NCBI GenBank assembly: GCA_026387455.1
Contig: JAPLLR010000017.1
Coordinates: 5,635-69,634 of the forward strand
Reading direction: 5' to 3'
Origin: Candidatus Omnitrophota bacterium
GTDB taxonomy: Bacteria > Omnitrophota > Gorgyraeia > Gygaellales > Profunditerraquicolaceae
Length of the DNA stretch: 64,000 nt
Part shown: positions 1 through 64,000 of the stretch, in pieces
How positions within the stretch are numbered: the stretch's first letter is position 1
Layout: every line of letters starts with the position of its first letter
Translations under genes and position numbers: made by a program
Notes under the pieces: generated by a model
What the model saw: only the letters and a program-made list of their open reading frames with translations
What the model was told of the DNA's origin: nothing
Database searches by the model: none

Positions 1-3000
1 GCTAGTAATTCCCCCTACCCCGGCAGTCAGAGTAACATTATTAGCACCATTATTGGCATTAAGCCTAGCGGTCGCGCCGGTGAAAACAATGGTACCCGTA
101 GTGATACTATCATTATTGGTAGTATTGACCAACCCGTTAAATGTAGTTGTCCCGCTACCGGCGACCTGATTTAAGGCCGTGGCAGTAATCGCTACTAAAT
201 TCGCGTTACCTGCGCTGTTAATAGTGATAGTGCCAAGTGGCGTACCACCGCCTACTATACCATTAAGATTTATGGTGCCAGTGCCGGCAGTGAGGCCAAG
301 GGTTTCTGTGTAGGCTGTAGTTGCGTCTATGGTGTTATTAAAGGTGATATCTCCAATACCTGCTCCTGTATTTAAGAGAACATTCCCGGTAAGAGTAACT
401 GCGGTAGCGAAGCTAATATCGTCATTAGTAGTAGTGATATCTCCGGCAGTAGATACTGCGCCTGCACCGTTCTGGGTGAAAGAGCCGTCGAGGGTCATGT
501 CACCGGCGCCTGCAATGGTCAATAATCCGGCATTAGTCACTTCAACAATGCCCCCGCCTGCTGTATTCACCGTATTATTAAAGGTAAAGGCATTACCGGT
601 AAGGTCAACTCCGCCTGCGGCATTGGTATCCAGTGCGCCATTAAATGTGGTGGTGCCTGTACCGGCGACTTGTGTTAGGGATGAAGCTCTGATTGCTGCA
701 GCAGTAACGTCAGTTGTGCTTGTTACGGTAACGGCCCCTAATCTAGTTCCGCCGCCCACCGCACCGGTAAAGGTAATATTTCCGGTACCGGCAGTCAGGC
801 CTAAAGTCTCTGTACCGGCTACAGTTCCGTTGAGGGTATTATTAAAGATGACATTGCCTATGCCCGCGCCAGTATTTAAGAGAACGTTCCCAGTGAGAGT
901 GACTGCGGTAGCAAAACTGATGTTGTCATTAGTAGTAGTGATATCTCCGGCAGTAGATACTGCGCCTGCACCGTTCTGGGTGAAAGAGCCGTCGAGGGTC
1001 ATGTCACCGGCGCCTGCAATGGTCAATAATCCGGCATTAGTCACTTCAACAATGCCGCCGCCTGCTGTATTCACCGTATTATTAAAGGTAAAGGCATTAC
1101 CGGTAAGGTCAACTCCGCCTGCGGCATTGGTATCCAGTGCGCCATTAAAGGTAGTTGTACCCGTGCCGCCAAGCTGGGTGATGGTTACACTGGAAATATC
1201 GGTTGCGGTTACATCATTTGCTCCTGTGATAGTAAGATTGCTTAATCTGGCTCCGCCGCCTACTATACCTCCAAAGACGATATCGCCTGTGCCGGAGTTA
1301 AGACCAAGATCAAATCCGCCGTTAACTGTGTTTGTAAAATTAATATTACCTATCCCGGCTACAGACTGGGTGCTAAGAAGGACATTCCCGGTTAAAGTAA
1401 CTGGAGTTAAAAAGCTGATAAGATCATTAGAAGTAGTAATGTCTCCAGCAGTGGAAGCCGCGCCTGCGCCGTTCTGGGTGAAGGCGCCGTCGAGAACCAT
1501 ATCACCGCTAGCAGCATCAATTGTTAGAAGACCTCCGTTGGTAAAGGTCACTTTTCCGCCTGCAGTAGTGGTAATAGCCGGGCCAGCGCCTACGCCTATA
1601 ACGTGGATAGCTCCGCCGGAAATGAATGTTAAATCTTTGTTCTGGGTTAGATTAACGTTTCCGACCGCTGCACCATTTGCGATTGTTATAGCACCGCTTG
1701 CTGCGTCGCCTATAGTCATAGGAATAGCGATAGAGTCGAGAAATAAATCAGTAATATTAAAACCTTTTGTGTTGTCTTCAACACCGATAAGCGTTCCTGG
1801 GGTGTACGGCGCTATAGTTATGGCAGAAGCTGTAATAAGGCCTACATTAAAGGTAAAGGCGTCAGAGACAAATCTAATAGCAAAGGCGCCTGCATTTATC
1901 GTAATAGCAGGACCCGGGTCGCCTAAGACCATTCCGGTTTTTGATCTTAAGTCTATGCCATAACCACCGACTGATCCGGTAGTGGTTATATTATCGGCAA
2001 ATGTTGTTATGCCCTGACTATCTGCTTGGTCAATATTTGTCGCTCTGACAGCACCGCTAAATGTAACATCGTTAGCCTGAATAATATTCAAAGCATTTAG
2101 AGGCCTGGTAGCGCCTACTGCGCCGGTAAGAGTAATATTACCGCCGGTGACCGCTATCGCGTCAAAACCCGCGTTAAGGGTCAGGCTCTTGGCTCCACCT
2201 AAAGTGCTGTCTGTTGTGCCTAAAATCGAAATATCTGCGCCGGCTTCTGAACCTACTGCCCCGGCAAAGGTTGTATCTAAGGTAACCAGGGCTGCGCCTA
2301 CTTCCACGCTATCTAAAATATTAATTGCAACCCGGTCAGTGATGATATCGGCGTTTAAGGTAGTGGTTGCGCCCGAGCCATCGAGAGTAAGTGTCCCGCT
2401 ACCATGGTCATCTTGAATCGTACCATTAACTATAATTGCTCCGACAAAGATACCGAAAACGACAGGTGACTGAATTGTCGCAGGATCATGGAAAGTAATC
2501 GCATTTATGGTGATAACACCACAACTATTGGTGCGGCCGATTGTAATAAGGGGGTGCCCATCGGCAATCTGTCCAAGTTCTGGGGCTGTCAGGTTTAAAG
2601 CACCTACCACGCCACCTGGACCAGCAATATCAATATCTCTAGTTACAGTTGAGGGTTGAAGCGTAATCGCGCCTGTGCCGTTGATAGCAGCGTTAAGCTC
2701 CATTTCATCAGCGGTCAGCGTAAATGTGTTTGTGGCGCCAGTCGTGATCCCATTAAGAGTAATCGTATTAGTTCCCGCATCAAGAGTAGTTGTGCCATCT
2801 AATGTCAGGGCACCTAAAGTCATAGCTGTGTTAGTGGTGTTTACTGTACCTCTTGTATGCGTGGCGCTTGGACCGGCGTCGGTCTGTAATCCTCCGGTAA
2901 AGGTAGAACTGTCAGTGTTGTCATTACCTAGGGTTACGGTACCAGTGTTTAAGAAATTCGTAGCTCCGGCAATAGTATTGGTGCCGCCGGTAAAAGAGAT

Positions 3001-6000
3001 ATTGTAAGCGTTGGCAGTGCCGGCTGCGGACATCCCGGCACTGGCCGTGGTATTATCCAGGAAGGCGACTGTGGAAGCCGCGGCAGAATCGCTGATGGTA
3101 ATGGTGTTGGCGGTAAAGGTATTGCCGAAGGTCGCTCCGCCGGAATTAGTGATAGTGACAACGCCGATATCAGTGCCCACAGTACCGGTGACAGAGACTG
3201 CTCCGGTAAGATTAAAGGTAACATTGGACGCTGGTAATCCGGCTGTGCCGGCGATACTGGTCACAGTTGCACCGCCCGAACCGCCGGTGCCTAAGGTCAA
3301 GGTAACGCCGTCGCTTAAAGTGGTATTACCCAGGGTGATCAGGCCGCTTCCCGCGGCCAGAGTGCTGGAGCCGGTTACCGAGGTAGTGTTGTTTAAGTTG
3401 ATCGGCGCGTTAGTAGAGGAGATATTGCCATCGATAGCGTTGATTCCGGCAGTGTGAGTTAGGCCGCCGGCAAAGGCCGAGGCATCGCCGCCGCCGTTAC
3501 CGAAGGTGACACTACCGGTATTAGCCAGTGTAGTCGCCCCGACCCCGGCAATAGTATTGGTGCCGCCGGTAAAAGAAATATTGTAAGCGTTGGCAGTGCC
3601 GGCTGCGGACATCCCGGTTAAGGCCGTGGTATTATCCAGGAAGGCGACTGTGGAAGCCGCGGCAGAATCGCTGATGGTAATGGTGTTAGCGGTCACTGAA
3701 TTACTAAACGTAGCGCCGTTACTGCTAATAATAGTTAATACATTTATAGGCGAAACTCCGCCTCCTGCGCCCACCGCACCAGTTAAACTTATAACTCCAG
3801 TAGTTCCTGCTCTTAAACTTAGATTCCGGTTTGCTCCTGAACTATCAGTAGTACCGGTAATGCCGATAGCCGCTCCTGTTACAGTTCCGCCGACATTGGT
3901 GGTATCAAGTAATATATTCGCACCGAGCAATACATTATCGCTGATGTTTATCGCCCTGCCTGCGGTAGTGATATTGGCATTAAGAGTAGTAGCTCCCCCT
4001 CCGTCAATAGTAACAGAAGCATCATCTGAACCTGTAACCAGACCATTAACTGTGATAGAACCGCTGGGTGATTGAATAGTCACCGGATCATAAAAAGTGA
4101 CATTACCAGCTAGTACGCTTACCGTGATAAGCCCTGATGTGTCTAAGCGACCGATGGTAATCGAGCTGAATCCATTCTTCAAAGCCAAAATGTCCGCTGC
4201 GGATAAGTCCAGTATACCCGCACCTCCAGCTATACCTATACTTGTAGCTGCGGCTGAGGGCTGAAGAAGAATGGTGCTAGAGCCGGTCACGGAATTCGCG
4301 CCGCCCAGTAAATCTATCTCATCGGCAGTAAGAATCAAAGCATTTGCTCCGGCAGCCAAATTATTATTCACCGTTACAGTCGCCGTTCCGGCGTTGATAG
4401 TGACAGGACCTCCTAAACTTACCGGAGTATTTGCAGCAAAGGTAATATTGTTGTTAGTAGTTGTCAGATCTCCGTTCAAGGTCACGGTTCCGCCTGAACC
4501 CGTGGTATAAGTCTGGGTATTGGTGGTACGCGTAGCCTGCATCCCTATAGTCCCATTAGTCCCGCCAGCTCCTCCGGTAGTAGTAATGCTTAAATCATCT
4601 ACATAAGAGCCACCAGCATTGCTTAAGGCCACGCTTGTTACATTGCCTCCGGCTGAGCCGGCATTAGTAGTCGCGGTATTTAATGTAAGGTCGCGATTTG
4701 CCGCGTTCGCCGATACACCTGTGCCTGCCAGAGTAATCCCGCCAGCAGAGGCATTATTATCCTGCTCAGTATCAATAGTTATACTTGCCCCTAATCGGAT
4801 ATCTCCGGTCAAACTCACACTGCTCAGATCGCCATTAGTATCCACTAAGATATTATTACCCAGAGTAATCGTTCCGTCTATAGCAGCATCGGTAGTTACG
4901 GAAAAATCATTAATATACTTATCCCCGCCAGCATTATTATCCACTAAACCGATGGTCACTGCTCCGCCTGAGGCATCGGCAAAACTGGTAGAAGCATCGA
5001 TATTAAAATCATAGCCTACAGCATTAGCATAAATATTGGAGGTCCCTAAATTAACTGCTCCGGCATTATTGTTATTTCCTGTTTCCGTATCTATGGTTAC
5101 GCCGTTAGCTCTGATATCGATATCCTTGCCGCCGCTTACCGTAACAGTTCCGTTATCCGTAGAAAGATTTGCTCCCATCCTAAGTGAAGACGGGTTTGTA
5201 AAAGATATCCCCCCGCCTGTTCCGCCGCTAGTATCAATGGCGTTGCCCACTGTCACTACGCCGGTATTATTAATGGTGACACTCCCGCCATTAGTAGTAA
5301 TTGTGCCACTGGTATTATTAAAGGTAGTGCCGCTGGATTGAAAAGCGCCTCCTCCAGTAGTCACAGCTAAACCTAGCGTTACTGCCCCACTATGATTTAG
5401 AGTTACGCCGCCGCCACCTCCACTTGTAGAAATCGTCCCGCTGGTAAGATTTTCGAATGTGGTTCCAGCAGAACTAAAAGTTCCGCCATTGGTGTTAATC
5501 TGATCTCTGATTTGCACACCCGTGGTGTGCGCGCTTAAGTCTACATTGCCGCCATTAGTAGTAATTGTTGCTCCAACCTGACTATCGAAAGATGTTCCGT
5601 CAGAAATAAAACTGCCTGTGCCTGTATTGATGGTATCTCTAATATTTACTGTTCCACTGTGGCCGGTCAAGTCTACATTGCCGCCATTAGTAGTAATTGT
5701 GCCGCCGGCAATAGTTTGAAAATTTGTTCCAGAAGAGCTAAAACTACCTACCCCGCTATTAACCGCCGCACGAATGCCCACCGCACCAGTATGTCCGGTA
5801 AGATTAACATTGCCGCCACTTGTGGTAATCGTACCAGAGGCATTACTGTCAAATGAGGTGCCGCTAGAAGTAAAATTACCACCGCCGGTGGTGATTGCTG
5901 AATTTACATCTACAGTTGTAATGGCAGCCAATGTAACGTTTAATTTACCCGTGCCTCCGGTGTTGGCAATCCCCTGGCTTAGTGTGATACTACCCTGGGC

Positions 6001-7518
6001 GTTTAGTATCAAATTAACGTCAATGTTCCCTGCTGATTTGTTAATAGCACCAGCGGCACCCTGAGTAATATTTCCCGCCTGCGCACCGCCGGCTGTATTA
6101 AGCGTGACGCTAGTGCCTGTATTCAAGTTAGTATTAATAGTACCTGCGTTTACCGTAGAATTAATCCCGGTAGAGCCCCATACTCCACCAGCCCAACCGC
6201 CATTAAAATCAGCGCCATTTATTGTTAGATTATATCCCGGGTCGATATAGAATGTGCCTGCTTTTCCGTTTGGAGCAGTTGCGTCTGCTTTACCATAAAC
6301 TTCAACATGTTCTCTTCCGGATACCTCTATAAAGCCACCATCGCCAGAAAGCGCGCCACCATTGGCATAAATTATTGCGCCCGACCAAAAAAGAGTCGTC
6401 TCAGGCGAATAAACAATTACTCTTCCCCCATTTCCGCTTAATTCAGAATTAGCCGTAGTTAAGCTATCGGAGTCTAATGCTAAAGTATCGCTGGCAAATA
6501 AATCAATATTTCCCCCATCGCCATTTACGCTATCGGCATGAATCTCTCCAAACTGCCCGACTTTTTCGCCGTTGATGGAGACATCACCGCCATCCGTATC
6601 ATCATCCACCGCGGATACACTTATTCCGCCGCTGTTTTGAATAATGCCGGAGCTGTTAGAAGTAAGAATTACCTCGCCGCCGCTATTAACCAATGAGCTG
6701 GCACGGACCGTCCCTTCCTGATTGATAAGATTATCAAATATGCCATCCACTGCTTCAGCCCGAATATTCACTAAGCCACCATCGGCAGTAATGGTGCCTG
6801 AGTTATTTACCCCGTCCTTGATATCCTGGCCGTCCGGCCCAGATACCGCATTCTTAACCTTATCATCCACTGCTGCCGAAATCAGACCACGGCTGTCTAA
6901 GTCCAAGGTCACCGCATCACCTGAGGCCAGATTCACGCTTCCCATGTGCGCCTGAATTACACCTTCATTTCTCACTGCCCCGCCCAGCAAAGAAATCCCC
7001 CCGCCGCTAGCAGCAATAAGCGAACCCTGATTAATAACGAAAGCACTGGTTAACCCCTGATTCTGAAAATGGTAGTTTCCGGATTTAAAATCATCGTTAT
7101 TCATATCCAGGGAAGAAGCCACTAAGCCCGCCACATTGACTGATGAGCCGGGGCCGAAAAGTATGCCGTTAGGATTAATCAGAAAGATATTTCCGTTAGC
7201 GTTAAGGAAGCCAAAAATCTCAGAGATATTGCCTCCTGTCACCCGGTTAAGAGCAACTGAAGACGCGCCAGGCTGCAGGAAATTAACCGTATTACCTGTG
7301 CCGATACTGAAACTATTGTAATTAATAATAGCCCGGTCAGAGGTAGAGATATTTAAAGCGTTGGCCTGCGAGCGGTCAAAGCTGGCATCCCCATAAACCA
7401 CCTGCTCGCCCTGAGGAAGCTCTCCGGCAAATGCCGGGCGAAAAGCGATTCCGCTGGCCATGGCTAAAACCAGGATCACCCGCAAATATTTGTCTAAAGT
7501 AAGTCTATATGTGCCCAT
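1..7518 (-). CDS. Giant TpsA-family exoprotein (filamentous-haemagglutinin-like adhesin or toxin), partial. The C-terminus lies beyond the window start, so at least 2,505 codons are visible. The N-terminus carries a two-partner-secretion (TPS) domain followed by a long beta-helical repeat region.
   Basis: Minus-strand frame (codons at 3k+1..3k+3) was hand-translated at 1-111, 2401-2460, 3001-3060, 5041-5100, 6241-6300 and 7000-7518, and was open every time. N-terminus reads MGTYRLTLDKYLRVILVLAMASGIAFRPAFAGELPQGEQVVYGDASFDRSQANALNISTSDRAIINYNSFSIGTGNTVNFLQPGASSVALNRVTGGNISEIFGFLNANGNIFLINPNGILFGPGSSVNVAGLVASSLDMNNDDFKSGNYHFQNQG, which matches the haemagglutination-activity/TPS domain consensus (NxxxxxxW-SFNIG..E.V.F.QP-S..LNRV...S.I.G.L.ANG.VFLINPNGI.FG). 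Downstream come Gly/Thr/Asn-rich beta-helix repeats (e.g. NVTLTAGVGGITS, DSITTGTIVFTGA). It is absent from the ORF track only because its stop codon lies outside the window. Confidence 0.8.
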   Translation of the reverse strand, partial: MGTYRLTLDKYLRVILVLAMASGIAFRPAFAGELPQGEQVVYGDASFDRSQANALNISTSDRAIINYNSFSIGTGNTVNFLQPGASSVALNRVTGGNISEIFGFLNANGNIFLINPNGILFGPGSSVNVAGLVASSLDMNNDDFKSGNYHFQNQGLTSAFVINQGSLIAASGGGISLLGGAVRNEGVIQAHMGSVNLASGDAVTLDLDSRGLISAAVDDKVKNAVSGPDGQDIKDGVNNSGTITADGGLVNIRAEAVDGIFDNLINQEGTVRASSLVNSGGEVILTSNSSGIIQNSGGISVSAVDDDTDGGDVSINGEKVGQFGEIHADSVNGDGGNIDLFASDTLALDSDSLTTANSELSGNGGRVIVYSPETTLFWSGAIIYANGGALSGDGGFIEVSGREHVEVYGKADATAPNGKAGTFYIDPGYNLTINGADFNGGWAGGVWGSTGINSTVNAGTINTNLNTGTSVTLNTAGGAQAGNITQGAAGAINKSAGNIDVNLILNAQGSITLSQGIANTGGTGKLNVTLAAITTVDVNSAITTGGGNFTSSGTSFDSNASGTITTSGGNVNLTGHTGAVGIRAAVNSGVGSFSSSGTNFQTIAGGTITTNGGNVDLTGHSGTVNIRDTINTGTGSFISDGTSFDSQVGATITTNGGNVDLSAHTTGVQIRDQINTNGGTFSSAGTTFENLTSGTISTSGGGGGVTLNHSGAVTLGLAVTTGGGAFQSSGTTFNNTSGTITTNGGSVTINNTGVVTVGNAIDTSGGTGGGISFTNPSSLRMGANLSTDNGTVTVSGGKDIDIRANGVTIDTETGNNNNAGAVNLGTSNIYANAVGYDFNIDASTSFADASGGAVTIGLVDNNAGGDKYINDFSVTTDAAIDGTITLGNNILVDTNGDLSSVSLTGDIRLGASITIDTEQDNNASAGGITLAGTGVSANAANRDLTLNTATTNAGSAGGNVTSVALSNAGGSYVDDLSITTTGGAGGTNGTIGMQATRTTNTQTYTTGSGGTVTLNGDLTTTNNNITFAANTPVSLGGPVTINAGTATVTVNNNLAAGANALILTADEIDLLGGANSVTGSSTILLQPSAAATSIGIAGGAGILDLSAADILALKNGFSSITIGRLDTSGLITVSVLAGNVTFYDPVTIQSPSGSITVNGLVTGSDDASVTIDGGGATTLNANITTAGRAINISDNVLLGANILLDTTNVGGTVTGAAIGITGTTDSSGANRNLSLRAGTTGVISLTGAVGAGGGVSPINVLTIISSNGATFSNSVTANTITISDSAAASTVAFLDNTTALTGMSAAGTANAYNISFTGGTNTIAGVGATTLANTGSVTFGNGGGDASAFAGGLTHTAGINAIDGNISSTNAPINLNNTTSVTGSSTLAAGSGLITLGNTTLSDGVTLTLGTGGSGGATVTSIAGTAGLPASNVTFNLTGAVSVTGTVGTDIGVVTITNSGGATFGNTFTANTITISDSAAASTVAFLDNTTASAGMSAAGTANAYNISFTGGTNTIAGATNFLNTGTVTLGNDNTDSSTFTGGLQTDAGPSATHTRGTVNTTNTAMTLGALTLDGTTTLDAGTNTITLNGITTGATNTFTLTADEMELNAAINGTGAITLQPSTVTRDIDIAGPGGVVGALNLTAPELGQIADGHPLITIGRTNSCGVITINAITFHDPATIQSPVVFGIFVGAIIVNGTIQDDHGSGTLTLDGSGATTTLNADIITDRVAINILDSVEVGAALVTLDTTFAGAVGSEAGADISILGTTDSTLGGAKSLTLNAGFDAIAVTGGNITLTGAVGATRPLNALNIIQANDVTFSGAVRATNIDQADSQGITTFADNITTTGSVGGYGIDLRSKTGMVLGDPGPAITINAGAFAIRFVSDAFTFNVGLITASAITIAPYTPGTLIGVEDNTKGFNITDLFLDSIAIPMTIGDAASGAITIANGAAVGNVNLTQNKDLTFISGGAIHVIGVGAGPAITTTAGGKVTFTNGGLLTIDAASGDMVLDGAFTQNGAGAASTAGDITTSNDLISFLTPVTLTGNVLLSTQSVAGIGNINFTNTVNGGFDLGLNSGTGDIVFGGIVGGGARLSNLTITGANDVTATDISSVTITQLGGTGTTTFNGALDTNAAGGVDLTGNAFTFNNTVNTAGGGIVEVTNAGLLTIAGAGDMTLDGSFTQNGAGAVSTAGDITTTNDNISFATAVTLTGNVLLNTGAGIGNVIFNNTLNGTVAGTETLGLTAGTGNITFTGAVGGGTRLGAVTVTSTTDVTAAAIRASSLTQVAGTGTTTFNGALDTNAAGGVDLTGNAFTFNNTVNTAGGGIVEVTNAGLLTIAGAGDMTLDGSFTQNGAGAVSTAGDITTTNDDISFATAVTLTGNVLLNTGAGIGDITFNNTIDATTAYTETLGLTAGTGTINLNGIVGGGTPLGTITINSAGNANLVAITATALNQVAGSGTTTFNGLVNTTNNDSITTGTIVFTGATARLNANNGANNVTLTAGVGGITS
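335..1180 (-). repeat. Near-identical tandem duplication (unit about 522 bp, roughly 174 aa) inside the TpsA coding region.
   Basis: Sequence 335-856 recurs almost base-for-base at 857-1180 (e.g. ggtgatatctcc...gtcaccggcgcctgcaatggtcaataatccggcattagtcacttcaacaatgcc). The antisense ORF 329..1963 shows the same peptide twice. Confidence 0.8.
2962..3719 (-). repeat. Pair of dispersed direct repeats of about 170 bp (2962-3132 and 3549-3719) inside TpsA.
   Basis: Both copies contain ggcaatagtattggtgccgccggtaaaaga[g/a]atattgtaagcgttggcagtgccggctgcggacatcccgg...gtggtattatccaggaaggcgactgtggaagccgcggcagaatcgctgatggtaatggtgtt. The antisense ORFs 3011..3457 and 3590..4075 share the N-terminal peptide MAVPAADIP... 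Confidence 0.8.
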
Positions 7519-9194
7519 AGATATACTGTGCTTTTGGAGTTATCCGAAGTCCGGGGATGCAAAGGAAAGCCCCAGTCAGCCTTCAGATAAAAATCTTTCC
7601 AGGGCTGGAACCGAATCCCCCAGCCCGCGCCCATCAAAGTGTCAGAACCGTGTTCTCCCACCAAAGGACTACGCAGCCAACCCTGGCCGTAATCCCAGAA
7701 CCAAACAAACTGGATCTTATCGCGCAATTTATTATTTTTAGGAATTAAGTACACCGGAGTGCGCCATTCAATATTTACGTTATAGCCGCAGTCTCCCATA
7801 AACTCAAGCTCAGGATACCCGCGCACTGTCTGGGCGCCACCAATATAATATTGTTCACCGGCTACCAGCTTGTCCCCCGAATATTGCCCGCGCGCCGAAA
7901 CCAGCAAAAATGAAGACAGCGGCAGGTTTAATCTCCTGCCCACACTAAGCACATACTTGGTAAACTCACCACCCGAACCTAAGCGGCTTGCGTCAGGATC
8001 GTCTTTACCCAAAGCCCCGGCAAAATCCGGAATGCCAAAATCAGTTTCAAAATTCGCATAGGTCGCGCCCCATGCATCAGAACCATCTAAACTAAAATTC
8101 AGCTTGGCCACGCTTACGTTATCACTTGAAGTAGTGGTGCCCAAAAGATAATTCTTACTGTGTTTGATATCTAAACCGAATCCGCCGTTACCGCGGATAT
8201 TCTCGCTATTAATAAAAGGATGCACCACGTATGTCCCAGCTACCCAGGCCCAGCCGTTGGCATCCAACACTTCAAACTCCCTCACCAGGTCAGTCTTGAC
8301 ATAACTGCCATAGCCCCCGATCCGTGTACCCAGATAATTCACCGGCACGTTATAATCCAGGCTTCCGCCGTTAAGCTTCTCGTTGCTTTTTTGGAACCTG
8401 ACGGTAAATATATCGTCAACGCCAAAGAGATTGTTATTGCTGTATCCAACGCCAAAGCGCTGCTTGCCGGTATATTTTGTTCCATAGGTATTATAGTCTA
8501 AGAAAAAGTGCTGTGGATTCTCGTCCGTAACCTTCAAGACCACATCTGTGGTGTCCTTACGCTCACCAGTCAAAAGCACGGCTTTGACTGTACGGTCGGG
8601 ATTGGTATTCAAGCGGCGCACACTCTTCATCAAGTCCTTGTAAAGTACGGTATCTCCTTCGCGGATATGTAATTTCCAACGCACGTATTCCTTATCAAAA
8701 TATTTCCCGCCTTCGATATTAATAGTCCCGATACAACCTTCGACGACTCGGATCTCTATTGTATTATCGATAATCTTTTGCACCGGCACATATACGTATG
8801 TGGTGATATAGCCTTTAGAGCGGTAGAATTTCTGGATAGCGCTGGCTAGCTCATTGAATTCTTTCAAACCCAGGCGCTTATCCTTATACTGGGCTAATAT
8901 AGGTAAAAAGTCCTCAGGAGTAAAAATAGTGACCCCGTTTAAAACAAACTTGACGACCTTCACCCCACCCTCGGTTTTTTCTTCCACCACCGCTTGAGCA
9001 GGCCGCTCATCCTTTACCTCGATCTTTACCTTTGGCTTGATAAGCCCGGACTTTTCCTCCTGCAGGCGCAGAGTATCTTCCATCTGCTGCTCAATAGCCC
9101 CGGCCTTGGTAGAAGCCGGTGCCTGGGCATAAGACGTGGCAACAACACCGAACAGAAACGCCAGAAATAAAATTGCGGTTATTCTTTTATCCAT
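7494..9194 (-). CDS. TpsB outer-membrane transporter of the two-partner secretion system (ShlB/FhaC/HecB family; POTRA domains plus a 16-strand beta-barrel).
   Basis: ORF 7494..9242; the likely start is M17 (MDKRITAILFLAFLFGVVATSYAQA, a signal peptide). It is about 566 aa, as is FhaC. It carries the conserved loop-6 motif YYIGGAQTVRGYPE of ShlB-type barrels. It sits immediately upstream of tpsA, and its stop overlaps the tpsA start by about 25 nt. Confidence 0.7.
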   Translation of the reverse strand: MDKRITAILFLAFLFGVVATSYAQAPASTKAGAIEQQMEDTLRLQEEKSGLIKPKVKIEVKDERPAQAVVEEKTEGGVKVVKFVLNGVTIFTPEDFLPILAQYKDKRLGLKEFNELASAIQKFYRSKGYITTYVYVPVQKIIDNTIEIRVVEGCIGTINIEGGKYFDKEYVRWKLHIREGDTVLYKDLMKSVRRLNTNPDRTVKAVLLTGERKDTTDVVLKVTDENPQHFFLDYNTYGTKYTGKQRFGVGYSNNNLFGVDDIFTVRFQKSNEKLNGGSLDYNVPVNYLGTRIGGYGSYVKTDLVREFEVLDANGWAWVAGTYVVHPFINSENIRGNGGFGLDIKHSKNYLLGTTTSSDNVSVAKLNFSLDGSDAWGATYANFETDFGIPDFAGALGKDDPDASRLGSGGEFTKYVLSVGRRLNLPLSSFLLVSARGQYSGDKLVAGEQYYIGGAQTVRGYPELEFMGDCGYNVNIEWRTPVYLIPKNNKLRDKIQFVWFWDYGQGWLRSPLVGEHGSDTLMGAGWGIRFQPWKDFYLKADWGFPLHPRTSDNSKSTVYLWAHIDLL

Positions 9195-11502
9195 TAGTGA
9201 TCTTAACCAGATAATCCCTAGCCACAGTCTCCTTAGGAGCAAGTATCAGGATCTTAGTAAAATAGTCCTGCGCACTCATATAATCGCCTTCTGAATAAGC
9301 GGCAAAAGCCCGTTGATAAAGATACCCCACCACCCCATCCTGCGTATATTCAGGAGCGCGCTTCTTGGCGGAAACGGATTTTGGCTCTTGTCTTACCGGC
9401 TTGGGCTTTTGCACGGAAATCTTTTTAATAGCGCCTGGTTGCTCTTTAGTATAAGGGGCCGGCTGAGAAGGTTTCTCGCTCCTGGCCATGAGCGCTGCCT
9501 CCTTTTGCTTTGCCTGTTCCCGCTGTTTTTCCATCTGTTCTTCCTGCTTAGCCAGCTGTAGGCGGGCAACTTCCTGCTGCTGAAGCTGCTGCTGACGCTG
9601 CTGCTTGACTACTTTATTCTTAACAACTTCCTGCTGCTTCTGCTGTTTAGCTGCCTGCTGACGGAACTTCTCCTGCCTGGTCAGCTGCTCCTGTTCTAAT
9701 TGCTGACGGTTGGATTCCTCCTGCCAACGCATTTCTTCCTGCTGAGCCAGACGCGCCTGAGACTCATCTTCCCTGACAAGCTTTAATTGATTGGGGATCT
9801 TTTCTTCAAGATAAAGGCGCGCCTGCTGCTGTTTGGAATCCATGCTAAGTATTTGATCGAAACATTCTATTGAAGACTGGTAATCCTGGATATCAAAAGC
9901 GGCCAAAGCCTGGCCGTAAAGGGCTTTGATGTTTTCTTCTCTTAAAGCCTGCGGGATCTTTGTCTGCACAAATTCCTGTGCCTCTAATTCGCCCGGAGAA
10001 AGCGCCAATATCTCTCTAAACTTAGCGTCGGCATAAACAAAATCCCGATTACTGAAATCTCCAAGCGCCTGACTATAAAGAACATTTATCTTTACCAGCT
10101 TGAGTTTCTCCGGAATTTTTACCTGCAGATATTCTTTCGCCTCCTCCTGCGAATTATCTAGCGCCAGAATATCCTTAAAAAGAACCTCTGCCTTGGGATA
10201 ATCCCCGACACTAAAAAACTCAACAGCGTCTTTATAAATATCCTTGATCTTAAGCTGCTTACGCACTTCGGGGATCTTGGCCTGGATGTACTGGATCGCC
10301 TCTGCCTGCGCCGGATCAAGCACCAAAGCCCTGTTGAATATTTCTTCGGCAGCATCATACTGCTGGTTATTGAAAGCTGCAGAGCCATCGTCCAGCAGGC
10401 CTTTTACTTTCTGATCCCTAATCAATCCAGGGATTTTGATTTCCACGTATTCCTTAGCCTCAGCCTGCTTAAGATCTAAAGACAAAATGTCATAGAATAT
10501 CTGCTTTGCCTTATCAAGCTCCTGGTTGTTAAAAGCGGTCAATGCGTCTTTATACAAAACCGCGATCCTCTGCTCTTTAAGCTTCTGCGGAATGCTGACC
10601 TCAAGGTATTCTTTGGCCTTAAACTGGTCCTGGTCAATGGCCAGGATCTCCCTGCAATAATTTGCCGCCTGATCGTAATTAGCGCCGTTAAAAGCCGTAG
10701 CTGCCTGCTGGAAAAGATTATCGATCTTTTCTTTCTTTACGATAAAAGCTATCTTGGCCTCAGCATCATCCCTAATCGCCTTCTGGTCAGGAAATATAGC
10801 CAGCACTTCATTAAACAACTTTACGGCTTTTCCATAATCGCCTATTTCGAAATATTCCAGCCCCTCCTTATAGAGCGACTTTACCTTCTGCTCCTTTACC
10901 AGCTGGGGTATCCGGTCCTGAAAATAATATTTGGCCTCTTTTTCTCCGGGGTCAATGGCCAGGATCGCCTTAAAGATCTCGCTGGCCTGTTCAAAGTTTT
11001 GGCCAAAGAATCGGCTATAGGCCTCCTTATATAGGTAAGCGACCTGATCCTTCTTCTGACGCTCCTTGATCTTATCGGCGCGCTTACTCTCTTTTTCGCC
11101 TTTCGGGCCGCCAATGCGCTCTGCTTTAGTCAGAATATCTATGATCTCCCGCGCCATATTAGCCCTACGCCTTAAATCCTTATCCTTAGTCTCCTGGGCG
11201 ACCTTATTATAAAGAATAAGGGCACTTTCGTACTCACCCAGCTGATAAAGATAATTGGCATCGGCAAACATCTGTTCCGGGGATTTATTCTTGATTTCAA
11301 TAAAGCTTGAGGCGTCCAGCTTGGGCTTGGGCTTAGCCTTGGGCTGCTCTTTGGCAGTGGCTTCAGTAGTAGCCTTTACTTCCGGTGCTTCAGCACAATG
11401 CCCCAAAAGGCACCAGCTAAAGATAAAAACCAGGAACAAAAATCCTAAAATCAGGTATTGGCTCTCTTGAGGATACATAAACGCGCTTGACTGTCTTCTC
11501 AT
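9187..11502 (-). CDS. Secreted repeat protein of about 770 aa. It has at least 7 tandem 53-aa TPR-like repeats, then a Gln/Glu/Lys-rich coiled-coil and basic segment, then a terminal TPR-like unit. It is co-oriented with tpsB and overlaps its start by 8 nt.
   Basis: ORF 9187..11553; the likely start is MRRQSS at 11502, with an AGGAAGG RBS upstream. The N-terminus is a signal peptide (YLILGFLFLVFIFSWCLLGHCAEA). Repeat consensus is xEAKEYLxxKIPxxLKxxKIxxLYxxALxxFxxxDYxxAxxxFxxILxLDxxQ. The C-terminal part contains ...QQEEMRWQEESNRQQLEQEQLTRQEKFRQQAAKQQKQQEVVKNKVVKQQRQQQLQQQ... Confidence 0.55.
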   Translation of the reverse strand: MRRQSSAFMYPQESQYLILGFLFLVFIFSWCLLGHCAEAPEVKATTEATAKEQPKAKPKPKLDASSFIEIKNKSPEQMFADANYLYQLGEYESALILYNKVAQETKDKDLRRRANMAREIIDILTKAERIGGPKGEKESKRADKIKERQKKDQVAYLYKEAYSRFFGQNFEQASEIFKAILAIDPGEKEAKYYFQDRIPQLVKEQKVKSLYKEGLEYFEIGDYGKAVKLFNEVLAIFPDQKAIRDDAEAKIAFIVKKEKIDNLFQQAATAFNGANYDQAANYCREILAIDQDQFKAKEYLEVSIPQKLKEQRIAVLYKDALTAFNNQELDKAKQIFYDILSLDLKQAEAKEYVEIKIPGLIRDQKVKGLLDDGSAAFNNQQYDAAEEIFNRALVLDPAQAEAIQYIQAKIPEVRKQLKIKDIYKDAVEFFSVGDYPKAEVLFKDILALDNSQEEAKEYLQVKIPEKLKLVKINVLYSQALGDFSNRDFVYADAKFREILALSPGELEAQEFVQTKIPQALREENIKALYGQALAAFDIQDYQSSIECFDQILSMDSKQQQARLYLEEKIPNQLKLVREDESQARLAQQEEMRWQEESNRQQLEQEQLTRQEKFRQQAAKQQKQQEVVKNKVVKQQRQQQLQQQEVARLQLAKQEEQMEKQREQAKQKEAALMARSEKPSQPAPYTKEQPGAIKKISVQKPKPVRQEPKSVSAKKRAPEYTQDGVVGYLYQRAFAAYSEGDYMSAQDYFTKILILAPKETVARDYLVKITNG

Positions 11503-11786
11503 ATGCCTTCCTTTTTTATTTATTGTCAACCAAATAATAAATTTAGTTGACAAATCACGACTATCCCTTTACAGGACAATCGTACGGTGACAAACCGCCT
11601 GTTGGATTATATACCAGATTTTACTATTTTGTCAATTGATATTTTTGTTCAAGGTAAGCTGGGTTGCAAGGGATTACGAAAGGAAAATTCTCTCGACGCA
11701 AAAGTGTTTTGAATAAATTATAAATAAGCTGAATTTGCATAATATTTTTAAAAAACTGGTAAAGCATGACATTAACTAGGAAGAAA

Positions 11787-12692
11787 TTAAAACTTATGCT
11801 GGACTAGATAGCGGAATGCGCTAAGGCAGGCTTTGGAGCCTTCCCCGGCAGCAATAATGATCTGTTTCTCCGGAACATCCGTGACATCGCCGGCGGCAAA
11901 TATCCCGGGAATATTAGTTTCGTTACGGCAATTTATAATTATTTCCTGCAGTTGATTTCTTGCTATGGCTTTGGCGAATTCCGAGTTGGGCAGAAGACCT
12001 ATCTCGACAAACACGCCTTGGACGGCAAGGGTTTCCTCTTTTCCTTGCCTCAAAATTTTAATCCCGCTTACAAACTTATCGCCGAGTATCCCGGTCACCT
12101 GAGCGCTGTTTAACACCGTGACCTTGCTATCCACTTCCACCTGCTCGCGCATCACCGCGTCACCACCCAGAGCGTCGGTAATATTAACTAGTGTTACACG
12201 CTTTGCGAACCTTCTCAGCTGCAATACCGCATCCAACGCAGAGTTTCCTCCTCCGATGACCGCTACATCTTTATTAGCGAATATCGGTCCGTCACAGGTA
12301 GCGCAGTAAGTCAGTCCATGGTTCTTGAATTCTTTCTCACCCGTCACGTTCAGCTCTTTGGTCCTTTTTCCGGAAGCGATAATCACAGACCTTGCTTCAT
12401 ATGAGGCCTTGTCAGTAGTAACAATAATGACCTCGCCCGTTTTGCTAATATCCCTGACCACCTCATCCGCCTTAAGCGGAATATCGTATTTACGCATATG
12501 CTCTTCAAACTTGGCAGCCAGCTCCGGGCCGGTAATAAACTGATACCCGGTATAATTCTCGATATCCCCGCTCCAGGCCGCCTGGCCGCCGATATCCTTA
12601 GAGATCACCAGGAATTCAATTTTCTTGCGCGCCGCATAAACTGAGGCAGTGATCCCGGCTGGACCGGCTCCGATAATAATCAAATCATACAT
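11787..12692 (-). CDS. trxB: Thioredoxin-disulfide reductase (pyridine nucleotide-disulfide oxidoreductase).
   Basis: 301 aa. N-terminal FAD motif IIGAGPAG, redox-active CATCDG motif, second GGGNSA dinucleotide-binding motif. Confidence 0.75.
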   Translation of the reverse strand: MYDLIIIGAGPAGITASVYAARKKIEFLVISKDIGGQAAWSGDIENYTGYQFITGPELAAKFEEHMRKYDIPLKADEVVRDISKTGEVIIVTTDKASYEARSVIIASGKRTKELNVTGEKEFKNHGLTYCATCDGPIFANKDVAVIGGGNSALDAVLQLRRFAKRVTLVNITDALGGDAVMREQVEVDSKVTVLNSAQVTGILGDKFVSGIKILRQGKEETLAVQGVFVEIGLLPNSEFAKAIARNQLQEIIINCRNETNIPGIFAAGDVTDVPEKQIIIAAGEGSKACLSAFRYLVQHKF

Positions 12693-12693
12693 T

Positions 12694-12930
12694 TTAAATC
12701 CCTAAAGCGTTCCTGATCTTGCTCACATCGTAACCAACGATAATCACTCCTTCGATATCCAGGACCGGCACGCCCATCTGCCCGGACTTAGCCACCATCT
12801 CTTCAGCAGCTTTTTCATCTTGCCCTACATCAATATCCTCAAAAACGATATTGTTATCTTTTAAAAACTGCTTTGTCCGAATACACCAGGGGCATGTTGG
12901 AGTGCTGTAAACTTTCACTGACTTTGACAT
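12694..12930 (-). CDS. Glutaredoxin-like protein (NrdH/YruB-type, CPWC active site).
   Basis: 78 aa; VKVYSTPTCPWCIRTKQFL...GVPVL thioredoxin-fold signature. Confidence 0.7.
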   Translation of the reverse strand: MSKSVKVYSTPTCPWCIRTKQFLKDNNIVFEDIDVGQDEKAAEEMVAKSGQMGVPVLDIEGVIIVGYDVSKIRNALGI

Positions 12931-12942
12931 CTTCTTCTCTCC

Positions 12943-13419
12943 TTAAGTTCTGGACTTTAAGTCAATAAGCTGTTTTAAATGATGCTGCTCCTGGCGGATC
13001 AATTCATCGATCACTTTTTGGTCATAATCAGGGACGATTTTTTTCATCCCCTCGTAGAAAACAATGGAATCTTCTTCAAACCCGATGCCTCTTTGTATCG
13101 CATCCTCCTTGGTCTTAATTGTCCTTGCGATCTCTTCACCCTTATTTTTCTGAGTAAAGATATGCTCTGCGGCCAGGCTTCTCATGTAAGCGCTGTATTC
13201 ATCAGCATCCAGGCCCTGCGGCTCATATTTTTCAACCTTGTCCAATATCCCCTGAAAAACCTTAACATGCTTCTCTTCTTCTATCGCTAAAAACTCAAAT
13301 ACTTGGCTTGCCGTAGTAGCTTTAAATTGCTTTGCCAACGTATTATAAAAGTCCCTGCCGTTTTTCTCGATCTGTATCCCCAGTTCCACCACTTCACTGG
13401 CAGAAAATATATTTCCCAT
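12943..13419 (-). CDS. Ferritin-like / rubrerythrin-like diiron protein.
   Basis: 158 aa with ExxH-type motifs (LAIEEEKH, LAAEHIF, RQEQHH) typical of rubrerythrin-type four-helix bundles. An AGGAGGG RBS lies immediately upstream. Confidence 0.5.
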   Translation of the reverse strand: MGNIFSASEVVELGIQIEKNGRDFYNTLAKQFKATTASQVFEFLAIEEEKHVKVFQGILDKVEKYEPQGLDADEYSAYMRSLAAEHIFTQKNKGEEIARTIKTKEDAIQRGIGFEEDSIVFYEGMKKIVPDYDQKVIDELIRQEQHHLKQLIDLKSRT

Positions 13420-13473
13420 ATACCCTCCTTGCGCAAAAAGCGCAACACTGGCCTATCCTTTAAGGCCAGGTGT
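13420..13473 (-). promoter_or_regulatory. Conserved structured 5' leader, copy 1. On the mRNA it forms two hairpins directly upstream of the GGAGGG RBS and ATG of the rubrerythrin-like gene.
   Basis: Plus-strand reads accctccttgcgcaaaaagcgcaacactggcctatcctttaaggccaggtgt. TTGCGC-AAAAA-GCGCAA is a perfect hairpin. cactggcc...ggccaggtg forms a second hairpin. The same 55-nt leader recurs at 17680-17734 with a compensatory change. Confidence 0.55.
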
Positions 13474-13507
13474 AGCAGAAAGCTGCACCCCAGCTAAAAG
13501 GTATGCT

Positions 13508-13536
13508 GGGTGCGTCCTTTTTAGGACGCAACACCC
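13508..13536 (-). terminator. Rho-independent terminator candidate after the PNPOx-like gene.
   Basis: gggtgcgtcc-ttttta-ggacgcaacaccc stem-loop, with a U-rich run following on the minus strand. Confidence 0.45.
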
Positions 13537-13559
13537 GCCAATCCTTTATGGCGAGGTAC

Positions 13560-14018
13560 TTACTTAATATTCTTCGGCGTTAAATCCACTATCTCTTCTA
13601 TGTCTATTTCGATCATATATTTAGGGTCAGGCAGAAGCGCTTCCGGATGGGCCTTGTGGCCTTTCTCCTCATGGATATTCCTTAAAAGCCGCTGCGCCAG
13701 CCTCCCGGCAATTTTATCTTCCCAGGCTTTGAGAATATCCGCGGTCAACTCTTCTTTAGACACCAGCCGGGCCTTACCTTTAAGACAGTAACCTGAGAAT
13801 TTATGTTCATTTACCGCGGTAATACTTACGTGGGGATTATGAACCAGATTCTTGTAGGTTTCGGCGTGGTAAACATCCAGAAGAAAGACCTTGCCTTCAA
13901 CTTTAACCTTGATTATATCCTTACAGGCACTGTGGGCATAGCCTTTAGCGTCGATGGTCGAAACGATCACAAACCCCTGATTTGTTAGAAAATTTATTAC
14001 GTCTTGCGAAATCTGCAT
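13560..14018 (-). CDS. Pyridoxamine 5'-phosphate oxidase family (FMN-binding split-barrel) protein.
   Basis: 152 aa; N-terminal pattern VINFLTNQGFVIVSTIDAKGYAH typical of PNPOx-like flavin proteins. Confidence 0.5.
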   Translation of the reverse strand: MQISQDVINFLTNQGFVIVSTIDAKGYAHSACKDIIKVKVEGKVFLLDVYHAETYKNLVHNPHVSITAVNEHKFSGYCLKGKARLVSKEELTADILKAWEDKIAGRLAQRLLRNIHEEKGHKAHPEALLPDPKYMIEIDIEEIVDLTPKNIK

Positions 14019-14022
14019 AGGG

Positions 14023-14202
14023 TTATTCTTTAGGAAGAGTTTTAATCAAATGTTGGAGAAACTCTTTATGCTTTATTTCTTCGGCGACCAGGAAATTAAA
14101 AGTCTCTCTGACCTCGGGAAGCTCGCTGGCAAACTGCTTGTATTTATCTATCGCCACCAGCTCCATGGATAACGCTAAGTTTAACGCCTCAACCGGTCTC
14201 AT
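14023..14202 (-). CDS. Unannotated 59-aa ferritin-like (single ExxH motif) small protein.
   Basis: Hand translation gives MRPVEALNLALSMELVAIDKYKQFASELPEVRETFNFLVAEEIKHKEFLQHLIKTLPKE. The start ATG overlaps the stop region of the flavodiiron gene (GGTTAATAATG). It is below the ORF-track length cutoff. Confidence 0.45.
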   Translation of the reverse strand: MRPVEALNLALSMELVAIDKYKQFASELPEVRETFNFLVAEEIKHKEFLQHLIKTLPKE

Positions 14203-14204
14203 TA

Positions 14205-15398
14205 TTAACCCCCTTTTATCTTTGCGGCAAACTCTTTGCCGAATTCATAGCAGCGTTTTGATTCTGCTTCATCCGGAACATACTTTATCCCAATCCCTGG
14301 CTGGGCCAGAGTCAAACCGGATCTATTAATCAACTCTTCAAGATCCTTTACTGCTCCGCCTGCCCACCCGAATGAACCAAATGCCGCAGCAATCCTGTTT
14401 TTAGGAGTTAACCCTCTGACAAATTCCAGAAACCCCGCCATAGAAGGAAGCATGCTGTTATCGTGCGTGGAAGAACCGAAAATAAACCCTTTGGAATCCA
14501 GCATCTCCTTAATTATCTCTGTGCGATCAGAAGTAGTTACGTCAAATATCTTAACGCTCACTCCGGATTCAAGGATACCATCAGCAATCTTACGCGCCAT
14601 CTTTTCAGTCGAGCCCCACATAGTTTCATAAGCGATCACTACTTTAGGCATGGCTGAATTCTTTGCCCAATAAACGTATTTTTCAACTATTTGCATGGGG
14701 TCCTTGCGCCAGATCACTCCGTGGCTGGGAGCAATTATTTTTATAGGTAGCCCCATTTTTTTGACCTCTTCGATCTTCTTCAAGATAATCACCCCTAATG
14801 GCCAAAGAATATTGCCGTAATATTTTGCCGCCTCATCCCAAAGCGAACACTGATCCACCTCATCAGCAAAACGCTCGGAGGTAGCGAAATGCTGACCAAA
14901 AGCGTCATTAGGCATGAGCAAGGCATCTTCCGGGCAATAAGTAAACATACTATCCGGCCAGTGGATCATGGGGACCTCAAGAAAACTTAAAGTTCTTTTG
15001 CCCAGCTTCAAGGTATCCCCGGTTTTTACTACCTGAAAATCCCAGTTTTCGTAATAGTTTTTAAACAAACCTTCTTTACATTTTTGTGTGCCCAGGACTT
15101 TTGCTTTCGAACAGAGCTTCATTAATTCCGGCAGCGCTCCGGAGTGATCCGTCTCTACGTGGTTAGCGATCACATAATCTATTTTTTCAGGCGGAATTAT
15201 CTGCTTTATATTCTCAATAAGTTCAGCGGAGAATGAGCCTAAAACCGTATCCACCAGAGCGATTTTTTCGTCTATTATCAAATAGGCATTATAGGTAGTG
15301 CCACGCTTAGTAGTATAGGTGTGGCCGTGAAAGGTGCGTACGTTCCAGTCGATCACACCGATAGAGTAGAGGTTATCTAAAATCTTAATTGCGGACAT
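14205..15398 (-). CDS. Flavodiiron protein (FprA / rubredoxin:oxygen oxidoreductase type; metallo-beta-lactamase-like domain plus flavodoxin domain).
   Basis: 397 aa. HxExDH-type diiron motif (ANHVETDHSGALP) in the N-terminal MBL-like domain; C-terminal flavodoxin-like domain (KVVIAYETMWGSTEKMA). Confidence 0.8.
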   Translation of the reverse strand: MSAIKILDNLYSIGVIDWNVRTFHGHTYTTKRGTTYNAYLIIDEKIALVDTVLGSFSAELIENIKQIIPPEKIDYVIANHVETDHSGALPELMKLCSKAKVLGTQKCKEGLFKNYYENWDFQVVKTGDTLKLGKRTLSFLEVPMIHWPDSMFTYCPEDALLMPNDAFGQHFATSERFADEVDQCSLWDEAAKYYGNILWPLGVIILKKIEEVKKMGLPIKIIAPSHGVIWRKDPMQIVEKYVYWAKNSAMPKVVIAYETMWGSTEKMARKIADGILESGVSVKIFDVTTSDRTEIIKEMLDSKGFIFGSSTHDNSMLPSMAGFLEFVRGLTPKNRIAAAFGSFGWAGGAVKDLEELINRSGLTLAQPGIGIKYVPDEAESKRCYEFGKEFAAKIKGG

Positions 15399-15409
15399 TG
15401 CATTCTCCT

Positions 15410-16117
15410 TTAATATCCTTGGAAGTTCTCAGTCACGATCTGCTCTTTAGGTAATAACAGCTCATCACTCAGCATCTTGCGCATAGCCTCTACCATCCCC
15501 GGAGGCCCGCAGAGGAAAAATTTGCGCTCCTTGTAATCAGAAACTTCATTTCTTATGATCGAAGCATTTATATATCCAACCGAGCATTTAAACCCCGGTT
15601 CTGTCTCGCACAATACATGCGCTACCCTCAGTTTAGGGTACATTTTTTGCATGGCGCTTAAGTCGTCCTTAAAGACAATATCCTTAACAGAGCGATTGGA
15701 ATATACCAGCACTATATCAACCCCCAGATTTCTATCCACCACATCCTTGGTGATACTACGTAGCGGAGTTATCCCGATACCTCCGGAAAGAAAGGCGATT
15801 TTTCCAGCAGGATTATCCTCCAACGTAAATTTGCCAAACGGATACTGAATCTGTAATTCGTCCCCCGGCTTCAACGCATCCATAGCTTTTGAAAAATCAC
15901 TCTGGCTTAATTTCTTAGTGAACTCCAGATGGCATTTCTCGGAAGGTGAGCTTGAAATGGATAGATAGTGCTTCAGCTGCGGATTATTTTGCAGGGTGAC
16001 CTGTAATAATTGGCCGGCCTTGAAATTTATGTCTTGAACCCGCTCAACGCGCACGCTTTTGACATTGTAGTTACGCTGGATAATCTCAATTACCTTCGTC
16101 GCTACTTCCGCCGGCAT
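15410..16117 (-). CDS. FNR-like FAD/NAD(P)-binding oxidoreductase, the probable NAD(P)H-dependent reductase partner of the rubredoxin/FDP/SOR chain.
   Basis: 235 aa. Ferredoxin-reductase-type module signatures: LSGGIGITP NAD-binding glycine motif and CGPPGM near the C-terminus. Confidence 0.6.
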   Translation of the reverse strand: MPAEVATKVIEIIQRNYNVKSVRVERVQDINFKAGQLLQVTLQNNPQLKHYLSISSSPSEKCHLEFTKKLSQSDFSKAMDALKPGDELQIQYPFGKFTLEDNPAGKIAFLSGGIGITPLRSITKDVVDRNLGVDIVLVYSNRSVKDIVFKDDLSAMQKMYPKLRVAHVLCETEPGFKCSVGYINASIIRNEVSDYKERKFFLCGPPGMVEAMRKMLSDELLLPKEQIVTENFQGY

Positions 16118-16119
16118 AT

Positions 16120-16971
16120 CTAGAATCCCAATTCATCGATTATTTTCGACATTATAAAATCATTTTCTGTAAGACCGCCTGCAACATGAGTAGTCAGGGT
16201 AATCCTCACCTTATTATAAATTATGGTAATGGTCGGATGATGTCCCTGTTCTTCGGCAATCACCGCAACCAGGTCCAGAAAATACTTGGCCTCTATAAAA
16301 TTCTTAAATTTGAATTCTTTGACCAGCTTTTTATCCTCAACCAACTCCCAGCCGCTGCGCTGGGCGAGAAGTTTCTCGATTTTATCTTTTGGTAAAGCTG
16401 CAACTGCGCCCTCACAAGGCTTGCATTTTACAGGAGAAGTTTCCTGCACAGCTATCGAGGGATTCTTTAAAACTTCTGCCAAACTCTTAAGCACATCATC
16501 GTAATCAGGGGATTTGGTTATTTCTGTAACCAGCTGAAAATAACGCACCACATCAGCCTTATCCACAATGATCACGCTGCGGCCCAGAAGATTCAGTTCC
16601 TTTATAAGCAACCCATAGTTAATCCCAAACGAAGTAGTCTGGTAGTCAGAAACTACCTGGACATTCTTAATACCGAATGTCTCACAAAAGCGCTTCTGGG
16701 CAAAAGGAAGATCCTTGCTGATTCCGACTATCACCACGTCAGAAAATAGGCCCGTAGCGCGCTTGTTGAATTCTTTAACCTGCAGGTCGCAAACCGGAGT
16801 ATCAATAGATGGGAAGGATGTGATGACCTTGATTTTACCTTTGAAATCCTCAAGGGTAATCGGCAAAAGGTCCTGTGAAACGACCCTGAATCCCGGAGCA
16901 CTAGCGCCGACCCTGACAGGCCTGCCCACCAGCGTCAGCGGATTTCCCTGAAAAGTTACTTTACCTGACAT
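16120..16971 (-). CDS. tpx: Fusion protein. N-terminal thiol peroxidase (Tpx, atypical 2-Cys peroxiredoxin) joined to a C-terminal pterin-4a-carbinolamine dehydratase (PCD/DCoH)-like domain.
   Basis: Residues 1-165 align along their length with E. coli Tpx (VTFQGNPLTL..., SFPSIDTPVCDLQ, DLPFAQKRFC, VTEITKSPDYDDVL). Residues about 200-283 carry the PCD signature (GW...FKFKNF..A..F...VA..AEEQGHHPTITIIYNKVRITLTTHVAGGLTENDF). Confidence 0.7.
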   Translation of the reverse strand: MSGKVTFQGNPLTLVGRPVRVGASAPGFRVVSQDLLPITLEDFKGKIKVITSFPSIDTPVCDLQVKEFNKRATGLFSDVVIVGISKDLPFAQKRFCETFGIKNVQVVSDYQTTSFGINYGLLIKELNLLGRSVIIVDKADVVRYFQLVTEITKSPDYDDVLKSLAEVLKNPSIAVQETSPVKCKPCEGAVAALPKDKIEKLLAQRSGWELVEDKKLVKEFKFKNFIEAKYFLDLVAVIAEEQGHHPTITIIYNKVRITLTTHVAGGLTENDFIMSKIIDELGF

Positions 16972-16980
16972 AGCCGCTTC

Positions 16981-17139
16981 CTATAGTTTCCCGAACATAT
17001 CTTTGCCCACTCCGCAATCAGGGCAGACCCATGTGTCCGGCAATGCCGCAAAGCTTGTTCCGGGCTTTATGCCTTGAGTATCATCTCCTACAGCAGGGTC
17101 ATAGATATATCCGCATACAGTGCACTTATATTTATCCAT
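16981..17139 (-). CDS. rub: Rubredoxin (52 aa), not in the ORF track.
   Basis: Hand translation gives [52 protein letters not shown]. It has the two CxxCG knuckles and the rubredoxin aromatic core. Confidence 0.85.
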
Positions 17140-17157
17140 GATATCTCCTTCCTTCGC

Positions 17158-17553
17158 TTACGCTATTTCAATTTTTTTAGAGCTTTGCCAGAGTCCGTGA
17201 ATATTACAATATGAAACAGCTAGAAGTGTACCGCTCTTCTCGGTCTTAAAGACACAGATAGCCTCAGGGTTAGTGTAAATAGTGCTGGTGCTTGGGCCCT
17301 GAGTCGACTCCCCGTGCGCGCCAAACTCAAATCTACCTATCTGGTATGGAAACTTCTCTCCGTCAGCCTGAAAATAAAGCGCTGCCCAGCTGATATGATG
17401 CTCGGTGGTATTGGGATGAGCTATCTCTTTACCGATAGTAACAACTATCTTAACCGCATCGCCTTTTTTTATTTTATCAGGGGCGTCGATCACCGGAACA
17501 TGTTTTTCGGTTTTCCAGTCCGCCGTCTGCAAAAGATCTTTTAATTCTGACAT
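17158..17553 (-). CDS. sor: Superoxide reductase (desulfoferrodoxin / neelaredoxin family).
   Basis: 131 aa. EKHVPVI motif and His/Cys ligands (HPNTTEHHISW, YCNIHGLW) of the SOR iron-binding domain. Confidence 0.75.
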   Translation of the reverse strand: MSELKDLLQTADWKTEKHVPVIDAPDKIKKGDAVKIVVTIGKEIAHPNTTEHHISWAALYFQADGEKFPYQIGRFEFGAHGESTQGPSTSTIYTNPEAICVFKTEKSGTLLAVSYCNIHGLWQSSKKIEIA

Positions 17554-17610
17554 GATTGCCTCCTAAAAATGCGTCCGGGCACAGCCTAAAAGCCATGCCC
17601 GGACATAAGC

Positions 17611-17679
17611 TTATTTCTTCTTTTTCTTTGCCTTTTTCTTGGGTTTCTTAGCCTTGCATCCGCAGCTTCCACAAGCCAT
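17611..17679 (-). CDS. Candidate 22-aa Cys-rich, Lys-rich microprotein.
   Basis: ATG preceded by GGAGGG and by leader copy 2. Translation is MACGSCGCKAKKPKKKAKKKKK. Confidence 0.3.
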   Translation of the reverse strand: MACGSCGCKAKKPKKKAKKKKK

Positions 17680-17734
17680 ACGACCCTCCTTGCGCAGAAA
17701 GCGCAACACTGGCTTATCCTATAAAGCCAGGTGT
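17680..17734 (-). promoter_or_regulatory. Conserved structured 5' leader, copy 2, upstream of the Cys-rich microORF and the sor-rub-tpx-FDP gene string.
   Basis: acgaccctccttgcgcagaaagcgcaacactggcttatcctataaagccaggtgt. The GCGCAA hairpin is retained. The first hairpin changes from ggcc/ggcc to ggct/agcc, a compensatory C:G to U:A change. Confidence 0.55.
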
Positions 17735-17761
17735 TTCACCCTTTACAGCCCCATTATACCC

Positions 17762-19138
17762 CTATTTTAAAATATCTGCCATGTCTTTTTCCGCAGTGGT
17801 AATAAGCTTAAGATCAAAGTTATCCTGCAGCACCTTAAACACATTCGGCGAAATAAACGCCGGAGGTGTCGGGCCTACGCGGATACCCTTAATGCCTAAA
17901 TGCAAAAGGGTCAACAGAATAGCCACTGCCTTTTGCTCAAACCAGGATAACACCAGAGTAAGCGGAAGGTCATTCACCCCGCAATTAAACACCTTGGATA
18001 AAGCCAGCGCCACCTGGATAGCGGAATAAGCGTTATTACACTGTCCGATATCAATTAAACGCGGAATCCCTTCGATCTCACCGAAATCAAGCTTGTTAAA
18101 GCGATACTTTCCACAAGCCAGAGTAAAGATCACGCAATCTTTGGGCACTCTCTCAGCAAGCTCAGTGTAGTAATTTCTTCCCGGCTTTGCTCCATCGCAT
18201 CCACCGATAAGGAAGAAGTGCTTGATCTTTCCGGCCTTGACCAGCCCGACGACCTTATCCGCTAACCCCACAGGGGTAGCCCTTCCTGTACCTTTTAACC
18301 CCACAGGGGTAGCCCTTCCTGTACCTTTTAAGGAAGGGGCTAAGGAAGGGGCTAACCCCAGAATTGCTGTATGATGAAAACCAGTAAGAATCTTTTTTCC
18401 GAGAGTCTCAGGTAAAGAAACCAGAGATTTAGCCTTAGCAATCAGCTCTTTAAAATCCCTATTTTTCAGATGCTTTGCCCCTGTCACTCCGGTGATCCCA
18501 ATAGTGAACAGTTTGTCTAAATAAGAATTATCCGGAGGAATCAATACGCAGTTGGTAGTAGCTAATATAGCTCCGCCAAAAACACTAAACTCTTTCTTCT
18601 GCTCCTGCCAGGCGCCACCATAATTACCCACCAGGTGCTTAAATTTCTTTAATTCCGGATACGCATGCGCCGGAAGCATTTCGCTATGCGTATAAACATT
18701 AACCCCCGTCCCTTCAGTCTGTTTCAATAATTCATACAGGTCCAAAAGATCATGTCCGGTAACTAAAATTCCAGGGCCGGCTTTGGTTCCGGTATCAACC
18801 GCAGTCGGCACAGGATTACCAAACTTAACCGTATGCGCCTTATCCAATAGCTCCATAGTACGTAAGTTCATCTCTCCGCACTTAAGGACTTCTTGAATAT
18901 AATCGTTAAGGTCAAAACTGACGTTAGTTACGGTCTTAAAGAGCGCCTCGTGCATAAAACCATCCACCACTTCATCCTTAGCCCCTAATTCGCGCGCATG
19001 ATAAGCGTATGCCGCGATACCCTTTAATCCAAAAAGTAAAATATCCTGCAAGCTCTGAATATCAGGGTCTTTGCCGCAAACACCTATCTTTGTGCAACCG
19101 CTTCCACCTGCTGTTTGTTCGCATTGATAACAAAACAT
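17762..19138 (-). CDS. hcp: Hybrid cluster protein (hydroxylamine reductase, Hcp) carrying an in-frame insertion of about 30 aa.
   Basis: N-terminal MFCYQCEQTAGGSGCTKIGVCGK cysteine motif. ADKVVGLVKAGKIKHFFLIGGCDGAKPGRNYYTE and the C-terminal region match Hcp. The segment LAPSLAPSLKGTGRATPVGLKGTGRATPVGL interrupts the conserved block. Confidence 0.8.
   Translation of the reverse strand: MFCYQCEQTAGGSGCTKIGVCGKDPDIQSLQDILLFGLKGIAAYAYHARELGAKDEVVDGFMHEALFKTVTNVSFDLNDYIQEVLKCGEMNLRTMELLDKAHTVKFGNPVPTAVDTGTKAGPGILVTGHDLLDLYELLKQTEGTGVNVYTHSEMLPAHAYPELKKFKHLVGNYGGAWQEQKKEFSVFGGAILATTNCVLIPPDNSYLDKLFTIGITGVTGAKHLKNRDFKELIAKAKSLVSLPETLGKKILTGFHHTAILGLAPSLAPSLKGTGRATPVGLKGTGRATPVGLADKVVGLVKAGKIKHFFLIGGCDGAKPGRNYYTELAERVPKDCVIFTLACGKYRFNKLDFGEIEGIPRLIDIGQCNNAYSAIQVALALSKVFNCGVNDLPLTLVLSWFEQKAVAILLTLLHLGIKGIRVGPTPPAFISPNVFKVLQDNFDLKLITTAEKDMADILK
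18261..18354. repeat. Palindromic repeat element inserted in-frame inside hcp: two tandem 32-nt units, then two 12-nt inverted units, flanked by the direct repeat gctaacccca.
   Basis: ccccacaggggtagcccttcctgtacctttta occurs twice (18266-18297 and 18299-18330), then aggaaggggcta occurs twice (18331-18354). gctaacccca is present at 18261-18270 and again at 18351-18360. A related copy, ccccacaggggtaggccttcc...aggaagagcc, lies at 51961-52000. Confidence 0.7.
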
Positions 19139-19151
19139 AATTTTTCCCCTT

Positions 19152-19222
19152 TAATTTGCCCTCGTTTCCTTCGAGGCAAATTACCCCGAAGCGTATCCCG
19201 AAAATATCGAAGAGATTTTCGG
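19152..19222. repeat. Composite hairpin element of the conserved-loop family: hairpin A (aatttgccctcg...cgaggcaaatt) followed by hairpin B (cccgaaaat-ATCGAAGAG-attttcggg).
   Basis: Perfect inverted repeats read directly from the sequence. The element lies between the 4Fe-4S/zinc-ribbon genes and the hcp start. Confidence 0.6.
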
Positions 19223-19243
19223 GATGATTACGCGAGGGGTTAA

Positions 19244-19474
19244 TTATTTCTTCCCCTTCAACTCTTTCCACTTCTTTTCGCCGATACACTCTTTTGCTGC
19301 TTTACACCAGTCCACGCAGGAAGGTAACCTTTCCCTGCAGATCAAGCCCTTACACTTAGGGCATTTTACTTTTATCTCGTCAGAAAAAATCTCCGCCTGA
19401 TACCCGCAATCCGGGCATTTAATAATTTCAGATTTAATATTTCGATCATCCTGGCCGGGGCATTTCTGGATCAC
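19244..19474 (-). CDS. Small Cys-rich zinc-ribbon protein.
   Basis: 76 aa with multiple CxxC pairs (CPDCGYQ...CPKCKGLIC...CVDWC). Confidence 0.4.
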   Translation of the reverse strand: MIQKCPGQDDRNIKSEIIKCPDCGYQAEIFSDEIKVKCPKCKGLICRERLPSCVDWCKAAKECIGEKKWKELKGKK

Positions 19475-20202
19475 TTTAATCTATCTCCTTTAATACTGAT
19501 AATCACGTCACAAAAAGACACAATCTTTCCCGAAGCGCTTATGGCCTGCTGAATAACCGGCATCAATCCAAAGCAGCAGGGCACCTCCATATGCGCGTAG
19601 GTGATGGATTTAATATTGTTGTGCTCAATAATCTGTGTAATTTTTTGCGTATACAACCCGATATCGTCGAATTTAGGGCAACCCACCAGTAGTACCTTAC
19701 CTTTCAACAAATCCTGGTGAAAGTTAGCATAGGCAAAAGGCACGCAATCCGCAGCGATCAGAATATCCGCATTATCCAGAAACGGTACGAACACCGGAAC
19801 CAACATCAGCTGTATCGGCCATTGACCTAATTGCGACTCTTGAGCCCCTGCCACAGGCGCATGAGCAGTAAATGGTTCTTCCTTTTTAAACTCCATAACC
19901 TTGGCCCCCGGGCATTCGGCATGGCCATGAGCATGATGCGCAATAATCGTATTCTTGCCCTGCTTAACAATATTCTCCATCACACGGCACTCATCATACT
20001 TCTCGGCTTCCCGCTCTTCGATAGTGATCGCTGCCTGCGGACAGTAACCAATACAAGCGCCAAGTCCATCGCAGAACAAATCACTGATCAAACGCGCCTT
20101 ATTGTCAACGATCTGGATCGCGCCCTCAGGACAATTGGGGATACACTGACCGCAACCGTTACACTTAGCCTCATCAATCTTAATAATCTTTCTTTTCGCC
20201 AT
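19471..20202 (-). CDS. 4Fe-4S dicluster ferredoxin-domain protein with a Cys-rich C-terminal domain.
   Basis: CNGCGQCIPNCP and CDGLGACIGYCP 4Fe-4S motifs at the N-terminus; 243 aa. Confidence 0.6.
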   Translation of the reverse strand: MAKRKIIKIDEAKCNGCGQCIPNCPEGAIQIVDNKARLISDLFCDGLGACIGYCPQAAITIEEREAEKYDECRVMENIVKQGKNTIIAHHAHGHAECPGAKVMEFKKEEPFTAHAPVAGAQESQLGQWPIQLMLVPVFVPFLDNADILIAADCVPFAYANFHQDLLKGKVLLVGCPKFDDIGLYTQKITQIIEHNNIKSITYAHMEVPCCFGLMPVIQQAISASGKIVSFCDVIISIKGDRLK

Positions 20203-20216
20203 GATAATCTCCTTAT

Positions 20217-20672
20217 CTAAAACAATGAAGCAATGGTAACCAGCCTTAACTCCTTAAGTACATACTGTTCTATTTTATCGATTTTCTTCTTAAGCGCGCA
20301 TCTTTTTATGTTAGGACAGACTACTTTTTTAAAAAGACATTCATTCAAACGAAATTTCCCCTGAAAGATCTCCATCAGTCCCAATAAGGAAATGCTCTCT
20401 GCGGACCTAGCCAACAGAAATCCTCCCCCCCTACCTTTATAGGCCACAAGCACACCTTCTTTATGCAATATCTGAAGGATCTTTCTTAAAAATGGTTTGG
20501 GGATTTTAAGCTCTTTAACTAAATCCCCTACATTGACGATCTCGTTTTTTCTACCCAGCATAAAACATAAAGCCCTTAACGCGTAATCCGTATCTCTGGT
20601 GATTAATTTCACCCCGCCCTTCCTTTCTAAAGACCCTCGCCCTACTTTAGGAAGGGCGGGGTTCATTCTCAC
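20217..20672 (-). CDS. Rrf2-family transcriptional regulator (NsrR/IscR-like), probably Fe-S cluster-binding. The true start is probably internal to the listed ORF.
   Basis: KLITRDTDYALRALCFML winged-helix N-terminus. Three clustered Cys (ECLFKKVVCPNIKRC) as in NsrR/IscR. It lies adjacent to hcp, the classical NsrR target. Confidence 0.7.
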   Translation of the reverse strand: MRMNPALPKVGRGSLERKGGVKLITRDTDYALRALCFMLGRKNEIVNVGDLVKELKIPKPFLRKILQILHKEGVLVAYKGRGGGFLLARSAESISLLGLMEIFQGKFRLNECLFKKVVCPNIKRCALKKKIDKIEQYVLKELRLVTIASLF

Positions 20673-20797
20673 AAAAAAATGCTACTGGGCAGTTTTACGT
20701 CTTACCCAGGACAAAATACTACAACCCTCTTTGCAGTGGGCGACCGGGCGCAGCATATACTTAACAGTAATATCCATGGCAGAGCTCCTTTCAGAGT

Positions 20798-20820
20798 AAT
20801 GATACCACATCAGTATCATT
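20798..20820. promoter_or_regulatory. Candidate operator: perfect dyad AATGATAC-n7-GTATCATT upstream of the Rrf2 regulator gene.
   Basis: aatgataccacatcagtatcatt, with 8-bp arms that are exact reverse complements. Confidence 0.35.
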
Positions 20821-20857
20821 TGTCAAGAAAAAAATCCTCTATTCTTTAAATATCCTA

Positions 20858-21205
20858 TTACTGTGCTTTAATCTCTTTCATTAGTTTGCCGCTAATACTG
20901 CAGTAGGCTTCCACTGAGAGCAAATCTCCAGACTTAATATCGGGGGAAGTGTAGGTAACGGTCTGGGAAAAGTAGCTATCCTGCTTTTTAAACTTTAGCT
21001 CCGCTATTTCTTTTCCGTTTAATCCGATGTCAACTTTATTTATATAATGCTGAGTGGGATTGCTTACGTTATGCTTTATCACGGCAGTCAAGGTCTTGGT
21101 AGCGGCATCATATGTGATGATGATATCTGACGGAGGATGGGCGTATGCCACAGAAGCGCTCAGCAGAGAAACCAACAATAGGATAGATACAACTATACTT
21201 CTCAT
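20858..21205 (-). CDS. Small secreted protein of unknown function.
   Basis: Signal peptide MRSIVVSILLLVSLLSASVAYA; about 115 aa. Confidence 0.4.
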   Translation of the reverse strand: MRSIVVSILLLVSLLSASVAYAHPPSDIIITYDAATKTLTAVIKHNVSNPTQHYINKVDIGLNGKEIAELKFKKQDSYFSQTVTYTSPDIKSGDLLSVEAYCSISGKLMKEIKAQ

Positions 21206-21951
21206 GCTATCCTCCTTTGCGGAATATGGTTTAACATCGGGGTAAGTGCATTCAAAATCAAAAGGCTGCAAAGCTCCACATCAAATCTAACGCCCATCTC
21301 AGTCAGAACAAAAATAAATACTGCGGTACCCGCGCCGAAGATAACCTTGCCAACCTGTTTTGAAGGGGTAGTCTTTGGCTCGATAAGCATAATAAACAAA
21401 TAGAAATAATTAAGGTACCCTAAAATATTCCATATGGGGCCCTTGCGGATAAATACCTGTATCCCGAAAAGAACGAAGAAAACCAAAACAAAGCCCGCTA
21501 GTATCTCAAGCTTCTGAATTTTATAAACAAAATAAATCCCGAAAGGAACCAAAATATACCAAAGATACACCCCTCTCCACTGCGTAAAAGCTCCGAGGAG
21601 GATTATTGACAGGAAGATTCCGAAGGCCGCAGGATTAAAAACATGCTTTGAGTTTATGCGTAGCAGGTGCTTTGAAGCGATGGCGAATACTGCCGCAAGC
21701 ACGATCACCCACCAGCGGTTATCTGCGGAAAGTACGGTTCCAACAATCAAACCGCTGATAAGAGAACTCTGCGTCACCTGAAACTTTTTGCTTCTAAAAT
21801 ACAAGAGCAAAGATTCCGTGCCTGAGGCCGCGGCAACCGAAAGGCACAGCGTAAAGATAAAAGCCGATTGCTTATCTATTAAATATGAATATGCGGCAAA
21901 GCATGCCAAAAAAATAATCAACTGAATTTTAATTGATTTAAAATCGGCCAT
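21202..21951 (-). CDS. Polytopic integral membrane protein of unknown function.
   Basis: 249 aa, multiple hydrophobic helices. Confidence 0.4.
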   Translation of the reverse strand: MADFKSIKIQLIIFLACFAAYSYLIDKQSAFIFTLCLSVAAASGTESLLLYFRSKKFQVTQSSLISGLIVGTVLSADNRWWVIVLAAVFAIASKHLLRINSKHVFNPAAFGIFLSIILLGAFTQWRGVYLWYILVPFGIYFVYKIQKLEILAGFVLVFFVLFGIQVFIRKGPIWNILGYLNYFYLFIMLIEPKTTPSKQVGKVIFGAGTAVFIFVLTEMGVRFDVELCSLLILNALTPMLNHIPQRRIA

Positions 21952-21960
21952 TTAACAAAT

Positions 21961-23232
21961 CTACCTACTCCAGATAAACCAGATAAATAGATACGCGGCA
22001 GTAACAGCGGCAAAGGTGAAAGGAATACCGATCTTCATAAAATCTTTGAATTTAACATCAATACCCTCTTTTTTCAGCAGACTGCAGGCGACAATATTAG
22101 CTGAAGCGCCTATAGGAGTGATATTACCACCCAGGCTTGCCCCGATAAGCAGCCCGAAAAGAAACAACGAAGGGTTTATTTGCAGCTTATCCGACATGGA
22201 GATGGCAACCGGAAGCATGGCTGCCAGAAACGGGACATTATCAATAAAAGCGGAAAGAATAACCGACATGAAAACGATCAGGGTATAACCTAAGAAGATA
22301 TTCTCTCCCACGATCCCAGAGAGAAAATTAGCCGTCACCTCAATCCACCCGGTAAGCGCAATGCTCCCTACTAGAATAAAAATGCCCATAAGAAAAAATG
22401 TAGTTTCCCAATCTAGAGATTTTATCCCTTTGGCAACAGAGCCTTTGTTTGCCAGCTTATCCCAGACAAAAGAAATTACAGCAGCTGCCATACATAAAAT
22501 ACCTGCCATATAGGAAAAACCAGTGTCGAAAAATGACGATAGTGCCAAAACGAGGATCAGACTAACCAGGATAACAGTCGGAACCCAGGACTTAACTTTT
22601 TCAGCCGGAACAAGCCTCATCTTCTCTTTATGACGCCTAAAAATGAAGTAGAGCACGAAAAATGAAACCAAAGCGCCCAACTCAACAGCAAAGAAAATAC
22701 TGGGCCGGCCCTTATAGAAAAAGAAATCGCCAAAATTCATCTTGGCAAAACCACCCAGTAGCATACTCGGAGGATCACCAATCAAAGTAGCAGTGCCCTG
22801 AAGATTACTGGATACGGCAATAGCAATCATCATCTTCATAGGGTTTATCTTAAGTTTCTTAGCCAAGGCTAAAGCGATAGGAGCAACGATCAAAACCGTA
22901 GCCACATTCTCTACAAAAGCGGATATAAAACCAGTCAACAAGCAAATAAGAAGAATAGCCCAAGTAGTGTTCTTTGCCTTATCCACGATTACCTCAGCGA
23001 TATAGGCAGGCACCCGGCTATCCATGAAGATACCCGCGACCACCAATGTCCCAACAAATATCCCCATAACATTCCAGTTTATAGCAAAGAATGCATCTTT
23101 AGGGGAGATAGTTCCGGTAAGAATCAACAACAAGCTTCCCACAACTGCAATGTGGGTGCGTTTATTCGGCAGGAAGATAAAAAGAATATAAGCGAGAATA
23201 AATATAATTAGTGAAATTAGGCTATGGCTCAT
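21961..23232 (-). CDS. ArsB/NhaD-superfamily (SLC13/CitMHS-like) anion permease.
   Basis: 423 aa polytopic membrane protein with the typical duplicated half-transporter layout and Gly/Ser-rich hairpin motifs (GSIALTGW, GGNITPIGASANIV). Confidence 0.5.
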   Translation of the reverse strand: MSHSLISLIIFILAYILFIFLPNKRTHIAVVGSLLLILTGTISPKDAFFAINWNVMGIFVGTLVVAGIFMDSRVPAYIAEVIVDKAKNTTWAILLICLLTGFISAFVENVATVLIVAPIALALAKKLKINPMKMMIAIAVSSNLQGTATLIGDPPSMLLGGFAKMNFGDFFFYKGRPSIFFAVELGALVSFFVLYFIFRRHKEKMRLVPAEKVKSWVPTVILVSLILVLALSSFFDTGFSYMAGILCMAAAVISFVWDKLANKGSVAKGIKSLDWETTFFLMGIFILVGSIALTGWIEVTANFLSGIVGENIFLGYTLIVFMSVILSAFIDNVPFLAAMLPVAISMSDKLQINPSLFLFGLLIGASLGGNITPIGASANIVACSLLKKEGIDVKFKDFMKIGIPFTFAAVTAAYLFIWFIWSR

Positions 23233-23244
23233 AGGTTTATACTA

Positions 23245-23865
23245 TTATCTGCAGCCAGATGTGTCAACAAAAGCTTTGCGAAACTTTAATATTTCTCCAT
23301 ATACATCTAACTTGCTTAACACCGCAGAAATTGCGCAGATGCTGTCAGCCCCGGACTTAATGACTTTCTTAGCGTTCTTTAAGTTAATACCCCCCAGGGC
23401 CACGATCGGGATCCTAACTCGTTTGCTTATTTCTTTTAGTTTATCGATCCCGATAGGCTTGCCAGCATCTAATTTTGTGCCGGTTGAAAATATCGGTGAA
23501 ACTCCCAGATAATCCGCGCCCTGCTTTTGAGCAATAAGGGCTTCTTTTAAATTGTGCACGGTGACACCGATTATTTTCTTCCCACCCAGCAATTTTCTTA
23601 CCACAGGAAGAGACAAATCATATTGACCTAAATGCACTCCGTCAGCGCCGCAAGCCAAAGTGATATCTATGCGATCATTAACCAGAAAAGTTATGTTCTT
23701 ACAGATGCGGCGCAGGACCTTTGCCTCCCTAAACATCTCGCGGCTAGACTTATTTTTCTCCCGATACTGCACAACTTTTACCCCGGCTTTGACCGCATTC
23801 CTTACGTCACTAGAAATCCCATTACGGCTAAGCCTAGAATCAGTAATAAAATAAAATCCCTTCAT
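23245..23865 (-). CDS. thiE: Thiamine-phosphate synthase.
   Basis: 206 aa. Full-length colinearity with ThiE (YFITD..., VQYREK, GADGVHLGQ, GVSPIFST, ALGGI). Confidence 0.8.
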   Translation of the reverse strand: MKGFYFITDSRLSRNGISSDVRNAVKAGVKVVQYREKNKSSREMFREAKVLRRICKNITFLVNDRIDITLACGADGVHLGQYDLSLPVVRKLLGGKKIIGVTVHNLKEALIAQKQGADYLGVSPIFSTGTKLDAGKPIGIDKLKEISKRVRIPIVALGGINLKNAKKVIKSGADSICAISAVLSKLDVYGEILKFRKAFVDTSGCR

Positions 23866-24668
23866 AGCCTCTCTACTTTTTGCTTATTGTTGATGGTCAA
23901 CTTATCCAGGTTTGCCAAACAGTCAAAAATGCCTTCCTTAAACGATCCCGGGCCTTTTGCCTTTTTCGCGGCGCACTCAGCAGCAAGCTCGAAACACACC
24001 AGCGCGCTAGCCGAAGCTAAAGCATAATCATTCTCTACCGCAGCAAATGCGCCGATAACTGAGGCTACCATGCAACCGCTGCCCACAATCTCAGTCAGCT
24101 TAGGAGTACCGTTTTTTACTATATATGTATTTATCCCGTCGCTAATGATATCTTCCTTACCGGTTACAACCACCGTAGCCTTACGTATTTGCGCAAGCTC
24201 TCGGGCGATTTCCTTTAAATTTGCGCTTACATGAGCAGCATCTACTCCTTTAGTGCGTACTTCCTCTCCGTTGATCCTAGCGATCTCAGAGGCATTGCCT
24301 TTGATTATATCTATTTTTACCTCATGCAGCAATTCCACGCATTTCTCATCGCGCAGCCGCGTTGCCCCGGCCCCACAGACATCCAAGATTACCGGTATGC
24401 CTTTTTCATTTGCGCTAATTGCCGCGATCTTCATCGCCTCCACAAAATCAACGGTGAGCGTTCCGATATTTAACACTAAGCTGGAAGCAATTTTCGCCAT
24501 CTCAGCTACCTCTTCTTTGGCATGAGCCATTACCGGAGAACCACCCATTACTTTGACTATCTGGGCACAGTCATAAATAGTCACCCAGTTAGTCAGATGG
24601 TGCACCACCGGCTTTTTTTCTCTGATCTTCTCCAACAGCTCCGCTGCCTCAATCTTTATTTTTTTCAT
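23862..24668 (-). CDS. thiM: Hydroxyethylthiazole kinase.
   Basis: 268 aa. ThiM-like motifs (HHLTNWVT..., GSPVMAH, IKGNASEI, GSGCM). Confidence 0.75.
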   Translation of the reverse strand: MKKIKIEAAELLEKIREKKPVVHHLTNWVTIYDCAQIVKVMGGSPVMAHAKEEVAEMAKIASSLVLNIGTLTVDFVEAMKIAAISANEKGIPVILDVCGAGATRLRDEKCVELLHEVKIDIIKGNASEIARINGEEVRTKGVDAAHVSANLKEIARELAQIRKATVVVTGKEDIISDGINTYIVKNGTPKLTEIVGSGCMVASVIGAFAAVENDYALASASALVCFELAAECAAKKAKGPGSFKEGIFDCLANLDKLTINNKQKVERL

Positions 24669-24696
24669 TTTCTTCCCTCAGTAATTATTTGATTCT

Positions 24697-25707
24697 TCAA
24701 GAAAACACTCCCGGAATGACAGCCTTACAGAATACGCACTTTCCTTCCTGTATATTATTTTCTAAAACGCTGAAAACTTCTCTTCTTACCAAAAGCTTAT
24801 TGCAGCTTGAGCAATAGGTATCATTGCCAAAACCGTAAACATTACCTATATATATGTAATTAAGCCCTACCTTACGCCCCAAATCGTATGCGCGCTTTAA
24901 AGTCTCCTCGGGAGTCGCCTGATGATCGGAAAATTTATAATCAGGATGGAATCTGGAAATATGCCAGGGGATACTTTTGTCCACTCCGGCAATAAACCCG
25001 GCAATATCCTTAATCTCTTCTTTAGAGTCATTTTCACCCGGAACGATCAGAGTGGTCACTTCCACCCAAATGCCCAGCTCATGCATTAGGCGGATAGAAT
25101 CCAAAACCGGCTGCAGACTTCCAGAGCACACCTTGCGATAAGATGCATCACGAAAGAATTTTAAATCCACATTCGCCGCATCTAGATTCGGCCGGATCAT
25201 TTCCAGACATTCACTAGTCATATAACCGTTAGTGACAAAATTATTATACAGCCCCCTAGCCTTAGCCAACTTTGCCGTCTCTAAAGCGTATTCAAAAAAT
25301 ATCGTAGGTTCAGTATAGGTGTAAGAAATACTTTTACAGCCATTATCCAGCGCCGCTTTTACGATTTCTTCGGGTGAAAAAGGCTCGCCTGCGGGATCTT
25401 TATCGCTAAAGAACCGCTGAGAGATCTGCCAGTTCTGACAAAAGCTACAACGGAAGTTACACCCAATAGTGGCGATAGAAAAAGATTTAGAACTAGGCAG
25501 GAAATGATACAGCGGCTTTTTCTCAATAGAATCTACATGCGCGGCAATTACCTTGCCATAAGCATGGGTATACAAAACACCCCCGATATTCTCTCTCACC
25601 CCACAGAAGCCGAATTTTCCCTCGGCTATCTTACACTGATGCGCGCATAAATAGCAATGCACCCCTTTATTCTCTAACTTTTTATAAAGAAGAGCTTCTT
25701 TTTTCAT
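24697..25707 (-). CDS. Radical SAM enzyme of the AmmeMemoRadiSam-system type (AmrS-like).
   Basis: N-terminal CYLCAHQC Cys motif, then GFCGVREN...IEKKPLYHF...GCNFRCSFCQNW radical-SAM CxxxCxxC motif, as in AmrS / PFL-activase-related enzymes. Confidence 0.55.
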   Translation of the reverse strand: MKKEALLYKKLENKGVHCYLCAHQCKIAEGKFGFCGVRENIGGVLYTHAYGKVIAAHVDSIEKKPLYHFLPSSKSFSIATIGCNFRCSFCQNWQISQRFFSDKDPAGEPFSPEEIVKAALDNGCKSISYTYTEPTIFFEYALETAKLAKARGLYNNFVTNGYMTSECLEMIRPNLDAANVDLKFFRDASYRKVCSGSLQPVLDSIRLMHELGIWVEVTTLIVPGENDSKEEIKDIAGFIAGVDKSIPWHISRFHPDYKFSDHQATPEETLKRAYDLGRKVGLNYIYIGNVYGFGNDTYCSSCNKLLVRREVFSVLENNIQEGKCVFCKAVIPGVFS

Positions 25708-26693
25708 ATCCGTATTTTCTCTAGCTCCACGTCATCCAAAGGAAAAACTTCCAGAATTTTCTCTTCTTTATCTTGAGCCGTCCGGTATGATATCTTTACA
25801 TTCGCTCCTGCCGGCTTATCGCAATACCTGGCAATAATACTGCAGGAAAGCTTGATCAGACTTTGGGTAAAATTTCCCCTACCTAAGGCGGTTGAGCCGG
25901 CAGTTTCCGGAGGCATAAACACATAATCTCCTGCCTGCGCAAGATCAGCTAATTGATTATCTTCTTCTTCATCGCGGCCCACTACCAACTTTGTATTAGG
26001 ACTCAGACGAAAATGCCTGCCGAATTTCAACAGCCCCACTTCCCGCGCATTCAGCTCTTTGTGCTCAATCAATTCTTTAAGCCTGCGGGAAAATCCCGGA
26101 TCAGTCAAAAGACATCCCCCCGAAGGCCAAGCATAATCTTTAATCTGTAATTCTTTAGCTAAATCAACTTGGGGATTTCGCCTGCGGCCGTTAAAATTCA
26201 GTAGCCCATCACGCCTGACCCACCCTTTGATTTCCGGGATTGTTTCGGCAAGCACCCGTGCGCAAAGTGGCCTGACCACTAAACCTTCCAGACCTGCCCG
26301 GCGAGGGATAAGAAAAAGCGCCTGTTTATGCTGTGACATCGGCCGCTGGCCCAAAACTTCACCGGTGACCACGAAATCAGCGCCCAACTCCTGCATCAGA
26401 CCCTTAGCCTTAGAAAGCATGAGAATCTTGCAATCTATGCAGGGGTTCATGTTCGAACCGAACCCATAGCGGGGATTCTTAAGCACATCGAGGAACTCCT
26501 GCTCCAGATCAACCTTGATCAGGTCCAGGCCAAGATTTTCCTTAACCAGCACCGACTGCCGGGAAGAATCTTTTACCTTATGACAAAAAGGGATCTTGAA
26601 ATGCAGTGGTATGACTTCAACCCCCTGTCCCTGGATGACCTTCGCCGCCAAGATACTGTCTAAACCTCCAGAAATCAACGCAATTGCCTTCAT
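25704..26693 (-). CDS. PP-loop superfamily ATP pyrophosphatase (ThiI/MnmA/LarE-like sulfur-transfer or adenylating enzyme).
   Basis: N-terminal SGGLDS PP-loop (KAIALISGGLDSILAAKV); 329 aa. Confidence 0.55.
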   Translation of the reverse strand: MKAIALISGGLDSILAAKVIQGQGVEVIPLHFKIPFCHKVKDSSRQSVLVKENLGLDLIKVDLEQEFLDVLKNPRYGFGSNMNPCIDCKILMLSKAKGLMQELGADFVVTGEVLGQRPMSQHKQALFLIPRRAGLEGLVVRPLCARVLAETIPEIKGWVRRDGLLNFNGRRRNPQVDLAKELQIKDYAWPSGGCLLTDPGFSRRLKELIEHKELNAREVGLLKFGRHFRLSPNTKLVVGRDEEEDNQLADLAQAGDYVFMPPETAGSTALGRGNFTQSLIKLSCSIIARYCDKPAGANVKISYRTAQDKEEKILEVFPLDDVELEKIRI

Positions 26694-26949
26694 TATGACT
26701 TATTCTATCCTAGGCTTAAAGTTTAATCAAGGGCTAGTATCTGGCGGTAGGAGTGCTGGATGAAGGTTTTTTAGAAGCCGCTACCCTGGCGGGTATGCGA
26801 AATAAAAGACATGTTTACCAACGCTATAAGTGGAGCACTGGGAATCGCTGTCTTTTGTGCGGGAACTAAACTCAAGCCTAACCTAAATTAGGCTTTCTTC
26901 CCTTATTAGCGCGTTTAGAGCGCCAATTCAATTTTCCTCTGCGTTTACG

Positions 26950-27060
26950 TTTTCCCATAGAATTTGCCCTCGTTTAAGTTGTTTGCAAATTCATCCCGAA
27001 GCCTTGGCCAAAATTATGGAACAGAATTTTGGCCAGTTTAGGCGAGGGACGAGTGAGTCC
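26950..27060. repeat. Composite hairpin element (family member) with a 10-bp perfect stem ggccaaaatt-ATGGAACAG-aattttggcc.
   Basis: Its flanks (gcaaattcatcccgaagcc, gagggacgagtg) are shared with the copies at 19150-19250 and 29130-29215. Confidence 0.55.
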
Positions 27061-27064
27061 TTTT

Positions 27065-27802
27065 TTAGTATTTATAGTAATTCGCCGGTATCACCTGCGC
27101 TATATAGCGCACTGCCTCAATAATACAGATACGTATGGCTTTTTCCATCGGCGTGTTAGAGTAGGCACCCAGCCCTGCGCCCAATCCCCAGCTACCCATG
27201 AACCCGGCCATAAATCCTCCGGCAACATCCGATGCCTGCCCCTGAACACGAGTAGAAGCTAAGACTTCCGAGGTGGAGGTATCCACAATGCGAATATCTA
27301 TGGCCATGTGCGACTTGTTCATCGCCGCACCTAGCAAGCCTCCTAAGACTCCGCTAGCCACACCGCCGCCGCCACCAATTCCCGCTGCACCACCTGAAAC
27401 CGCAGGCTCAAATTCCGTAACTGCCGCGGTAACGATAATATCTGCAGTCTTGATCTTTCCTCTTTGAGTGCCACCCGTTCCCTGCTGGGCAGCACCGGAA
27501 ACAGCCAGCTCCTGCTCCTGCATGACCGCGTCTAACTGCTGGCGTTCCAGCACGCTGAAACGATTGCTGTTTACCATGGCAGTGACTAACATTTCTCTTA
27601 ATCCTGTACCTATTTCTCCGGTCGCCTTGGCAGCCTTAACATCAAAATCCGCCACCGCTATACGCGCCTTTGGCCCGCTGTATGGCGGCAAAACCAAAGC
27701 TCCGGCATTATTATCCACCTGCGCGGTCGGCTGAGGCGAGGCGCATCCGATAAACCCAAAAATAATGAACAAATAACCAATGATTACAAGTACTCTTTTC
27801 AT
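27065..27802 (-). CDS. CsgG-family lipoprotein (curli-type secretion channel homologue).
   Basis: Lipobox FIGC after the signal peptide. ARIAVADFDV...GTGLREMLVTAMVNSNRFSVLERQQLDAVMQEQ matches the CsgG N-terminal core. No csgA/E/F genes are visible nearby. Confidence 0.6.
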   Translation of the reverse strand: MKRVLVIIGYLFIIFGFIGCASPQPTAQVDNNAGALVLPPYSGPKARIAVADFDVKAAKATGEIGTGLREMLVTAMVNSNRFSVLERQQLDAVMQEQELAVSGAAQQGTGGTQRGKIKTADIIVTAAVTEFEPAVSGGAAGIGGGGGVASGVLGGLLGAAMNKSHMAIDIRIVDTSTSEVLASTRVQGQASDVAGGFMAGFMGSWGLGAGLGAYSNTPMEKAIRICIIEAVRYIAQVIPANYYKY

Positions 27803-27851
27803 ATTAATATTCTCTCCTGTTTATTCTAATATATACAAAATACCGTCAGTG

Positions 27852-28493
27852 TCAAGACAAAAGGGCCGCTAGGCCAGCAATGCTTTTAATAATATAAGAA
27901 GGCTTTTCTTTCTTAAGCTCTAAAAACTCACTTGAGCCTGTAGCTACCGCAACAGTCAAAACATGCGCCCGGCGGCCAGCCTGAATATCAATAACCATAT
28001 CCCCGACATAAAGTGTTTCGCTAGCCCCGGCCTTTAGCCTTTTACGTATAGCATTAAGGATCTGAGGATGAGGCTTGCCTTGTTTAAGCTTATCCGCGCA
28101 AAGCACGTAATCAAAATATTTATCGATCTTTAAATGCCTGATCAGTATGCGCGAAAACCTGGTCGGCCGATTACTGGCTACCGCAAGCTTGTAGCCTTTT
28201 GCCCTTAGATGCTTTAAGAGTCTTTCTGATCCGGGAAAAAGATGCGAGTGCCGGATCAGTGAATGCTTATGGTGACTGCGATATATCTTCAAGGCCATTT
28301 TTAAAACATCCTCATCCACAAAAGGCCTTAAAAGATTTTTGTCACCCCAGCCCACTGCCCTGCGGATAGTCAGGGAATCGCGCTTAGGACAACCGACTTT
28401 ACGCATGGCGTAATTAAAACTCTCGATTATCGCGCCATACGCATCCAACAACGTGCCGTCTAAATCAAAGATAATAAGCCTGATATTCTTCAT
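27852..28493 (-). CDS. HAD-superfamily hydrolase (phosphoglycolate-phosphatase-like).
   Basis: IIFDLDGTLLD motif I; 213 aa. Confidence 0.65.
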   Translation of the reverse strand: MKNIRLIIFDLDGTLLDAYGAIIESFNYAMRKVGCPKRDSLTIRRAVGWGDKNLLRPFVDEDVLKMALKIYRSHHKHSLIRHSHLFPGSERLLKHLRAKGYKLAVASNRPTRFSRILIRHLKIDKYFDYVLCADKLKQGKPHPQILNAIRKRLKAGASETLYVGDMVIDIQAGRRAHVLTVAVATGSSEFLELKKEKPSYIIKSIAGLAALLS

Positions 28494-28503
28494 ATAAGAT
28501 TAA

Positions 28504-28528
28504 GGGCAGGAAAATAATTTCCTGCCCT
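28504..28528. terminator. Bidirectional Rho-independent terminator candidate.
   Basis: gggcaggaaa-ataat-ttcctgccc followed by ttttaattttt. Confidence 0.5.
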
Positions 28529-28555
28529 TTTAATTTTTAAGTTAAGCAAAAATAA

Positions 28556-29098
28556 TTACTGCTGAGCCGCCTGAGCTGCTGCTGTTTCCGCAGCCTGCAA
28601 GGGAATAATATCCGCCGAAGTCGCTGCCGGAACGTTTTCTGCGCCGGTAGCCGGAGCTGCCTGCACCGCACCTTCTATCCCCGTATCCTGCGCCTTCTCG
28701 ACGCTGATATTCTTGGCAGTATTCTTTCCGTCAGCTGTAACCTTGTAATCTATGCTTAAAGTATCCTGGGACTGGATCTGAGCCAAAGACCGGACATTCT
28801 CAAAACCGGTCTTATCATTGGCCGCGATAGTCATCTCTTTTTCTTCGTCAGTATCGTAATCCTGATACCTTACCAGGATCTCTTTCTTCTCGGCATCCAC
28901 GGTAACCGCCTCTCCCCAAAGCCACTGCATTTCCGAATCAGCCGGACTAACTGCAGACATAGCCGTAGCTGTAGCCGCAAACTCAGCCGACGTAGCTGCC
29001 TGCCCCGCATCGGGGATAGCTGCATCCTGGGCAAAAGAAGCGCTAACAATACTTAAAGAAATTATAATACCTAAAGCAAAAACGGTTTTACGTGCCAT
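28556..29098 (-). CDS. Secreted Ala/Thr/Gln-rich protein of unknown function.
   Basis: Signal peptide MARKTVFALGIIISLSIVSASFAQ. Confidence 0.35.
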   Translation of the reverse strand: MARKTVFALGIIISLSIVSASFAQDAAIPDAGQAATSAEFAATATAMSAVSPADSEMQWLWGEAVTVDAEKKEILVRYQDYDTDEEKEMTIAANDKTGFENVRSLAQIQSQDTLSIDYKVTADGKNTAKNISVEKAQDTGIEGAVQAAPATGAENVPAATSADIIPLQAAETAAAQAAQQ

Positions 29099-29129
29099 GT
29101 AACACCTCCTTATTGAGCCTTAATTTTAC

Positions 29130-29215
29130 TTGCTGGCGAAATACCCGAAGCCTACGATGTCCCCTGTTATTCCAATTGAGAGGGACGAGTGCCTAGGCAA
29201 GGGGTTAATTAGCCA
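29130..29215. repeat. Partial member of the composite repeat family. It shares the flanks (acccgaagcc, gagagggacgagtg, ggggttaatt) but carries a different internal hairpin (gtccc...gggac).
   Basis: Direct comparison with 26971-27060 and 19175-19250. Confidence 0.4.
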
Positions 29216-29253
29216 ACAATTTACCACAAACCCGCCCACTTGTCAAGACAGCT

Positions 29254-30741
29254 CTATCGGTATAAAGGCAGGCTGACCAATGCCAACCAGATGACGCAGG
29301 TAGTGAGTACTCCAACGGTAAGCCCGATCCCGAACCAACGCAGGAAAGTCATGCGGATATTTTTTTCTTTTTCCAAAATACCTAAAGCCACTATATTTGC
29401 CGTCGAGCCGATAAGCGTAATATTACCCCCGAAGCAGCCGCCAAAAAGCAGCGCCCACCATAAAGGCTCAAGCTTGACATGCAAAGCCCCAAACCCCTGA
29501 ATTACCGGAATAAAAGCGGCGACAAGCACCACATTATCCAGGATGCTCGAGCCTATAGCGCTGATCCATAATATTGAAGAGGTCAGAAGAAAAGGATTGT
29601 TTCCGGTGAGACCGATTATCTTCTCGGCGATAAAAACAGTGGTACCGGTATATTTAAGCGTTCCCGCCTGTACAAAAAGCAGCAGGAAAAAAAGCAAAGT
29701 CCACCACTCCACGTCCTTTTCGATATACTTACGCGCCCGCTTATGCTTCCAGATCATCACGCATCCGGCGCCCCCCAGCGGGACCACCAGAAGCACGGTA
29801 TTAGCCACCAGTCCCCAAGCCACCTCCAGGCGGTGATGCAAAGAAATAAAGAAAAGCACCACCACAAAAAACCCCATACTCACCTTTAAGTGCCGTTCCG
29901 CCGGAATTGAGATAAGCTTGATCAGTATATCGTTTGCTCCCAACTCTCTTATATTCTCATCAAGCTTCTTTAGCGAAGAACGGTACCAAAAAATCACCAC
30001 CAATATGGTCAGGCCCAAACAGGCCATGGCCAGCGGAAAAGCCTTGAGAATAAAATCTTCGAAAGTAAGCCCAGACTTGGAAGCGATAAGGATCCCGATG
30101 GGGTTTCCTAACACCGTGCCGGCTGAGCCGATATTAGTAGCCAGCACCGAGATAATTATGTAAGGAACAGGGTTGACTTCAAAATAATCGCAAAACTCCA
30201 GCACTGCCGCGACCATAAAAATGATTGAGGTCACCTCGTCTACAGCGCAGGACATCAACGCGGAAAGCACGCAAATAAGTAAGACGAATTTCTTTGCGCT
30301 AAGGTTCTTGGTGCGCAGGATCCGGCTCATGATCCAGGCAAAAAATCCGGCTTCCCTTAAAAAGCCGATGATCACCATCATCCCCACTAGAAAAAGGATC
30401 ACCTCAAGAGAAGAGAATTCTAAAACATGATCCAAGTCGATTGTCTTGGTAACTAACAGAATAGATGTGCCGATAAATGCAAAACTAAGACGGAAATCCC
30501 AGAAGAATAAAGTACCCAGGATAGACGCGAAAAATATGGCGAGGGAAAGAGACTGCTTCGGGGACATGCCAATAAGTCGAGAGGAAATGCCCAGTAAGCA
30601 GGAAATCAAAACCAGGGTTATCAGCTTCAAGACTATTTTCTTCAATTCTTTAAGCAGACTCCCCTTTCTGTTCTTATTGCAAAGATTAAAAAACTTTTTT
30701 GGCGCGGTCCGAGAGCCTCTGGTAGACGACAGTCGCGGCAA
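29254..30741 (-). CDS. Second ArsB/NhaD-superfamily anion permease; start codon uncertain.
   Basis: About 480 aa polytopic protein with GGNITLIGSTANIV hairpin motif, paralogous in architecture to the 21961..23232 gene. Confidence 0.5.
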   Translation of the reverse strand: MPRLSSTRGSRTAPKKFFNLCNKNRKGSLLKELKKIVLKLITLVLISCLLGISSRLIGMSPKQSLSLAIFFASILGTLFFWDFRLSFAFIGTSILLVTKTIDLDHVLEFSSLEVILFLVGMMVIIGFLREAGFFAWIMSRILRTKNLSAKKFVLLICVLSALMSCAVDEVTSIIFMVAAVLEFCDYFEVNPVPYIIISVLATNIGSAGTVLGNPIGILIASKSGLTFEDFILKAFPLAMACLGLTILVVIFWYRSSLKKLDENIRELGANDILIKLISIPAERHLKVSMGFFVVVLFFISLHHRLEVAWGLVANTVLLVVPLGGAGCVMIWKHKRARKYIEKDVEWWTLLFFLLLFVQAGTLKYTGTTVFIAEKIIGLTGNNPFLLTSSILWISAIGSSILDNVVLVAAFIPVIQGFGALHVKLEPLWWALLFGGCFGGNITLIGSTANIVALGILEKEKNIRMTFLRWFGIGLTVGVLTTCVIWLALVSLPLYR

Positions 30742-31210
30742 AGGCCTTAAGGATATCGCCGGGTATAAACGGCACCACCCCCATCATCAAAAGCTGGGAG
30801 AATGAATAGCTAAAACATAATTTCAGCCAGAGCGTACCACAAAGCAGCAAAGCCAAGTCCGCCAGGCAAAATATCCCGAAAGTAAGAAAGAAATTTTTGC
30901 CGGTATACCTGACCAGGCTCCCGGTAAAAAAAGCCGCTACCACAAAGCCGATGAAATATCCGCTGGTGAGCCCGAACCCGGCAACACTTAAAAACAGATA
31001 AATTCCCTGCGCCAGCATGCCTAGATTACGGCCCAAGAATGCGCCGGCCAAAAGCACGAAAAATGTTTGCAGCGTGATGGGCACCGGAGTAAAAGGCAAA
31101 GGAATGCGTACAAATCCGCCTAAAGCTGTAAGCAAAATAAAGACAACCACGCCGAAGACGCGGCATGCGGTTTTATTAACTATGATTTCCCTGCGTAAAA
31201 TAGCTTCCAT
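30686..31210 (-). CDS. bioY: Biotin transporter BioY (ECF S-component).
   Basis: 174 aa; ITLQTFFVLLAGAFLG core motif of BioY. Confidence 0.7.
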   Translation of the reverse strand: MEAILRREIIVNKTACRVFGVVVFILLTALGGFVRIPLPFTPVPITLQTFFVLLAGAFLGRNLGMLAQGIYLFLSVAGFGLTSGYFIGFVVAAFFTGSLVRYTGKNFFLTFGIFCLADLALLLCGTLWLKLCFSYSFSQLLMMGVVPFIPGDILKAFAATVVYQRLSDRAKKVF

Positions 31211-31301
31211 AATAGATCCCCCCGTTTTCTTTAATTTGTTTTAAATTTAAACTTAATCTATAATACCACAAAATAAATAAATGTAAATAAAGCCGATAAA
31301 A

Positions 31302-31353
31302 ATCAAGGGCCGATCCCAAGCATTTATTCCAATGCCCATGATCAGCCCTTGAT
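31302..31353 (-). terminator. Rho-independent terminator candidate after the small membrane protein gene.
   Basis: atcaagggc...gcccttgat 9-bp stem. On the minus strand it is followed by TTTTTATCGGCTTT. Confidence 0.45.
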
Positions 31354-31377
31354 CGATAATACTTGTTACAACCTATC

Positions 31378-31599
31378 TTATTCTTTGGCGATAGCTAAGG
31401 TGATAAGACCAGCTAAGACCAAGAACGGACCGGCGCAGCCTTTGATGAGAGGAAGAGTAAAATCACCCCACCAACGCAGGTTATATAATAAATACACGGC
31501 CAGCCCTAAGAAAACCAGACCTAATACCACTTTCAAGAGCGTAGATAACGCTTTTTTAGCGCCGGCTCCCTTTTCCTCTTTCTTGACTTCATCTGCCAT
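31378..31599 (-). CDS. Small (73 aa) membrane protein.
   Basis: Charged N-terminus plus two hydrophobic helices. Confidence 0.35.
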   Translation of the reverse strand: MADEVKKEEKGAGAKKALSTLLKVVLGLVFLGLAVYLLYNLRWWGDFTLPLIKGCAGPFLVLAGLITLAIAKE

Positions 31600-31613
31600 A
31601 GTGTACCCTCCTT

Positions 31614-32525
31614 TTAATTCGGTTTACTTTTCCATCTGCGGTGGACCCATCCCCATTCCGCAGGATATTTTCTTATATACGATTCTATGATATTTGTCAA
31701 GCGCTGAATATTTATAGAGATAGTCTCTTCGGCGCCTTTACCCTCGATCAATTCCAGTTGCGGCTCAAAGATTATGCGGTGCGAATCATCCGTCTGCCTG
31801 ACTATAAAGCAGGGAAGCAATGCCGCTTTGGTACGCTGTGCCAAGACCACCGGTCCGGTTGCTGTCGCCGCCTTCCTCCCGAAGAAATCTACGAACACGC
31901 CGCCCGTCCCGAAATTCTGATCCATAGGTATAAAAACAACTTCATTACCGCGCAACGAGACAATAGTGCTGTTTACACAGGTCGTACGCGGCAGGAAATA
32001 TATAGTTTTTATACCCAGCTTTGTGCGTTTGGCTAAAAACTTTTTCTCAACCCGCACATCGCGCATCTGACGCATGATCCCTGCGACCTTATACCCCTCA
32101 AGGCTTAGCTTTGCCATAAGTAAAGGAAAGTTCCCAAAATGGGCGCTAACCAGGATCACTCCTTTATCGCGCGCCAAAGCCTCATCCAAATACTTTTTAC
32201 CTACAAACTCCACACGCTTTCTTAAAAGCGCCGGCCGGTCCATGAGAAAAAGTAGTTCTATTGCCCCCTTAGACATCAAAGTAAATGAGTCTTTAGCGAT
32301 CTTTTGGATTTCGGCCTTTGATTTTGCATCGCCAAAGGCGATCTGCAGGTTGTCCAGCGCCACCTTTCTTTGTTTTGCCACCAAAAGATACCCTAAAGAG
32401 GAAAGGTTGCAGGCAAAACTATACAGATAGCGCGCCGGAATCACTTTCACTATCAAAGAACATATGGTTAAACCCAGCCAGCTGACCAGGTAACTTAGGC
32501 TTTTGCGAATCTTCTTAGAATCCAT
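31614..32525 (-). CDS. lpxL: Lipid A biosynthesis lauroyl/myristoyl acyltransferase (LpxL/HtrB family).
   Basis: 303 aa. LpxL-type layout: N-terminal membrane anchor, VILVSAHFGNF acyltransferase HX4D-like region, C-terminal YPAEWGWVHRRWK. Confidence 0.65.
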   Translation of the reverse strand: MDSKKIRKSLSYLVSWLGLTICSLIVKVIPARYLYSFACNLSSLGYLLVAKQRKVALDNLQIAFGDAKSKAEIQKIAKDSFTLMSKGAIELLFLMDRPALLRKRVEFVGKKYLDEALARDKGVILVSAHFGNFPLLMAKLSLEGYKVAGIMRQMRDVRVEKKFLAKRTKLGIKTIYFLPRTTCVNSTIVSLRGNEVVFIPMDQNFGTGGVFVDFFGRKAATATGPVVLAQRTKAALLPCFIVRQTDDSHRIIFEPQLELIEGKGAEETISINIQRLTNIIESYIRKYPAEWGWVHRRWKSKPN

Positions 32526-32576
32526 CAGATTGTATTATATGAATTATAGCAAAAGACGGTCAAATTGCAAGCGTAA

Positions 32577-33077
32577 TTATAGTTTATATCCGATCTTGCG
32601 CAGTAATTCCTTGCGCCAGGTAATATCTGTTGTATCCTCTATCCCTTTTGGCTTTGCCCCATCAATCACCCCTAATACCCCCCGCGCGCCTTCGCTATTC
32701 TCAGCCACGATCACCTCCACAGAATTAGCAGAGGCGCAATATATGGTGCATACCTCCGGAATGTTCTTAATAGCATTTAAGACGTTGATGGGATAGGCGT
32801 TTTTAAGCAGAATAATAAAGCTGTGGCCTGCGCCGATTTCAAGGGCATTCTCGGCTGCCAAGGATTTTAACTCCTGGTCAGTGCCCTCAGAACGTACCTT
32901 GCACGCACCGCTTGACTCCACGAAGCCCAAGCCAAATTTTATACCAGGAACATTGTTTACCAAAACTTCATAAATATCCTCCACCGTCTTAATAAAATGG
33001 CTCTGCCCAAAGATCACATTGATGTCATCGGATTTACGGATCTTAACTGTCTTTATTTCTACCATACTAACCTCCAT
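32577..33077 (-). CDS. Conserved hypothetical protein (possibly an adenosine-specific-kinase-like fold).
   Basis: 166 aa soluble protein; no diagnostic motif recognised with certainty. Confidence 0.25.
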   Translation of the reverse strand: MEVSMVEIKTVKIRKSDDINVIFGQSHFIKTVEDIYEVLVNNVPGIKFGLGFVESSGACKVRSEGTDQELKSLAAENALEIGAGHSFIILLKNAYPINVLNAIKNIPEVCTIYCASANSVEVIVAENSEGARGVLGVIDGAKPKGIEDTTDITWRKELLRKIGYKL

Positions 33078-34494
33078 TCTTTATCTTTATCATCCGGAAT
33101 CCCGTAGCGTCCACCTCAAGCGCTCCACCATATGCCTTCATCGAGGTAAATACAAGATCAGGATCTCCAAGAAAAGATAACGGCACTTTCAAGGTTATAA
33201 CTTTGGCCTTACGCTCAAGCAAGACCCCCTCAAATACCACTGGCTTTATCCCGTCATAAATCTTGATTTTCTTGTTTTTTACAAAAATACGGATCTTGGG
33301 CATCTGGGAAAAAGACGTTTTAACGTTATAACCAAAAAGATAAAGTACAAAAGAGAATTTCCCAGTAAAGTTTTTATTTTTATCTACCCGAATAAACAGA
33401 TCACCTCCGGAATAAGCGAAGCTAACCTGCCCCTCTTTTATTTCCTGCTCACCCGATGTATCTTCCTCAGCATCATCAATCCCATCGTAAAGGTCGGAAA
33501 ATCCAGAAAACTTCAGAATATCCCCTTTTGATATATCCTGAGATGTTAATTGTGCCTCGGGGTAATCCGAAAACAACTCATTCTTACGAATAAACGATAA
33601 TAAATAAAAAGCACTGGACGCTGTCTGACTCTTGTGCATTAAAATAGCCTTGTATTTATTCTCCACCCGGTCTTTTGTAAGGGATAAGCTGGACCAGTCT
33701 AAATCCGATTCCAGAAATTTCCCAGCGGGAGTAAGTTCAAGTTCAGGATGATAATGTCTGGGTAAAGGCCAGCCCACGCAATGCACCAGATACGGATACA
33801 CCGCTGGCTTAGAACCATCCTTAGCCAGGTCAAGAAGGGCGACCTTCAGAAAAAGATACAATGCCCGATGGTCGCCGTTTACGTCTGCCGGGTGAGAGAC
33901 AAATATTTTATTCGGCTTGTAACTAGTAAACACCTTCTTTAGATCATTGAGAATACTCTCTCCCACGTAAGGGGCGCCAAAAGACAGGTTGTTTTTGTAG
34001 GGAACTTTGGAAATCCTGGTTAGAATAGTCTTGTAGGGCCTGTCTGTCTCCCAGTAGCGGGAAAATATGGTAAACGTCCCGAAATCCGGATAGCCCAGGA
34101 AGATAAGATCGCTTTCCTTAAGGCCCAGGAGCTTCGCCGATTTCTCTGACTCGCTGCGACGAACTTCACCCAGGTTGATAAATTCCTTCTGCTGTAGTGG
34201 AATCTTTTTCTTAAAGACGATAAAAGCTAACTCGTTATGTTCTCCGTTGGTCAAAAAAGCCACGCGCACCTCAGCCCCGGCCTTAAGCGCTGCCTGGATC
34301 ACCCCAGCGCAGCCGAGAACTTCGTCATCCGGGTGCGGAGCAAGGATCAAAATTCTATCGCCTTTTACAATCGGCTCAAGAGGCTTTATGTCCGCTGACT
34401 GCTGCGACGCAGGTGCGGCTACGGCCGCGGCCACGACCCCGACTGTGGACAACAAAATGTACGAAAGAAGAATAAGAAGAATTTTTCCTTGCAT
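33067..34494 (-). CDS. PIG-L/LmbE-family N-acetylglucosaminyl deacetylase with a C-terminal extension, exported or membrane-anchored.
   Basis: ILILAPHPDDEVLGCAG motif after an N-terminal hydrophobic segment. Confidence 0.6.
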   Translation of the reverse strand: MQGKILLILLSYILLSTVGVVAAAVAAPASQQSADIKPLEPIVKGDRILILAPHPDDEVLGCAGVIQAALKAGAEVRVAFLTNGEHNELAFIVFKKKIPLQQKEFINLGEVRRSESEKSAKLLGLKESDLIFLGYPDFGTFTIFSRYWETDRPYKTILTRISKVPYKNNLSFGAPYVGESILNDLKKVFTSYKPNKIFVSHPADVNGDHRALYLFLKVALLDLAKDGSKPAVYPYLVHCVGWPLPRHYHPELELTPAGKFLESDLDWSSLSLTKDRVENKYKAILMHKSQTASSAFYLLSFIRKNELFSDYPEAQLTSQDISKGDILKFSGFSDLYDGIDDAEEDTSGEQEIKEGQVSFAYSGGDLFIRVDKNKNFTGKFSFVLYLFGYNVKTSFSQMPKIRIFVKNKKIKIYDGIKPVVFEGVLLERKAKVITLKVPLSFLGDPDLVFTSMKAYGGALEVDATGFRMIKIKNGG

Positions 34495-34558
34495 AGTGGC
34501 TTGATTGTAACATACAAAATGTTTGAAATAAAGGCTAAATCAGATATAATAATCATTT

Positions 34559-35449
34559 ATGGACTCTCCAATACAGGCCCACTACTCCAAGATCAGGCGC
34601 GTGCTGGTGATCGTGCTGATCTTAAACTGGCTAGTGGCCGCGGCAAAGATCATTTACGGCCTCATTACCCACTGCTCAAGTATGACCGCAGACGGCTTCC
34701 ACTCCCTTGCCGACGGCACCTCTAATGTCATCGGCCTGGTAGGGATACATCTAGCCGGACAGCCTACGGATGAAGATCATCCTTACGGACACAAGAAATA
34801 CGAAACATTATTTTCACTGATCATAGCCGCCCTGCTTTTCCTGGTTGCCTTCAACCTCGGCAAAGAGGGCGTGATGCGCCTGCATCATCCGGCAATGCCA
34901 GTGATCGATATCGCCAGCTTCGCGATCATGTTGCTGACCCTTTCCGTAAACATTGCTGTGATGACCTATGAACAAAGAAAAGGAAAATCATTAAAAAGCG
35001 ATATTCTGGTATCTGACGCCATGCACACCCGCGCGGATATTATGACCTCATTATCGGTAATCGCCGCGCTCATCTTTATGAAAATGGGCTTTGCGATACT
35101 CGACCCGATCGTGACCATACTAATCTCGCTATTCATCGCTTATGCCGGATTCCAGATCCTGAAAGAAAGTTCGAATGTGTTGGTAGACTCAGCGGCGATC
35201 CTGAATACAAAACGCATTGAGGATATCGTCTTTAAGATCAAGGGGGTAAAAAACTGCCACAAGATTAGGACACGGGGAAGACCGGACGATATCCACATTG
35301 ACCTACACGTACAGGTCAGCGGCCAAATGCATGTGGATAACGCGCATAAGATCTGTTACGCTATTGAAGAGGCGATCAAAAAAGGTATTCCTGAAGTGAC
35401 GGATGTGGTCGTGCACATTGAGCCAAGAGAAGATTGCGCAGGAGACTAA
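34559..35449 (+). CDS. Cation diffusion facilitator (CDF) family metal efflux transporter.
   Basis: 296 aa. HSLADG motif in TM2 and C-terminal cytoplasmic domain typical of FieF/CzcD. Confidence 0.7.
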   Translation: MDSPIQAHYSKIRRVLVIVLILNWLVAAAKIIYGLITHCSSMTADGFHSLADGTSNVIGLVGIHLAGQPTDEDHPYGHKKYETLFSLIIAALLFLVAFNLGKEGVMRLHHPAMPVIDIASFAIMLLTLSVNIAVMTYEQRKGKSLKSDILVSDAMHTRADIMTSLSVIAALIFMKMGFAILDPIVTILISLFIAYAGFQILKESSNVLVDSAAILNTKRIEDIVFKIKGVKNCHKIRTRGRPDDIHIDLHVQVSGQMHVDNAHKICYAIEEAIKKGIPEVTDVVVHIEPREDCAGD

Positions 35450-36591
35450 AGATCTTTCAGGATAAACCAAAATCCGACACTTGCCAATAAGCCCATAATA
35501 GCCCCGAAGTAAAAAGCCGCCTGAGGCCCGAGAAATTTCCAAAGCAGTCCCGCCAATATTGACGCCGGTAGTAATCCGATACCCACTAAAGTAGCATGCA
35601 AACCAATAGCGGTTGCCCTTAGCTTAACCGGCGCGATATCCACCACAAGAGCCTTTTCTACTCCCTCGGTAAAACCAATATACAAACCGTACATTCCGAA
35701 CAAAACCCAAAGATTTTGCAAAGAGTGATTTAAGGCAAAACCCAGATATACCACCCCATAGAAAAAATATCCCGCAACCAAAAGTTTTTTCCTGCCGATT
35801 TTATCTGAAAGCCACGCTGCCGGATAAGCCGCTAGACAATAGACAACATTGTAAGCCAGGTAAAACAGGATCACCTGCGCTACCGATCCACCCAGGCCAT
35901 TAGCCCGCAAAAGCAGAAACTGGTTAGAGGAATTTCCCAGGGTAAAAATAAAAGTAAAGATAAGAAAAAGTTTCAGGCGCTTATCCAGGCTATACCACTT
36001 AAACTGAAGCTTTTCTTTTTTTAACTGCTGTGGGGCCCTTGGTCTTTCTCTGACAAAAAATAATATCAAAACTCCTAAGACAGCCGGGACCAAAGAAAAC
36101 AAAAATATATTTCGCAGATTTCCGTTATGGCGAGTGACCAGAAAATAAGCTGCGGCGACACCAATAACGGCGCCCAAAGTATCCATTGCCCGGTGCAAAC
36201 CAAACGCCGCTCCCCGTCTGCCATCTTTTGCGCTTTCCGCGATAAGGGCGTCCCGGGGCGCGGTGCGCACGCCCTTGCCGAAGCGGTCCACCACCCTAGC
36301 CAGCAGAACCACCGGCCAGCTAGCAGCCATAAACAGAAGAAACCTTCCTAACGTAGAGCCGGTGTAACCGAATATGGCAAAAGGTTTTCTTTTTTCTATT
36401 TTATCCGACCAGTAGCCGGAGAATACTTTCAGCAGGCTGGCTAGACTTTCCGCGATCCCTTCGATCAATCCCAGTATCGCCGGGCTTGCACCAAGAGTAG
36501 TCACCAGGAATACCGGCAAAATAGGATAGACCATCTCAGATGAGATGTCAGTGAGTAAACTCGTGATACCAAGTAGAATTATATTAAACAT
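35446..36591 (-). CDS. MFS transporter.
   Basis: 381 aa, 12-TM pattern. Confidence 0.55.
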   Translation of the reverse strand: MFNIILLGITSLLTDISSEMVYPILPVFLVTTLGASPAILGLIEGIAESLASLLKVFSGYWSDKIEKRKPFAIFGYTGSTLGRFLLFMAASWPVVLLARVVDRFGKGVRTAPRDALIAESAKDGRRGAAFGLHRAMDTLGAVIGVAAAYFLVTRHNGNLRNIFLFSLVPAVLGVLILFFVRERPRAPQQLKKEKLQFKWYSLDKRLKLFLIFTFIFTLGNSSNQFLLLRANGLGGSVAQVILFYLAYNVVYCLAAYPAAWLSDKIGRKKLLVAGYFFYGVVYLGFALNHSLQNLWVLFGMYGLYIGFTEGVEKALVVDIAPVKLRATAIGLHATLVGIGLLPASILAGLLWKFLGPQAAFYFGAIMGLLASVGFWFILKDL

Positions 36592-36615
36592 ATGTTTTGT
36601 TTAGGTTGTTAACGA

Positions 36616-37110
36616 CTAATCTAAATAATACAACGGATCCTGCAGAACCCTGTTCTTGCGCAGTTCAAAATGCACGTGAGGGAGGATGTTACGGTAATTT
36701 GCGTTTCCAGTCTTGCCCACTAGGCCAATAATATGACCTTGGAAGACGATCTGACCCTTGTGCACGTATATCGCCGAAAGGTGCCCATAGAGGGTAGTGT
36801 AGCCGCCCAAGTGTTTGATCACAACATATTTACCCATACCGCGGATTTGCTTTGCCGAGGTGACAATCCCTGAGCGACTGGCAAGAATGGGTGTCCCGAT
36901 TTCAGCCAGAAGATCCACGCCTTGATGCGTCCTTCGACCGCTACGATGCGTGCCAAAATAGCCGCTGCCGCGGCCGTCATTACGGATGATCAGGTCTTCC
37001 TGATAGACAATGGGAGAAATAAATCTCTCTTTGAACAGAAAAAGGACTCCCGTAGAAACAAAAACAATCGCAATTATTAATAAAAATAGTAGAATTTTCT
37101 TCATGACCAT
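36616..37110 (-). CDS. M23-family (LytM-domain) peptidase.
   Basis: HQGVDL...YGHL...HVHFE metal-ligand motifs. Confidence 0.7.
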   Translation of the reverse strand: MVMKKILLFLLIIAIVFVSTGVLFLFKERFISPIVYQEDLIIRNDGRGSGYFGTHRSGRRTHQGVDLLAEIGTPILASRSGIVTSAKQIRGMGKYVVIKHLGGYTTLYGHLSAIYVHKGQIVFQGHIIGLVGKTGNANYRNILPHVHFELRKNRVLQDPLYYLD

Positions 37111-38591
37111 GATTTTACGCGGCGTATCAGACCATAAAGCACATTAATCAGACAAACAAGTATAAACCAATCTCCGTAACGGGTGTAGATCCCCGGCTTT
37201 GCGCTCAAAACGCCTATAGTCTGTGTATCAATGCCATCGACAAAAATATTCCGGCCGGAACCGTCACCGGCAAGCGAGATTATTTTACCGCTTGGAGCGA
37301 TAAATCCGGATACGCCGGTATTGGCTGAGCGCACCAGATATCTGCGATTCTCAACCGCCCTGAACACCGAAGCCTGCAAGTGCTGATAAGGAGCTGTTGT
37401 TAATTTGTACCAAGCGTCGTTAGTAATATTCACCAAGAACCCTGCCCCGCGCTTTGTAAACTCTCGCGATAATTCCGGAAAAAGATCCTCAAAACAAATC
37501 AGCACTGCGAATTTACCTTTGGCATTAAATATATAATGGCTTCTCCCCTTTTCAATATCTCCGATAGGAACAACCGTCTCCAAAAACGGCAGGTATTTCT
37601 TGAGGGGGATGTATTCGCCAAAAGGCACCAGATGCAATTTATCATAGCGGCCGGCAATCTGCCCATTTTGGCCAATCAGCAGCGCACTATTAAAAAATAT
37701 GTCTTTTGAACGGGTGACCGCACCCAGAAGAATAGGCATCTTTATTCTTTTGGCCAGCGCGTAAAAAGAGTCAAAAATATCGTCGTCCTGGCCGAACAGC
37801 CCGGGACTGGCTGCCTCAGGCCAGACGATCAGATCCGGCCTCTCCTTCGCAGCTTGCTCAGTCATACGAGAATACTTATTCACGATGTAGCCCATTGCCC
37901 GCTCATCCCACTTCAGTTCTTGCGAAATATTGCCCTGGATCACAGAAACTTTCAGTAGTAAATCGTAAGTGGTAGATCGTAAGTTATAAATTCGAAAATA
38001 TCCGTAAGAAAATACTACGGTCAGCACCGAAACCAATATAATAATAACGGCTTTTAATCTCGGCCACATACCTTCTCTTACCGCCCATATAATTTCAACC
38101 GTAGCAACATTAACCAAAACCAGTAAATACGATACTCCCCAGGTTCCGGTAATGTCTGCCATTTGAATCACCGGAAGATTAAGGTACTGGGAGTACCCCA
38201 GGAGTGCCCAGGGAAAACCCGTTAGCAAGTAGCTACGCGCATATTCCAATAAAACCCAGACTGAGGGAATGAATAACAGACTAAAGACCGTGGAGTTTCT
38301 TGTGAAGGGACGAATAATCAAGCCGAACGCGGCAAAATATAAGGCTAAATACAAAATCAGTACGATCGTACCGGCTAAAGTAACATGCGCCAGCCAATAA
38401 ATAACCCCCGACCAATAGACGAACCCGGTAATAAAGAATATCAAAGAAGCTAATCTTTTAGATGTGTTTTTTAGCGCAAAAAATGCGGGCACAAAACCAA
38501 ACCAGGCAAGAAAACTAAAAATAGAGGAGAAAAAAGGCAGGACGAGTAAAACCGCAGACAATAAAAAAAGCGGGATTATTTTCCGCAGCAT
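37101..38591 (-). CDS. lnt: Apolipoprotein N-acyltransferase.
   Basis: 496 aa: N-terminal multi-TM region plus C-terminal CN-hydrolase domain (VWPEAA, LICFE catalytic Cys). Confidence 0.7.
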   Translation of the reverse strand: MLRKIIPLFLLSAVLLVLPFFSSIFSFLAWFGFVPAFFALKNTSKRLASLIFFITGFVYWSGVIYWLAHVTLAGTIVLILYLALYFAAFGLIIRPFTRNSTVFSLLFIPSVWVLLEYARSYLLTGFPWALLGYSQYLNLPVIQMADITGTWGVSYLLVLVNVATVEIIWAVREGMWPRLKAVIIILVSVLTVVFSYGYFRIYNLRSTTYDLLLKVSVIQGNISQELKWDERAMGYIVNKYSRMTEQAAKERPDLIVWPEAASPGLFGQDDDIFDSFYALAKRIKMPILLGAVTRSKDIFFNSALLIGQNGQIAGRYDKLHLVPFGEYIPLKKYLPFLETVVPIGDIEKGRSHYIFNAKGKFAVLICFEDLFPELSREFTKRGAGFLVNITNDAWYKLTTAPYQHLQASVFRAVENRRYLVRSANTGVSGFIAPSGKIISLAGDGSGRNIFVDGIDTQTIGVLSAKPGIYTRYGDWFILVCLINVLYGLIRRVKSWS

Positions 38592-41500
38592 TTCTTATAT
38601 TTTTTCCCGGAGCCGCAGGGGCAGGGCTCATTACGCCCGACTTTAGGATGAGTAGATTGAACGGACTTGCTTTCAGCGCTTTCTGCGGTAAAGCCCTCAG
38701 CTGCAGGTGACTCAAATTTCGCCGCTTCCGGATGCACCATCTGCTGAGTAACAGAACTGAATACCCCCCGGAATCTTTCTTCCTTGGCCGGCTGCAGCTT
38801 AAAAACTGTTTCCACCGCCTCTTCTTTAATGGAACCACACATCTCGGTGAACATCTGAAAAGCTTCGCGCTTATATTCGATCAGGGGATCGCGCTGGGCA
38901 TAGGCGCGCAGGCGTATACCCTCGCGCAATTTATCCATGGTATAGAGATGATCCTTCCATTTAGAATCAATGATCTGTAGAAACACCATGCGCTCAAGAT
39001 GACGTAGCAACCCTTCACCAACAGCCTGCTCTTTATCCAGGTAATATTTGTTAAGACCAGCCGATAAAGCAACGCGTATCGAGTGGCTGTCCATATTCTG
39101 CAGTTGCGAAGGCGCAATATCAATATTAAATTTCAGTTTCAAGGAACTAGAGATTGTCACGGCGTCAGGCTCACCTGCCTGTCCTGCCTCACCCGCATAA
39201 GTTGCTAATATTCCGTCTACAGCATCATCAATTGAACCGATAATCTCTTCTTTAAGAGAAACACCCTCAAGTATTTCTTTGCGCTGGCCGTAAATGATCT
39301 CGCGCTGCTTGTTCATTACTGTATCATATTCCAAAAGTTGTTTTCTGATTTCATAGTTCTGCTGCTCCACGCGGTGCTGGGCGGTTTCAATAGACTTGGA
39401 GAACATGCCAGCCATGTGGCCTTCTTTGGCAGTGAGAGACTCTCCCTGTGTATCCAAGCCATTAAGCCACTTGATGATCCAGTCCGGAGCGAATAGCCGC
39501 ATCAGGTCATCGCCGAATGATACGTAAAAGCGCGATGAGCCGGGATCCCCCTGACGGCCACAGCGTCCACGCAGCTGGTTGTCGATTCTGCGCGCCTCAT
39601 GGCGCTCAGTGGCCAGCACATGCAGTCCGCCCACCGCGACAACTTTCTCATGCTCAAGCATAGTTTCCTGTTTATATTTTTCAAAGATAGCCTTATACTC
39701 TTCGTGATAATTCGGATCATCGGCATTTAATTTCTGCTTAGCTACATTCCGAGCCATAAATTCCGGATTCCCGCCCAACAGAATATCCGTACCGCGCCCG
39801 GCCATATTGGTAGCGATAGTCACTGCTTTATAGCGGCCGGCCTGAGCCACGATCTGCGCCTCCAACTCATGATATTTAGCGTTTAAGACTTGGTGGGTAA
39901 CCCCCCGACGCTTTAAAAGCTCCGAAAGATGCTCGGATTTATCGATAGAGATGGTGCCGACTAGAACCGGCTGACCATTGTTGTTATGCTCGACAATCTC
40001 CTCCACCACCGCGTTAAATTTCTCCTCTTCAGCTTTAAATACCAAATCCGGATAATTGGTCCGGATAAGCTTTCGGTTAGTAGGAATGACCACCACGTCC
40101 AACTGATAAATTCCCTCAAACTCATTGGCTTCGGTAAAAGCTGTCCCGGTCATACCAGCGAGTTTTTCATACATGCGAAAATAATTCTGGAAAGTAATTG
40201 TTGCCAGGGTCTGGTTCTCCCGCTCGATACGCATCCCCTCTTTTGCCTCAACCGCCTGATGCAAGCCGTCTGACCAGCGCCTTCCGGGCATCATCCTGCC
40301 GGTAAATTCATCGACGATAATCACCTGTCCATCTTTGACCACATAATCCACGTCCCGCTTGTAAAGATTATGCGCGTAGAGCGCCTGGATCACGTGATGG
40401 CGCCACTCCATGGTCTCAATATCGTGCAGGTTATCAATCTTTAGGATCGAACAGACCTTGGCCTCGCCCTCTTCGGTAAGGTAAGCGGTATGCGCCTTTT
40501 CATCAACAATGTATTCATATCCTTTTGCCAGATCCTCACCCTTATGTTTGGCGTCGATCTCTTCTCTTTCCAGGATCATCTTGCCTTTCAAGCGCGGGAC
40601 GATATTATTGATAGTGTAATATTTGTCGGTAGATTCCTCGGCGGGACCTGAAATAATCAGGGGAGTGCGCGCCTCATCCACCAGAATAGAATCAACTTCA
40701 TCGACTATAGCGTAAAAAAACTGCCTCTGTACCAGCTCGTCGATAGAGTACTTCATGTTGTCGCGCAAATAATCAAAGCCAAACTCATTATTCGTTCCGT
40801 AAGTGATGTCGCAGGCATACGCGACTTTACGCTCGTCATCAGACATCTCATGCTGGATCACCCCGATACTTAATCCTAAAAACTCATAGACCGGACCCAT
40901 CCATTCCCGATCGCGCCGGGCAAGGTAATCATTGACTGTCACCACATGCACACCCTTACCTAAAAGGGCGTTGGTGTAAGCGGAAAGTGTCGCCACAAGA
41001 GTCTTTCCTTCACCGGTAGCCATTTCCGCGATCCTACCCTCGTGCAAAACAAAACCTCCGGCAATCTGGGTATCAAAGTGTCGCAGTCCTATGGTGCGCG
41101 AGGCTGCCTCCCGCACTACCGCAAAAGCCTCCGGCAAGATCTCTTCAAAAATATGGTTACGGGTGAGCTTTATCTTACTTTTAAGTTTTTCTTTATCCTC
41201 GGGGATAGCTATGGCAGACATCGCCTCCTGCAATTCCTTGATCTCAGGCTCAATTTCAGCGTTTTTACGGGTTAGCAGATCCTTAAATTCCCGGGTCTTG
41301 GCCTGCAGGGCACTGTCAGTAAGCCCACTGATCTTGGGCTCAAGCTTATTCACTTGATCCACAAAACGGGCCACATCCACCATCTTATTCATAGAAGGCT
41401 GCGGCATCTCGGAATGCAAAATGATCTGCACATCCGGATACCGCTTGCTGATCGCGGCCTGTTTATGTTTAAGCATGCTTTCTTTGATAAACCTTAACAT
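38576..41500 (-). CDS. secA: Preprotein translocase ATPase SecA.
   Basis: 974 aa. Walker A MATGEGKTLVATL. C-terminal zinc-binding tail KVGRNEPCPCGSGKKYKKCCGK. AAGGA RBS 6 nt before the ATG. Confidence 0.9.
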   Translation of the reverse strand: MLRFIKESMLKHKQAAISKRYPDVQIILHSEMPQPSMNKMVDVARFVDQVNKLEPKISGLTDSALQAKTREFKDLLTRKNAEIEPEIKELQEAMSAIAIPEDKEKLKSKIKLTRNHIFEEILPEAFAVVREAASRTIGLRHFDTQIAGGFVLHEGRIAEMATGEGKTLVATLSAYTNALLGKGVHVVTVNDYLARRDREWMGPVYEFLGLSIGVIQHEMSDDERKVAYACDITYGTNNEFGFDYLRDNMKYSIDELVQRQFFYAIVDEVDSILVDEARTPLIISGPAEESTDKYYTINNIVPRLKGKMILEREEIDAKHKGEDLAKGYEYIVDEKAHTAYLTEEGEAKVCSILKIDNLHDIETMEWRHHVIQALYAHNLYKRDVDYVVKDGQVIIVDEFTGRMMPGRRWSDGLHQAVEAKEGMRIERENQTLATITFQNYFRMYEKLAGMTGTAFTEANEFEGIYQLDVVVIPTNRKLIRTNYPDLVFKAEEEKFNAVVEEIVEHNNNGQPVLVGTISIDKSEHLSELLKRRGVTHQVLNAKYHELEAQIVAQAGRYKAVTIATNMAGRGTDILLGGNPEFMARNVAKQKLNADDPNYHEEYKAIFEKYKQETMLEHEKVVAVGGLHVLATERHEARRIDNQLRGRCGRQGDPGSSRFYVSFGDDLMRLFAPDWIIKWLNGLDTQGESLTAKEGHMAGMFSKSIETAQHRVEQQNYEIRKQLLEYDTVMNKQREIIYGQRKEILEGVSLKEEIIGSIDDAVDGILATYAGEAGQAGEPDAVTISSSLKLKFNIDIAPSQLQNMDSHSIRVALSAGLNKYYLDKEQAVGEGLLRHLERMVFLQIIDSKWKDHLYTMDKLREGIRLRAYAQRDPLIEYKREAFQMFTEMCGSIKEEAVETVFKLQPAKEERFRGVFSSVTQQMVHPEAAKFESPAAEGFTAESAESKSVQSTHPKVGRNEPCPCGSGKKYKKCCGK

Positions 41501-41502
41501 GA

Positions 41503-42610
41503 TTATCCTTTGATTTCAGCGCTCAATCTTAAAAACGCTTCGATGAATTCATCTATCCCGCCATCCAGCACCTTTGCGGTATCTCCAGTCTCAATATCAG
41601 TGCGATGGTCCTTGGCCAGGTTGTAAGGATGCAATACATAAGAGCGTATCTGGCTGCCCCATTCGATCTTTTTCTTCTCTACGCCGTATTGCTTTAATAA
41701 TTCCTTCTCCTTTTTCTCCTGCTCAAATTCAAACAGGCGCCCCTTTAAAATCTTTAAAGCGGTTTGCTTGTTCTGATGCTGCGAGCGCTCATTCTGACAC
41801 TGCGCCACTATACCCGTCGGAATATGGGTGATGCGCACTGCGGAATCCGTGGTGTTGACGCTCTGGCCGCCTGCGCCCTTGGAACGGTATACATCTATGC
41901 GTAGATCTTTCTCTTCTATTTCTATGTCCGCATCTTCAGTGATCTCCGGGATCACATCCACCGAAGCAAAAGATGTGTGCCTGCGCTTGTTGGAATCAAA
42001 GGGGGAGATACGCACCAGCCGGTGCACACCCCGCTCCGCTTTCAAATATCCGTAGGCGTATTCACCCTCGATGAGAATAGTAGCGTTCTTGATTCCCGCC
42101 TCTTCTCCGGGAAGCATATCAATGGATTTGACCTCGTAGCCATGGCGCTGTGCCCAGCGGTTATACATGCGAAAGAGCATGCTTACCCAATCGCAGGATT
42201 CCGTGCCTCCGGCTCCGGCATTTACACTTAAAATCGCGCTGTTGCGGTCAAACTGTCCACCCAATAAACTCTTAAACTCCAGCCTCTCCGTCTCCTGGGT
42301 GAGAATAGCTAGATTACGGTTTAGTTCCGCAGCTAATTCTGTTTCAAGGGGGGTGGTGATACCGGAGAGCTCATGCAATTCCTGATATTTGTTGCGAGCA
42401 ACCTCCCATAGCTCAACGCTGGACTTAAGACTCTTAAGCTCTCTTACTACCTTGGTAGATTGCTCGGAATTATCCCAGAATCCGGCCACAGACATCTGCG
42501 CGGAAAGTTCGGCAATGAGTTTCTTTTTGGCATCGATGTCAAAGATACCCCCTGAGCTGCTGGAGCCGAATATCGATCAATGCGAGTTTCGATTGGATAT
42601 CCTCTAACAT
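41503..42610 (-). CDS. prfB: Peptide chain release factor 2, with the programmed +1 ribosomal frameshift. Frame 0 runs 42610-42539 and the main frame runs from 42540 onward.
   Basis: Hand translation of frame 0 gives MLEDIQSKLALIDIRLQQLRGYL, then the in-frame TGA within AGGGGG TAT CTT TGA C. This is the classical SD-like element plus CUU UGA C shift site. Downstream frame contains SPF and GGQ (GGQSVN) motifs. Confidence 0.85.
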
Positions 42611-42662
42611 AAATTTTCCTTTGCCCTTCCTTTATAGGTACAGGAAGGCCTGCCCTTGTGGG

Positions 42663-43736
42663 CTAAGCTCTGCGAATTCCTTTTAAGGTCAACACAAACT
42701 CATCGCGGTTATCGGCAAAATTCCCAGCCTCTTCTTCGCTGATCTTGCCTGCTTTGACCAGTTTAACCAAGGACTGGTCAAATGAACACATCCCGAACAG
42801 CTCGCCATCCTCGATATACTGCTGCATATCCTGAACCTTACCCTCGCGGATCAGACGGCTGATAGTAGGAGTCAAAAGCATAGACTCATAAGCTGGCACT
42901 CTTCCGTTTGCATTGTGCGCCGGGACCAGACGCAAAGATATGACCCCTTTTAAAATAGTGGCCAGCTGATTCCTGGTCTCCTGATGTTGATGCGGCGGGA
43001 AGAAATTAATGATCCTCTCTACACTTTGGCTAGCGTTGACGGTATGCAGAGTGCTCAAAACCAGTACCCCGGTCTCCGCAGCGGTGATCGCCGCCTGCAT
43101 GGTATCATAATCACGGATATTCCCGATGAAAATAACATCCGGACTTTGAAGCGTAAATGCTTTTAAGGCAGCCGCATAGGACTGCACATCCAGGCCCAAT
43201 TCGCGCTGATTGATCAGGGATTTATTATCCTTAAAAGTGAATTCAATGGGCTCTTCGACGGTAAGAATATGTTTATTGCAATTGCTATTAATATATTCAA
43301 TCATGCTGGCGATTGTGGTAGACTTGCCGCTGCCCATAGTGCCGGTCAGCAAAACCAGGCCTCTTTTTTCCAGGGAGAGCTTTTTTAGCACGTCCGCCGG
43401 CAACATCAGGTCCTCAAAGTTCTGAACTACGTTTTGTATGCTCCTGATGACAATGGAAGGCCAGTTGCGCTGCATGAAAATGCTTATCCTGAACCTGCGG
43501 TCAAGACCTTCAAAGTAATAGGCAAAGTCAATATCCATATTCTCTTTAAAGAGAGCGCGCTGTCTGGGGTTCATCAGCTCTTCGGTGGCCGCCATCACGT
43601 CGTCGACGCTTAAGACAATATCCGACATCTGCACCACCTGGCCGTCTATCCTTAAACGCGGGGTGCCGCCGGCGCGAAAGAAAAGGTCTGAAGCGCTCTT
43701 TGCCACCATCTCTTTAAGCAAATCTTTGATTTTCAT
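42663..43736 (-). CDS. pilT: Type IV pilus retraction ATPase PilT.
   Basis: 357 aa; Walker A GTMGSGKST; PilT-type N-terminus and Asp/His boxes. Confidence 0.75.
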   Translation of the reverse strand: MKIKDLLKEMVAKSASDLFFRAGGTPRLRIDGQVVQMSDIVLSVDDVMAATEELMNPRQRALFKENMDIDFAYYFEGLDRRFRISIFMQRNWPSIVIRSIQNVVQNFEDLMLPADVLKKLSLEKRGLVLLTGTMGSGKSTTIASMIEYINSNCNKHILTVEEPIEFTFKDNKSLINQRELGLDVQSYAAALKAFTLQSPDVIFIGNIRDYDTMQAAITAAETGVLVLSTLHTVNASQSVERIINFFPPHQHQETRNQLATILKGVISLRLVPAHNANGRVPAYESMLLTPTISRLIREGKVQDMQQYIEDGELFGMCSFDQSLVKLVKAGKISEEEAGNFADNRDEFVLTLKGIRRA

Positions 43737-43789
43737 AATGTCCTCCGCTTATATCCTAATATCCGGGAAAAAACACAATTGAATATGTA

Positions 43790-44074
43790 TTATATCACTA
43801 ATCTTGCCGTCAGGAACTCTTTTATTTTCCGCTCCCGGCTCAAAAGCAAAACCTTCTTCTTTACCCCAAAGACATAGCCTCCCAAATCGTTACCGCACTT
43901 TACTACCCGGTGGCAGGGGATAATAACCGGCCAAGGATTCTTGTTTAAAATATTCCCCACTGCGCGGTAAGCATTAGGCCTGCCGGATTTCTTAGCCACC
44001 CACTTGTAGCTACGCGTTTCGCCTAACGGAATCGTTGAAACAACCCGAAAAACTCTTCTGGCAAACTCTGTCAT
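43790..44074 (-). CDS. MGMT-family (methylated-DNA-protein-cysteine methyltransferase DNA-binding domain) protein.
   Basis: 94 aa with PCHRVV active-site-type motif. Confidence 0.6.
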   Translation of the reverse strand: MTEFARRVFRVVSTIPLGETRSYKWVAKKSGRPNAYRAVGNILNKNPWPVIIPCHRVVKCGNDLGGYVFGVKKKVLLLSRERKIKEFLTARLVI

Positions 44075-44101
44075 TGGTTTATTTCGTTACCAACCTAATA
44101 A

Positions 44102-45334
44102 TTACCTGCCTATCACTTTCTTGCGATGCAATAAGTGATGATACGCCTGAGCGAATCGATGCGCCTCATCGCGCACCCGGCGGATGAGATTTAACGCAGG
44201 AGTATCAGATTTCAATTGTATGGGATTAACTTTACCCAGCAGATAAATATTTTCTTCTTCTTTGGCGATACTGGCTAAAGGTATAGGCAAACCAAAATCC
44301 AAAAGCACTTTCGCCGCGGTCATCAAATGTCCTTTGCCCCCGTCAATAAGGATAAGATCAGGCTTGGGCAGCTTTTGCTCAATAACCCGGGCATAACGCC
44401 TTCTCACCACTTCCTGCATCATGGCGTAATCATCGATTGCGTTGACCGCCTTAATTTTAAAACGGCGATAATTATTTTTATCCGGTTTGCCCTTGTGAAA
44501 ACTGACCATCGACCCCGTCGCCTCTTTGCCACAGATATTAGCGATATCAAAACATTCAATACGCTCCGGAATCTTCGACAGCTTCAATAAATTTTTCAGA
44601 TCCTGCATCTCATCGCTACTGCTGAATCCCGGGCGTATCGAGGAAAGCGCGCTTATGGCGCTGATCTGATCGCGCGCTGCCGCAGCCTGCTCAAATTCTT
44701 TATTTTCGGAAAACCGCTTCATTTCAATACTCAGCTTATTAATAAGAGTGTCAGTCTTACCTTCCAGAATTAAACTAATATTCTCAATAGCTAAAGCGTA
44801 ATCTTTTTTACTGATCTTGCCGATACACGGGCCTGGACATAAATTCACCCGGTAATAAAGACAAGCCTTGTCCGGCAGATTCCTGCAGGAGCGTATGGGA
44901 AAACTGCGGCGGATTATCTTTAACGCCTCGCGTAAAAGATTCGCGCTGGTGTAAGGCCCAAGATACCTGCTACCATCATCTTCTTTCTTACGTGTAACAT
45001 AAATCGCAGGAAAATCTTCCTTGGTGATCTTGATCAAAGGAAAGCTTTTGTCATCCCGAAGCGAAATGTTATATTTCGGCATATGCTTATGGATGAGCGC
45101 AGCTTCTAGCAGAAGAGCCAAAGCTTCAGTCGGACACAACTGAACCTGGATATCCGCGACACTGCGCATCTGAATCAGCGTCTTAGTCGCCAGGTCCCTG
45201 CCCAGATAAGTCATCAGCCGCTTTCTTAGCGACTTAGCCTTGCCCACATAAATTATCTTGCCGGCAGAGTCCTTCATTAAATACACGCCCGGCGAATCCG
45301 GCATCTTGGCTATTTTTTCTCGTAAACTGCTCAT
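44102..45334 (-). CDS. uvrC: Short UvrC-type excinuclease subunit: GIY-YIG, UVR and RNase-H-like endonuclease domains, but no C-terminal (HhH)2 domain.
   Basis: 410 aa. GVYLMKD...IYVGKAKSLRKR GIY-YIG motif; EFEQAAAARDQI UVR motif. It ends about 190 aa short of canonical UvrC. Confidence 0.6.
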   Translation of the reverse strand: MSSLREKIAKMPDSPGVYLMKDSAGKIIYVGKAKSLRKRLMTYLGRDLATKTLIQMRSVADIQVQLCPTEALALLLEAALIHKHMPKYNISLRDDKSFPLIKITKEDFPAIYVTRKKEDDGSRYLGPYTSANLLREALKIIRRSFPIRSCRNLPDKACLYYRVNLCPGPCIGKISKKDYALAIENISLILEGKTDTLINKLSIEMKRFSENKEFEQAAAARDQISAISALSSIRPGFSSSDEMQDLKNLLKLSKIPERIECFDIANICGKEATGSMVSFHKGKPDKNNYRRFKIKAVNAIDDYAMMQEVVRRRYARVIEQKLPKPDLILIDGGKGHLMTAAKVLLDFGLPIPLASIAKEEENIYLLGKVNPIQLKSDTPALNLIRRVRDEAHRFAQAYHHLLHRKKVIGR

Positions 45335-45384
45335 AATCTACTATTAACTGTCCCTGACTATGCTTTCACTAAACACTAACTTAT

Positions 45385-45700
45385 GCTATTGTTTAGCGGG
45401 TCCTGCCTTGGCTTGTCCTGCGCGCGGCTTATCGCCGTGCTCGGATCAAACCAAGTCACCCGCTAAACTTACTATTAACTTGCGATCTCGCCAGGTGCAT
45501 TTCTTCATCTGACGGGAGGCTTGGCTTGGTTTCGAGCGGGGCGTCCGAGGAACCGAGCGGGCATGGCGGGCGCCATGCCCGCCTTCGGCGTGCAGACGAG
45601 GTCCGCAGGCCGAGCGAAGTTTTGCCTCGCAGGGGCAAAACAAGCGCCCCCGCGAAAACCAAGACAAGCCCACCCGCCACGAAGCGGAGCGCTCAGTGTT
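45385..45700 (+). repeat. GC-rich modular structured repeat element, copy 1 (module 1 is a long hairpin of about 85 nt; module 2 is a stem-closed multi-hairpin domain of about 170 nt).
   Basis: Local GC is far above the genome average. gtttagcgggt...acccgctaaac closes module 1. ggcttggcttggttt...aaaccaagacaagccc closes module 2. Internal perfect palindromes include gggcatggcgGGcgccatgccc and gttttgcc-tcgcagg-ggcaaaac. Confidence 0.6.
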
Positions 45701-47240
45701 ACCTTTTGCGCCCAGTCACCCAATTCCAAAGCTCCCGCACTTCCGAAACTCCAAAAATAAAACAGAACAAAGCGTACACCGCCACGCCGGCAAAAGTCTC
45801 TAATCCCAGCAGGGCAAATTTATTCATTCCGGCGAGATTGCGCGAAATCAGATAGCACACGCCACCCATACATAAACTCGCCATAAATATACGCACGCAA
45901 GAAATTATAACCTGTTTGTTACCAAAATCTCCGATCTTCTTCTCCAGAAGTACGAACAACACAAAAAACGATATTATCCCGGAGACGGAAGTCGCCAAAG
46001 CAATACCTGCGATCTTAAGAGGAAACATAAGGCTCGCGCAAAAAACAATATTCATAATCAAAGCCAGCGCTGAAACCTTAGTAGGCGTAACCGTATCTTT
46101 AAGCGAAAAAAAACAGGATTGCAGGATACGCGTTCCCCCGTATGCGAATAAGCCCACGCTATAAAAAAACAATGCGCTGGCAGTAAGCCGGGCAGAGTAA
46201 GCGTCAAACTTTCCTCCCCCGAAAAGCGTAGTCACTATGGGATTGCTCAAAACCATAAACGCTACTGTTGCCGGAATCATTACAAAAAACGTGGCGCGCA
46301 GGCCCCAGGAAAGCGTATGTTTTAAATTTGCGTGATTATCTTCCAGCGCCTGGGTCGAGAATGTCGGCAGTATTGCCTGGGAGAGTGCGGTGCTGAAAAG
46401 GCCCAGAGGAAACTGGATCAGCCGATAAGAAAAATATAAAACCGCTACACCACCGTCGCCTACGATAAAAGCCAATGAACCAAAAATAGAATCAACAAAA
46501 TTATTCAGCTGATAAATGCTGGTGCTTAAGACCCGCGGTAGCATCAGCTTACCAATAGTCCTGGCCCCGGGATGATTAAAAGTCTTAGGGATTTTAAAAC
46601 GGAAACCCTTTTGATACAAAACAGGCACCTGTACCGCCAACTGCAAAACCCCGCCCACTAAAACGCCTAATGCCAATCCCTTTATTCCCTCTCCAAACAA
46701 AAGCGCAAAGACAATAATAGAAATATTTAAAAGACAGGGCGCGAATGCCGGGGCGGCAAAATGCTTAAGGGAGTTCAGGATCCCCATACAATAAGCGGCG
46801 AGGCTGATCAAGAGGATATAGGGAAAGATATAGCGGTTAAGCTCAACCGTAGCCCAGAACTTATCCGGCGACTCCACAAATCCCGGAGCGATCAGACGCA
46901 CGATAACCGGAGAGAAAATCACACCCAAAAGAGTAATCAGGGAAAGCACCACCAAGAGCAGATTAAGCACTACATTAGCCAGCTCCCAAAACTCTTCCTT
47001 AGTGCGCCTATGCTGATATTCGCTGAACACCGGGACAAAAGCGGCGTTGGTCGCACCTTCGCCCACAAAATCGCGCAAAAGATTGGGAATACGAAAAGCA
47101 ATGACAAAAGCCTGAGCTATGGTGTAAACTCCGAAAAGCCGGGCAATGACCACATCCCGGATAAATCCGAGGATTCGCGAGATAAGGGTGGCAAAACTGA
47201 TAAGGGTGGCGGATCTGGCTACGGATTTGTTTGTTGACAT
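45699..47240 (-). CDS. murJ: Lipid II flippase MurJ (MOP superfamily).
   Basis: 513 aa. N-terminus ...LISRILGFIRDVVIARLFG and 14-TM layout typical of MurJ/MviN. Confidence 0.75.
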   Translation of the reverse strand: MSTNKSVARSATLISFATLISRILGFIRDVVIARLFGVYTIAQAFVIAFRIPNLLRDFVGEGATNAAFVPVFSEYQHRRTKEEFWELANVVLNLLLVVLSLITLLGVIFSPVIVRLIAPGFVESPDKFWATVELNRYIFPYILLISLAAYCMGILNSLKHFAAPAFAPCLLNISIIVFALLFGEGIKGLALGVLVGGVLQLAVQVPVLYQKGFRFKIPKTFNHPGARTIGKLMLPRVLSTSIYQLNNFVDSIFGSLAFIVGDGGVAVLYFSYRLIQFPLGLFSTALSQAILPTFSTQALEDNHANLKHTLSWGLRATFFVMIPATVAFMVLSNPIVTTLFGGGKFDAYSARLTASALFFYSVGLFAYGGTRILQSCFFSLKDTVTPTKVSALALIMNIVFCASLMFPLKIAGIALATSVSGIISFFVLFVLLEKKIGDFGNKQVIISCVRIFMASLCMGGVCYLISRNLAGMNKFALLGLETFAGVAVYALFCFIFGVSEVRELWNWVTGRKR

Positions 47241-47312
47241 AGGGGGTTAATTATGGTAACTTATGAAACATAAATCGCCAGAAGGAAAATCTGGCTCATT
47301 AAGGAGTCTATT

Positions 47313-47576
47313 ATGCCAAGACGCAGAACATCAATCAAAAAGACCCGCGCAGACAATAAAAAGCATTTGCGCAACTACAAAATCAAACAGCAGCTGAAAA
47401 AAACTATCAAGAAATTCCAGCAACTAACCAGCGCCAAAAAGCTGGATGAAGCCAAAGCCCTACTTCAGAAGGCATTCTCAGAATTGGATAAGGCAGCAAA
47501 AAAGCAGGTCATCCATCCGGCTACAGCAAACCGCAAAAAATCCCGCTTAGCCAAGCAGCTATCTAAGCCCGCATAG
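47313..47576 (+). CDS. rpsT: 30S ribosomal protein S20.
   Basis: 87 aa; MPRRRTSIKKTRADNKKHLRNYKIK...NRKKSRLAKQ. Confidence 0.85.
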   Translation: MPRRRTSIKKTRADNKKHLRNYKIKQQLKKTIKKFQQLTSAKKLDEAKALLQKAFSELDKAAKKQVIHPATANRKKSRLAKQLSKPA

Positions 47577-48197
47577 ACTGATCACCAGCTTCTCAAGAGC
47601 AAATAAAGGCTTAAGTTTTCCTGTTTTAATGTCGATATCGCATGCAAGCAGGTACTTAAGCCTTTTTCTTTTCTCAAGAGGATGTGCGGCATTCTTCTCC
47701 CAGACATAACGCAAACCACCGAGAATACGCTCCGGCCTCTCCCCATCCTTTAAAAGCCCGCTTAATATGCGCAAGGCGCTGTCCGCCCTCTTCAAATCTA
47801 TTGAGCGGCCCAAAGCAAAAGTATCCTGATGCACTGTTTCCTTAAAACGCACCGGCTTGACAAAACGGGCAATATTCTTGATAAAACTATCCGTCTTGTC
47901 CAAGTGGTTTAAATCCATAGCCAAGACCACCTGCGGATAAGGCTTCCTGACGTATTTTTCCAGAAATTCTTTAACCTCATCTTTCAAGTCTTCGATGTTT
48001 TTTATAATAATCAGTCTCTTGGGATTCTTTACTGGAAGGGATAAAAGCTTTTCCTGCAGCGCTTTTTGGGTCAGCTCACGAGCATAGAGAGTATCGAGGT
48101 TGAATTGTTCGGTGCCTTTGGAGAGGACGTAATCTTTAAGTTTCTTAAGCTGGATGTCTTTGGCAAGATTATCGCTGCCGATAAAAAGATAAATCAT
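47559..48197 (-). CDS. holA: DNA polymerase III delta subunit (HolA), short form.
   Basis: N-terminus MIYLFIGSDNLAKD... resembles the delta N-terminus. It sits downstream of lptE, the same order as leuS-lptE-holA in E. coli. It is only 212 aa. Confidence 0.45.
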   Translation of the reverse strand: MIYLFIGSDNLAKDIQLKKLKDYVLSKGTEQFNLDTLYARELTQKALQEKLLSLPVKNPKRLIIIKNIEDLKDEVKEFLEKYVRKPYPQVVLAMDLNHLDKTDSFIKNIARFVKPVRFKETVHQDTFALGRSIDLKRADSALRILSGLLKDGERPERILGGLRYVWEKNAAHPLEKRKRLKYLLACDIDIKTGKLKPLFALEKLVISLCGLR

Positions 48198-48200
48198 TAT

Positions 48201-48755
48201 CTACCACTGTTCAACAGTGCGTTCGACTACTCGTCGGGCTAGATCAATTATGGAATTCTGCACTGCCTGATCCTCGCTTATCGCCTGAGTGCCGGTGACA
48301 AAATAGCTGGTCTCTCCAGTAAACCCGGGCTCGCTCCAAAGCAGCTTCTTTTCCGGTCCCGTTTTATCCCACATCTCTAGGTTCACCACAATATTCACCC
48401 GGTACTCGGTAACATCGTCGCTGTTATCGGCATAACGCAGGGGGTCTTTGCGGAATTGCACCAGCTGGCCGACCAAGATCATATCCGCCGAAGCCTCTTT
48501 AACCGGTTTGAGGTTGCCATCAAATAAATAGCGGTTGCTCACTGCCTTGGTCACCTCAGTCTCAGTAAGCGGCCGGTTAAGCTGGTATTTATCTCCGGAG
48601 TCGCCTTCTCTGGTGATGTCGATGGTATTGACGAACGGAGTAATATAAATAGTCTTATACTGATCGGAGATCATGGAGCGGGTAGTGTAACCGCAGCTAC
48701 TAAGCCCGAGAACAAAAGAACTTAAGAACACAAGAGCCAAAATTCTCTTCATCAT
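48201..48755 (-). CDS. lptE: LptE-like LPS-assembly lipoprotein.
   Basis: Lipobox LGLSSCGY. 184 aa. Positioned just upstream of holA. Confidence 0.45.
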   Translation of the reverse strand: MMKRILALVFLSSFVLGLSSCGYTTRSMISDQYKTIYITPFVNTIDITREGDSGDKYQLNRPLTETEVTKAVSNRYLFDGNLKPVKEASADMILVGQLVQFRKDPLRYADNSDDVTEYRVNIVVNLEMWDKTGPEKKLLWSEPGFTGETSYFVTGTQAISEDQAVQNSIIDLARRVVERTVEQW

Positions 48756-49705
48756 TTCTTCTTCTCCAATTTCTCAAGGAGCGGCAATTTATCCTGCGCC
48801 TTTTTTGCCCACGGGCTTTCGGGATATTTCTCTATGACAGCATTATAATAAATACGAGCCGCAGGATATGCTTTTTGCTTCTCATAGAAAACCGCGATGT
48901 TGTAGCTACTGGCCGCCTCTTTTTCCTTTAACTTATCGATATTCTCCTCTGCCTCCCGGGAAAGCACGGCATCCGGATGGTCCTTGAGGAAATCTTCGAA
49001 TTTCTGCTTAGCCTCGTTAGCTGCTCCAGAATCATAATCCGGCCCACGGGACAAGGCTGCGCGGCAGGAGGCGATCTGGAACTTGGCCGGCTCTACCCAC
49101 TCGCTCTCCGGATAATTGGTAACTACCTTATTAAAAGCCTCTTCCGCCTCATCAAAACGCACTAGACCTTTTAATACCAAACCAAGCTTATACTGTGCCT
49201 TCGGCGCTATCGGGCCGTAGGTGGAATTTTCAACCACCTTGGTGAATATCTCTATGGAGGGATTCTCAACGGGAAGCGGAACGCCCAGGGCTTTACGCTT
49301 CTCCCCGGACATGAATATTTCTCCGATCTTATACTCCCGCTCGATAATCTCCTTAATCCTTTCGGAAAAAGGATACTTATCCACCACCTTCTGGTAAGCA
49401 AGGAAAGCTTCATAGAGATTGTTCTTTTCTTCTTCAGAGCGGCCCATGTAATATTGGCTTTCAGAAGCCTCGTAGGACTTAGGGTAAGCCTTGAGAAGTT
49501 TCTTAAACTCACGGATTGCATCATCGTATTTTTTAAGATTATAGAACTCTATGGCATAGTCATATTGCTCCTTAGGGGTGGGTTTGACCATAGTCTTAGG
49601 GTTCACCCACTTGCCAGTCTTGGGAGTCCAAATCCAGTAAGCATAAGCAGGGCTTACAGATACAGCCCAAATACAAGCTAAAATCAACAAAATCACTCTA
49701 CGCAT
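48752..49705 (-). CDS. Exported TPR-repeat protein, BamD(YfiO)-like.
   Basis: Signal peptide; TPR-like helical repeats (YYMGRSEEEKNNLYEAFLAYQKVVDKYP...). Confidence 0.4.
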   Translation of the reverse strand: MRRVILLILACIWAVSVSPAYAYWIWTPKTGKWVNPKTMVKPTPKEQYDYAIEFYNLKKYDDAIREFKKLLKAYPKSYEASESQYYMGRSEEEKNNLYEAFLAYQKVVDKYPFSERIKEIIEREYKIGEIFMSGEKRKALGVPLPVENPSIEIFTKVVENSTYGPIAPKAQYKLGLVLKGLVRFDEAEEAFNKVVTNYPESEWVEPAKFQIASCRAALSRGPDYDSGAANEAKQKFEDFLKDHPDAVLSREAEENIDKLKEKEAASSYNIAVFYEKQKAYPAARIYYNAVIEKYPESPWAKKAQDKLPLLEKLEKKK

Positions 49706-49754
49706 AATAGTAAAATGGTAGCATAGGGGCTCGGCTTTGTCAATTCAAATAGGC

Positions 49755-50070
49755 GACATGGCATAGCGTCTGCCTCATGGCGGGTGGGCTTGTCTTGTTT
49801 CTCGCAGGGACGTTTGTTTTGCCCCGGCGTGGCAAAACTGCACTCATTTCCAGCCCCTCGCTCTCGCTTGATATGTGATAGCGGGCGAACCATGCCCGCT
49901 CGGGGCTTTCATGCCCTGCTCGAAACCAAGCCAAGCCTCCCGCCAGCTGAAGAGATTCGCTTGATAATTTATAATGGCCGATAGGTTTAGCGGGTGACTT
50001 GGCTTGATCCGAGCACGGCCATAAGCCGCGCGCAGGACAAGCCAAGGCAGGACCCGCTAAACAATAGCAC
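49755..50070 (-). repeat. GC-rich modular structured repeat element, copy 2, inverted relative to copy 1.
   Basis: The reverse complement of 49981-50070 matches 45385-45470 almost base-for-base. The reverse complement of 49790-49920 matches module 2, with covarying changes (gttttgcc-acgccgg-ggcaaaac). Confidence 0.6.
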
Positions 50071-50095
50071 TTAGTGGAAAAATAACCAAGGGCAA

Positions 50096-51502
50096 CTAAA
50101 TATTGAAGGAGGCGCCGGGGAGGGCACTTAAGAAAAGGTTCATCCTGACCAAAAGAGTAACTGCCAGTTCGCTAGTAGAAGCAAAATAGGGAGCAACCGG
50201 AGGCAGTATTAACCCGGAAAAAACCAGACATATACCGCACAGGGTAATAAAGGTAGCCAAAGGCACGATAAATATATTCGCCAAAATAGTAACCGGCGAA
50301 ACTAGTTTAAAATAATAGGCGATAAAGCCGCTGGTGCCCAGCCACGCAGAAAGAGAGACCACGCCTCCTTCGGCCAGAAACCTAAGGGATTTGATTTTTA
50401 AATCATCCAACCTAAAAAGTGTTTTAAGCCGGGGATACAGGTAAATAATGGATATAACGCTGGCAAAAGAAAGCTGAAACCCGATATTAAACAGCTGACC
50501 GGGGTCGATAAGCAGAATAAATAGAGCAGCCAGACTTAAGGAGTTATAAATATCCGGCTCCCGCCTTATAAGATACGCCACTAAAAAGAAGATACCCATT
50601 ACTGTTGCCCGGACCACCGGATTAGATGCCCCGGTCAACAGACAATAGATGATCAAACACGGGATAATTATGACAAAGCGCGCCTTGCGCGGTACGCGGA
50701 TAAGCTTTAGAAATAGCGCGACTATAAAAATTATTATTCCCACATTAAAACCACTGACAACCAGGATATGCACGGTGCCGGCTTTTACCATAGAGTCATA
50801 TATGATCCGGGGAATGTCTTTTTTCTCTCCCAGCACCATCGCCTCCAACACACTTGCGGGTAACTTCGGAACATAAAAGGAGATTATTTTCTGCATCTTA
50901 GATTTCAACCAGAAAGCAAATCCTTTCAAGGAAAAACCACGAGTTTTTTGAAAACTAACTGCCAGATCCTGCGACTCCACACGCATAATGCAATATATTC
51001 CCTGCTGCAATAAATAATTCTTTTTTTGCTGCTGAAAGCTGGGCACCGGATACATATAACCCTTAAGTATCAGCCCCTGACCGTAATACAAGCCGCTGCC
51101 TCGAGCCACCTGTACCTTTATCTTACCGCTGGAGCGGTAACTTAATTTTCCAAAATGTAATTCCCTTATATTGAAAATAAAAACCGTTTCCTCACCGCTC
51201 TTTTCCGGAACACTTACGATATTGCCTTTAACGCTATAAAATTTCTCACTTTTATAATAAACAAAATTAGAGACATGGGACTGTGGCAAAACCTGTGAAT
51301 TAATCAAGATCAGCGCGCCGGATAAAGCGAAAATCACCAGAAGGATAACCGTGGATACTAAAACCTTACCAATAAAGAATATACAGAAAACCAAAAACAT
51401 AACCGCAATGGAAAGAATAATCCAGAAATTCATCACGATTGAATTTGCCAGGATTATTCCGATGCATAGAGATACAGTTACCCAGACAAGCGGCCGTAAC
51501 AT
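50096..51502 (-). CDS. comEC: ComEC/Rec2-family DNA-uptake channel protein (membrane domains only; no C-terminal metallo-beta-lactamase domain).
   Basis: 468 aa polytopic protein with the ComEC competence-domain layout. It is adjacent to comEA. Confidence 0.55.
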   Translation of the reverse strand: MLRPLVWVTVSLCIGIILANSIVMNFWIILSIAVMFLVFCIFFIGKVLVSTVILLVIFALSGALILINSQVLPQSHVSNFVYYKSEKFYSVKGNIVSVPEKSGEETVFIFNIRELHFGKLSYRSSGKIKVQVARGSGLYYGQGLILKGYMYPVPSFQQQKKNYLLQQGIYCIMRVESQDLAVSFQKTRGFSLKGFAFWLKSKMQKIISFYVPKLPASVLEAMVLGEKKDIPRIIYDSMVKAGTVHILVVSGFNVGIIIFIVALFLKLIRVPRKARFVIIIPCLIIYCLLTGASNPVVRATVMGIFFLVAYLIRREPDIYNSLSLAALFILLIDPGQLFNIGFQLSFASVISIIYLYPRLKTLFRLDDLKIKSLRFLAEGGVVSLSAWLGTSGFIAYYFKLVSPVTILANIFIVPLATFITLCGICLVFSGLILPPVAPYFASTSELAVTLLVRMNLFLSALPGASFNI

Positions 51503-51831
51503 CAGCGCACCACCAGGTAATTCTTTATTTTATCGAACTTGCCGGCGGTTAGGCCTTTGATTTCCTTGATCTGCTCAATATCGCTTAGGCCGGCCAACTC
51601 ATTTCTAAGCGCGATGATCCGCTGAGCCAGCTTTTCTCCTATACCCGGAACGCTCTTAAGCGTATCCTTATCCGCGGAATTCAAGTCAACCTTGCCAAAA
51701 TCACTCTCTAGCCGCGCAATACGCTCTACCGGAACAAATACCTTTGCCGCATAGCTCACCCCCACACCCATCAAAACCACAGCCAACAGAAAAATTAGAA
51801 CTTTACGCTCTTCCGTAGTCAAGTTTGACAT
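51502..51831 (-). CDS. comEA: ComEA DNA-binding competence protein (helix-hairpin-helix).
   Basis: 109 aa: N-terminal anchor plus DLNSADKDTLKSVPGIGEKLAQRII (HhH)2 motif. Confidence 0.7.
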   Translation of the reverse strand: MSNLTTEERKVLIFLLAVVLMGVGVSYAAKVFVPVERIARLESDFGKVDLNSADKDTLKSVPGIGEKLAQRIIALRNELAGLSDIEQIKEIKGLTAGKFDKIKNYLVVR

Positions 51832-51960
51832 AGTTCCACCTCCCTCTACTTATCCCTACAGTTGTACACTTCGGAAATTTCTTTGAAATTTCCTTGTAAC
51901 TGCAGGGATTAAGTTCGGGCATATAAGTTATGTCGTCCATCCATTGGACTCCATAACTTA

Positions 51961-52000
51961 CCCCACAGGGGTAGGCCTTCCCATCCTATAAAGGAAGAGC
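51961..52000. repeat. Intergenic copy of the hairpin element that is inserted in hcp.
   Basis: ccccacaggggtaggccttcc-catcctataa-aggaagagcc. Confidence 0.5.
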
Positions 52001-52070
52001 CTTATGCCCTCACTTAAATAGACGTAAAGGAAGGCAAAATCTAACAGAAAATCTTAGGATATTTGCGACT

Positions 52071-52220
52071 GGCTTAGTTTTGTTTTGAGTAGGGCATGGA
52101 AGCCCCGAGCGGGCATGGCGCACGCCTTTGGCGTGCAGGCGAGGGGCTGGAAATGAGTGCAGTTTTGTCACGCCGGGACAAAACAAACGCCCCTGCGAGA
52201 AACAAAACAAGACAGGCGCG
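52071..52220 (+). repeat. GC-rich structured repeat element, copy 3 (module 2 only).
   Basis: gggcatggaagccccgagcgggcatggcgcacgcc...gaggggctggaaatgagtgcagttttgtcacgccgggacaaaacaaacgcccctgcgagaaacaa. It aligns with copy 2 in reverse complement. Hairpin gttttgtc-acgccgg-gacaaaac carries a compensatory C-G to U-A change. Confidence 0.55.
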
Positions 52221-52224
52221 AAAA

Positions 52225-54624
52225 TTAAACTACGATGTTAACCAGCTTCTTGGGGACGATAACGAAATTGCGGATGGACTTACCCTCTATCCAGGGTTTA
52301 AGCCTCTCCTCGGAGAGGACTAATTCTTTCAACTTATCTTGCGCTATATCTGCGGGTACATCGAGCTTTGTACGCAGCTTTCCATTAACCTGCACGACGA
52401 TCGTTATCACATCTTCAACCAGCATCTTCGGATCAAACTCCGGCCACTTAGCTTTACATATACTTTCCTTATTTCCCAATATCTGCCACAGCTCCTCGGC
52501 AAAATGCGGCGCAATAGGACTGATCATCAATACCAGATTCGCAAATACTTCCTTATCCGCGCCTGATTGATAAATAGCATTGGTCAGCTCCATCAGGCTA
52601 GCGATAGCGGTATTAAACTTAAACTCCGCGTAGTCAACGCTTACCTTCTTAATAACCCTGTGCATGGTACGTAGCAAAACATCATCAGCCTTAGGTAAAA
52701 GGTTCTCCTGTACGCGCCAGACGCGGTTTAAAAACTTATTCGCGCCCTCAATACCGCGATCATCCCACTCCAGCTCGGTTTCAGGCGGCGCGGCAAACAA
52801 AATAAAAAGCCTTAATGTATCCGCTCCGTAATTCTTAATGATAGAGTCAGGGTCCACGATGTTGCCTCTAGATTTAGACATCACCTCCCCGTCTTTTAAA
52901 ACCATGCCCTGAGTAAGCAGGCGCTTAAATGGCTCCTTGAAATCGATCATTCCCAGATCCTGAAAGAACTTGGTAAAGAAACGCGAGTACAATAAATGCA
53001 GGATAGCATGCTCGATGCCTCCGATATACTGGTCCACCGGCATCCAGTACTTAGCGTCTAAAACATTAAAAGGGGCATTGTCGAGTTTTGGTGAGCAGAA
53101 ACGCAGGAAATACCAGGAAGAATCAAAGAATGTGGCCATGGTATCGGTTTCCCGACGAGCAGAACCAATACACTTGGGGCATTTTACCTCAACAAATTCC
53201 TTAACCTTACCTAAGGGACTCCCTCCTTCTCCGGTAATGGGCGCATCTTTAGGTAACTCCACCGGCAACTGAGCATAAGGCACAGGCACTATACCGCACT
53301 TTGAGCAATAAATAATGGGAATAGGCGTGCCCCAGTATCTCTGACGAGATATCAACCAATCGCGCAACCGCCAATGCGTCTGAATCTTGCCGATCTTGGT
53401 TTGCTCCATCCACTCAGCGATTTTTATTTTAGCTTCCTGATTAGTAAAGCCGTCGAATTGCGCGGAATTCACTTGAATACCATCGTCTTCAAAAGCCTCT
53501 ATCATCGCTTCGATAGTTGTTGGTCTATGGTCTATGGTCTGAATAACTATGCGCATCGGCAGCTCATGCTCTTTAGCGAACAAAAAGTCGCGCTGGTCAT
53601 GAGTCGGCACAGCCATAATCGCGCCAGTGCCGTATTCCATTAATACATAATCCGCGATCCAGATCGGGATGGTTTCATTGTTCACCGGATTAACCGCATA
53701 GCTTCCCGTGAACACCCCTTCTTTTTTAACATCCGAGGACGTCCGTACCACTTTGGTTTCCTTGGACACCTTCTCGATGAACTTCAGCGCCTCTTTTTCC
53801 TGAAGTCTACCCTTGATTAAATCTAAAACCTGCGGATGCTCCGGAGCCAAGACAATATAAGTGGCGCCAAATATAGTATCCGCGCGAGTAGTAAAAACCG
53901 GGATCACTGTCGCCAAATCTTTAAGCTTAAAGTATATCTCTACGCCTGAGCTTTTTCCGATCCAGTTATTCTGCATGCTGATGACCCGCTCAGGCCAATC
54001 ACCTAGCTGATTCAGATCCTCTAAAAGTCTTTCTTTATAATCAGTGATCTTCAGATACCATTGCTCAAGGTCTTTTTGTTCAACCTTAGTCTTACAGCGC
54101 CAACAACCACCCTCGATCACCTCTTCATTAGCCAACGTTGTTTCACAAGAAGAGCACCAGTTGACATCAGAACCCTTCTTATAGGCAAGCCCGCGCTCAT
54201 ACATCTTCAAAAAGATCCATTGGTTCCATTTATAGTAATCGCTGTCACAGGTAGAAACCTCGCGGCCCCAGTCATAAGAAAAACCCATGCGCTTAAGCTC
54301 CGCCTTCATCCAGTCAATGCACTTATGCGTCCAGATATCCGGCTTAGTGTTATTTTTAATGGCGGCGTTTTCCGCGGGCTGGCCAAAAGCGTCAAACCCC
54401 ATGGGATGCATCACCTGAAACCCCTGCATCAGCTTAAAACGCGCGGCCACATCGCCGATAGTATAATTACGAACATGGCCCATATGAATCTTGCCCGAAG
54501 GATACTGGAACATCTCCAGGAGATAATACTTCTTGCGCTCCTGGTCAGGTTGGACGGAGAAGATCTTCTTATCATGCCAAATTTTTTGCCATTTTTCTTC
54601 TATCTCTTTAAACGAATAACTCAT
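52225..54624 (-). CDS. leuS: Leucyl-tRNA synthetase.
   Basis: 799 aa; HMGHVRNY (HIGH) and KMSKS motifs; editing domain. Confidence 0.9.
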   Translation of the reverse strand: MSYSFKEIEEKWQKIWHDKKIFSVQPDQERKKYYLLEMFQYPSGKIHMGHVRNYTIGDVAARFKLMQGFQVMHPMGFDAFGQPAENAAIKNNTKPDIWTHKCIDWMKAELKRMGFSYDWGREVSTCDSDYYKWNQWIFLKMYERGLAYKKGSDVNWCSSCETTLANEEVIEGGCWRCKTKVEQKDLEQWYLKITDYKERLLEDLNQLGDWPERVISMQNNWIGKSSGVEIYFKLKDLATVIPVFTTRADTIFGATYIVLAPEHPQVLDLIKGRLQEKEALKFIEKVSKETKVVRTSSDVKKEGVFTGSYAVNPVNNETIPIWIADYVLMEYGTGAIMAVPTHDQRDFLFAKEHELPMRIVIQTIDHRPTTIEAMIEAFEDDGIQVNSAQFDGFTNQEAKIKIAEWMEQTKIGKIQTHWRLRDWLISRQRYWGTPIPIIYCSKCGIVPVPYAQLPVELPKDAPITGEGGSPLGKVKEFVEVKCPKCIGSARRETDTMATFFDSSWYFLRFCSPKLDNAPFNVLDAKYWMPVDQYIGGIEHAILHLLYSRFFTKFFQDLGMIDFKEPFKRLLTQGMVLKDGEVMSKSRGNIVDPDSIIKNYGADTLRLFILFAAPPETELEWDDRGIEGANKFLNRVWRVQENLLPKADDVLLRTMHRVIKKVSVDYAEFKFNTAIASLMELTNAIYQSGADKEVFANLVLMISPIAPHFAEELWQILGNKESICKAKWPEFDPKMLVEDVITIVVQVNGKLRTKLDVPADIAQDKLKELVLSEERLKPWIEGKSIRNFVIVPKKLVNIVV

Positions 54625-55019
54625 TCCTCATCCCATTTCTTACGTAAAGGCATCAGTGAAATCATGGTCTGCAGACCGCTTAGAATATGCTGGACATCTA
54701 CCGGCTTAGTCAAATAATGGTCTGCTTCCATATCATAACTTTTCTTGACTGCCTTTAGCTCAGTATTACCGCTAACAATGATCACCGGAATCCATTTGTC
54801 CCGGTTTTTGACACGGATTGCCTGAAGCACTTCAAAACCGCTTAGCTTAGGCATAATCAGATCCAAAATGACGATATCCGGATTTTCCGAATCTACTTTT
54901 TGCAGAGCCTCTTCTCCGTCATAAGCCTCGACTACTTCATAACCCTCGCGCAGCAGCAATTTCCTGTAGAAATCCATGCTCTGCTTTTCGTCATCCACCA
55001 CCAGGATCTTGTAGGCCAT
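54621..55019 (-). CDS. Single-domain response regulator (CheY-like receiver).
   Basis: ILVVDDE...phospho-acceptor D in ILDLIMP...KP motif; 132 aa. Confidence 0.65.
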   Translation of the reverse strand: MAYKILVVDDEKQSMDFYRKLLLREGYEVVEAYDGEEALQKVDSENPDIVILDLIMPKLSGFEVLQAIRVKNRDKWIPVIIVSGNTELKAVKKSYDMEADHYLTKPVDVQHILSGLQTMISLMPLRKKWDEE

Positions 55020-55033
55020 AAATGCCTTCCGCC

Positions 55034-55876
55034 TTAATTCTTAAGCTTCCTAACTAAAGCCAGATTTATTTTATCTGAATTTTCCGTTTCCTTAGGGGTC
55101 TCCAGGATCATCGGTATATTCCTTAATTTAGAATGGTTAATGATCCTTTTCATCCCACTCAGCCCAATATGACCCTTGCCAATATGGTCATGACGGTCAT
55201 GGTGCGAGCCCAGCTCTCCCTTAGCATCATTCAAATGGATAAGCTTAATCATGTCTGTGCCGCAAAGCTCTTCTATCTCATCCAGCATATCTTCAAGGCC
55301 GTCTTTGGTAGAGATGTCATAGCCGGCTAGATAAGCATGCGCCGTATCCAAACAAAGGCCGACGCGTTTTAAATCAATCATTGCGGCAAGCACCTCATTC
55401 TGGTGAATAAATTTGTAACCCAGCCAGGAGCCTGAGCCAGAGGTGTTTTCCAGCAGGATTCCGACTTTAGTATGCTTAGTTTTGTCCAGAATCCGGTTAA
55501 GTGCCTGGATCAGGCGCTTAACACCCGCTTCCTCCGAAGTCTCCTTATGACTACCCATGTGTGTTACGATATAATCGGCGTGCAGCAAATCTGCTTCCAG
55601 AATATCCTCTATATACGCCTCAATGGAAGCCCCATACAGCTTCGGATTAGGAGAAGCTAAGTTGATCAAGTACGGTATATGGATAAAGAACGGCTTAACT
55701 TTAAGCTTTTCCTGGCGCTTATTAAACTCCTCAATATCTTCAACCGCAAGCTGAGCATCCCGCCAGCGCTGGGGGCTGCGCGAGAAAATCTGCATAGTGT
55801 TACAGCCTAACTCCTTGGCTACAGTCAACGCCTGGTAGATCTTTCCCGCACCCGAAACATGCACCCCTAAGATCAT
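55034..55876 (-). CDS. nfo: Endonuclease IV (deoxyribonuclease IV, AP endonuclease).
   Basis: MILGVHVSGAGK start aligns with Nfo MKYIGAHVSAAGG. TIM-barrel His/Asp/Glu ligand pattern (HMGSH, LENTSG, HLNDAK). Confidence 0.75.
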   Translation of the reverse strand: MILGVHVSGAGKIYQALTVAKELGCNTMQIFSRSPQRWRDAQLAVEDIEEFNKRQEKLKVKPFFIHIPYLINLASPNPKLYGASIEAYIEDILEADLLHADYIVTHMGSHKETSEEAGVKRLIQALNRILDKTKHTKVGILLENTSGSGSWLGYKFIHQNEVLAAMIDLKRVGLCLDTAHAYLAGYDISTKDGLEDMLDEIEELCGTDMIKLIHLNDAKGELGSHHDRHDHIGKGHIGLSGMKRIINHSKLRNIPMILETPKETENSDKINLALVRKLKN

Positions 55877-55956
55877 AATAGTCAAGATTATACCGCAGTT
55901 AGAATTGACCGTCAAGCCATGTTGCCAACCAACGAATAATATGTTATGCTTATTTG

Positions 55957-56190
55957 TTGCGCTTTCTGCTACACCCAACTTTATAGCACCTTGGCATATA
56001 GGGTTGCCAAGTGCATCCCCTGCGGGATGGAAAAGTTGGTGTTACACTTTCTGCTTTACACCCGGCCTTAGCCCCTTCCTTAAAAGGTATAGGAAGGGCT
56101 ACCCCTCTGGGGTTATAGGATAGGCCGGTGTGCCGCTTTCTGCTACACCCAACTTTATAGGAAAAGTTGGTGTTCCGCTTTCTGCGTAAG
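55957..56190. repeat. Iteron-like array: four copies of c[ga]ctttctgc[t][a]acaccc, two of them arranged as an inverted pair (acacccaacttt/aaagttggtgt).
   Basis: Copies at about 55965, 56046, 56136 and 56175. It lies immediately upstream of the RBS of the RHH-like gene. Confidence 0.5.
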
Positions 56191-56200
56191 GAGGATTAAA

Positions 56201-56518
56201 ATGCTGCTGAGACAACAGGTGCTGATTGAAGACTGGCTAGTAGAATACTTAAAATTTCTGTCTGAAAAATACGATTTAAGCTATTCCGAAGTCATCAGGC
56301 TGGGATTATGCGCCCAATTCGATGAGATGATCACCTTGGCCTATCCCGACATCAAATCCAAGATAGATAAAAAGAAGTTCCTGCAATTACTGCATAAATC
56401 AGAGAATATCAAAGAATCGCGCGAAGAGCTATTAAAAGCGATTTCCGCGGTATATTTTGAAGCCCGCAAGACCATCGAAGCCCGCATGGCCAAAGAGAAA
56501 AAAGCAAAACACAGGTAA
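56201..56518 (+). CDS. Ribbon-helix-helix (CopG/Arc/MetJ-like) DNA-binding protein, 105 aa.
   Basis: Strong RBS TAAGGAGG. N-terminus QQVLIEDWLVEYLKFLSEKYDLSYSEVIRLGL fits the beta-strand plus two-helix RHH pattern. Confidence 0.45.
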   Translation: MLLRQQVLIEDWLVEYLKFLSEKYDLSYSEVIRLGLCAQFDEMITLAYPDIKSKIDKKKFLQLLHKSENIKESREELLKAISAVYFEARKTIEARMAKEKKAKHR

Positions 56519-56540
56519 GTTTCGATAGCCAAGCAATCAG

Positions 56541-56569
56541 TTGACAAGGCTGCGGGTGGATGTTATATT
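56541..56569 (+). promoter_or_regulatory. Sigma-70-type promoter candidate for the tRNA cluster (TTGACA-17 nt-TATATT).
   Basis: ttgacaaggctgcgggtggatgttatatt. Confidence 0.45.
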
Positions 56570-56574
56570 TAGGA

Positions 56575-56712
56575 AATCTTTCGGGGTATGTCGGGGCTGT
56601 CCGAGAGAAGTAAAATTAGTGGGCGCCCCAACTAGAAGCATAATTATCTTGGGGCTGTCCCCTGTCCGGAAAATGACTTGGGACGCCCCTCGCCTGAAGT
56701 AAATTTCATCTT
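56575..56712 (+). repeat. Two tandem repeats of about 63 nt, each beginning with a mimic of the tRNA-Ala 5' end (tcggggctgtcc, cttggggctgtcccc), immediately upstream of the genuine tRNA.
   Basis: Unit 1 is gtcggggctgtccgagagaagtaaaattagtgggcgccccaactagaagcataattatc. Unit 2 is ttggggctgtcccctgtccggaaaatgacttgggacgcccctcgcctgaagtaaatttcatc. The tRNA then begins ttggggctgtagctcag. Confidence 0.5.
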
Positions 56713-56785
56713 GGGGCTGTAGCTCAGCTGGGAGAGCACCTGCATGGCATGCAGGGGGTCAGGGGTTCAAATCCCCTCAGCTCCA
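56713..56785 (+). tRNA. tRNA-Ala (anticodon GGC).
   Basis: Cloverleaf folded by hand. G3:U70 Ala identity pair; anticodon stem cctgc/gcagg; loop aUGGCAu; T-loop GGTTCAAAT. Confidence 0.85.
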
Positions 56786-56829
56786 CATTTACTTTAATTT
56801 TCCTCATCAGCAAATGTGTCCCGTAGCTT

Positions 56830-56860
56830 GTGCCGAAAATATCGAAGAAATTTTCGGCAC
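56830..56860. repeat. Hairpin of the conserved-loop family, between the two tRNAs: gtgccgaaaat-ATCGAAGAA-attttcggcac.
   Basis: 11-bp perfect stem. The stem differs from the 19196 copy (cccgaaaat/attttcggg) by a compensatory C/G swap. It may double as a tRNA terminator. Confidence 0.55.
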
Positions 56861-56908
56861 GTTTAAGCAAGAGACACCAAAAATACTTTCCTCCCCATAA
56901 CCCTTCGC

Positions 56909-56991
56909 GCCGAAGTGGTGGAATGGCATACACGTCGGTCTCAAAAACCGATGAGCGCAAGCTCGTAAGGGTTCAACTCCCTTCTTCGGCA
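56909..56991 (+). tRNA. tRNA-Leu (anticodon CAA), class II with a long variable arm.
   Basis: Acceptor gccgaag/cttcggc; D-stem gtg/cac; anticodon stem tcggt/accga with loop cUCAAaa; variable hairpin gagcg-caa-gctc; T-arm aaggg-TTCAACT-ccctt. Confidence 0.75.
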
Positions 56992-57027
56992 TAAGATTTT
57001 GTCATAAATTACTTCCCACAAAATCTA

Positions 57028-57178
57028 CATCGAATCCTGGCGAGACAAATTTCGAAGAAATTTGGCCGCCGTTTAGGATTCGATGCAAGAAGCGATTACG
57101 CAAGGGATAAATTTTCGATCGCCCTAAGCAAATTACCCCAGCGAGTGCATCAAAATTATCGAAGAGAATTTTGGGATG
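57028..57178. repeat. Two further hairpin-family elements downstream of tRNA-Leu. The first (57028-57087) is a nested hairpin, and the second (57148-57178) has loop ATCGAAGAG.
   Basis: Nested: acatcgaatcc[...gacaaattt-cgaag-aaatttggc...]ggattcgatg. Second: catcaaaatt-ATCGAAGAG-aattttgggatg. Preceded by gcaaattacccc as at 19175. Confidence 0.5.
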
Positions 57179-57926
57179 TTTTGGCAAGGGGCAACCTCTT
57201 AATCACCAACTTACTCCACAAAGCCGGCATTTCCAGCTTAAGCGGCACCCTTTTTTCTTTATCCAGCTCCAGTACAATCCTTTTAGGAGTAACCTCGCAA
57301 ACATAAAACTCTTTCTCACCCTGGCTAGTCTGCGCTTTGCGTAGTTCCTTTACCTTGATCTTCACTTTCTCTAAAGGCAAATTAAAATCAAGCTCTGCCC
57401 CAATTTTATTCTCTAAAGCTAATGGATAAATAAAAAACAGGCTGTGGGAATTGTGAATAGGGGGCGCCTGAGGAATGATCCGGCTTTTAGTCTTTCCGCC
57501 TTTTTCCTGGATAACGTTTACCCAACCGTCTTTCTGGTTATACTCCTCGATTATATGCTCAGCCTTACCGAAGAACACCACATCCCTCTCCACCCTTTGC
57601 GGAAGGCAGGTAGCGGCGTCTATATACACTGAATCCTTGCTGTTAATCTGGAATATATTCAGGACATTAATTTTGGTGGTTACTACCACCAAATCCACAT
57701 TGTCCTTACGGCTGAGGTATTCAAAGTCGATTGTCCCGGATTTAAGGCCGTTAAAAGTCACCTCGTAAGAAAGTTTCTCTCCCGGGCTGATAGGAAGCTG
57801 CTGCGCAGAAGTAGCCATGACCGAAGAATTATTTGTCTTAAAACCGCGGGGGGCACAAAATAATGCTCCGCTCAGGACCGCGGCGCACAAAATAAAAAAA
57901 GCCAGCGTAATCAATCTTTGCCGCAA
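57156..57926 (-). CDS. Exported protein of unknown function.
   Basis: Signal peptide MRQRLITLAFFILCAAVLSGALFC; 256 aa. Confidence 0.35.
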   Translation of the reverse strand: MRQRLITLAFFILCAAVLSGALFCAPRGFKTNNSSVMATSAQQLPISPGEKLSYEVTFNGLKSGTIDFEYLSRKDNVDLVVVTTKINVLNIFQINSKDSVYIDAATCLPQRVERDVVFFGKAEHIIEEYNQKDGWVNVIQEKGGKTKSRIIPQAPPIHNSHSLFFIYPLALENKIGAELDFNLPLEKVKIKVKELRKAQTSQGEKEFYVCEVTPKRIVLELDKEKRVPLKLEMPALWSKLVIKRLPLAKTSQNSLR

Positions 57927-57929
57927 ATC

Positions 57930-58571
57930 TTACTCCTTATTTTCTTTAAGGTATGGCTTTATGGCATTATAAATCCTGCCGGCAACAATCGTATAGCCGC
58001 TGCCGTTAGGATGCAAAAAGTCGCTTTTCATGGAAGGGTTAGTAAGGATTCCATTAAGAATTGCCGGGACAAATATCGCGCCTTCTTCCCGGGCCAGCTT
58101 CTTATAGGCATGGCGGTAGTCTCTTAAAAAGAATCCGGCGCTGATATCCACCAGCGCCACTATCGCCCCCTTTTCCTGGCTCTTACGGATAATCTGGCGC
58201 AGGTTACGAATGGTAGTTTCCTGCGGAATCTTCTGTATGAAATCGTTTCCACAGAATTCGACAATCACCAGGTAGGGGTCCTTATTTAACACCTCGACCT
58301 GAAAACGCCTTAAGGCGTGTATTGTAGTATCTCCGTCCACTCCGGAATTGATCACCGGCATACGCACGTATTTCTTAAGAGCAGTAGGATAGTCTTCCGC
58401 CGGCCCTGCGCCATAGCCAAAAGTCAGGCTGTCGCCGAAGCAGATTATCTCTTTACCCAAGGCTCTGCCGGCGTTTTTAATTTCCTGTTTTGCGCATCCG
58501 AATAATAATATAGCCCCTAGGAAAAAAGTAACTGCAGCTTGACACCTTGACACCCGCTTATCTTTTATCAT
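57930..58571 (-). CDS. SGNH/GDSL-family hydrolase, lipoprotein.
   Basis: Lipobox LFGCAK. ICFGDSLTFGYG block I. Catalytic DxxH-type C-terminal block (DFLHPN). Confidence 0.65.
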   Translation of the reverse strand: MIKDKRVSRCQAAVTFFLGAILLFGCAKQEIKNAGRALGKEIICFGDSLTFGYGAGPAEDYPTALKKYVRMPVINSGVDGDTTIHALRRFQVEVLNKDPYLVIVEFCGNDFIQKIPQETTIRNLRQIIRKSQEKGAIVALVDISAGFFLRDYRHAYKKLAREEGAIFVPAILNGILTNPSMKSDFLHPNGSGYTIVAGRIYNAIKPYLKENKE

Positions 58572-59583
58572 ATTTAAGCCTCAGCTGCCCACACGCAGCG
58601 TCGATATCCTGGCCGCGGGACTTACGCAAAGTAACCTGAATTCCCTGCTTGATCAGATAATCCTTAAAATACAAGACCTCCAACTTGCCCGGAGGCTGGA
58701 CATTCATCTCTTTGATGGGATTGGAAGGAATAAGGTTTACCTTGGCCAAACGTAACGGCTTTAATATTTTAGCCAAATCCTTGACGCTTTGCAAATCCGA
58801 ATTTAATCCTTTGATCAAAACATACTCAAAAGTGATCTGGCGGTCAGTCTTTTTGATATAATCCTGACAGGCGGCCATCAGCGCTTTAAGCGGATACTTC
58901 TTGTTCACCGGCATGATCTGAGAGCGAATTAAATCATCCGCGGCATGCAGGGAAATGGATAGCTCTATCTGCAATTTTTCCTGCGCCAGCTTACCAATTG
59001 CGGGAATCACCCCGCATGTGGATATAGTAATCCGGCGCGCGCCTATCCCAATTCCGTCAGGAGAATTAATCGCCCTGATCGCCCTCAGGACTTCATCATA
59101 ATTATCCAGTGGCTCACCTATACCCATAAAAACTATATGCGTAATCTTTTTTCCGGAATTCAGGAGTAATATCTCTTCTAGGATCTCTGTGCTAGTCAGG
59201 TTACGCTTAAGCCCTGACTGTCCGCTGGCGCAAAAAGTACAGGCGTACTTACACCCCACCTGGCTGGATATACAACCGGTCACCCTACCTTCTGCCGGAA
59301 TAACCACTGCCTCAATAAGACTTGCGTCATGCAGCCGGATAAGAAATTTCTGAGTCCCGTCGACAGAGTCCTGTTGCTCGGCAATACCTGAGCCCAAAAT
59401 AAAAAAATTCTCTTCCAGGCGAATACGTAACCCTGCAGAAAGATCGCTCATCGCAGAGAAATCCCGCGCGCCTAATTTATAAATCCAGTTGAATACTTGC
59501 TTGGCGTGATATACAGACGCGCCCCAGCCTTTTAGGATGTTTTGCAGTTCAATAACGGTGAGTTTTTTGATGTCCTGCTGCAT
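58558..59583 (-). CDS. rlmN: 23S rRNA (adenine2503-C2)-methyltransferase RlmN (radical SAM).
   Basis: CKYACTFCASGQSG radical-SAM motif; RlmN/Cfr N-terminal domain. Confidence 0.8.
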   Translation of the reverse strand: MQQDIKKLTVIELQNILKGWGASVYHAKQVFNWIYKLGARDFSAMSDLSAGLRIRLEENFFILGSGIAEQQDSVDGTQKFLIRLHDASLIEAVVIPAEGRVTGCISSQVGCKYACTFCASGQSGLKRNLTSTEILEEILLLNSGKKITHIVFMGIGEPLDNYDEVLRAIRAINSPDGIGIGARRITISTCGVIPAIGKLAQEKLQIELSISLHAADDLIRSQIMPVNKKYPLKALMAACQDYIKKTDRQITFEYVLIKGLNSDLQSVKDLAKILKPLRLAKVNLIPSNPIKEMNVQPPGKLEVLYFKDYLIKQGIQVTLRKSRGQDIDAACGQLRLKYDKR

Positions 59584-59610
59584 GATTATCCTAAGGACTA
59601 CTGCGAAGGG

Positions 59611-61152
59611 TCAGGAAACCGCGACTTTCAGCTTCTCTTTATCTATCTTTCCAACCCGGTTTTTGGGAAGGATCTTGGTAAACTCAAAATGATGGGGAAT
59701 CTTAAAATGGGCCAGATGCTGGCGCAGGAATTCACGCAGCTCCTCCTTTTCCAGCGCTTCGCCATCCTTTAACACAATAAAAGCCTTGGGCACTTCTCCG
59801 CGCATGGTATCCGCGATGCCAATAACCGCCACTTCGCTTATCTTAGGATGGCGGTGGATGACTTCTTCTACCTCAGAGGCAAAGACTATTTCACCGGACA
59901 CCTTGATCATATCCTTGATCCTGCCGACGATAGAGCACCTGCCGCGCCTGTCAAAACGCGCCACATCTCCGGTCCTTAGCCATCCATCACCGGTGATGGT
60001 CTGCTTAGTAAGCTCCGGCTCCTTATAGTATCCGACCATCACGCACTTACCTTTGATCCACAATTCTCCATCTTCCTCAGGGCCAAGGATATTGCCGCTC
60101 TCGTCCACTGTCTTTGCCTGGCTTTGAGGAGCAAATTCTCCGGTATGTGGGATCTCTCGGGTATTAGTGCCGGTAGCAAAAAAGGCGTTTGGCGCGGCAG
60201 TCTCGGTCATACCCCAGCCGTTTAATAAATAGGCATTTGGACACTGTTTATGAAAACGCTCCAATAACACCGGCGAAGAAGGCGCGCCGAAAACTACGGC
60301 GTAACGTAATGACGATAGGTCGAACTTATCGTATTCTTTCAAGGATAAAACCGCCACATACATCGAAGGGACAATGACAAAAATACTGATCTTATGTTTT
60401 TCAATGGTCTTTAAGAATTCATATGGCTGGAAGCGCTCCATCAGCACCATGGTCATGCCAGAATTTAACATCAAAAGCACATGGTCCAGGCCTCCCAGAT
60501 GAGAAAATGGGATTGCCGCACATAAAAGCACGTCTTTATCGTTTAAGGAAATGAAATATTCAAACGTATCGAGGGGGTTCTTCAGGTGCCCGTAGTTAAG
60601 CAGTACACCCTTGGGGTGCCCCGTAGATCCGGAGGTGTAAAAAATCGAGGAGTGGTCCAGCTCACTAATGTTCTTTTCATAAGCCCCGGGATTAGTAGCT
60701 TTAGCGCTGAATTCCTTATCCCAGAATAAAAAGTCCCGCTCATTAAGATTCTGGGCCTCCCCCACTTCGAACAAAATGACCTCTTTTAAGGATGGGCATT
60801 TATTCTTTACGTTCATCAGGTCAATGCTCTTTTTCTCCTGGGCAATGAGGATCGAGCTCTCGCTGTGATTGATAAAGTTAATCACTTCCTCCTCGGTGAG
60901 CATGAAATCCAGCGGAACCGCTATGCCGCGTAGGAGGAAGATTCCCAGGAAGCTATAAATATATTCGGGGATGTTGGGGAGGAAGATAGCCACTTTATCG
61001 GATCTTTTAGCTCCGAGTGAAGATAAACCGCTGGCTACGGAAAGAACCTGCTCCTTAAGCGCCTTAAAGGTGATTGTGGAGTCGCGAAAAAGTATGGCCG
61101 GCTTATCGCTATACTTACCGGACTGTTTTTCTAAAAGCCCGCGGAAGTCCAT
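59611..61152 (-). CDS. AMP-dependent acyl-CoA synthetase (long-chain fatty-acid-CoA ligase family).
   Basis: YTSGSTGHPKGV AMP-binding motif; 513 aa. Confidence 0.75.
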   Translation of the reverse strand: MDFRGLLEKQSGKYSDKPAILFRDSTITFKALKEQVLSVASGLSSLGAKRSDKVAIFLPNIPEYIYSFLGIFLLRGIAVPLDFMLTEEEVINFINHSESSILIAQEKKSIDLMNVKNKCPSLKEVILFEVGEAQNLNERDFLFWDKEFSAKATNPGAYEKNISELDHSSIFYTSGSTGHPKGVLLNYGHLKNPLDTFEYFISLNDKDVLLCAAIPFSHLGGLDHVLLMLNSGMTMVLMERFQPYEFLKTIEKHKISIFVIVPSMYVAVLSLKEYDKFDLSSLRYAVVFGAPSSPVLLERFHKQCPNAYLLNGWGMTETAAPNAFFATGTNTREIPHTGEFAPQSQAKTVDESGNILGPEEDGELWIKGKCVMVGYYKEPELTKQTITGDGWLRTGDVARFDRRGRCSIVGRIKDMIKVSGEIVFASEVEEVIHRHPKISEVAVIGIADTMRGEVPKAFIVLKDGEALEKEELREFLRQHLAHFKIPHHFEFTKILPKNRVGKIDKEKLKVAVS

Positions 61153-61207
61153 AGGTTAAATTCTACTAGCCTTTAAAGGGAGTGTCAAGGGGTTTGAAGC
61201 GGAAGAA

Positions 61208-61705
61208 TTACTGTGCTTTAACGAACCTGGTATAACGCATATCTTTATCCGTATAGATAATAGTTTCCAGATCCGGGTAATACTTTTTGATAGCCTGGCG
61301 GACATCAGGCTCTGCAGTTTGATACAATTTCTGATTAGAAATAAAACTGACATTTCCGGCGGCATTCTTCCAAATACAAACGGCGTGTAACACGTTCAGG
61401 CCCTTGAATTTGATGATCACGACATCGCTTTTTATGCCCATGTTCTTTAAAACAACCTGCGCCAGGGAAGCGAAATCGTCGCAGTCACCCTTTTTGAGAG
61501 CGCACGTCTCTTCGGGTGTCTGACAAATATTGGTCAACTTTAACTCATAGCGGAAATCCCTCGTAAACCAGCCTACCAGCGCCTCAGGAGTCTTGATAGA
61601 GAAGGTCGCTTTCGCTATAGAGGAACCCTGGGCAAAGCTTGTGCCTTGCATAATCAGGACCAGAATGATACACAGAAATATTATTTGGATAGCCCGCTGT
61701 CTCAA
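61208..61705 (-). CDS. Secreted transglutaminase-like cysteine peptidase (BTLCP-type) domain protein.
   Basis: Signal peptide. TPEETCALKKGDCDDFASLAQ...LHAVC: Cys/His/Asp arrangement of the bacterial transglutaminase-like cysteine proteinase family. Confidence 0.45.
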   Translation of the reverse strand: MRQRAIQIIFLCIILVLIMQGTSFAQGSSIAKATFSIKTPEALVGWFTRDFRYELKLTNICQTPEETCALKKGDCDDFASLAQVVLKNMGIKSDVVIIKFKGLNVLHAVCIWKNAAGNVSFISNQKLYQTAEPDVRQAIKKYYPDLETIIYTDKDMRYTRFVKAQ

Positions 61706-61815
61706 TTTTTCCTTATGCGTTGGCTATCCTTCGGCAACCCGGCTGTCCTTTTTTAGGACCCGTGGTTTTGCGTCTCCTGCTTACGCGGGATTTGCTCTTT
61801 CGGGATAACAAAAAA

Positions 61816-61855
61816 GCCACGAATAAAAGAGTAAACTCGACTCTTTTTCCGTGGC
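61816..61855 (-). terminator. Rho-independent terminator candidate downstream of the aldehyde dehydrogenase gene.
   Basis: gccacg-aat-aaaagagt-aaactcg-actctttt-c-cgtggc extended hairpin, followed on the minus strand by TTTTTTGTTATCCCG. Confidence 0.5.
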
Positions 61856-61969
61856 CTAAAAACCTACCCGATTAACTGAACTTGCCTAAAGCCCTTCCTC
61901 CAAAGGAAGCAAATTCAACTTAATTATACACTATTTTCGGCCGGATTTCAAGGCGGGGAAAAAGATTTT

Positions 61970-63460
61970 TTAGAATCCGTACCAGTAATTAACCAAAGGC
62001 TTTGCTTCTTTGGTTTTATCGACGATAACGTCTTTAAGGCGGGTATACTCCAGAAAGCCTTCTTTACCTAATTCCTTGCCAAAACCGCTCTGTTTAAAAC
62101 CTCCGTAAGGCAGCTCATTGAAAAACATCCCGTAGGTGTTAACCCAGATAGTTCCGGCATTAAGTTGCCCGGAAATCTCCGCGGCTTTTGCCTCATCCTT
62201 ACTCCAGACGCAGGCAGCCAAAGCAAAATCTGCCTGGTTTGCCAAGGATATTGCTTCATCTAACTTTACAAACTTGCTGATGCAAACCACCGGTCCGAAA
62301 ACCTCCTCTTTAAATATGTCAGATTGTGGCTTAACCTCTGTAATCACTGTCGGCTCAAAAAAGAATCCGTTCTTAAACTCTTCTGCCGCGGGAATTTTAC
62401 CTCCGCAGATAATCCTGGCGTCATCTTTCTTGGCCTGCTCAATACAAGCTATAACCCGCTTACGTTGGGCTTCAGAAATCAACGGCCCCATCTGAGTTTC
62501 AAAATCTCCTCCTACCCCAAGCTTTATTCTCTGGGCCTTATTGACAAAATCATTAACGAACTGATCATAAATATCTGCCTCTACCAATATACGCGACATG
62601 GCTGTGCACATCTGGCCCTGATTAAGGAATATCGAACAGAGAGAGCTATTTACCGCGGACTCTAAATCCGCGTCATTACAGATGATGCTTGCGGATTTTC
62701 CGCCTAGCTCCATGATTAGCTTCTTAACGTTTTCAGATGAGTATTCCAAGATTCTTTTACCCACTTCATTACTTCCGGTAAAGGATATCATATCCACCCG
62801 CTTATCCGAGCAAAGGGCCTTGCCGATCTTCTCGCCGCTCCCCACGATCACATTGACCACGCCATTAGGAAGGCCAGCATCTTTGACAATCTGAGCTAAT
62901 TCCAGAACGCTTAAAGGTGTCAGGCTCGATGGCTTAAGCACAATCGTATTTCCTGCAGCTAAAGCCTGGGCCAATTTCCAGCAGGCGATCAATAAAGGAT
63001 AATTCCAGGGAACAATCAGTACAGCTACGCCTAAAGGCTCGCGCAGAAGATTCGCTTGGACATGGGCGATTTGCGTCGAAACATTCTTGATCTCTGGCTT
63101 AAGAAATTTCTCTAAATTCTCCCCGAAGTAGCGGAAAGTCTCAGCAGCCGAGGGGATATCCATAAAAGTAGATTCTTTGATCGGCTTTCCGGTATTCAAA
63201 GTTTCCAGATTTGCCAGTTCTCCGGCTTTATCCAGAATGCCTTGCGATATCTTTAAAAGGAAACCTTTGCGCTGAGCGAGACTTAAACCAGTCCAGTCCT
63301 TATGATCAAAGGCAATGCGCGCAGCGCTCACCGCAGAAAGCACATCGTATTCCGAAGCCAAAGAAACTTCGGCAATCACTTCTCCCGTAGATGGGTTGAT
63401 CACCTTCTGCAGTTCATCACTATCCTTAAATTCCCCGTTTATGAATAATTGAGTATTCAC
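61970..63460 (-). CDS. NAD(P)-dependent aldehyde dehydrogenase.
   Basis: 496 aa. ELGGKSA and catalytic Cys region (QGQMCTA) of the ALDH superfamily. Confidence 0.85.
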   Translation of the reverse strand: MNTQLFINGEFKDSDELQKVINPSTGEVIAEVSLASEYDVLSAVSAARIAFDHKDWTGLSLAQRKGFLLKISQGILDKAGELANLETLNTGKPIKESTFMDIPSAAETFRYFGENLEKFLKPEIKNVSTQIAHVQANLLREPLGVAVLIVPWNYPLLIACWKLAQALAAGNTIVLKPSSLTPLSVLELAQIVKDAGLPNGVVNVIVGSGEKIGKALCSDKRVDMISFTGSNEVGKRILEYSSENVKKLIMELGGKSASIICNDADLESAVNSSLCSIFLNQGQMCTAMSRILVEADIYDQFVNDFVNKAQRIKLGVGGDFETQMGPLISEAQRKRVIACIEQAKKDDARIICGGKIPAAEEFKNGFFFEPTVITEVKPQSDIFKEEVFGPVVCISKFVKLDEAISLANQADFALAACVWSKDEAKAAEISGQLNAGTIWVNTYGMFFNELPYGGFKQSGFGKELGKEGFLEYTRLKDVIVDKTKEAKPLVNYWYGF

Positions 63461-63526
63461 CCCGCCCTTCCTTCTTTATTCATCCCCTTACCCATTCCAA
63501 ATCTAAACATTTTAGGAAAGGCGGGC

Positions 63527-63994
63527 TCATTTAAATTTCACCTGCTTAAATATGCTAAACAACCTGGTAAAGGGAACATACCACTTGGAAAGCTGGCCTA
63601 GCTGGCCCTGCAGTTTCATTTTTCCCTGAGTCACTGCCACAAAAGAATCCAATTTACCTAAAAACACCTGTTCCCATACATCTTTGGGCCCGGAAATGAT
63701 AAAAGGCGCGTCCGCGTCATTATCTAATCTTACAATTCTTCCCTGCTCAAAATTAAATTTGTAAGCGGCATCAGAGCCGTCCATTTTTATGGCAAGTTTT
63801 AAGGTCAGATCCAGCTCTTTACCTTTTTGTGCGATAAACTCATCCTTATTCACCTGATCCACGATAGCCTGAATATGCTCGCGGGAAAACATTGGATACT
63901 CCACATCGATTTGAGTTAAATTGTCCTTTAACGCCTGGTCAAGGTCATCAAGAATATCTTTATTAAACAGCCGAGCCACTGCTGCTACCCGCAC
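63527..63994 (-). CDS. SCP2 sterol-carrier-like domain protein. The N-terminus is at the window edge, so the protein may be longer.
   Basis: C-terminal pattern ...VAVTQGKMKLQGQLGQLSKW... typical of SCP2 domains. Confidence 0.35.
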   Translation of the reverse strand: MRVAAVARLFNKDILDDLDQALKDNLTQIDVEYPMFSREHIQAIVDQVNKDEFIAQKGKELDLTLKLAIKMDGSDAAYKFNFEQGRIVRLDNDADAPFIISGPKDVWEQVFLGKLDSFVAVTQGKMKLQGQLGQLSKWYVPFTRLFSIFKQVKFK

Positions 63995-64000
63995 TGCTTC

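Follow-up and report, generated by a model that had tools for sequence, protein, structure and literature searches.

MITEs of the IS5 and PIF-Harbinger (Tourist-like) type are non-autonomous elements that favour A+T-rich TWA targets and produce a 3-bp TWA/TNA duplication. The substrates of HUH enzymes, as known for IS608 and the E. coli RAYT, are imperfect hairpins with a bulged base, and to our knowledge matching TWA trinucleotides on both flanks are not a feature of IS200/IS605 elements or REPs. The small dispersed repeats (SDRs) of cyanobacteria, 21–27 nt long, are reportedly confined to heterocystous cyanobacteria; they are said to form dissimilar families that adopt one secondary structure with compensatory changes, to be nested in themselves and in other small repeats, and to be moved by an unknown machinery. 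We know of no description of a 3-bp duplication or of recurrent in-frame insertion into enzymes for SDRs. Rickettsia palindromic elements (RPEs; Ogata et al., 2000; reviewed in PMC10969869) are interspersed palindromes that lie in frame in unrelated housekeeping genes, where the encoded peptide is tolerated, and also between genes. GTAG REPs and intragenic REPs (Di Nocera et al., 2013, PMC3733652), together with the REP/RAYT and REPIN systems (PMC3116915), are 20–40-nt imperfect palindromes with GTAG at the stem; many GTAG REP copies are intergenic, some donate a TAG stop codon, and intragenic copies, single or grouped, encode ~20–30 aa (PMC3733652).

The window analysed here, the whole 64,000-nt stretch of an Omnitrophota contig, carries in its hcp gene an in-frame insert that we read, with a probability of about 0.8, as a pair of F1 copies, F1 being our name for a very small, non-autonomous mobile DNA element. 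The gene is:

17762..19138, minus strand: hcp (class III hybrid cluster protein/hydroxylamine reductase), an ORF of 458 aa, the 30-aa insert included

The product matched Pfam PF03063 (Prismane) at E=4e-139, the match being broken into two stretches, and shares 100% identity with a Candidatus Omnitrophica MAG protein at NCBI. Minus the insert it measures 428 aa, which agrees with class III (~430 aa, without the class I/II insertion), and all residues invariant across 62 aligned Hcp sequences are kept. The extra DNA is exactly 90 nt, or 30 codons, in frame, and the minus-strand ORF reads across it as HHTAILGL, APSLAPSLKGTGRATPVGLKGTGRATPVGL, ADKVV. The earlier note had allowed for native sequence of equal length in Hcp orthologues, which the alignment (A3) did not bear out: the insert stands opposite 30 gap columns in 61 of the 61 other Hcp sequences, and the nearest, insert-free orthologues are 93–95% identical outside it. 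At the DNA level, empty sites were found in two related genomes (ATC TTA GGA CTA GCG at L001 and ATC CTG AGC TTG GCG at L010), both of which carry F1 at other loci. A search of JGI metagenomes with a 26-mer fitting both filled and empty hcp alleles gave 0 matches. In the AF2 model of the window protein (mean pLDDT 79), whose best PDB match by Foldseek was the class III HCP 7e0l (TM 0.89), insert residues 263–290 were modelled as low-confidence coil with a pLDDT of 25–37. The model thus predicts a class III fold left intact despite the insert, which probably forms a tolerated, disordered loop between helix 256–260 and helix 292–301.

The insert is a nested pair, A1[A2 B2]B1, in which one F1 copy lies within the loop of another. 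Its parts are:

18263..18265, plus strand: TAA, left copy of the outer-element target-site duplication, which the coding strand reads as TTA (Leu)
18266..18295, plus strand: 5′ part of the outer element, with mini-hairpin CCCC-ACA-GGGG, 5′ arm TAGCCCTTCC and loop TGTACCTTT
18296..18298, plus strand: TAA in the outer-element loop, where the inner element inserted; also the left TAA of the inner duplication
18299..18340, plus strand: the inner element, complete at 42 nt, CCCCACAGGGGTAGCCCTTCCTGTACCTTTTAAGGAAGGGGC (nhmmer E=6e-18; covariance model 76.8 bits, E=5e-21)
18341..18343, plus strand: TAA, right copy of the inner-element duplication
18344..18352, plus strand: 3′ arm of the outer element, GGAAGGGGC, which pairs with 18277–18287 in DNA and RNA folds
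18353..18355, plus strand: TAA, right copy of the outer-element duplication

Each of the two copies is therefore bordered by a duplicated TAA, and single F1 copies hold only one TAA at the loop position (..CCTTTTAAGGAAGG..). The same 90 nt can be divided into two perfect 33-nt copies (18263–18295 and 18296–18328) and two perfect 12-nt copies (18329–18340 and 18341–18352), the core of the latter, GGAAGGGGC, being complementary to part of the 33-nt unit. The earlier note had described two 32-nt units followed by two inverted 12-nt units; the repeats, their positions and the 12-nt length hold, but the long unit measures 33 nt, and the arrangement is a nested one. The perfect 10-bp direct repeat that it had placed at the junctions is likewise present, as GCTAACCCCA at 18261–18270 and again at 18351–18360, but only 3 bp of it (TAA) are the real duplication, the other 7 bp being native hcp sequence that resembles the F1 ends (GC-TAA-CCCCA).

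F1 units are 40–43 nt long, most commonly 42 nt, and open with a mini-hairpin of 4 bp, CCCC-ASA-GGGG, behind which comes a 10-bp hairpin, TAGNCCTTCC/GGAAGG-G-N'CTA, which has one bulged G on its 3′ arm. A GTAG tag stands immediately 5′ of the stem (GGGGTAG, then NCCTTCC..GGAAGG(G)N'CTA). The element ends are CCCCACAGG.. and ..GGAAGGGGC, with the palindrome internal and only CCCC/GGGG inverted; the lack of terminal inverted repeats beyond this is unusual for a DDE transposase substrate. The shuffle z-scores of the folded insert were weak (RNA -1.0, DNA -2.3), because runs of G and C fold well even when shuffled, and covariation was relied on instead. The stem position N:N' takes all four Watson–Crick pairs (CG 43, GC 28, AU 6, UA 3, non-pair 2), both sides have changed in 12 of 14 pairs, and 95% of the alignment cells are paired, compared with 42–75% when the partner is slid. 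Together with its duplication, F1 measures 45 nt (15 codons), and stop codons are missing from three of the six frames. Searches of Rfam returned no family at gathering score for the whole window and none at E up to 1 for 13300–20900.

Within the window, the motif CCCCACAGGGGTAGCC occurs four times with up to 3 mismatches, against 0.30 expected, a number reached in 0 of 100 shuffles. Further F1 copies, and units of sister families, are:

56068..56115, minus strand: canonical single F1 copy with TAA flanks, intergenic (covariance model 77 bits)
51958..52004, plus strand: diverged F1 copy of the TAGGCC subfamily, intergenic (covariance model 57.8 bits, E=2e-15)
42622..42666, minus strand: diverged F1 copy between a T2SSE-like gene and prfB (covariance model 37 bits, E=4e-9)
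17692..17733, minus strand: sister-family 42-nt unit with bulged hairpin CACCTGGCT../..AGCCAGTG and mini-hairpin GCGC-TTTCT-GCGC (weak model match 17689–17736)
13420..13559, minus strand: three tandem sister-family units that fill an intergenic spacer and end at a Shine–Dalgarno sequence (weak model match 13429–13474)
55984..56189, minus strand: sister-family units clustered around the copy at 56 kb (weak model matches 55984–56030 and 56144–56189)

The second of these confirms the related copy that the earlier note had seen at 51961–52000; the F1 copies at 56068–56115 and 42622–42666 had escaped it. The copy at 42622–42666 contains the TAG stop codon of the upstream gene, and a hairpin of a sister family (CACCGGCCT..AGGCCGGGTG) holds that at 56068–56115 in its loop. 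Nesting is also seen among the sister families, the unit at 55984–56030 lying in the loop of another sister unit, and the unit at 17692–17733 stands directly 5′ of the Shine–Dalgarno sequence of a small ORF that follows hcp. Units with the stems ACCGGCCT, ACCAACTT, ACTTGGCA, GCTCGCCC and ACCCGCCA have one architecture in common: a mini-hairpin, then a 6–7-bp stem, a bulged G and 2–4 further bp. The sister families, which share this architecture with F1, are without the GTAG tag. The bulged hairpin appears to be kept by compensatory changes and is common to families with unrelated stems, which suggests that it serves in recognition by an enzyme.

Outside the window, F1 was located at 24 loci in three related genomes and at 70 loci in metagenomes, and the covariance model gave 119 F1 matches in 503 kb of related Omnitrophota DNA. 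The copies are mostly intergenic and strongly biased in orientation (29 vs 4). F1 copies lie inside F1 copies because the loop itself holds TTTAAGG, and such nesting was found at hcp and at six further loci (L009, L010, L019, L061, L070 and L074). At L009 and L019 the inner and outer copies come from different subfamilies, and every arm pairs with its own partner; the copies are bordered by matching TAA/TAA or TTA/TTA, the exception being the outer L009 copy (TAA/TTA). Copies also abut with one TWA shared, which yields tandem arrays with a 45-nt period; the orphan 3′ arms found at L012, L014 and L091 show F1 arrays to be reshaped by slippage and deletion as well. A composite of a sister unit plus F1 provides an orthologous pair, filled in a related genome (L002) and empty at window position 31614. 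In-frame F1 copies were found in at least five other conserved genes, those for an RsmD-like protein, a B12 radical SAM protein, a TPR protein, PGI/PMI and FTHFS, and the in-frame copies use all three open frames. The B12 radical SAM gene has 1 or 2 F1 units at one site across related contigs, and one in-frame case is present in four related contigs (L040, L042, L049 and L060). A database search with the F1-encoded peptides in all three frames returned two candidates, a yield limited by the word index. The larger F1-containing repeat of the Ga0210051 contigs was rejected as an autonomous element, as it is only ~200–220 nt long and non-coding. The viral contigs searched held 0 F1 copies, which gives no sign of phage carriage.

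The flanks of F1 were compared over 78 single units with distinct flanks. The flanking trinucleotides were concordant at 68 of these 78 independent sites (TAA/TAA 45, TTA/TTA 23), as against 2 sites with TAA/TTA and 0 with TTA/TAA (Fisher p=1.7e-16). The rule holds in ~25 unrelated flank contexts and inside every subfamily. These matching trinucleotides indicate a 3-bp TWA target-site duplication. A 2-bp (TA) and a 4-bp duplication were both rejected, since the constancy of the F1 ends across TAA- and TTA-flanked copies needs 3-bp TWA.

The Pfam scan of the ~60 window ORFs found no transposase, recombinase, integrase or HUH protein, and no PF01797; the case for F1 mobility therefore rests on insertion polymorphism and on the duplication, and not on an identified enzyme. 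None of 26 F1 copies in three genomes forms the end of a longer element. The GTAG directly 5′ of the stem (GGGGTAG, CCC) could make F1 a repetitive extragenic palindrome that a Y1 HUH transposase, encoded at another site of the genome, spreads in single-stranded form, a reading that we consider unlikely. It would account for the bulged, imperfect hairpin, a property of HUH substrates, and for the strong orientation bias, and the mostly intergenic location, the one copy that donates a TAG stop and intragenic copies encoding ~15–30 aa all fit GTAG REPs (PMC3733652). However, TWA on both flanks is not a known trait of IS200/IS605 elements or REPs, the sister families share the architecture but not GTAG, and F1 has an additional 5′ mini-hairpin. 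Moreover, a crude regex for the RAYT-like motif pair (HUH plus YxxNP) found no such ORF in 508 kb of related DNA, alongside the missing PF01797 match in the window.

The lack of a transposase among the ~60 window ORFs is also compatible with templated copying, by microhomology or gene conversion, in which the hcp strand, in the course of replication or repair and independently of any transposase, would have left its own template at GCTAACCCCA for a nested F1 pair at another genomic locus and returned at the same 10-mer. The perfect 10-bp direct repeat at the junctions argues for this, and, given the native hcp match to the F1 ends over 7 nt beyond TAA, a copy templated in this way would give the same outcome; a GGGGC-TAA-CCCC junction is present at many donor loci (tandem arrays and 'class-2' contexts), and L019 offers a possible donor-type nested pair, which is 91% identical over 94 nt to the hcp insert. 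Such copying nevertheless leaves unexplained both the TWA rule in ~25 contexts without other homology to the F1 ends and the insertion at the same loop position in unrelated host hairpins, and we regard it as distinctly unlikely for hcp.

It is very improbable that a metagenome assembler spliced the 90 nt into hcp. The source is a MAG contig from short reads, the element is repetitive and the insert-bearing hcp is found in one database sequence only; against this, the insert is shorter than a read with a longest repeat of 33 nt, both junctions follow the TAA rule with the frame exactly kept, and the same nesting recurs in independent assemblies that were made with different programs (contigs named k141_ and NODE_, and JGI contigs). 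That F1 also lies in frame in five further genes, in one case in four related contigs, shows the phenomenon to be a biological one. Independent duplication in tandem of two stretches of native hcp sequence (33 nt and 12 nt), the recent duplication that the earlier note had entertained, has next to no probability even though Tandem Repeats Finder gives two perfect tandem arrays, because all orthologues show the 30-codon gap, 0 of the 90 nt are native to hcp and the same sequence is interspersed elsewhere.

Insertion of a mobile element therefore remains the preferred reading, and the orthologue alignment, the ~120 other copies, the target-site duplication and the structure model together uphold the earlier note's proposal of a MITE/REP-type mobile hairpin tolerated in a loop of Hcp. 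F1 sits at 5′-TWA-3′, with the trinucleotide standing on both sides, and the bulged hairpin would be the feature recognised by a putative trans-acting enzyme. The hcp sequence ..CTG GGG TTA GCG.. received an element at its Leu codon, TTA; either a second copy then entered the loop of the first, or a ready-made 87-nt nested pair moved whole. The frame stayed open, with a gain of 30 residues, because 45 nt are 15 codons and three of six frames are stop-free. It is quite possible, although somewhat less likely than not, that F1 and its sister units represent an undescribed superfamily of ~42-nt mobile Omnitrophota modules, which would be defined by shape (mini-hairpin plus bulged-G hairpin) and not by terminal repeats, make a 3-bp TWA duplication, nest in each other's loops, pile up in one orientation just 5′ of ribosome-binding sites, be built repeatedly into enzymes as 15-codon cassettes, and be mobilised by a kind of enzyme not yet tied to such substrates.

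The known cases of in-frame colonisation of genes by palindromic repeats come mostly from Rickettsia and a small number of proteobacteria, and the phenomenon is now seen in an uncultivated phylum. The geometry of F1, with 15 codons and half of the frames open, suits survival inside genes, and its copies constitute a natural experiment on the tolerance of peptide insertion in enzymes such as Hcp, FTHFS and radical-SAM proteins. With its bulged hairpin, TWA target and self-nesting, F1 is also a clean substrate for finding the mobilising enzyme. Such elements inflate the predicted lengths of MAG proteins, and can mislead annotation and homology-based modelling.

Compared with the known systems, F1 is like a MITE in being short, non-coding and multi-copy, in its insertion polymorphism between related genomes and in the 3-bp TWA duplication, but it has neither the size (100–600 bp) nor the terminal inverted repeats (at least 10 bp, matching a parent IS) of classical MITEs, and no DDE transposase was seen in the window. 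Like GTAG REPs, it is an imperfect palindrome with GTAG at its 5′ foot, many intergenic copies and a case of TAG stop donation; it differs from REP/RAYT systems in the target-site duplication, the extra 5′ mini-hairpin and sister families without GTAG. The Pfam scan of the window and the regex over 508 kb found no RAYT. Insertion without a target-site duplication, as by the single-strand HUH mechanism, does not describe F1 with its TWA on both flanks, and its copies are nested or head-to-tail, whereas REPINs and BIMEs are typically inverted dimers. With SDRs it shares a length below 100 nt, nesting in itself, sister families of dissimilar sequence with one structure, and covariation within F1, but it measures 42 nt and its host phylum is Omnitrophota, the comparison with SDRs being by description and not by sequence. 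As with RPEs, copies lie in frame in unrelated genes (Hcp, RsmD-like, B12 radical SAM, PGI/PMI, FTHFS and TPR proteins) and also between genes; unlike RPEs (~100–150 bp, Rickettsia), to which it has no sequence similarity, F1 is 42 nt long, about one-third to one-half of an RPE, resides in Omnitrophota, makes a 3-bp TWA duplication and nests in itself. F1 is thus an unusually small new variant beside RPEs, intragenic REPs and cyanobacterial SDRs.

The repeats concerned lie in one gene:

17762-19138, minus strand: hcp, hybrid cluster protein of 458 aa (ORF; Pfam Prismane, E=4e-139)

On the plus strand, positions 18261-18360 read gc TAA CCCCACAGGGGTAGCCCTTCCTGTACCTTT TAA CCCCACAGGGGTAGCCCTTCCTGTACCTTT TAA GGAAGGGGC TAA GGAAGGGGC TAA cccca, and, within the window, a 16-mer core was counted four times vs 0.3 expected. 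Repeat finders recovered both repeat pairs that the earlier note had described here, as perfect duplicates of 33 nt (32 nt in that note) and 12 nt; the 10-mer GCTAACCCCA, noted there as flanking direct repeats, is present at both insert ends, with TAA as its only duplicated part. A homologue search matched the window Hcp at 100% identity to a Candidatus Omnitrophica MAG protein; the 119 homologues that follow have lengths of 428-441 aa. Alignment of 62 orthologues confirmed the insertion site: the other 61 sequences, including relatives with 93-95% identity outside the gap, all show a gap of 30 columns, placed precisely between ..HHTAIL and GLADK... At the DNA level, the uninterrupted site was found in two loci from related genomes, L001 (ATC TTA GGA CTA GCG) and L010 (ATC CTG AGC TTG GCG); both genomes lack the hairpin element, hereafter F1, at the hcp site yet carry it elsewhere, and window 13.4-20.8 kb is syntenic with L010 at 83-91% identity. 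The alignment and the uninterrupted sites thus indicate that the 90-nt stretch is an insertion.

Canonical F1 units are 40-43 nt in length, most commonly 42 nt, and comprise three parts:

Part 1: mini-hairpin CCCC-ASA-GGGG
Part 2: 5' arm TAGNCCTTCC
Part 3: 8-13-nt loop, usually with a TTTAA end, then 3' arm GGAAGG-G-N'C with one bulged G

In a scan covering one genome per species, three Omnitrophota-type MAGs yielded 24 loci with 26 occurrences of the 21-mer CCCCASAGGGGTAGCCCTTCC; a metagenome scan added 70 loci, and a covariance model counted 119 copies in 503 kb. These loci are metagenomic and some possibly redundant, although flanks were de-duplicated, and the copy sets were collected by sequence patterns fixing most stem positions. 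Of the stem positions in the aligned copies, 95% were paired vs 42-75% with the partner slid, in an alignment whose fitting to the model favours structure, and in 12 of 14 pairs both partners had changed at least once. The free stem position N:N', where covariation is independent of the fitting, showed all four Watson-Crick pairs (CG 43, GC 28, AU 6, UA 3, non-pairs 2). Rfam searches over the whole window and over 13300-20900 returned no family matching F1 elements.

The trinucleotides flanking 78 distinct-flank units were TAA/TAA in 45, TTA/TTA in 23, TAA/TTA in 2 and TTA/TAA in 0 (Fisher p=1.7e-16 for concordance). Because this matching of TAA or TTA (TWA) holds across ~25 otherwise unrelated flank contexts and in every stem subfamily, it is not inherited with the subfamily, and we read it as a 3-bp TWA target-site duplication. 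The native hcp target would be GC-TAA-CCCCA (plus) or CTG GGG TTA GCG (coding), and the remaining 7 bp of the 10-bp repeat appear to be native sequence resembling the element-element junction ..GGGGC-TAA-CCCCA... This likeness could reflect chance or target preference; TAA-CCCC is a common F1 target context (18/83). A microhomology-templated origin of the hcp insert, which we consider improbable, would fit this likeness too.

As to the insertion of F1 units, single copies have one loop TAA, ..CCTTT-TAA-GGAAGG.., and the hcp layout is gc-TAA-[A1..CCTTT-TAA-[A2..B2]-TAA-B1]-TAA-cccca, where A1/B1 and A2/B2 are the 5' part and 3' arm of an outer and an inner F1, respectively. The hcp insert is thus a whole F1 unit at the loop TAA of a second F1, with a separate duplication for each. 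Nested copies with unlike partners were found in L009 and L019, with inner arms TAGTCC/GGGACTA or TAGCCC/GGGGCTA and outer F1 from another subfamily; since inner and outer arms there pair with their own partners, two tandem duplications are ruled out. Head-to-tail arrays of 45-nt period with one TWA in common occur in L037, L042, L046 and L063, and others carry orphan 3' arms (L012, L014, L091); therefore, slippage and deletion also shape F1 arrays.

F1 plus its duplication spans 45 nt, or 15 codons, with three of six frames stop-free, all of them in use within real genes:

Reverse-complement frame 0, peptide LAPSLKGTGRATPVG: Hcp
Reverse-complement frame 2, peptide SPFLKR..GYPSGV: RsmD-like methyltransferase (L007)
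Forward frame 1, peptide NPTGVALP..KEGA: B12 radical-SAM enzyme, TPR protein (L085), PGI/PMI (L087), formate-tetrahydrofolate ligase (L089)

The B12 radical-SAM gene carries, at the same site, one unit in L049/L060 and two in L040/L042, and the formate-tetrahydrofolate ligase gene has two of different subfamilies. Given these in-frame copies in several other genes, the hcp case is one instance of a recurrent process. In the ligase gene (L089, 1606-1698), the two adjoining units have TAA borders in common. The second is a hybrid that links F1 with its sister families (other ~42-nt units of F1-like architecture with different stems): its big hairpin is of F1 type, and its mini-hairpin, TCC-AGAAA-GGA, has the loop type found in those families.

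In an AlphaFold2 model of Hcp built from the 62 sequences (mean pLDDT 79), insert residues 263-290 form a coil of low confidence (pLDDT 25-37) without secondary structure between helices 256-260 and 292-301, in line with the surface loop that the earlier note had considered possible. The remainder superposes on class III HCP 7e0l (TM 0.89) and D. vulgaris HCP 1e2u (TM 0.86), the insert flanks align to 1e2u residues ~382-385 (HMMER), and columns invariant across the 62 sequences are, by definition, retained. The insert is thus probably a tolerated, surface-exposed loop, as judged from the model.

F1 copies are chiefly intergenic, and between co-directional genes 29 of 33 put the reverse complement in the mRNA, as in hcp (p=1e-5). 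Many sit in the loop of a sister unit with unrelated stems (ACCGGCCT, ACCAACTT, ACTTGGCA, GCTCGCCC and others), in which a mini-hairpin is followed by a stem of 6-7 bp, then a bulged G and another 2-4 bp. Weak matches of the F1 model in the window fall exactly on sister units, which occupy short spacers and often end at the next gene's Shine-Dalgarno (13420-13559, 17692-17733). Orthologous comparison showed an 87-nt composite, a sister unit with F1 in its loop: L002 has it, window 31614 lacks it, and its borders are precise. In another population, represented by Ga0210051 and related metagenome contigs (L029, L043, L044, L058, L062, L064, L081, L082, L084), TAGACC-subfamily F1 with TAA flanks is embedded in a larger non-coding repeat of ~200-220 nt spread over many contigs, and is a passenger in it.

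The hcp gene belongs to a long co-directional oxidative/nitrosative stress island (11787-20672):

Thioredoxin-reductase-like, glutaredoxin, rubrerythrin, PNPOx-like, flavodiiron protein, FNR-like reductase
Thiol peroxidase fused to pterin-4a-carbinolamine dehydratase, rubredoxin, desulfoferrodoxin
hcp, small Cys-rich ORF, 4Fe-4S protein, Rrf2

Directly after hcp, a very small ORF rich in Cys and Lys, MACGSCGCKAKKPKKKAKKKKK (17611-17679, minus), conserved in L010, has a strong Shine-Dalgarno and a terminator-like hairpin downstream. Rrf2, which regulates the hcp cluster, probably starts at GTG 20612; a perfect 14-bp inverted repeat, ACCCCGCCCTTCCT / AGGAAGGGCGGGGT with a 24-nt loop (20588-20662), lies immediately upstream of that codon and overlaps it, and would occlude the Shine-Dalgarno-like AGGAAGGG. 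At the orthologous site, L010 instead has a sister unit containing two nested copies of F1. A 5'-leader module, possibly a regulatory or promoter-proximal element, recurs before several genes (19139-19243, 26960-27064, 29099-29253, 56961-57155) in the order CGAAAAT-N9-ATTTTCG palindrome (or variant), GCTTCGGGG-TAA/TAC, TTTGCC..GGCAAA hairpin and ribosome-binding site; F1 favours its TAA as a target in other genomes, and before hcp this TAA is empty.

Elsewhere in the window, within 42496-42666 (minus), prfB (release factor 2; ORF0 start ATG 42610) has the classical +1 programmed frameshift site AGGGGG TAT CTT TGA C (42538-42553). The spacer between prfB and the T2SSE-like gene upstream is filled by a diverged F1 (42622-42666), which includes that gene's TAG stop. 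Ahead of the prfB ATG, no Shine-Dalgarno-like sequence occurs other than the 3' arm AAGGAAGGG of this F1. Another repeat family of ~150-310 nt (45384-45693; 49765-50069, inverted; 52071-52211), with copies 72-83% identical, also occurs in L011; one copy adjoins a diverged F1 (51958-52004), and short ORFs overlapping the family had no Pfam match. A c-di-GMP-I-UAU riboswitch (RF03168; 61729-61805, minus; 67.7 bits, barely over the gathering score) precedes a small transglutaminase-like ORF (61208-61705). A two-partner secretion pair (1-9242, minus) comprises a ShlB/FhaC-type transporter and a TpsA-like protein of >2500 aa with a TPS domain and internal repeats (~300-1500, 2966-3693), which runs off the window.

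No transposase or recombinase was found in the window, no RAYT-like motif pair in 508 kb, and no F1 copy in viral contigs. F1 would be non-autonomous, integrated by a trans-acting enzyme recognising the bulged hairpin, and for the integration step we infer that this enzyme would cut TWA with a 3-nt stagger. TWA duplication is known from IS5/PIF-Harbinger elements, which F1 resembles in this respect, but F1 is without terminal inverted repeats. Elhai is said to have described, in 2008, cyanobacterial ultra-small self-nesting repeats with a common structure. GTAG beside the F1 stem and the bulged hairpin recall substrates of REP/RAYT (PMC3733652) and IS200/IS605 systems, whereas the duplication speaks against such a mechanism. 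Palindromic elements inserted in frame are well documented in Rickettsia, as RPEs (PMC10969869), and among intragenic REPs that encode 20-30 aa (PMC3733652). A literature search returned no report of such elements for Omnitrophota; what is new in F1 is that a unit of 42 nt combines self-nesting with TWA duplication, a 15-codon geometry and recurrent uptake into enzymes.

What the first reader, a model, noticed from the sequence alone, without database searches (positions are those of the whole stretch)
19152..57178. Genome-specific hairpin family with a conserved ATCGAAGAG-type loop and covarying stems
At least five intergenic hairpins share the loop ATCGAAGAG (variants ATGGAACAG, ATCGAAGAA). 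They are at 19196-19222, 27006-27034, 56830-56860, 57044-57067 and 57148-57178. Their stems all differ while staying perfectly complementary (cccgaaaat/attttcggg, gtgccgaaaat/attttcggcac, ggccaaaatt/aattttggcc). They are embedded in larger conserved contexts (gcaaattaccccgaagc..., ...gagggacgagtg, ...ggggttaatt) and are often paired with a second hairpin. A conserved loop with a free stem argues for a loop-recognising protein, or a processed small RNA family, or a REP/BOX-like mobile element. They are not simple terminators. Two of them bracket the tRNA-Ala/tRNA-Leu genes.
Basis: seen in the sequence. Interest (0 to 1): 0.6.

Follow-up and report, generated by a model that had tools for sequence, protein, structure and literature searches.

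The report
Phylum-wide intergenic hairpin repeat family
The five hairpins are real copies of a two-hairpin intergenic repeat, absent from Rfam, that is shared by dozens of uncultivated Omnitrophota genomes rather than one; it sits at gene boundaries and reads in the sense direction after tRNA genes but antisense before protein genes.

Summary
Four clear copies and one degenerate copy lie on the + strand (model E-values 3.5e-22 to 1e-06).

- The family is not genome-specific. It occurs in 27 species-level assemblies, mostly labelled Candidatus Omnitrophota. A metagenome scan stopped at its 120-locus limit.
- The "9-nt loop" is not a free loop. It is an A·G mismatch, a U-A pair, a covarying C-G pair and a GNA triloop (sometimes a GNRA tetraloop).

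The unit is a 56-nt three-tier hairpin: a YCCC/GGGR stem, a GAA/RA purine internal loop, a GCNU/ANGC stem, a GWUU bulge and an 11-bp free stem. A second, gene-proximal hairpin (hp1) precedes it. About 98% of cells pair in two separately retrieved alignments, with strong covariation.

Copies fill spacers between co-directional genes. They are antisense to protein genes (81 vs 21) and sense after tRNA genes (13 vs 1).

Between related species, copies are either identical or replaced by other hairpin modules. Tandem, inverted and nested copies exist.

Best reading: an old REP/ERIC/BOX-like structured intergenic repeat that is co-transcribed with its neighbours. The RNA role, the mobilising agent and the cause of the orientation rule are unknown. 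No Rfam family and no Y1 transposase were found.

The parts
19184..19239 (+). Copy c1, the distal three-tier hairpin ('el'). Outer stem CCCC/GGGG, internal loop GAA/GA, stem GCGUA/UACGC, bulge GAUU, inner stem, apex AUCGAAGAG. It is intercistronic and antisense to both neighbours.
   Evidence: R1 model 89.2 bits, E 3.5e-22. Fold z -5.7. 100% identical to the orthologous site in L037, while the flanks are 83-93% identical.
19152..19183 (+). c1 proximal hairpin hp1 (AAUUUGCC...GGCAAAUU). It abuts the reverse-complemented Shine-Dalgarno sequence and start codon of the hcp/prismane gene (17762..19138, - strand).
   Evidence: Fold. Sequence. Prismane Pfam hit. Gene-sense reading el-hp1-AAAGGGG-N8-ATG.
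26994..27049 (+). Copy c2 (el), with apex variant AUGGAACAG in which the apical C-G pair is swapped to G-C. It lies 15 nt from the stop codon of the CsgG-like gene (27065..27802, - strand).
   Evidence: R1 83.2 bits, E 1.7e-20. Fold z -3.8. CsgG Pfam hit.
26960..26992 (+). c2 proximal hairpin hp1 (GAAUUUGC...GCAAAUUC). A possible 26-aa ORF (26878..26958, - strand) starts 2 nt from it.
   Evidence: Fold. ORF list. The ORF has no Pfam match.
56819..56874 (+). Copy c3 (el), in the spacer between tRNA-Ala(GGC) 56713-56786 and tRNA-Leu(CAA) 56909-56991, on the same strand as the tRNAs. It is slightly decayed: GUA in place of GAA, and one C·A mismatch.
   Evidence: R1 79.1 bits. tRNAs. Copies with the same inner stem (TGTGCC[G/A]AAAAT): L031, which follows a tRNA-Ala, and L082, which has no adjacent tRNA.
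56787..56818 (+). c3 proximal hairpin hp1 (CAUUUAC...GCAAAUG). It starts at the 3' end of tRNA-Ala. Coordinates are approximate.
   Evidence: Sequence. The arrangement tRNA-hp1-el recurs in 13 of 14 tRNA-linked copies.
57028..57085 (+). Copy c4, a degenerate member 23 nt (to the start of the model match, 57014) after tRNA-Leu. It belongs to the apex sub-variant with an extended perfect stem (AAAUUUC-GAA-GAAAUUU) and has a different lower stem.
   Evidence: R1 33.4 bits, E 1e-06. Fold z -4.9.
57136..57191 (+). Copy c5, a decayed member with an intact apex and outer stem but a broken middle stem. It overlaps the 3' end of the convergent DUF3108 ORF (57156..57926, - strand).
   Evidence: R1 54.3 bits, E 1.7e-12. 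Poor fold, z +0.7. Pfam.

Best explanation
The hairpins are copies of an old, bipartite, interspersed intergenic palindromic element. A gene-proximal variable hairpin (hp1) is followed by a 56-nt three-tier hairpin (el). The family is shared across Candidatus Omnitrophota-type genomes.

Shown here:
- The family, its structure and its covariation.
- Its spread over many species.
- Its placement in short spacers between co-directional genes, so it must be co-transcribed.
- The polarity: hp1 always faces the neighbouring gene.
- The orientation rule: the GNA strand is sense after tRNA genes and antisense before protein genes.
- DNA-level turnover: presence or absence at orthologous sites, tandem and inverted copies, nesting, and identical cores at different loci.

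Inferred:
- The element spreads and is homogenised as DNA, by an unidentified transposition or recombination route.
- It persists because, as an RNA hairpin inside polycistronic transcripts, it punctuates them (a processing site, a nuclease barrier or an insulator between cistrons), as REP, ERIC and BOX elements do.
- Selection filters orientation. The purine-rich, more stable GNA strand carries Shine-Dalgarno-like runs (GAGGGG, AAGGAG). It is tolerated in untranslated tRNA operons but selected against in mRNAs.
For: Family and structure:
- 47 genome copies: 97.8% of cells paired, covariation score 0.523 against 0.146 in shuffles and at most 0.11 with slid partners.
- 99 metagenome copies, retrieved separately with the apex left free: 97.9% paired, 0.430 against 0.124.
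- Ten pairs show changes on both sides; pair 24-63 uses all four Watson-Crick types.

Spread:
- Model hits in 45 loci from 27 assemblies.

Placement:
- Of 150 non-redundant copies, the hp1 side faces a CDS start on the opposite strand in 81, a CDS end on the same strand in 21, a tRNA 3' end on the same strand in 13 and a tRNA 5' end in 1.
- 60 copies lie between two co-directional CDSs.
- Neighbouring genes are ordinary housekeeping genes. By my reading of the N-termini these include L19, L32, IlvC, IlvD, RbfA and EF-G, plus hcp.
- The orientation is not set by the replication strand. The GNA strand is the C-rich strand in 41 of 43 copies next to protein genes, but the G-rich strand in 11 of 12 tRNA-linked copies.

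Strand asymmetry:
- All conserved non-Watson-Crick features are purines on one strand, including the GNA or GNRA apex.
- That strand is predicted to be more stable in 93 of 99 copies (RNA parameters) and 97 of 99 (DNA parameters).

Turnover:
- Two orthologous spacers carry el in L037 but other hairpin modules in the window.
- Tandem arrays occur in L053, L100 and L168; inverted pairs in L026 and L006; nested insertions in L059 and L037:3230.
- Two copies in L167 share a rare apex although their contexts differ.
- A co-resident palindromic repeat has inserted in frame into the window's hcp gene.
Against: - No transposase, terminal inverted repeats or target-site duplication were identified. tblastn with IS200, IS608 and E. 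coli RAYT proteins found nothing in about 1.35 Mb.
- Copies within the window are only 67-75% alike, unlike recent bursts of mobile elements.
- c1 plus its hp1 is 100% identical between two species whose flanks differ by 7-17%. This points to in-place constraint, or to gene conversion.
- The conserved unpaired bases suggest a specific partner, which a generic 'hairpin barrier' role does not require.
- If only the mRNA-sense hairpin mattered next to protein genes, the GNA and G·A features on the antisense strand should decay there. They do not.
- There are no expression data, so the RNA role is pure inference.
Confidence: 0.5

Rival explanations
1. A purely selfish single-stranded-DNA hairpin element (REP or IS200/IS605-type miniature). 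A HUH/Y1 transposase would recognise the GNA-strand hairpin, and the element would have no host function.
For: - The apex C-GNA-G / C-GNRA-G and the tandem G·A in 5'-Y-GA-R contexts are the classic very stable DNA mini-hairpin motifs (PMC13037366, PMC3201870). They are kept on one strand whatever the direction of transcription.
- Copies are gained or lost, duplicated in tandem, nested, and in one case carry an inverted loop, L101.
Against: - No Y1 transposase homologue in any DNA held.
- No GTAG or CGTC tag.
- Orientation follows gene class, not replication strand.
- Copies within one genome are old and divergent.
- Conservation across the phylum, with covariation at orthologous tRNA spacers.
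Confidence: 0.2
2. A dedicated protein-binding cis-regulatory hairpin, forming an IRE-like post-transcriptional regulon. A conserved Omnitrophota factor would read the purine internal loop, the GWUU bulge and the apex.
For: - The unpaired bases are conserved while the stems vary freely across at least 27 species.
- The position relative to stop codons and Shine-Dalgarno sequences is tight.
- c1 is perfectly conserved between species.
Against: - Both orientations occur in transcripts, so one RNA-binding surface cannot serve them all.
- The linked genes share no obvious function.
- Related species swap the element for unrelated hairpins at the same site.
Confidence: 0.15
3. A trans-acting small-RNA network. 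tRNA-operon spacers would be cut out by RNase P and RNase Z as stable GNA-strand RNAs, which then pair with the complementary copies in mRNA leaders and intercistronic spacers, for example by apex-apex kissing.
For: - In tRNA clusters the module fills the whole spacer, e.g. L008 Cys-el-Leu and window c3. tRNA processing would therefore release it.
- Sense copies (tRNA-linked) and antisense copies (mRNA-linked) coexist in the same genomes and are complementary in their conserved segments.
Against: - The apex is internally paired (covarying C-G), leaving only 3 free bases.
- The stems differ between copies.
- There are no expression data.
- The tRNA-linked copies in the window (c3-c5) are the decayed ones.
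Confidence: 0.07
4. Intrinsic transcription terminators or attenuators.
For: - They sit just after stop codons and after tRNA genes.
- The base of the hairpin is G+C-rich.
- In the mRNA-sense reading the hairpin is followed by UAAUUU or AUUAAUU.
Against: - There is no U-run in the consensus 3' flank in the GNA orientation.
- They fill spacers inside tRNA clusters and operons that leave no room for new promoters.
- The terminator scan does not call them.
Confidence: 0.05

Closest known systems
ERIC / IRU (enterobacterial repetitive intergenic consensus)
   Same: An imperfect palindrome in transcribed intergenic regions. Its sequence is conserved across many species while its chromosomal sites differ between them. 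It occurs in either orientation, and it shows presence/absence at orthologous sites. (Properties of ERIC are from my own knowledge.)
   Different: ERIC is about 127 bp and a single palindrome. No conserved GNA mini-hairpin apex or gene-class-dependent orientation is known to me for ERIC. The host phylum is different, and there is no sequence similarity.
REP / BIME and REPINs (RAYT-associated)
   Same: High-copy extragenic palindromes, mainly between unidirectional ORFs, probably acting as RNA hairpins. They occur singly and as inverted dimers, and occasionally inside genes (PMC3733652).
   Different: REPs are 20-40 bp with an unpaired GTAG or CGTC tag, and their stems are conserved. Here the hairpin is 56 nt plus a second hairpin, has no tag, and has free covarying stems with conserved unpaired bases. 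No RAYT was found.
BOX elements of Streptococcus pneumoniae and Correia elements of Neisseria
   Same: Modular or composite small repeats in intergenic DNA that are co-transcribed and fold into stable hairpins. (From my own knowledge.)
   Different: Those families are restricted to a species or genus, and Correia elements have terminal inverted repeats and a TA duplication. This family spans many species, and no terminal repeats or duplication were found.
DNA mini-hairpins d(C-GNA-G) / d(C-GNNA-G) in single-strand initiation signals (phage G4 origin, RSF1010 ssiA, phage N4 early promoters)
   Same: The apex is the same motif: a C-G closing pair and a GNA triloop (GAA, GCA, GUA, GGA) or a GNRA tetraloop, always on one strand (PMC13037366, PMC3201870).
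   Different: Those signals are single sites in phage or plasmid origins and promoters. They are read by primases or by the N4 polymerase on single-stranded DNA. Nothing here shows priming or hairpin-promoter activity, and the element is chromosomal and multi-copy.
Integron attC sites
   Same: Imperfect hairpins in which structure is conserved more than sequence. Folding is strand-specific. A GTTTAGGC segment superficially resembles the GTTRRRY core.
   Different: The GUUU here is a bulge and is not paired to an inverse core. The neighbours are housekeeping genes and tRNAs rather than cassette arrays, and no integrase context was seen.

Membership tests
REP (repetitive extragenic palindrome) as defined in PMC3733652 | Small palindromic unit of 20-40 bp | tested here: not met
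   The unit is a 56-nt three-tier hairpin plus a hairpin of about 30 nt.
REP (repetitive extragenic palindrome) as defined in PMC3733652 | Unpaired GTAG or CGTC tag at one end | tested here: not met
   The 5' flank consensus is CGAATTAAY or GCAAAT(T)N, and the 3' flank is variable. GTAG occurs only in c3, as a variant of the internal loop.
REP (repetitive extragenic palindrome) as defined in PMC3733652 | High copy number, intergenic, mainly between unidirectional or convergent ORFs | tested here: met
   5 copies in 64 kb. 60 of 150 copies lie between co-directional CDSs.
REP (repetitive extragenic palindrome) as defined in PMC3733652 | Linked RAYT (Y1 transposase) gene flanked by the repeats | tested here: inconclusive
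Whole genomes could not be scanned.
MITE (miniature inverted-repeat transposable element, e.g. Correia) | Terminal inverted repeats and a target-site duplication | tested here: inconclusive
   Orthologous filled and other-filled sites give no clean empty site. TTAA or AATGAG recurs at module junctions, but it is also part of the hp1 stem.
Intrinsic (Rho-independent) terminator | G+C-rich stem-loop directly followed by a U run | tested here: not met
   The consensus 3' flank is CAA.. or UAA... The scan does not call the elements. They lie inside tRNA clusters.
Integron attC | Paired R''/R' core sites (RYYYAAC / GTTRRRY), cassette array, integrase | tested here: not met
   GWUU is an unpaired bulge, supported by the covariation register. 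The neighbours are housekeeping genes and tRNAs.
Kink-turn RNA motif | Three-nucleotide bulge followed by tandem G·A / A·G pairs that open the non-canonical stem | tested here: not met
   The covariation fixes G22-C65 and C23-G64 as Watson-Crick pairs. The loop is therefore a 3x2 internal loop (GAA/RA) and not a kink-turn register.
Any Rfam 15 family | Score at or above the family's gathering threshold | tested here: not met
   The whole window at the gathering threshold gives only 2 tRNAs and a c-di-GMP-I-UAU riboswitch. Permissive scans over c1, c3-c5 and L065 give only noise of 22.8 bits or less on the element (the one higher non-tRNA match, mascRNA-menRNA at 24.4 bits, overlies tRNA-Ala).

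The most novel reading that the evidence does not exclude
The element is a phylum-wide, strand-asymmetric 'gene-boundary' signal whose functional form is the GNA-strand hairpin itself.

One version is a sense/antisense RNA system. tRNA-operon spacers would release stable GNA-strand hairpin RNAs that pair with complementary hairpins placed in front of dozens of housekeeping operons, tying mRNA processing or translation to tRNA transcription.

The other version is a single-stranded-DNA mini-hairpin signal (C-GNA-G, as in the G4 origin, ssiA and N4 promoters) read on the template strand upstream of protein genes.

Either version would explain why the purine motifs are kept on the strand antisense to mRNAs. 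It would also explain why orientation depends on whether the neighbour is a tRNA or a protein gene.
Probability: 0.1. Interest if true: 0.85.

Novelty: new variant of a known kind. Interest (0 to 1): 0.55.

Why it matters
Omnitrophota are uncultivated, and almost nothing is known about how they express their genes.

A structured element with the following properties is either an important RNA-processing or punctuation signal or an unusually long-lived mobile element:
- it is conserved, with covariation, across dozens of species;
- it occupies a sizeable share of intercistronic and inter-tRNA spacers;
- it follows a clear grammar (hp1 towards the gene; sense after tRNAs, antisense before coding genes).

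It comes with a ready covariance model for annotating these genomes. It also gives a concrete, testable puzzle in the gene-class-dependent orientation. Finally, it marks a lineage in which small palindromic modules are exchanged between spacers and are even inserted in frame into an enzyme gene.

Tried and rejected
- **Rfam.** Neither the gathering threshold nor permissive thresholds give a family for the element.
- **Kink-turn and T-loop readings** of the internal loop and the apex. Rejected because the covariation fixes a different pairing register.
- **Sigma-70 promoter inside the element.** The best reading on the gene-sense strand is TAAACA-16-GATAWT. It is weak, and it would make no sense for the tRNA-linked copies. 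A normal TTGAAC-18-TATAAA promoter is visible upstream of a tRNA in L067... more precisely in L167, so standard promoters are in use.
- **Intrinsic terminator.** There is no U run in the consensus flank.
- **attC.** Rejected on pairing register and on context.
- **G·U versus A·C wobble counts to pick the folded strand.** A first count gave 20 vs 6. With more data the variable stems are balanced, about 29 vs 27. Only the outermost pair is skewed (T·G 29, C·A 2), and that may be one inherited variant. The test is therefore uninformative.
- **Orientation set by the replication strand.** Rejected: the GC-skew sign differs between tRNA-linked and protein-linked copies. Within the window all five copies happen to lie on the C-rich strand.
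- **Transposase link.** tblastn with three Y1 transposases found no hit.
- **Exact-protein look-up** of the window's hcp product, to find the source genome: not on record.
- **Literature searches** for an Omnitrophota repeat or RNA motif found nothing relevant.
- **Viral contigs.** One hit, on the same contig as a metagenome hit.

Full report

- A degenerate apex pattern with up to two mismatches hits exactly those five sites, all on the + strand. Shuffles give 0.36 on average, and none of 100 reaches five.
- A second pattern over the 3' half hits four of them against 0.06 expected.
- Direct-repeat detection groups four as a 64-nt family at 67-75% identity.

I call them c1 (19184-19239), c2 (26994-27049), c3 (56819-56874), c4 (57028-57085) and c5 (57136-57191). 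c1-c3 have perfect inner stems. c4 and c5 are decayed: their model scores are 33 and 54 bits against 79-89 for c1-c3, and c5 no longer folds better than its shuffles.

**2. Anatomy**

Read on the + strand, it consists of:
- a 4-bp outer stem, YCCC/GGGR;
- a 3x2 purine internal loop, GAA opposite RA;
- a 4-bp stem, GCNU/ANGC;
- a 4-nt bulge, GWUU, on the 3' side;
- an 11-bp inner stem, of which the lower six pairs are free and the upper five are the conserved AAAWU/AWUUU;
- the apex.

The '9-nt loop' AUCGAAGAG is not a free loop. Its positions 3 and 7 covary: C-G in 39 copies, G-C in 5, U-A in 1. The apex is therefore an A·G mismatch, a U-A pair, a C-G pair and a triloop.

When copies were retrieved with the apex left free, the triloop was GNA: GAA 41, GCA 15, GUA 13, GGA 4, with AAA 8. 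A sub-variant has an extended stem capped by a GNRA tetraloop, UUUC-GUAA/GAAA-GAAA. c4 belongs to the extended-stem type, with a GAA loop.

A second hairpin, hp1, directly precedes el. Two hp1 types exist:
- AAAUUUGCC...GGCAAAUUU, as in the window;
- UUAAUGAG-[AUAACUUAUG...CAUAAGUUAU]-CGAAUUAA, in many other genomes.

A second el subtype replaces the lower part with CCCGNC-GAAU ... GUUUAUGA-GNCGGG. It too gives a tandem G·A next to the outer stem.

**3. It is not genome-specific**

One scan of the species-representative genome collection, using a pattern over the apex and the 3' half, returned 88 loci. A covariance model (R1) built from 47 aligned copies (A3) found 69 hits at E <= 0.01. All of them are in the window or in 45 loci from 27 assemblies:
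- 19 labelled Candidatus Omnitrophota or Omnitrophica;
- 5 labelled 'uncultured Planctomycetales' or 'Planctomycetia';
- one each labelled Ratteibacteria, Nitrospirota and 'uncultured bacterium'.

The other 43 loci were chance pattern matches in unrelated taxa, and none had a model hit.

A metagenome scan constrained the lower stems but left the apex free.

The window itself is syntenic at about 83% nucleotide identity with contig CAYHBB010000036 (L037). It therefore comes from a related species in this group.

**4. Covariation**

| Alignment | Cells paired | Covariation score | Shuffled mean | Slid partners |
|---|---|---|---|---|
| A3, 47 genome copies | 97.8% | 0.523 | 0.146 | at most 0.110 |
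| A9, 99 metagenome copies | 97.9% | 0.430 | 0.124 | at most 0.087 |

- In each alignment, ten pairs show changes on both sides.
- Pair 24-63 uses all four Watson-Crick types.
- No shuffle out of 500 reached the observed score in either alignment.

Caveats: the columns fixed by the retrieval patterns are invariant by construction. Copies are related to each other, so cell counts overstate the number of independent events.

**5. Where the copies sit**

Using crude ORF calls and ARAGORN tRNA calls on 150 non-redundant copies:

| Feature facing the hp1 side | Copies |
|---|---|
| Start of a protein gene on the opposite strand | 81 |
| End of a protein gene on the same strand | 21 |
| 3' end of a tRNA on the same strand | 13 |
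| 5' end of a tRNA | 1 |

The dominant arrangement (60 copies) lies between two co-directional protein genes. On the gene-sense strand it reads: stop codon, then el (reverse complement), then hp1, then CUCAUUAAGGAGG, 5-8 nt and AUG.

The stop codon is often within about 10 nt of the outer stem. In the window, c1 starts 4 nt after the stop of a 76-aa zinc-ribbon ORF (19244..19474, - strand), and its hp1 ends 14 nt before the start codon of hcp (19138). c2 lies 15 nt from the stop of the CsgG-like gene.

The downstream genes are ordinary. hcp is confirmed by Pfam. By my reading of the N-termini, others are L19, L32, IlvC, IlvD, RbfA and an EF-G-like protein.

In tRNA clusters the module fills the spacer, on the tRNA strand. 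Examples are the Cys-Leu-Val clusters in L005, L008, L025 and L057, and c3 between tRNA-Ala and tRNA-Leu in the window.

Where two copies meet they lie tail to tail, so each hp1 faces its own gene (L026, L006, L025, L057). hp1 is therefore always gene-proximal and el distal.

Relative to transcription, the GNA strand is antisense about 4:1 next to protein genes and sense 13:1 next to tRNAs. This is not a replication-strand effect. The GNA strand is the C-rich strand in 41 of 43 protein-linked loci, but the G-rich strand in 11 of 12 tRNA-linked loci. The window is the one exception, because its two tRNA genes are head-on to their neighbours.

**6. Which strand matters?**

All conserved non-Watson-Crick features are purines on one strand: GAA/RA, the A·G mismatch, the GNA or GNRA cap, and the tandem G·A in hp1 and in subtype 2.
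- C-GNA-G and C-GNNA-G are the 'mini-hairpin' motifs known for exceptional stability in DNA. They occur in the G4 origin, in RSF1010 ssiA and in N4 early promoters (PMC13037366, PMC3201870).
- Nearest-neighbour folding makes the GNA strand more stable in 93 of 99 copies as RNA and 97 of 99 as DNA, by about 2 kcal/mol.
- The G-N-A pattern, with a free middle base, holds among copies that are antisense to protein genes.

Wobble counts do not help. G·U and A·C are balanced in the variable stems, and only the outermost pair is skewed.

It therefore remains unexplained why the strand with the designed-looking motifs is mostly the one not present in the mRNA. One simple possibility is that the GNA strand carries Shine-Dalgarno-like runs (GAGGGG, AAGGGG, and AAGGAG in L002 and L053) and forms the harder hairpin. 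It would then be selected against in translated RNAs and tolerated in tRNA operons. This is inference only.

**7. Evolutionary behaviour**

- c1 plus its hp1 is identical over about 107 nt between the window and L037, while the flanking sequence is 83-93% identical. The same el core also follows tRNA-Leu in another relative (L025:1822). The identity may therefore reflect homogenisation between copies as much as constraint in place.
- At two other orthologous spacers, L037 carries el copies where the window carries different small hairpins. The flanks align cleanly.
- Tandem arrays occur in L053 (96-nt period), L100 and L168.
- Other hairpins are nested inside el or inside its loop (L059, L037:3230).
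- One copy has an inverted apex (L101).
- Two L167 copies share a rare apex (AUCUUUGAU) but sit in different contexts.
- A co-resident palindromic family has inserted 90 nt in frame into the window's hcp gene. This adds 30 residues that the L037 orthologue lacks.

Together these observations show turnover of small hairpin modules at the DNA level in this lineage.

**8. What it is not**

- It matches no Rfam family.
- It is not a kink-turn (wrong pairing register).
- It is not a canonical terminator: the consensus flank has no U run, and copies lie inside tRNA clusters.
- It is not an attC site.
- It is not a REP in the strict sense: it is too long, it lacks a GTAG or CGTC tag (PMC3733652), and its stems are free rather than conserved.
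- No IS200, IS608 or RAYT homologue was found in the roughly 1.35 Mb held. This is weak evidence, because such genes are few per genome.

**9. Verdict**

The family is real, structured and widespread. The best fit is an old REP/ERIC/BOX-like interspersed intergenic palindromic element. It is co-transcribed with its neighbours and probably acts as an RNA hairpin that punctuates polycistronic transcripts, while turning over as DNA (confidence about 0.5).

Rivals are:
- a purely selfish single-stranded-DNA hairpin transposon (0.2);
- a protein-binding regulon (0.15);
- a tRNA-spacer-derived antisense RNA network (0.07);
- terminators (0.05).

Two unusual points lift this above a routine repeat: the conservation across a phylum with covariation, and the gene-class-dependent orientation with purine motifs kept on the strand antisense to mRNAs. 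The literature searches found no description of such an element in Omnitrophota.

Noticed in passing
window 18272-18361 (inside hcp ORF 17762..19138, - strand): A 90-nt in-frame insertion adds 30 residues (GLAPSLAPSLKGTGRATPVGLKGTGRATPVGL). It is built from small palindromic repeat units (TAACCCCACAGGGGTA, GCCCTTCC...GGAAGGGGC) that also occur in intergenic DNA (window 51958-51990, L037 300-450). The orthologous hcp gene of L037 lacks it. It resembles Rickettsia palindromic elements inside genes.
   Followed up: yes
window 13422-13473 and 17683-17734; also 13474-13560: Another repeat family (92% identical copies) consists of two small hairpins (GCGCAAAAAGCGC and CTGGCC...GGCCAG) that directly abut the reverse-complemented Shine-Dalgarno sequences of - strand genes. 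At these two spacers the related genome L037 carries el copies instead.
   Followed up: partly
window 55960-56200: A cluster of nested hairpin repeats (GGAAAAGTTGGTGTT.CGCTTTCTGC three times, with other palindromes inserted between them) lies upstream of the + strand ORF 56201..56518.
   Followed up: no
window 17611-17679 (- strand): A tiny conserved ORF encodes MACGSCGCKAKKPKKKAKKKKK, with its own Shine-Dalgarno sequence. It lies between hcp and the desulfoferrodoxin gene and is also present in L037. It has no Pfam match.
   Followed up: partly
window 19244-19474 (- strand): A 76-aa Cys-rich zinc-ribbon ORF was missed at the 80-aa cutoff. It lies between the Fer4 gene and hcp and is conserved in L037. 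Its stop codon is 4 nt from c1.
   Followed up: partly
window 26878-26958 (- strand): A possible 26-aa very basic ORF (MGKRKRRGKLNWRSKRANKGRKPNLG) starts 2 nt from c2's hp1. It has no Pfam match, and to my eye it resembles ribosomal protein Thx.
   Followed up: partly
window 61729-61805 (- strand): A c-di-GMP-I-UAU riboswitch aptamer (67.7 bits, just above the gathering score of 65.9) lies upstream of ORF 61208..61705.
   Followed up: no
window 56575-56712: The first 10-13 nt of tRNA-Ala (up to ATCTTGGGGCTGT) recur twice upstream of the gene. A fragment resembling the 5' end of a reverse-oriented el (CCCCTCGCCTGAAG) sits at 56686-56699.
   Followed up: no
window 1-7000: Highly repetitive coding DNA, with periods of 504, 132 and 579 nt and recurring GCCGGTAA..AATATTACCGCC units. 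It looks like a very large repeat-rich surface protein gene, as reported for Omnitrophota.
   Followed up: no
L101:1852-1907 and L167:897-1307: One metagenome copy carries the apex in inverted orientation (CTCTTCGAC), as if the loop had flipped. In L167, two copies share a rare palindromic apex (ATCTTTGAT) although one precedes a protein gene and the other follows a tRNA.
   Followed up: partly

Follow-up and report, generated by a model that had tools for sequence, protein, structure and literature searches.

A family of structured, non-coding interspersed repeats with a conserved internal core in Omnitrophota-like and other uncultured bacteria

Three repeat copies and the family to which they belong

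In the window, by which we mean the whole 64-kb stretch of Omnitrophota DNA analysed here, a GC-rich structured sequence recurs three times, and two of its copies lie in inverted orientation on either side of a block of genes that runs from murJ to a bamD-like gene. We asked what these repeats are, whether they code for protein or act as folded nucleic acid, and whether the inverted pair serves to flip the genes that it brackets. The copies, termed A, B and C (Table 1), were recovered with both blastn and covariance model R1 where the first-pass annotation had placed them, and neither method found a fourth in the window. The annotation is likewise right about the murJ stop (45699-45701) and about where the BamD/YfiO-like gene starts (49705), and Pfam supports its gene names for the block (murJ, rpsT, a short holA-like gene, lptE and a BamD/YfiO-like TPR protein). 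Its GC content of about 65% for the copies holds for A (61-66% in 200-nt windows) but is too high for B (54-56%) and C (52-54%); module 2 alone has 68%, 60% and 57% GC in A, B and C, respectively, and the window as a whole 46.2%.

Table 1. Positions and strands of the repeat copies, their parts and the bracketed genes in the window
Feature	Position	Strand	Description
Copy A	45384..45700	+	Composite: module 1, linker, module 2, short tail
Module 1 of A	45384..45471	+	Hairpin of ~85 nt, GTTTAGCGGGTCC...ACCCGCTAAAC
Module 2 of A	45509..45679	+	Three-way-junction element; covariance model R1, 136 bits, E = 5e-32
Core motif of A, CCGAGCGGGCATGG	45553..45566	+	5' strand of P2 with tandem G.A, plus internal loop
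P5 hairpin of A, GTTTTGCC-TCGCAGG-GGCAAAAC	45619..45641	+	Conserved loop CnCGCnGGG
Copy B	49755..50069	-	Composite; same orientation as comEC and the bamD-like gene
GGCAGACGCTA in copy B	49764..49774	-	3'-arm remnant of an older element subtype (alignment with CAYHBB01)
Module 2 of B	49778..49946	-	R1, 166 bits
Module 1 of B	49982..50069	-	97% identical to module 1 of A over 88 nt
Copy C	52062..52221	+	Module 2 only; R1, 138 bits
Bracketed genes murJ, rpsT (+ strand), holA-like, lptE, BamD/YfiO-like	45699..49705	-	Outside the element

Copies A and B are 78% identical over 320 nt in inverted orientation, B and C 83% over 149 nt, and A and C 72% over 153 nt. Copy A fills the murJ-uvrC spacer and is antisense to both genes; copy C, which is antisense to leuS, starts 4 nt away from the stop of that gene. 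The arms of module 1 resemble the closing stem (P1, below) of module 2 in inverted orientation, which suggests that module 1 is a core-less derivative of the larger module.

These three copies are members of a large family of non-coding interspersed repeats, hosted by Omnitrophota-like and other uncultured bacteria and located between housekeeping genes. A search beyond the window, as the first-pass annotation had proposed, yielded more than 120 further copies of the ~170-nt module 2, some from Omnitrophota-type MAGs and the others from metagenome contigs whose GC content spans 32-70%. Thirty-one true loci, in ~13 Omnitrophota-type MAGs, came from the genome scan, and at least 83 matches by model R1, among the matches listed, from the metagenome scan. 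The family is apparently undescribed: no description was found in the literature by organism, repeat type or core sequence, and Rfam 15 gave no family for the window and 35 related loci at gathering and permissive thresholds, the sub-threshold matches being scattered noise (at the gathering score, there were no matches in the window region and 20 divergent loci). Searches with blastn against phage, plasmid and E. coli collections also gave no match. One pattern match on a viral contig had no covariance-model support and was set aside.

A conserved core in a strand-specific three-way junction

The family unit is 160-175 nt long and comprises 54 modelled pairs with a single branch point. Its closing stem, P1, of 30-40 bp, opens into a three-way junction with two arms. 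In arm 1 (Pa-P2-P3), P2 is an invariant helix, CCGAGC/GCGAGG, that contains tandem G.A; beyond it come the loop GGGCAYGG and a variable hairpin. Arm 2 (P4-P5) ends at the tip of P5 in the near-invariant loop CnCGCnGGG. A near-perfect palindrome, GGGCATGGCG-GG-CGCCATGCCC, lies in copy A at 45559-45580. The minimum free energies of A and B are -162 kcal/mol (z = -7.4) and -148 kcal/mol (z = -5.5), and for each copy none of 100 shuffles was as stable.

The covariation in support of this fold is very strong. The compensatory hairpin change that had been noted in the window (GTTTTGCC/GGCAAAAC in A and B versus GTTTTGTC/GACAAAAC in C) is present, and the covariation seen in three copies extends to more than 120, in agreement with the earlier proposal of a structure-selected, modular non-coding repeat. 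For the genome set, 85% of cells in the alignment were paired compared to 33-47% in slid controls, changes on both sides of a pair were found in 40 of the 54 pairs compared to 20-23 in the controls, and none of 500 shuffles matched the observed pairing. Quantification of the metagenome set, whose alignment was fitted to the model, gave 88% paired cells against 38-47% in slid controls and a covariation score of 0.50 against 0.05-0.08. Distant members have an entirely different P1 sequence and have kept its pairing. The motifs gAGcg, CnCGCnGGG and agCG are 92-100% conserved, a conservation that the search pattern did not impose. The termini are mostly TTAGCGG, CTGGCGGG or unrelated sequence, with GTAG occurring only sporadically (as at loci L012 and L013).

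The fold is strand-specific, since the forward strand was the better folder in 38 of 41 copies, with a mean advantage of 7.3 kcal/mol. Its helices are ~95% Watson-Crick, and among the mismatches purine-purine pairs outnumber pyrimidine-pyrimidine pairs (174 versus 77, and 239 versus 92). Pairing of the GGGCAYGG loop with the P5 loop in a pseudoknot was considered and rejected, as the Y position shows no covariation with the loop positions.

Placement and turnover of the copies

In either orientation, copies are found at the 3' ends of genes, and the distance to a stop codon is often 0-70 nt. Co-directional spacers hold 44 antisense and 22 sense copies, convergent spacers 15 and divergent spacers only 6. 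No recurrent transposase, recombinase or reverse transcriptase was seen beside the ~125 copies, whose neighbours are housekeeping genes. All-versus-all clustering of 711 flanking ORFs recovered only housekeeping synteny (MurC, GroEL, RecR, CysS, FolD, TpiA and ABC transporters, names assigned by eye from the sequence), and a tblastn search of 0.99 Mb with a crude IS200 TnpA query gave no match. Copies break short-read assemblies; 12 of them lie at contig ends compared to 4.1 expected (P about 0.0006), and locus L001 is at a contig end as well.

The closest relative found is the MAG CAYHBB01, with 87-93% nucleotide identity and collinearity over 40237-56502. All three window sites are occupied there too, so that no presence/absence polymorphism was seen, and the occupants of the A and B sites differ. 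At the site orthologous to copy B, CAYHBB01 has another subtype, the older one of which GGCAGACGCTA is the remnant in the window and which is still complete there, and the position that corresponds to module 1 of A is taken by a full inverted module 2. Copy C has orthologues in CAYHBB01 (89%) and CAYGZJ01 (74%). Three copies at unrelated loci of CAYHBB01 (L008, L021 and L024) are 98-99% identical to one another, and module 2 of B in the window is 96% identical to these three. Between L005 and L008 the whole composite is inverted in situ, and inverted doublets occur at L004, L007, L025 and L031. Four lineages have a copy in the murJ-uvrC spacer, in one orientation or the other, and their MurJ identity goes down to 72%.

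No target-site duplication was visible at sharply bounded copies, and no clean empty site was demonstrated. Repeats in the flanks were at chance level (0 nt, 54; 1 nt, 26; 2 nt, 21; 3 nt, 2), a count in which the element ends are poorly defined because the stem-extension routine halted at internal mismatches. In one case, copies at orthologous sites had diverged no more than the coding DNA beside them (81% versus 70%), perhaps a sign of a role in the host and not of selfish spread.

A proposed trans-mobilised element or, less probably, a new RNA class

Of the known repeats, REP/BIME/REPIN elements are among the closest in genomic behaviour. They too are extragenic and high-copy, occupy gene 3' ends and convergent spacers in both orientations, form inverted doublets and mosaics, include near-identical 'master' copies within a genome, place different variants at the same intergenic sites of related genomes, and mostly have no adjacent transposase. 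REPs are simple, lineage-specific palindromes of 20-40 nt in Proteobacteria, with a GTAG or CGTC tag, and are mobilised by RAYT, a Y1 HUH transposase. The family described here differs in being ~170 nt long with a three-way junction and an internal core conserved across very different hosts; GTAG is not its regular terminus, and no RAYT gene was found near any copy.

Correia/CREE, ERIC/IRU, BOX and RUP elements share with the family a length of 100-300 nt, a modular, imperfectly palindromic build and co-transcription with neighbouring genes. These elements, of Neisseria (Correia/CREE), Enterobacteria (ERIC/IRU) and Streptococcus (BOX and RUP), are limited to one genus or family and defined by terminal inverted repeats that are conserved, and Correia elements make a TA duplication. 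Here, unlike in MITEs with terminal inverted repeats, it is the core that stays invariant, whereas the P1 arms keep their pairing through complete changes of sequence, and no parent IS was seen. A blastn search of 5,426 E. coli genomes, a set in which ERIC, REP and BIME are represented, gave no match. The earlier comparison with BOX, RUP and ERIC thus stands for genomic behaviour but not for membership, given the lack of similarity to E. coli repeats and the conservation of the core rather than the termini.

As a lead only, the T- or Y-shaped single-stranded DNA hairpins of parvovirus/AAV ITRs (with GAGC repeats), the integron attC bottom strand and IS200/IS605 ends are read by HUH or tyrosine enzymes. 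They resemble the family in their strand-specific fold, in a three-way junction or extrahelical purines used for recognition and in GAGC-type stem repeats, and none of them makes a target duplication; neither a cognate enzyme nor a cassette array, integrase or replicon context was found here. Module 1 was also compared with integron attC and rejected: its GTTTAGC...GCTAAAC boxes each have one mismatch to RYYYAAC/GTTRRRY, the resemblance is not general in the family, and the flanks are housekeeping genes. HEARO/IscB, TnpB omega RNAs, the IS110 bridge RNA and group II intron domains are similarly ornate RNAs of 150-300 nt with several copies per genome, but they adjoin their protein gene, as none of the ~125 copies here does, and no Rfam model matches the family.

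We hypothesize, with confidence that is balanced rather than high, that the family is a non-autonomous, structure-dependent interspersed element that follows a REP/BIME/REPIN-like logic around an unusually conserved internal core. The functional unit would be the folded single strand, with single-stranded DNA as its likely substrate, and the conserved core would be the recognition structure for a factor encoded elsewhere. Such a factor may copy or re-insert the element, preferring intergenic spacers that already hold a copy, and module 1 would be a decayed inverted partner. When neighbouring operons read through a copy, either strand could fold into a large intercistronic hairpin.

The termini are normally the conserved part of mobile DNA; an internal core conserved across hosts of 32-70% GC, with a closing stem that varies freely yet is always paired, is the pattern of a functional RNA and counts against a mobile element. 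It is conceivable, if the less probable case, that the repeats are a functional structured RNA of a new class, which would serve as an RNP scaffold or process itself; transcription would be from the forward strand, and amplification in Omnitrophota, in the manner of a SINE, would be secondary. The three-way junction, the invariant internal-loop nucleotides, the tandem G.A modules repeated on one strand only and the lack of a matching Rfam family point the same way. We would put forward only tentatively the stronger form of this idea, that the core CCGAGC-GGGCAYGG ... GAGCGAGG with the CnCGCnGGG hairpin and the free-sequence closing stem defines a widespread RNA class, scaffold or self-processing ribozyme, at ~1 copy per 20 kb in Omnitrophota. 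Against a dedicated transcript, two thirds of the copies in co-directional spacers are antisense to the surrounding operon, and orientation flips at orthologous sites. There is no terminator and no promoter preference for either side, the best sigma-70-like score upstream being 6.8 of 12 for the forward strand and 6.7 for the reverse. At L115, the element accounts for 166 nt of a murJ-uvrC spacer of only 178 nt, which argues for reverse-strand read-through there. The G-U excess expected as an RNA signature is absent (G-U versus A-C, 53 versus 77 and 96 versus 93), which is unusual for an RNA family, and the P3 tetraloops as folded (n = 19) are not enriched in GNRA (two) or UNCG (none), a count that takes the cUUCGg-like loops of one subfamily, five cases, for C(TTC)G triloops.

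A generic mRNA hairpin that benefits the host, whether it stabilises the message between cistrons or in the 3' UTR, serves RNase III as a site or terminates transcription, would work in both orientations and need no dedicated mobilisation. It would account for the placement close behind stop codons, the depletion from divergent promoter regions, the occupation of the same spacers over long evolutionary distances and the almost purely Watson-Crick helices that fold on either strand, but we consider it improbable, because it leaves unexplained both the invariant, strand-specific core motifs and the near-identical copies at unrelated loci. Copies of the Omnitrophota type read 5'-UUU-hairpin-AAA-3' on both strands, U-rich before and A-rich after the hairpin in either orientation, and so are not canonical intrinsic terminators; terminator-scan matches inside copies were short sub-stems. 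Some distant members end in GCGGGUUUU.

The suggestion that A and B mediate inversion of the block between them found no support. Their inverted arrangement, with an 88-nt stretch at 97% identity, could in principle make them a recombination substrate, yet a programmed or frequent switch of the 4-kb murJ-rpsT-holA-lptE-bamD block is very unlikely, as CAYHBB01 keeps the block collinear. At site A of CAYHBB01 the copy lacks module 1 and points the other way, which makes the bracketing pair a peculiarity of the window lineage rather than a conserved feature. The genes annotated around the copies include no invertase, the overall A/B identity is only 78% with just 88 nt competent for recombination, and inversion would set leading-strand essential genes against the direction implied by GC skew. 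On the reading favoured here, the A/B pair arose by accident in a mosaic history and does not act as an inversion switch. A coding function for the repeats, with the small conserved peptide LS[CW]FS[QR]GRLFCP as product, is scarcely credible and was rejected: A and B share the peptide and stop-free frames run on both strands, but even the relaxed form LS.FS.GR.F occurs in only 15 of 124 copies in any frame, the peptide itself is on the opposite strand to the conserved fold, the substitutions compensate one another across helices, and the even spread of element lengths over the three residues modulo 3 (15/17/9 and 29/18/22), with no Pfam match for the ORF tested, bears out the earlier view that ORFs inside the repeats are artefacts of GC richness.

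The interspersed structured repeats of a few cultured Proteobacteria and Firmicutes have been studied well; to our knowledge, those in the small, host-dependent genomes of Omnitrophota have not. Extrapolated from three copies in 64 kb, the repeats may form ~1% of Omnitrophota DNA, in operon spacers between essential genes. As the element breaks short-read assemblies and yields spurious ORF calls, a covariance model would improve the annotation of these MAGs. The family is unusual in where it is conserved: in its interior rather than at its ends, across hosts that differ widely in base composition, and the covariation is textbook. Taken together, the conserved interior and the covariation suggest either a new trans-mobilised single-strand element with an enzyme partner elsewhere or a new RNA class; the latter, if true, would be an instance, rare in bacteria, of a functional RNA that spreads in interspersed copies.

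Three repeat copies and their surroundings

We identified the composite copies A and B, each consisting of module 1 (an 88-nt terminal hairpin), a linker and module 2 (a three-way-junction element of ~170 nt), by repeat search and blastn, and a covariance model of module 2 picked out A, B and C and no further copy in the 64 kb. All three positions in the first-pass annotation were borne out. In these comparisons, A and B are 78% identical over 320 nt, B and C 83% over 149 nt, and A and C 72% over 153 nt; module 1 is 97% identical between A and B. Against 46.2% GC for the window, copy A has 61 to 66% in 200-nt windows, and B and C are lower, at 52 to 56% in such windows and 57 to 60% for module 2 alone. 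The folds of A and B (z = -7.4 and -5.5) lie far below dinucleotide shuffles.

Pfam agreed with the gene names assigned earlier and gave, in ascending coordinates, uvrC, murJ, rpsT, a short holA-like gene, lptE, a BamD/YfiO-like TPR gene, comEC, comEA and leuS. Only one public contig carries exactly this MurJ protein, and it terminates within copy A. The murJ contig is contained in run SRR20698647. The holA-like ORF is short, at 212 aa, and its Pfam matches to the delta subunit are weak; its 3′ end and that of the convergent rpsT overlap by 18 nt. The uvrC ORF is likewise short (410 aa).

Repeat copies and other features of the window
Feature	Position	Strand	Remark
Copy A	45384-45700	+	composite
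Copy B	49755-50069	-	composite
Copy C	52062-52221	+	module 2 only
TTyCAC/TATTGT motif	45364-45392	+	5′ edge of copy A
P5 loop, copy A	45627-45633		C-N1-CGC-N2-GGG
Last six murJ codons	45699-45720		abut copy A
rpsT	47313-47576	+
holA-like ORF	47559-48197	-
Sigma-70-like site	49743-49715	-	between copy B and BamD-like gene start
Subtype remnant	49764-49774		11 nt, beside copy B
16-nt inverted repeat	51924-51960		TAAGTTATGTCGTCCA / TGGACTCCATAACTTA; spacer upstream of comEA, between comEA and copy C
tRNA gene	56713-56785	+	Rfam
tRNA gene	56909-56991	+	Rfam
c-di-GMP-I-UAU riboswitch aptamer	61729-61805	-	Rfam RF03168; 67.7 bits, slightly above gathering score of 65.9

A dispersed family with a conserved fold

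The first-pass annotation had proposed a wider search for copies, and further ones were found. A pattern drawn from the three copies (CCGAGCGGGCATGG, a gap of 35 to 60, AGTTTTG) hit 38 loci in a collection of one genome per GTDB species, of which 31 were real copies by nhmmer and the covariance model. They belong to ~13 assemblies, almost every one of which is named Candidatus Omnitrophota or is a MAG with the loose label "Planctomycetales"; one MAG, the syntenic relative CAYHBB01, alone contributed ~20 copies. A looser pattern, constraining only one arm of the fold, was used on a metagenome collection and gave at least 83 model matches in the 80 loci listed. Since these loci span 32 to 70% GC, the family extends well beyond the lineage of the window. 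We note a weak covariance-model match (31 bits) at 4972-5115 (+) of locus L002, in a MAG labelled Candidatus Saccharibacteria, separate from the chance pattern match there. Rfam 15, searched at gathering score and at permissive E-values with the window and 35 related loci, gave no match for the element, nor did blastn against phage, plasmid and E. coli collections. Full-text literature searches by organism, repeat vocabulary and core sequence found no description, an absence that is not proof of novelty, and two genome papers on Omnitrophota make no mention of repeats of this kind.

The fold of module 2 was defined as 54 pairs on 41 aligned copies. Its closing stem, P1 (30 to 40 bp), repeatedly shows purine-purine mismatches, includes a tandem-G.A step (CGAGC/GCGAG) and opens into a three-way junction. 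Arm 1 (Pa-P2-P3) contains the invariant CCGAGC/GCGAGG helix P2, also with tandem G.A, followed by an asymmetric loop, GGGCAYGG, and a hairpin variable in length and sequence; arm 2 (P4-P5) ends in the loop CnCGCnGGG. Standard pairs fill 85% of the alignment cells compared to 33 to 47% in slid controls, 40 of the 54 pairs are changed on both sides compared to 20 to 23, and none of 500 shuffles matched these values. In the independent metagenome set, whose alignment was fitted to the model, pairing was 88% against 38 to 47% in controls and the covariation score 0.50 against 0.05 to 0.08. Distant members retain pairing in P1 although its sequence is wholly different, AT-rich or GC-rich, and the arm 2 positions gAGcg, CnCGCnGGG and agCG are 92 to 100% conserved though outside the search pattern. 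The compensatory hairpin change first seen between window copies (GCC/GGC versus GTC/GAC) is one case of a general pattern, with further P5 variants such as GGTGCGGC/GCCGCACC and CCCCGAC/GGCGGGG.

Within the P5 loop, N1 and N2 covary (A/T 36, T/A 25 and G/T 8, versus A/A 2 and T/T 17), which suggests a closing pair around the CGC triloop or a tertiary contact. In five distant members (L058, L062, L069, L041 and L108) the variable P3 hairpin holds a second, nested GCCGAGCG...CAGCGAGGC unit, so that the tandem-G.A step recurs up to four times per element. The inner closing stem of the high-GC members L095, L060, L077 and L109 (host GC 67 to 69%) is AAAACCCG...CGGGTTTT, terminator-like on both strands; the Omnitrophota type has TTTC...GAAA instead.

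The folding strand and its relation to transcription

Tandem G.A steps and purine-purine mismatches concentrate on one strand (purine-purine against pyrimidine-pyrimidine mismatches, 174 versus 77 and 239 versus 92), and the strand carrying the tandem G.A is the better-folding one in 38 of 41 copies; both points speak for a single specific strand. That strand may be RNA or single-stranded DNA, and the main rival explanation, tentative and on balance unlikely, is a new class of functional RNA that was amplified in Omnitrophota. It is favored by the conserved interior and freely varying closing stem, the reverse of the conservation pattern of ordinary mobile DNA. A purely RNA-level family is disfavored because the helices are ~95% Watson-Crick, with G-U no commoner than A-C, copies run both with and against transcription and can differ in orientation at one site, neither side of the element shows a promoter preference, no terminator was found, and P3 loops are not enriched in GNRA or UNCG.

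Copies lie mostly in co-directional spacers, 44 antisense and 22 sense to the flanking genes, with 15 between convergent and 6 between divergent genes, and the element's 3′ end is frequently 0 to 70 nt from a stop codon. A role as a generic mRNA hairpin, possibly in addition to another function, is improbable and leaves the conserved core unexplained. No recurrent protein family was found beside the copies except for housekeeping synteny.

At the 5′ edge of several composites, including copy A and the related loci L024, L014 and L030 (alignment A7), TTyCAC, 17 nt and TATTGT end ~6 nt before the hairpin. This motif, weakly promoter-like for the forward strand, is absent from the consensus scan output, and in copy B its spacing has collapsed to ~7 nt. 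The sigma-70-like site beside copy B is a good one (TTGACA, 17 nt, TG-TACCAT) and is conserved in the relative L004.

Occupancy of orthologous sites

Synteny between CAYHBB01 and the window covers positions 40237-56502 at 87 to 93% identity, and the A, B and C spacers are all occupied there too, but differently. Copy C is orthologous (89%). At site A, module 2 points the other way, module 1 is missing and 249 nt of other sequence are present. Site B has two inverted module-2 copies, and the one at the position of B's module 2 belongs to another subtype, of whose 3′ arm an 11-nt remnant persists beside window B. Between loci L005 and L008, a whole composite is inverted in collinear flanks. The proposal that the copies could invert the essential-gene block was not supported, and such block inversion is very improbable.

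Four lineages, with MurJ identity as low as 72%, have an element in the murJ-uvrC spacer, and both orientations occur. In L115, the element occupies 166 of the spacer's 178 nt (4575-4752), so that any co-transcription of murJ and uvrC there would have to read through its reverse strand. It begins 12 nt away from the uvrC start and ends 2 nt from the murJ stop, and neither a separate promoter nor an obvious ribosome-binding site would fit outside it. In one comparison of orthologous copies, the element was more conserved than adjacent gene DNA (81% versus 70%). The last six murJ codons of the window differ from those of a close relative (L036, ~2310-2335) exactly where A abuts the gene, giving ...WNWVTGRKR* versus ...WNWVAKGKKT*, whereas the remainder of the two proteins is 95% identical. 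Turnover of the element may have reshaped this C-terminus.

The arms of module 1 resemble P1 of module 2 in inverted orientation: module 1 and reverse-complemented module 2 share GGCTTGTC(C/T)TG... and ...TGCTCG(GAT/AAAC)CAAGCC, and in the relative a full inverted module 2 takes the place of module 1. Judging from these sequences, module 1 is probably a degenerated half of an inverted doublet.

A coding reading is barely credible and was rejected: element lengths are spread evenly over the three residues mod 3, the peptide LS[CW]FS[QR]GRLFCP, raised earlier as possibly coding, lies on the strand opposite to the fold and even in relaxed form (LS.FS.GR.F) is confined to 15 of 124 copies, Pfam gives no match for the 109-aa ORF over A, and stop-free frames are expected from 60 to 68% GC by itself, as the first-pass annotation had held.

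Three composites at unrelated CAYHBB01 loci are 98 to 99% identical to each other and 96% identical to window copy B, and contig ends are enriched in copies (12 observed versus 4.1 expected). In genomic behavior, the earlier analogy with BOX/RUP/ERIC elements was right. In the account with the best support, to which we give an even chance, the repeats are non-autonomous interspersed elements that function as folded single strands. These strands would be recognized by a factor whose gene lies elsewhere, and copying or re-insertion would go mainly to spacers that already have a copy. The logic is that of REP/BIME/REPIN elements, the recognition structure being far larger and better conserved here. 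The finding is real, and it is more general than the three window copies alone could reveal.
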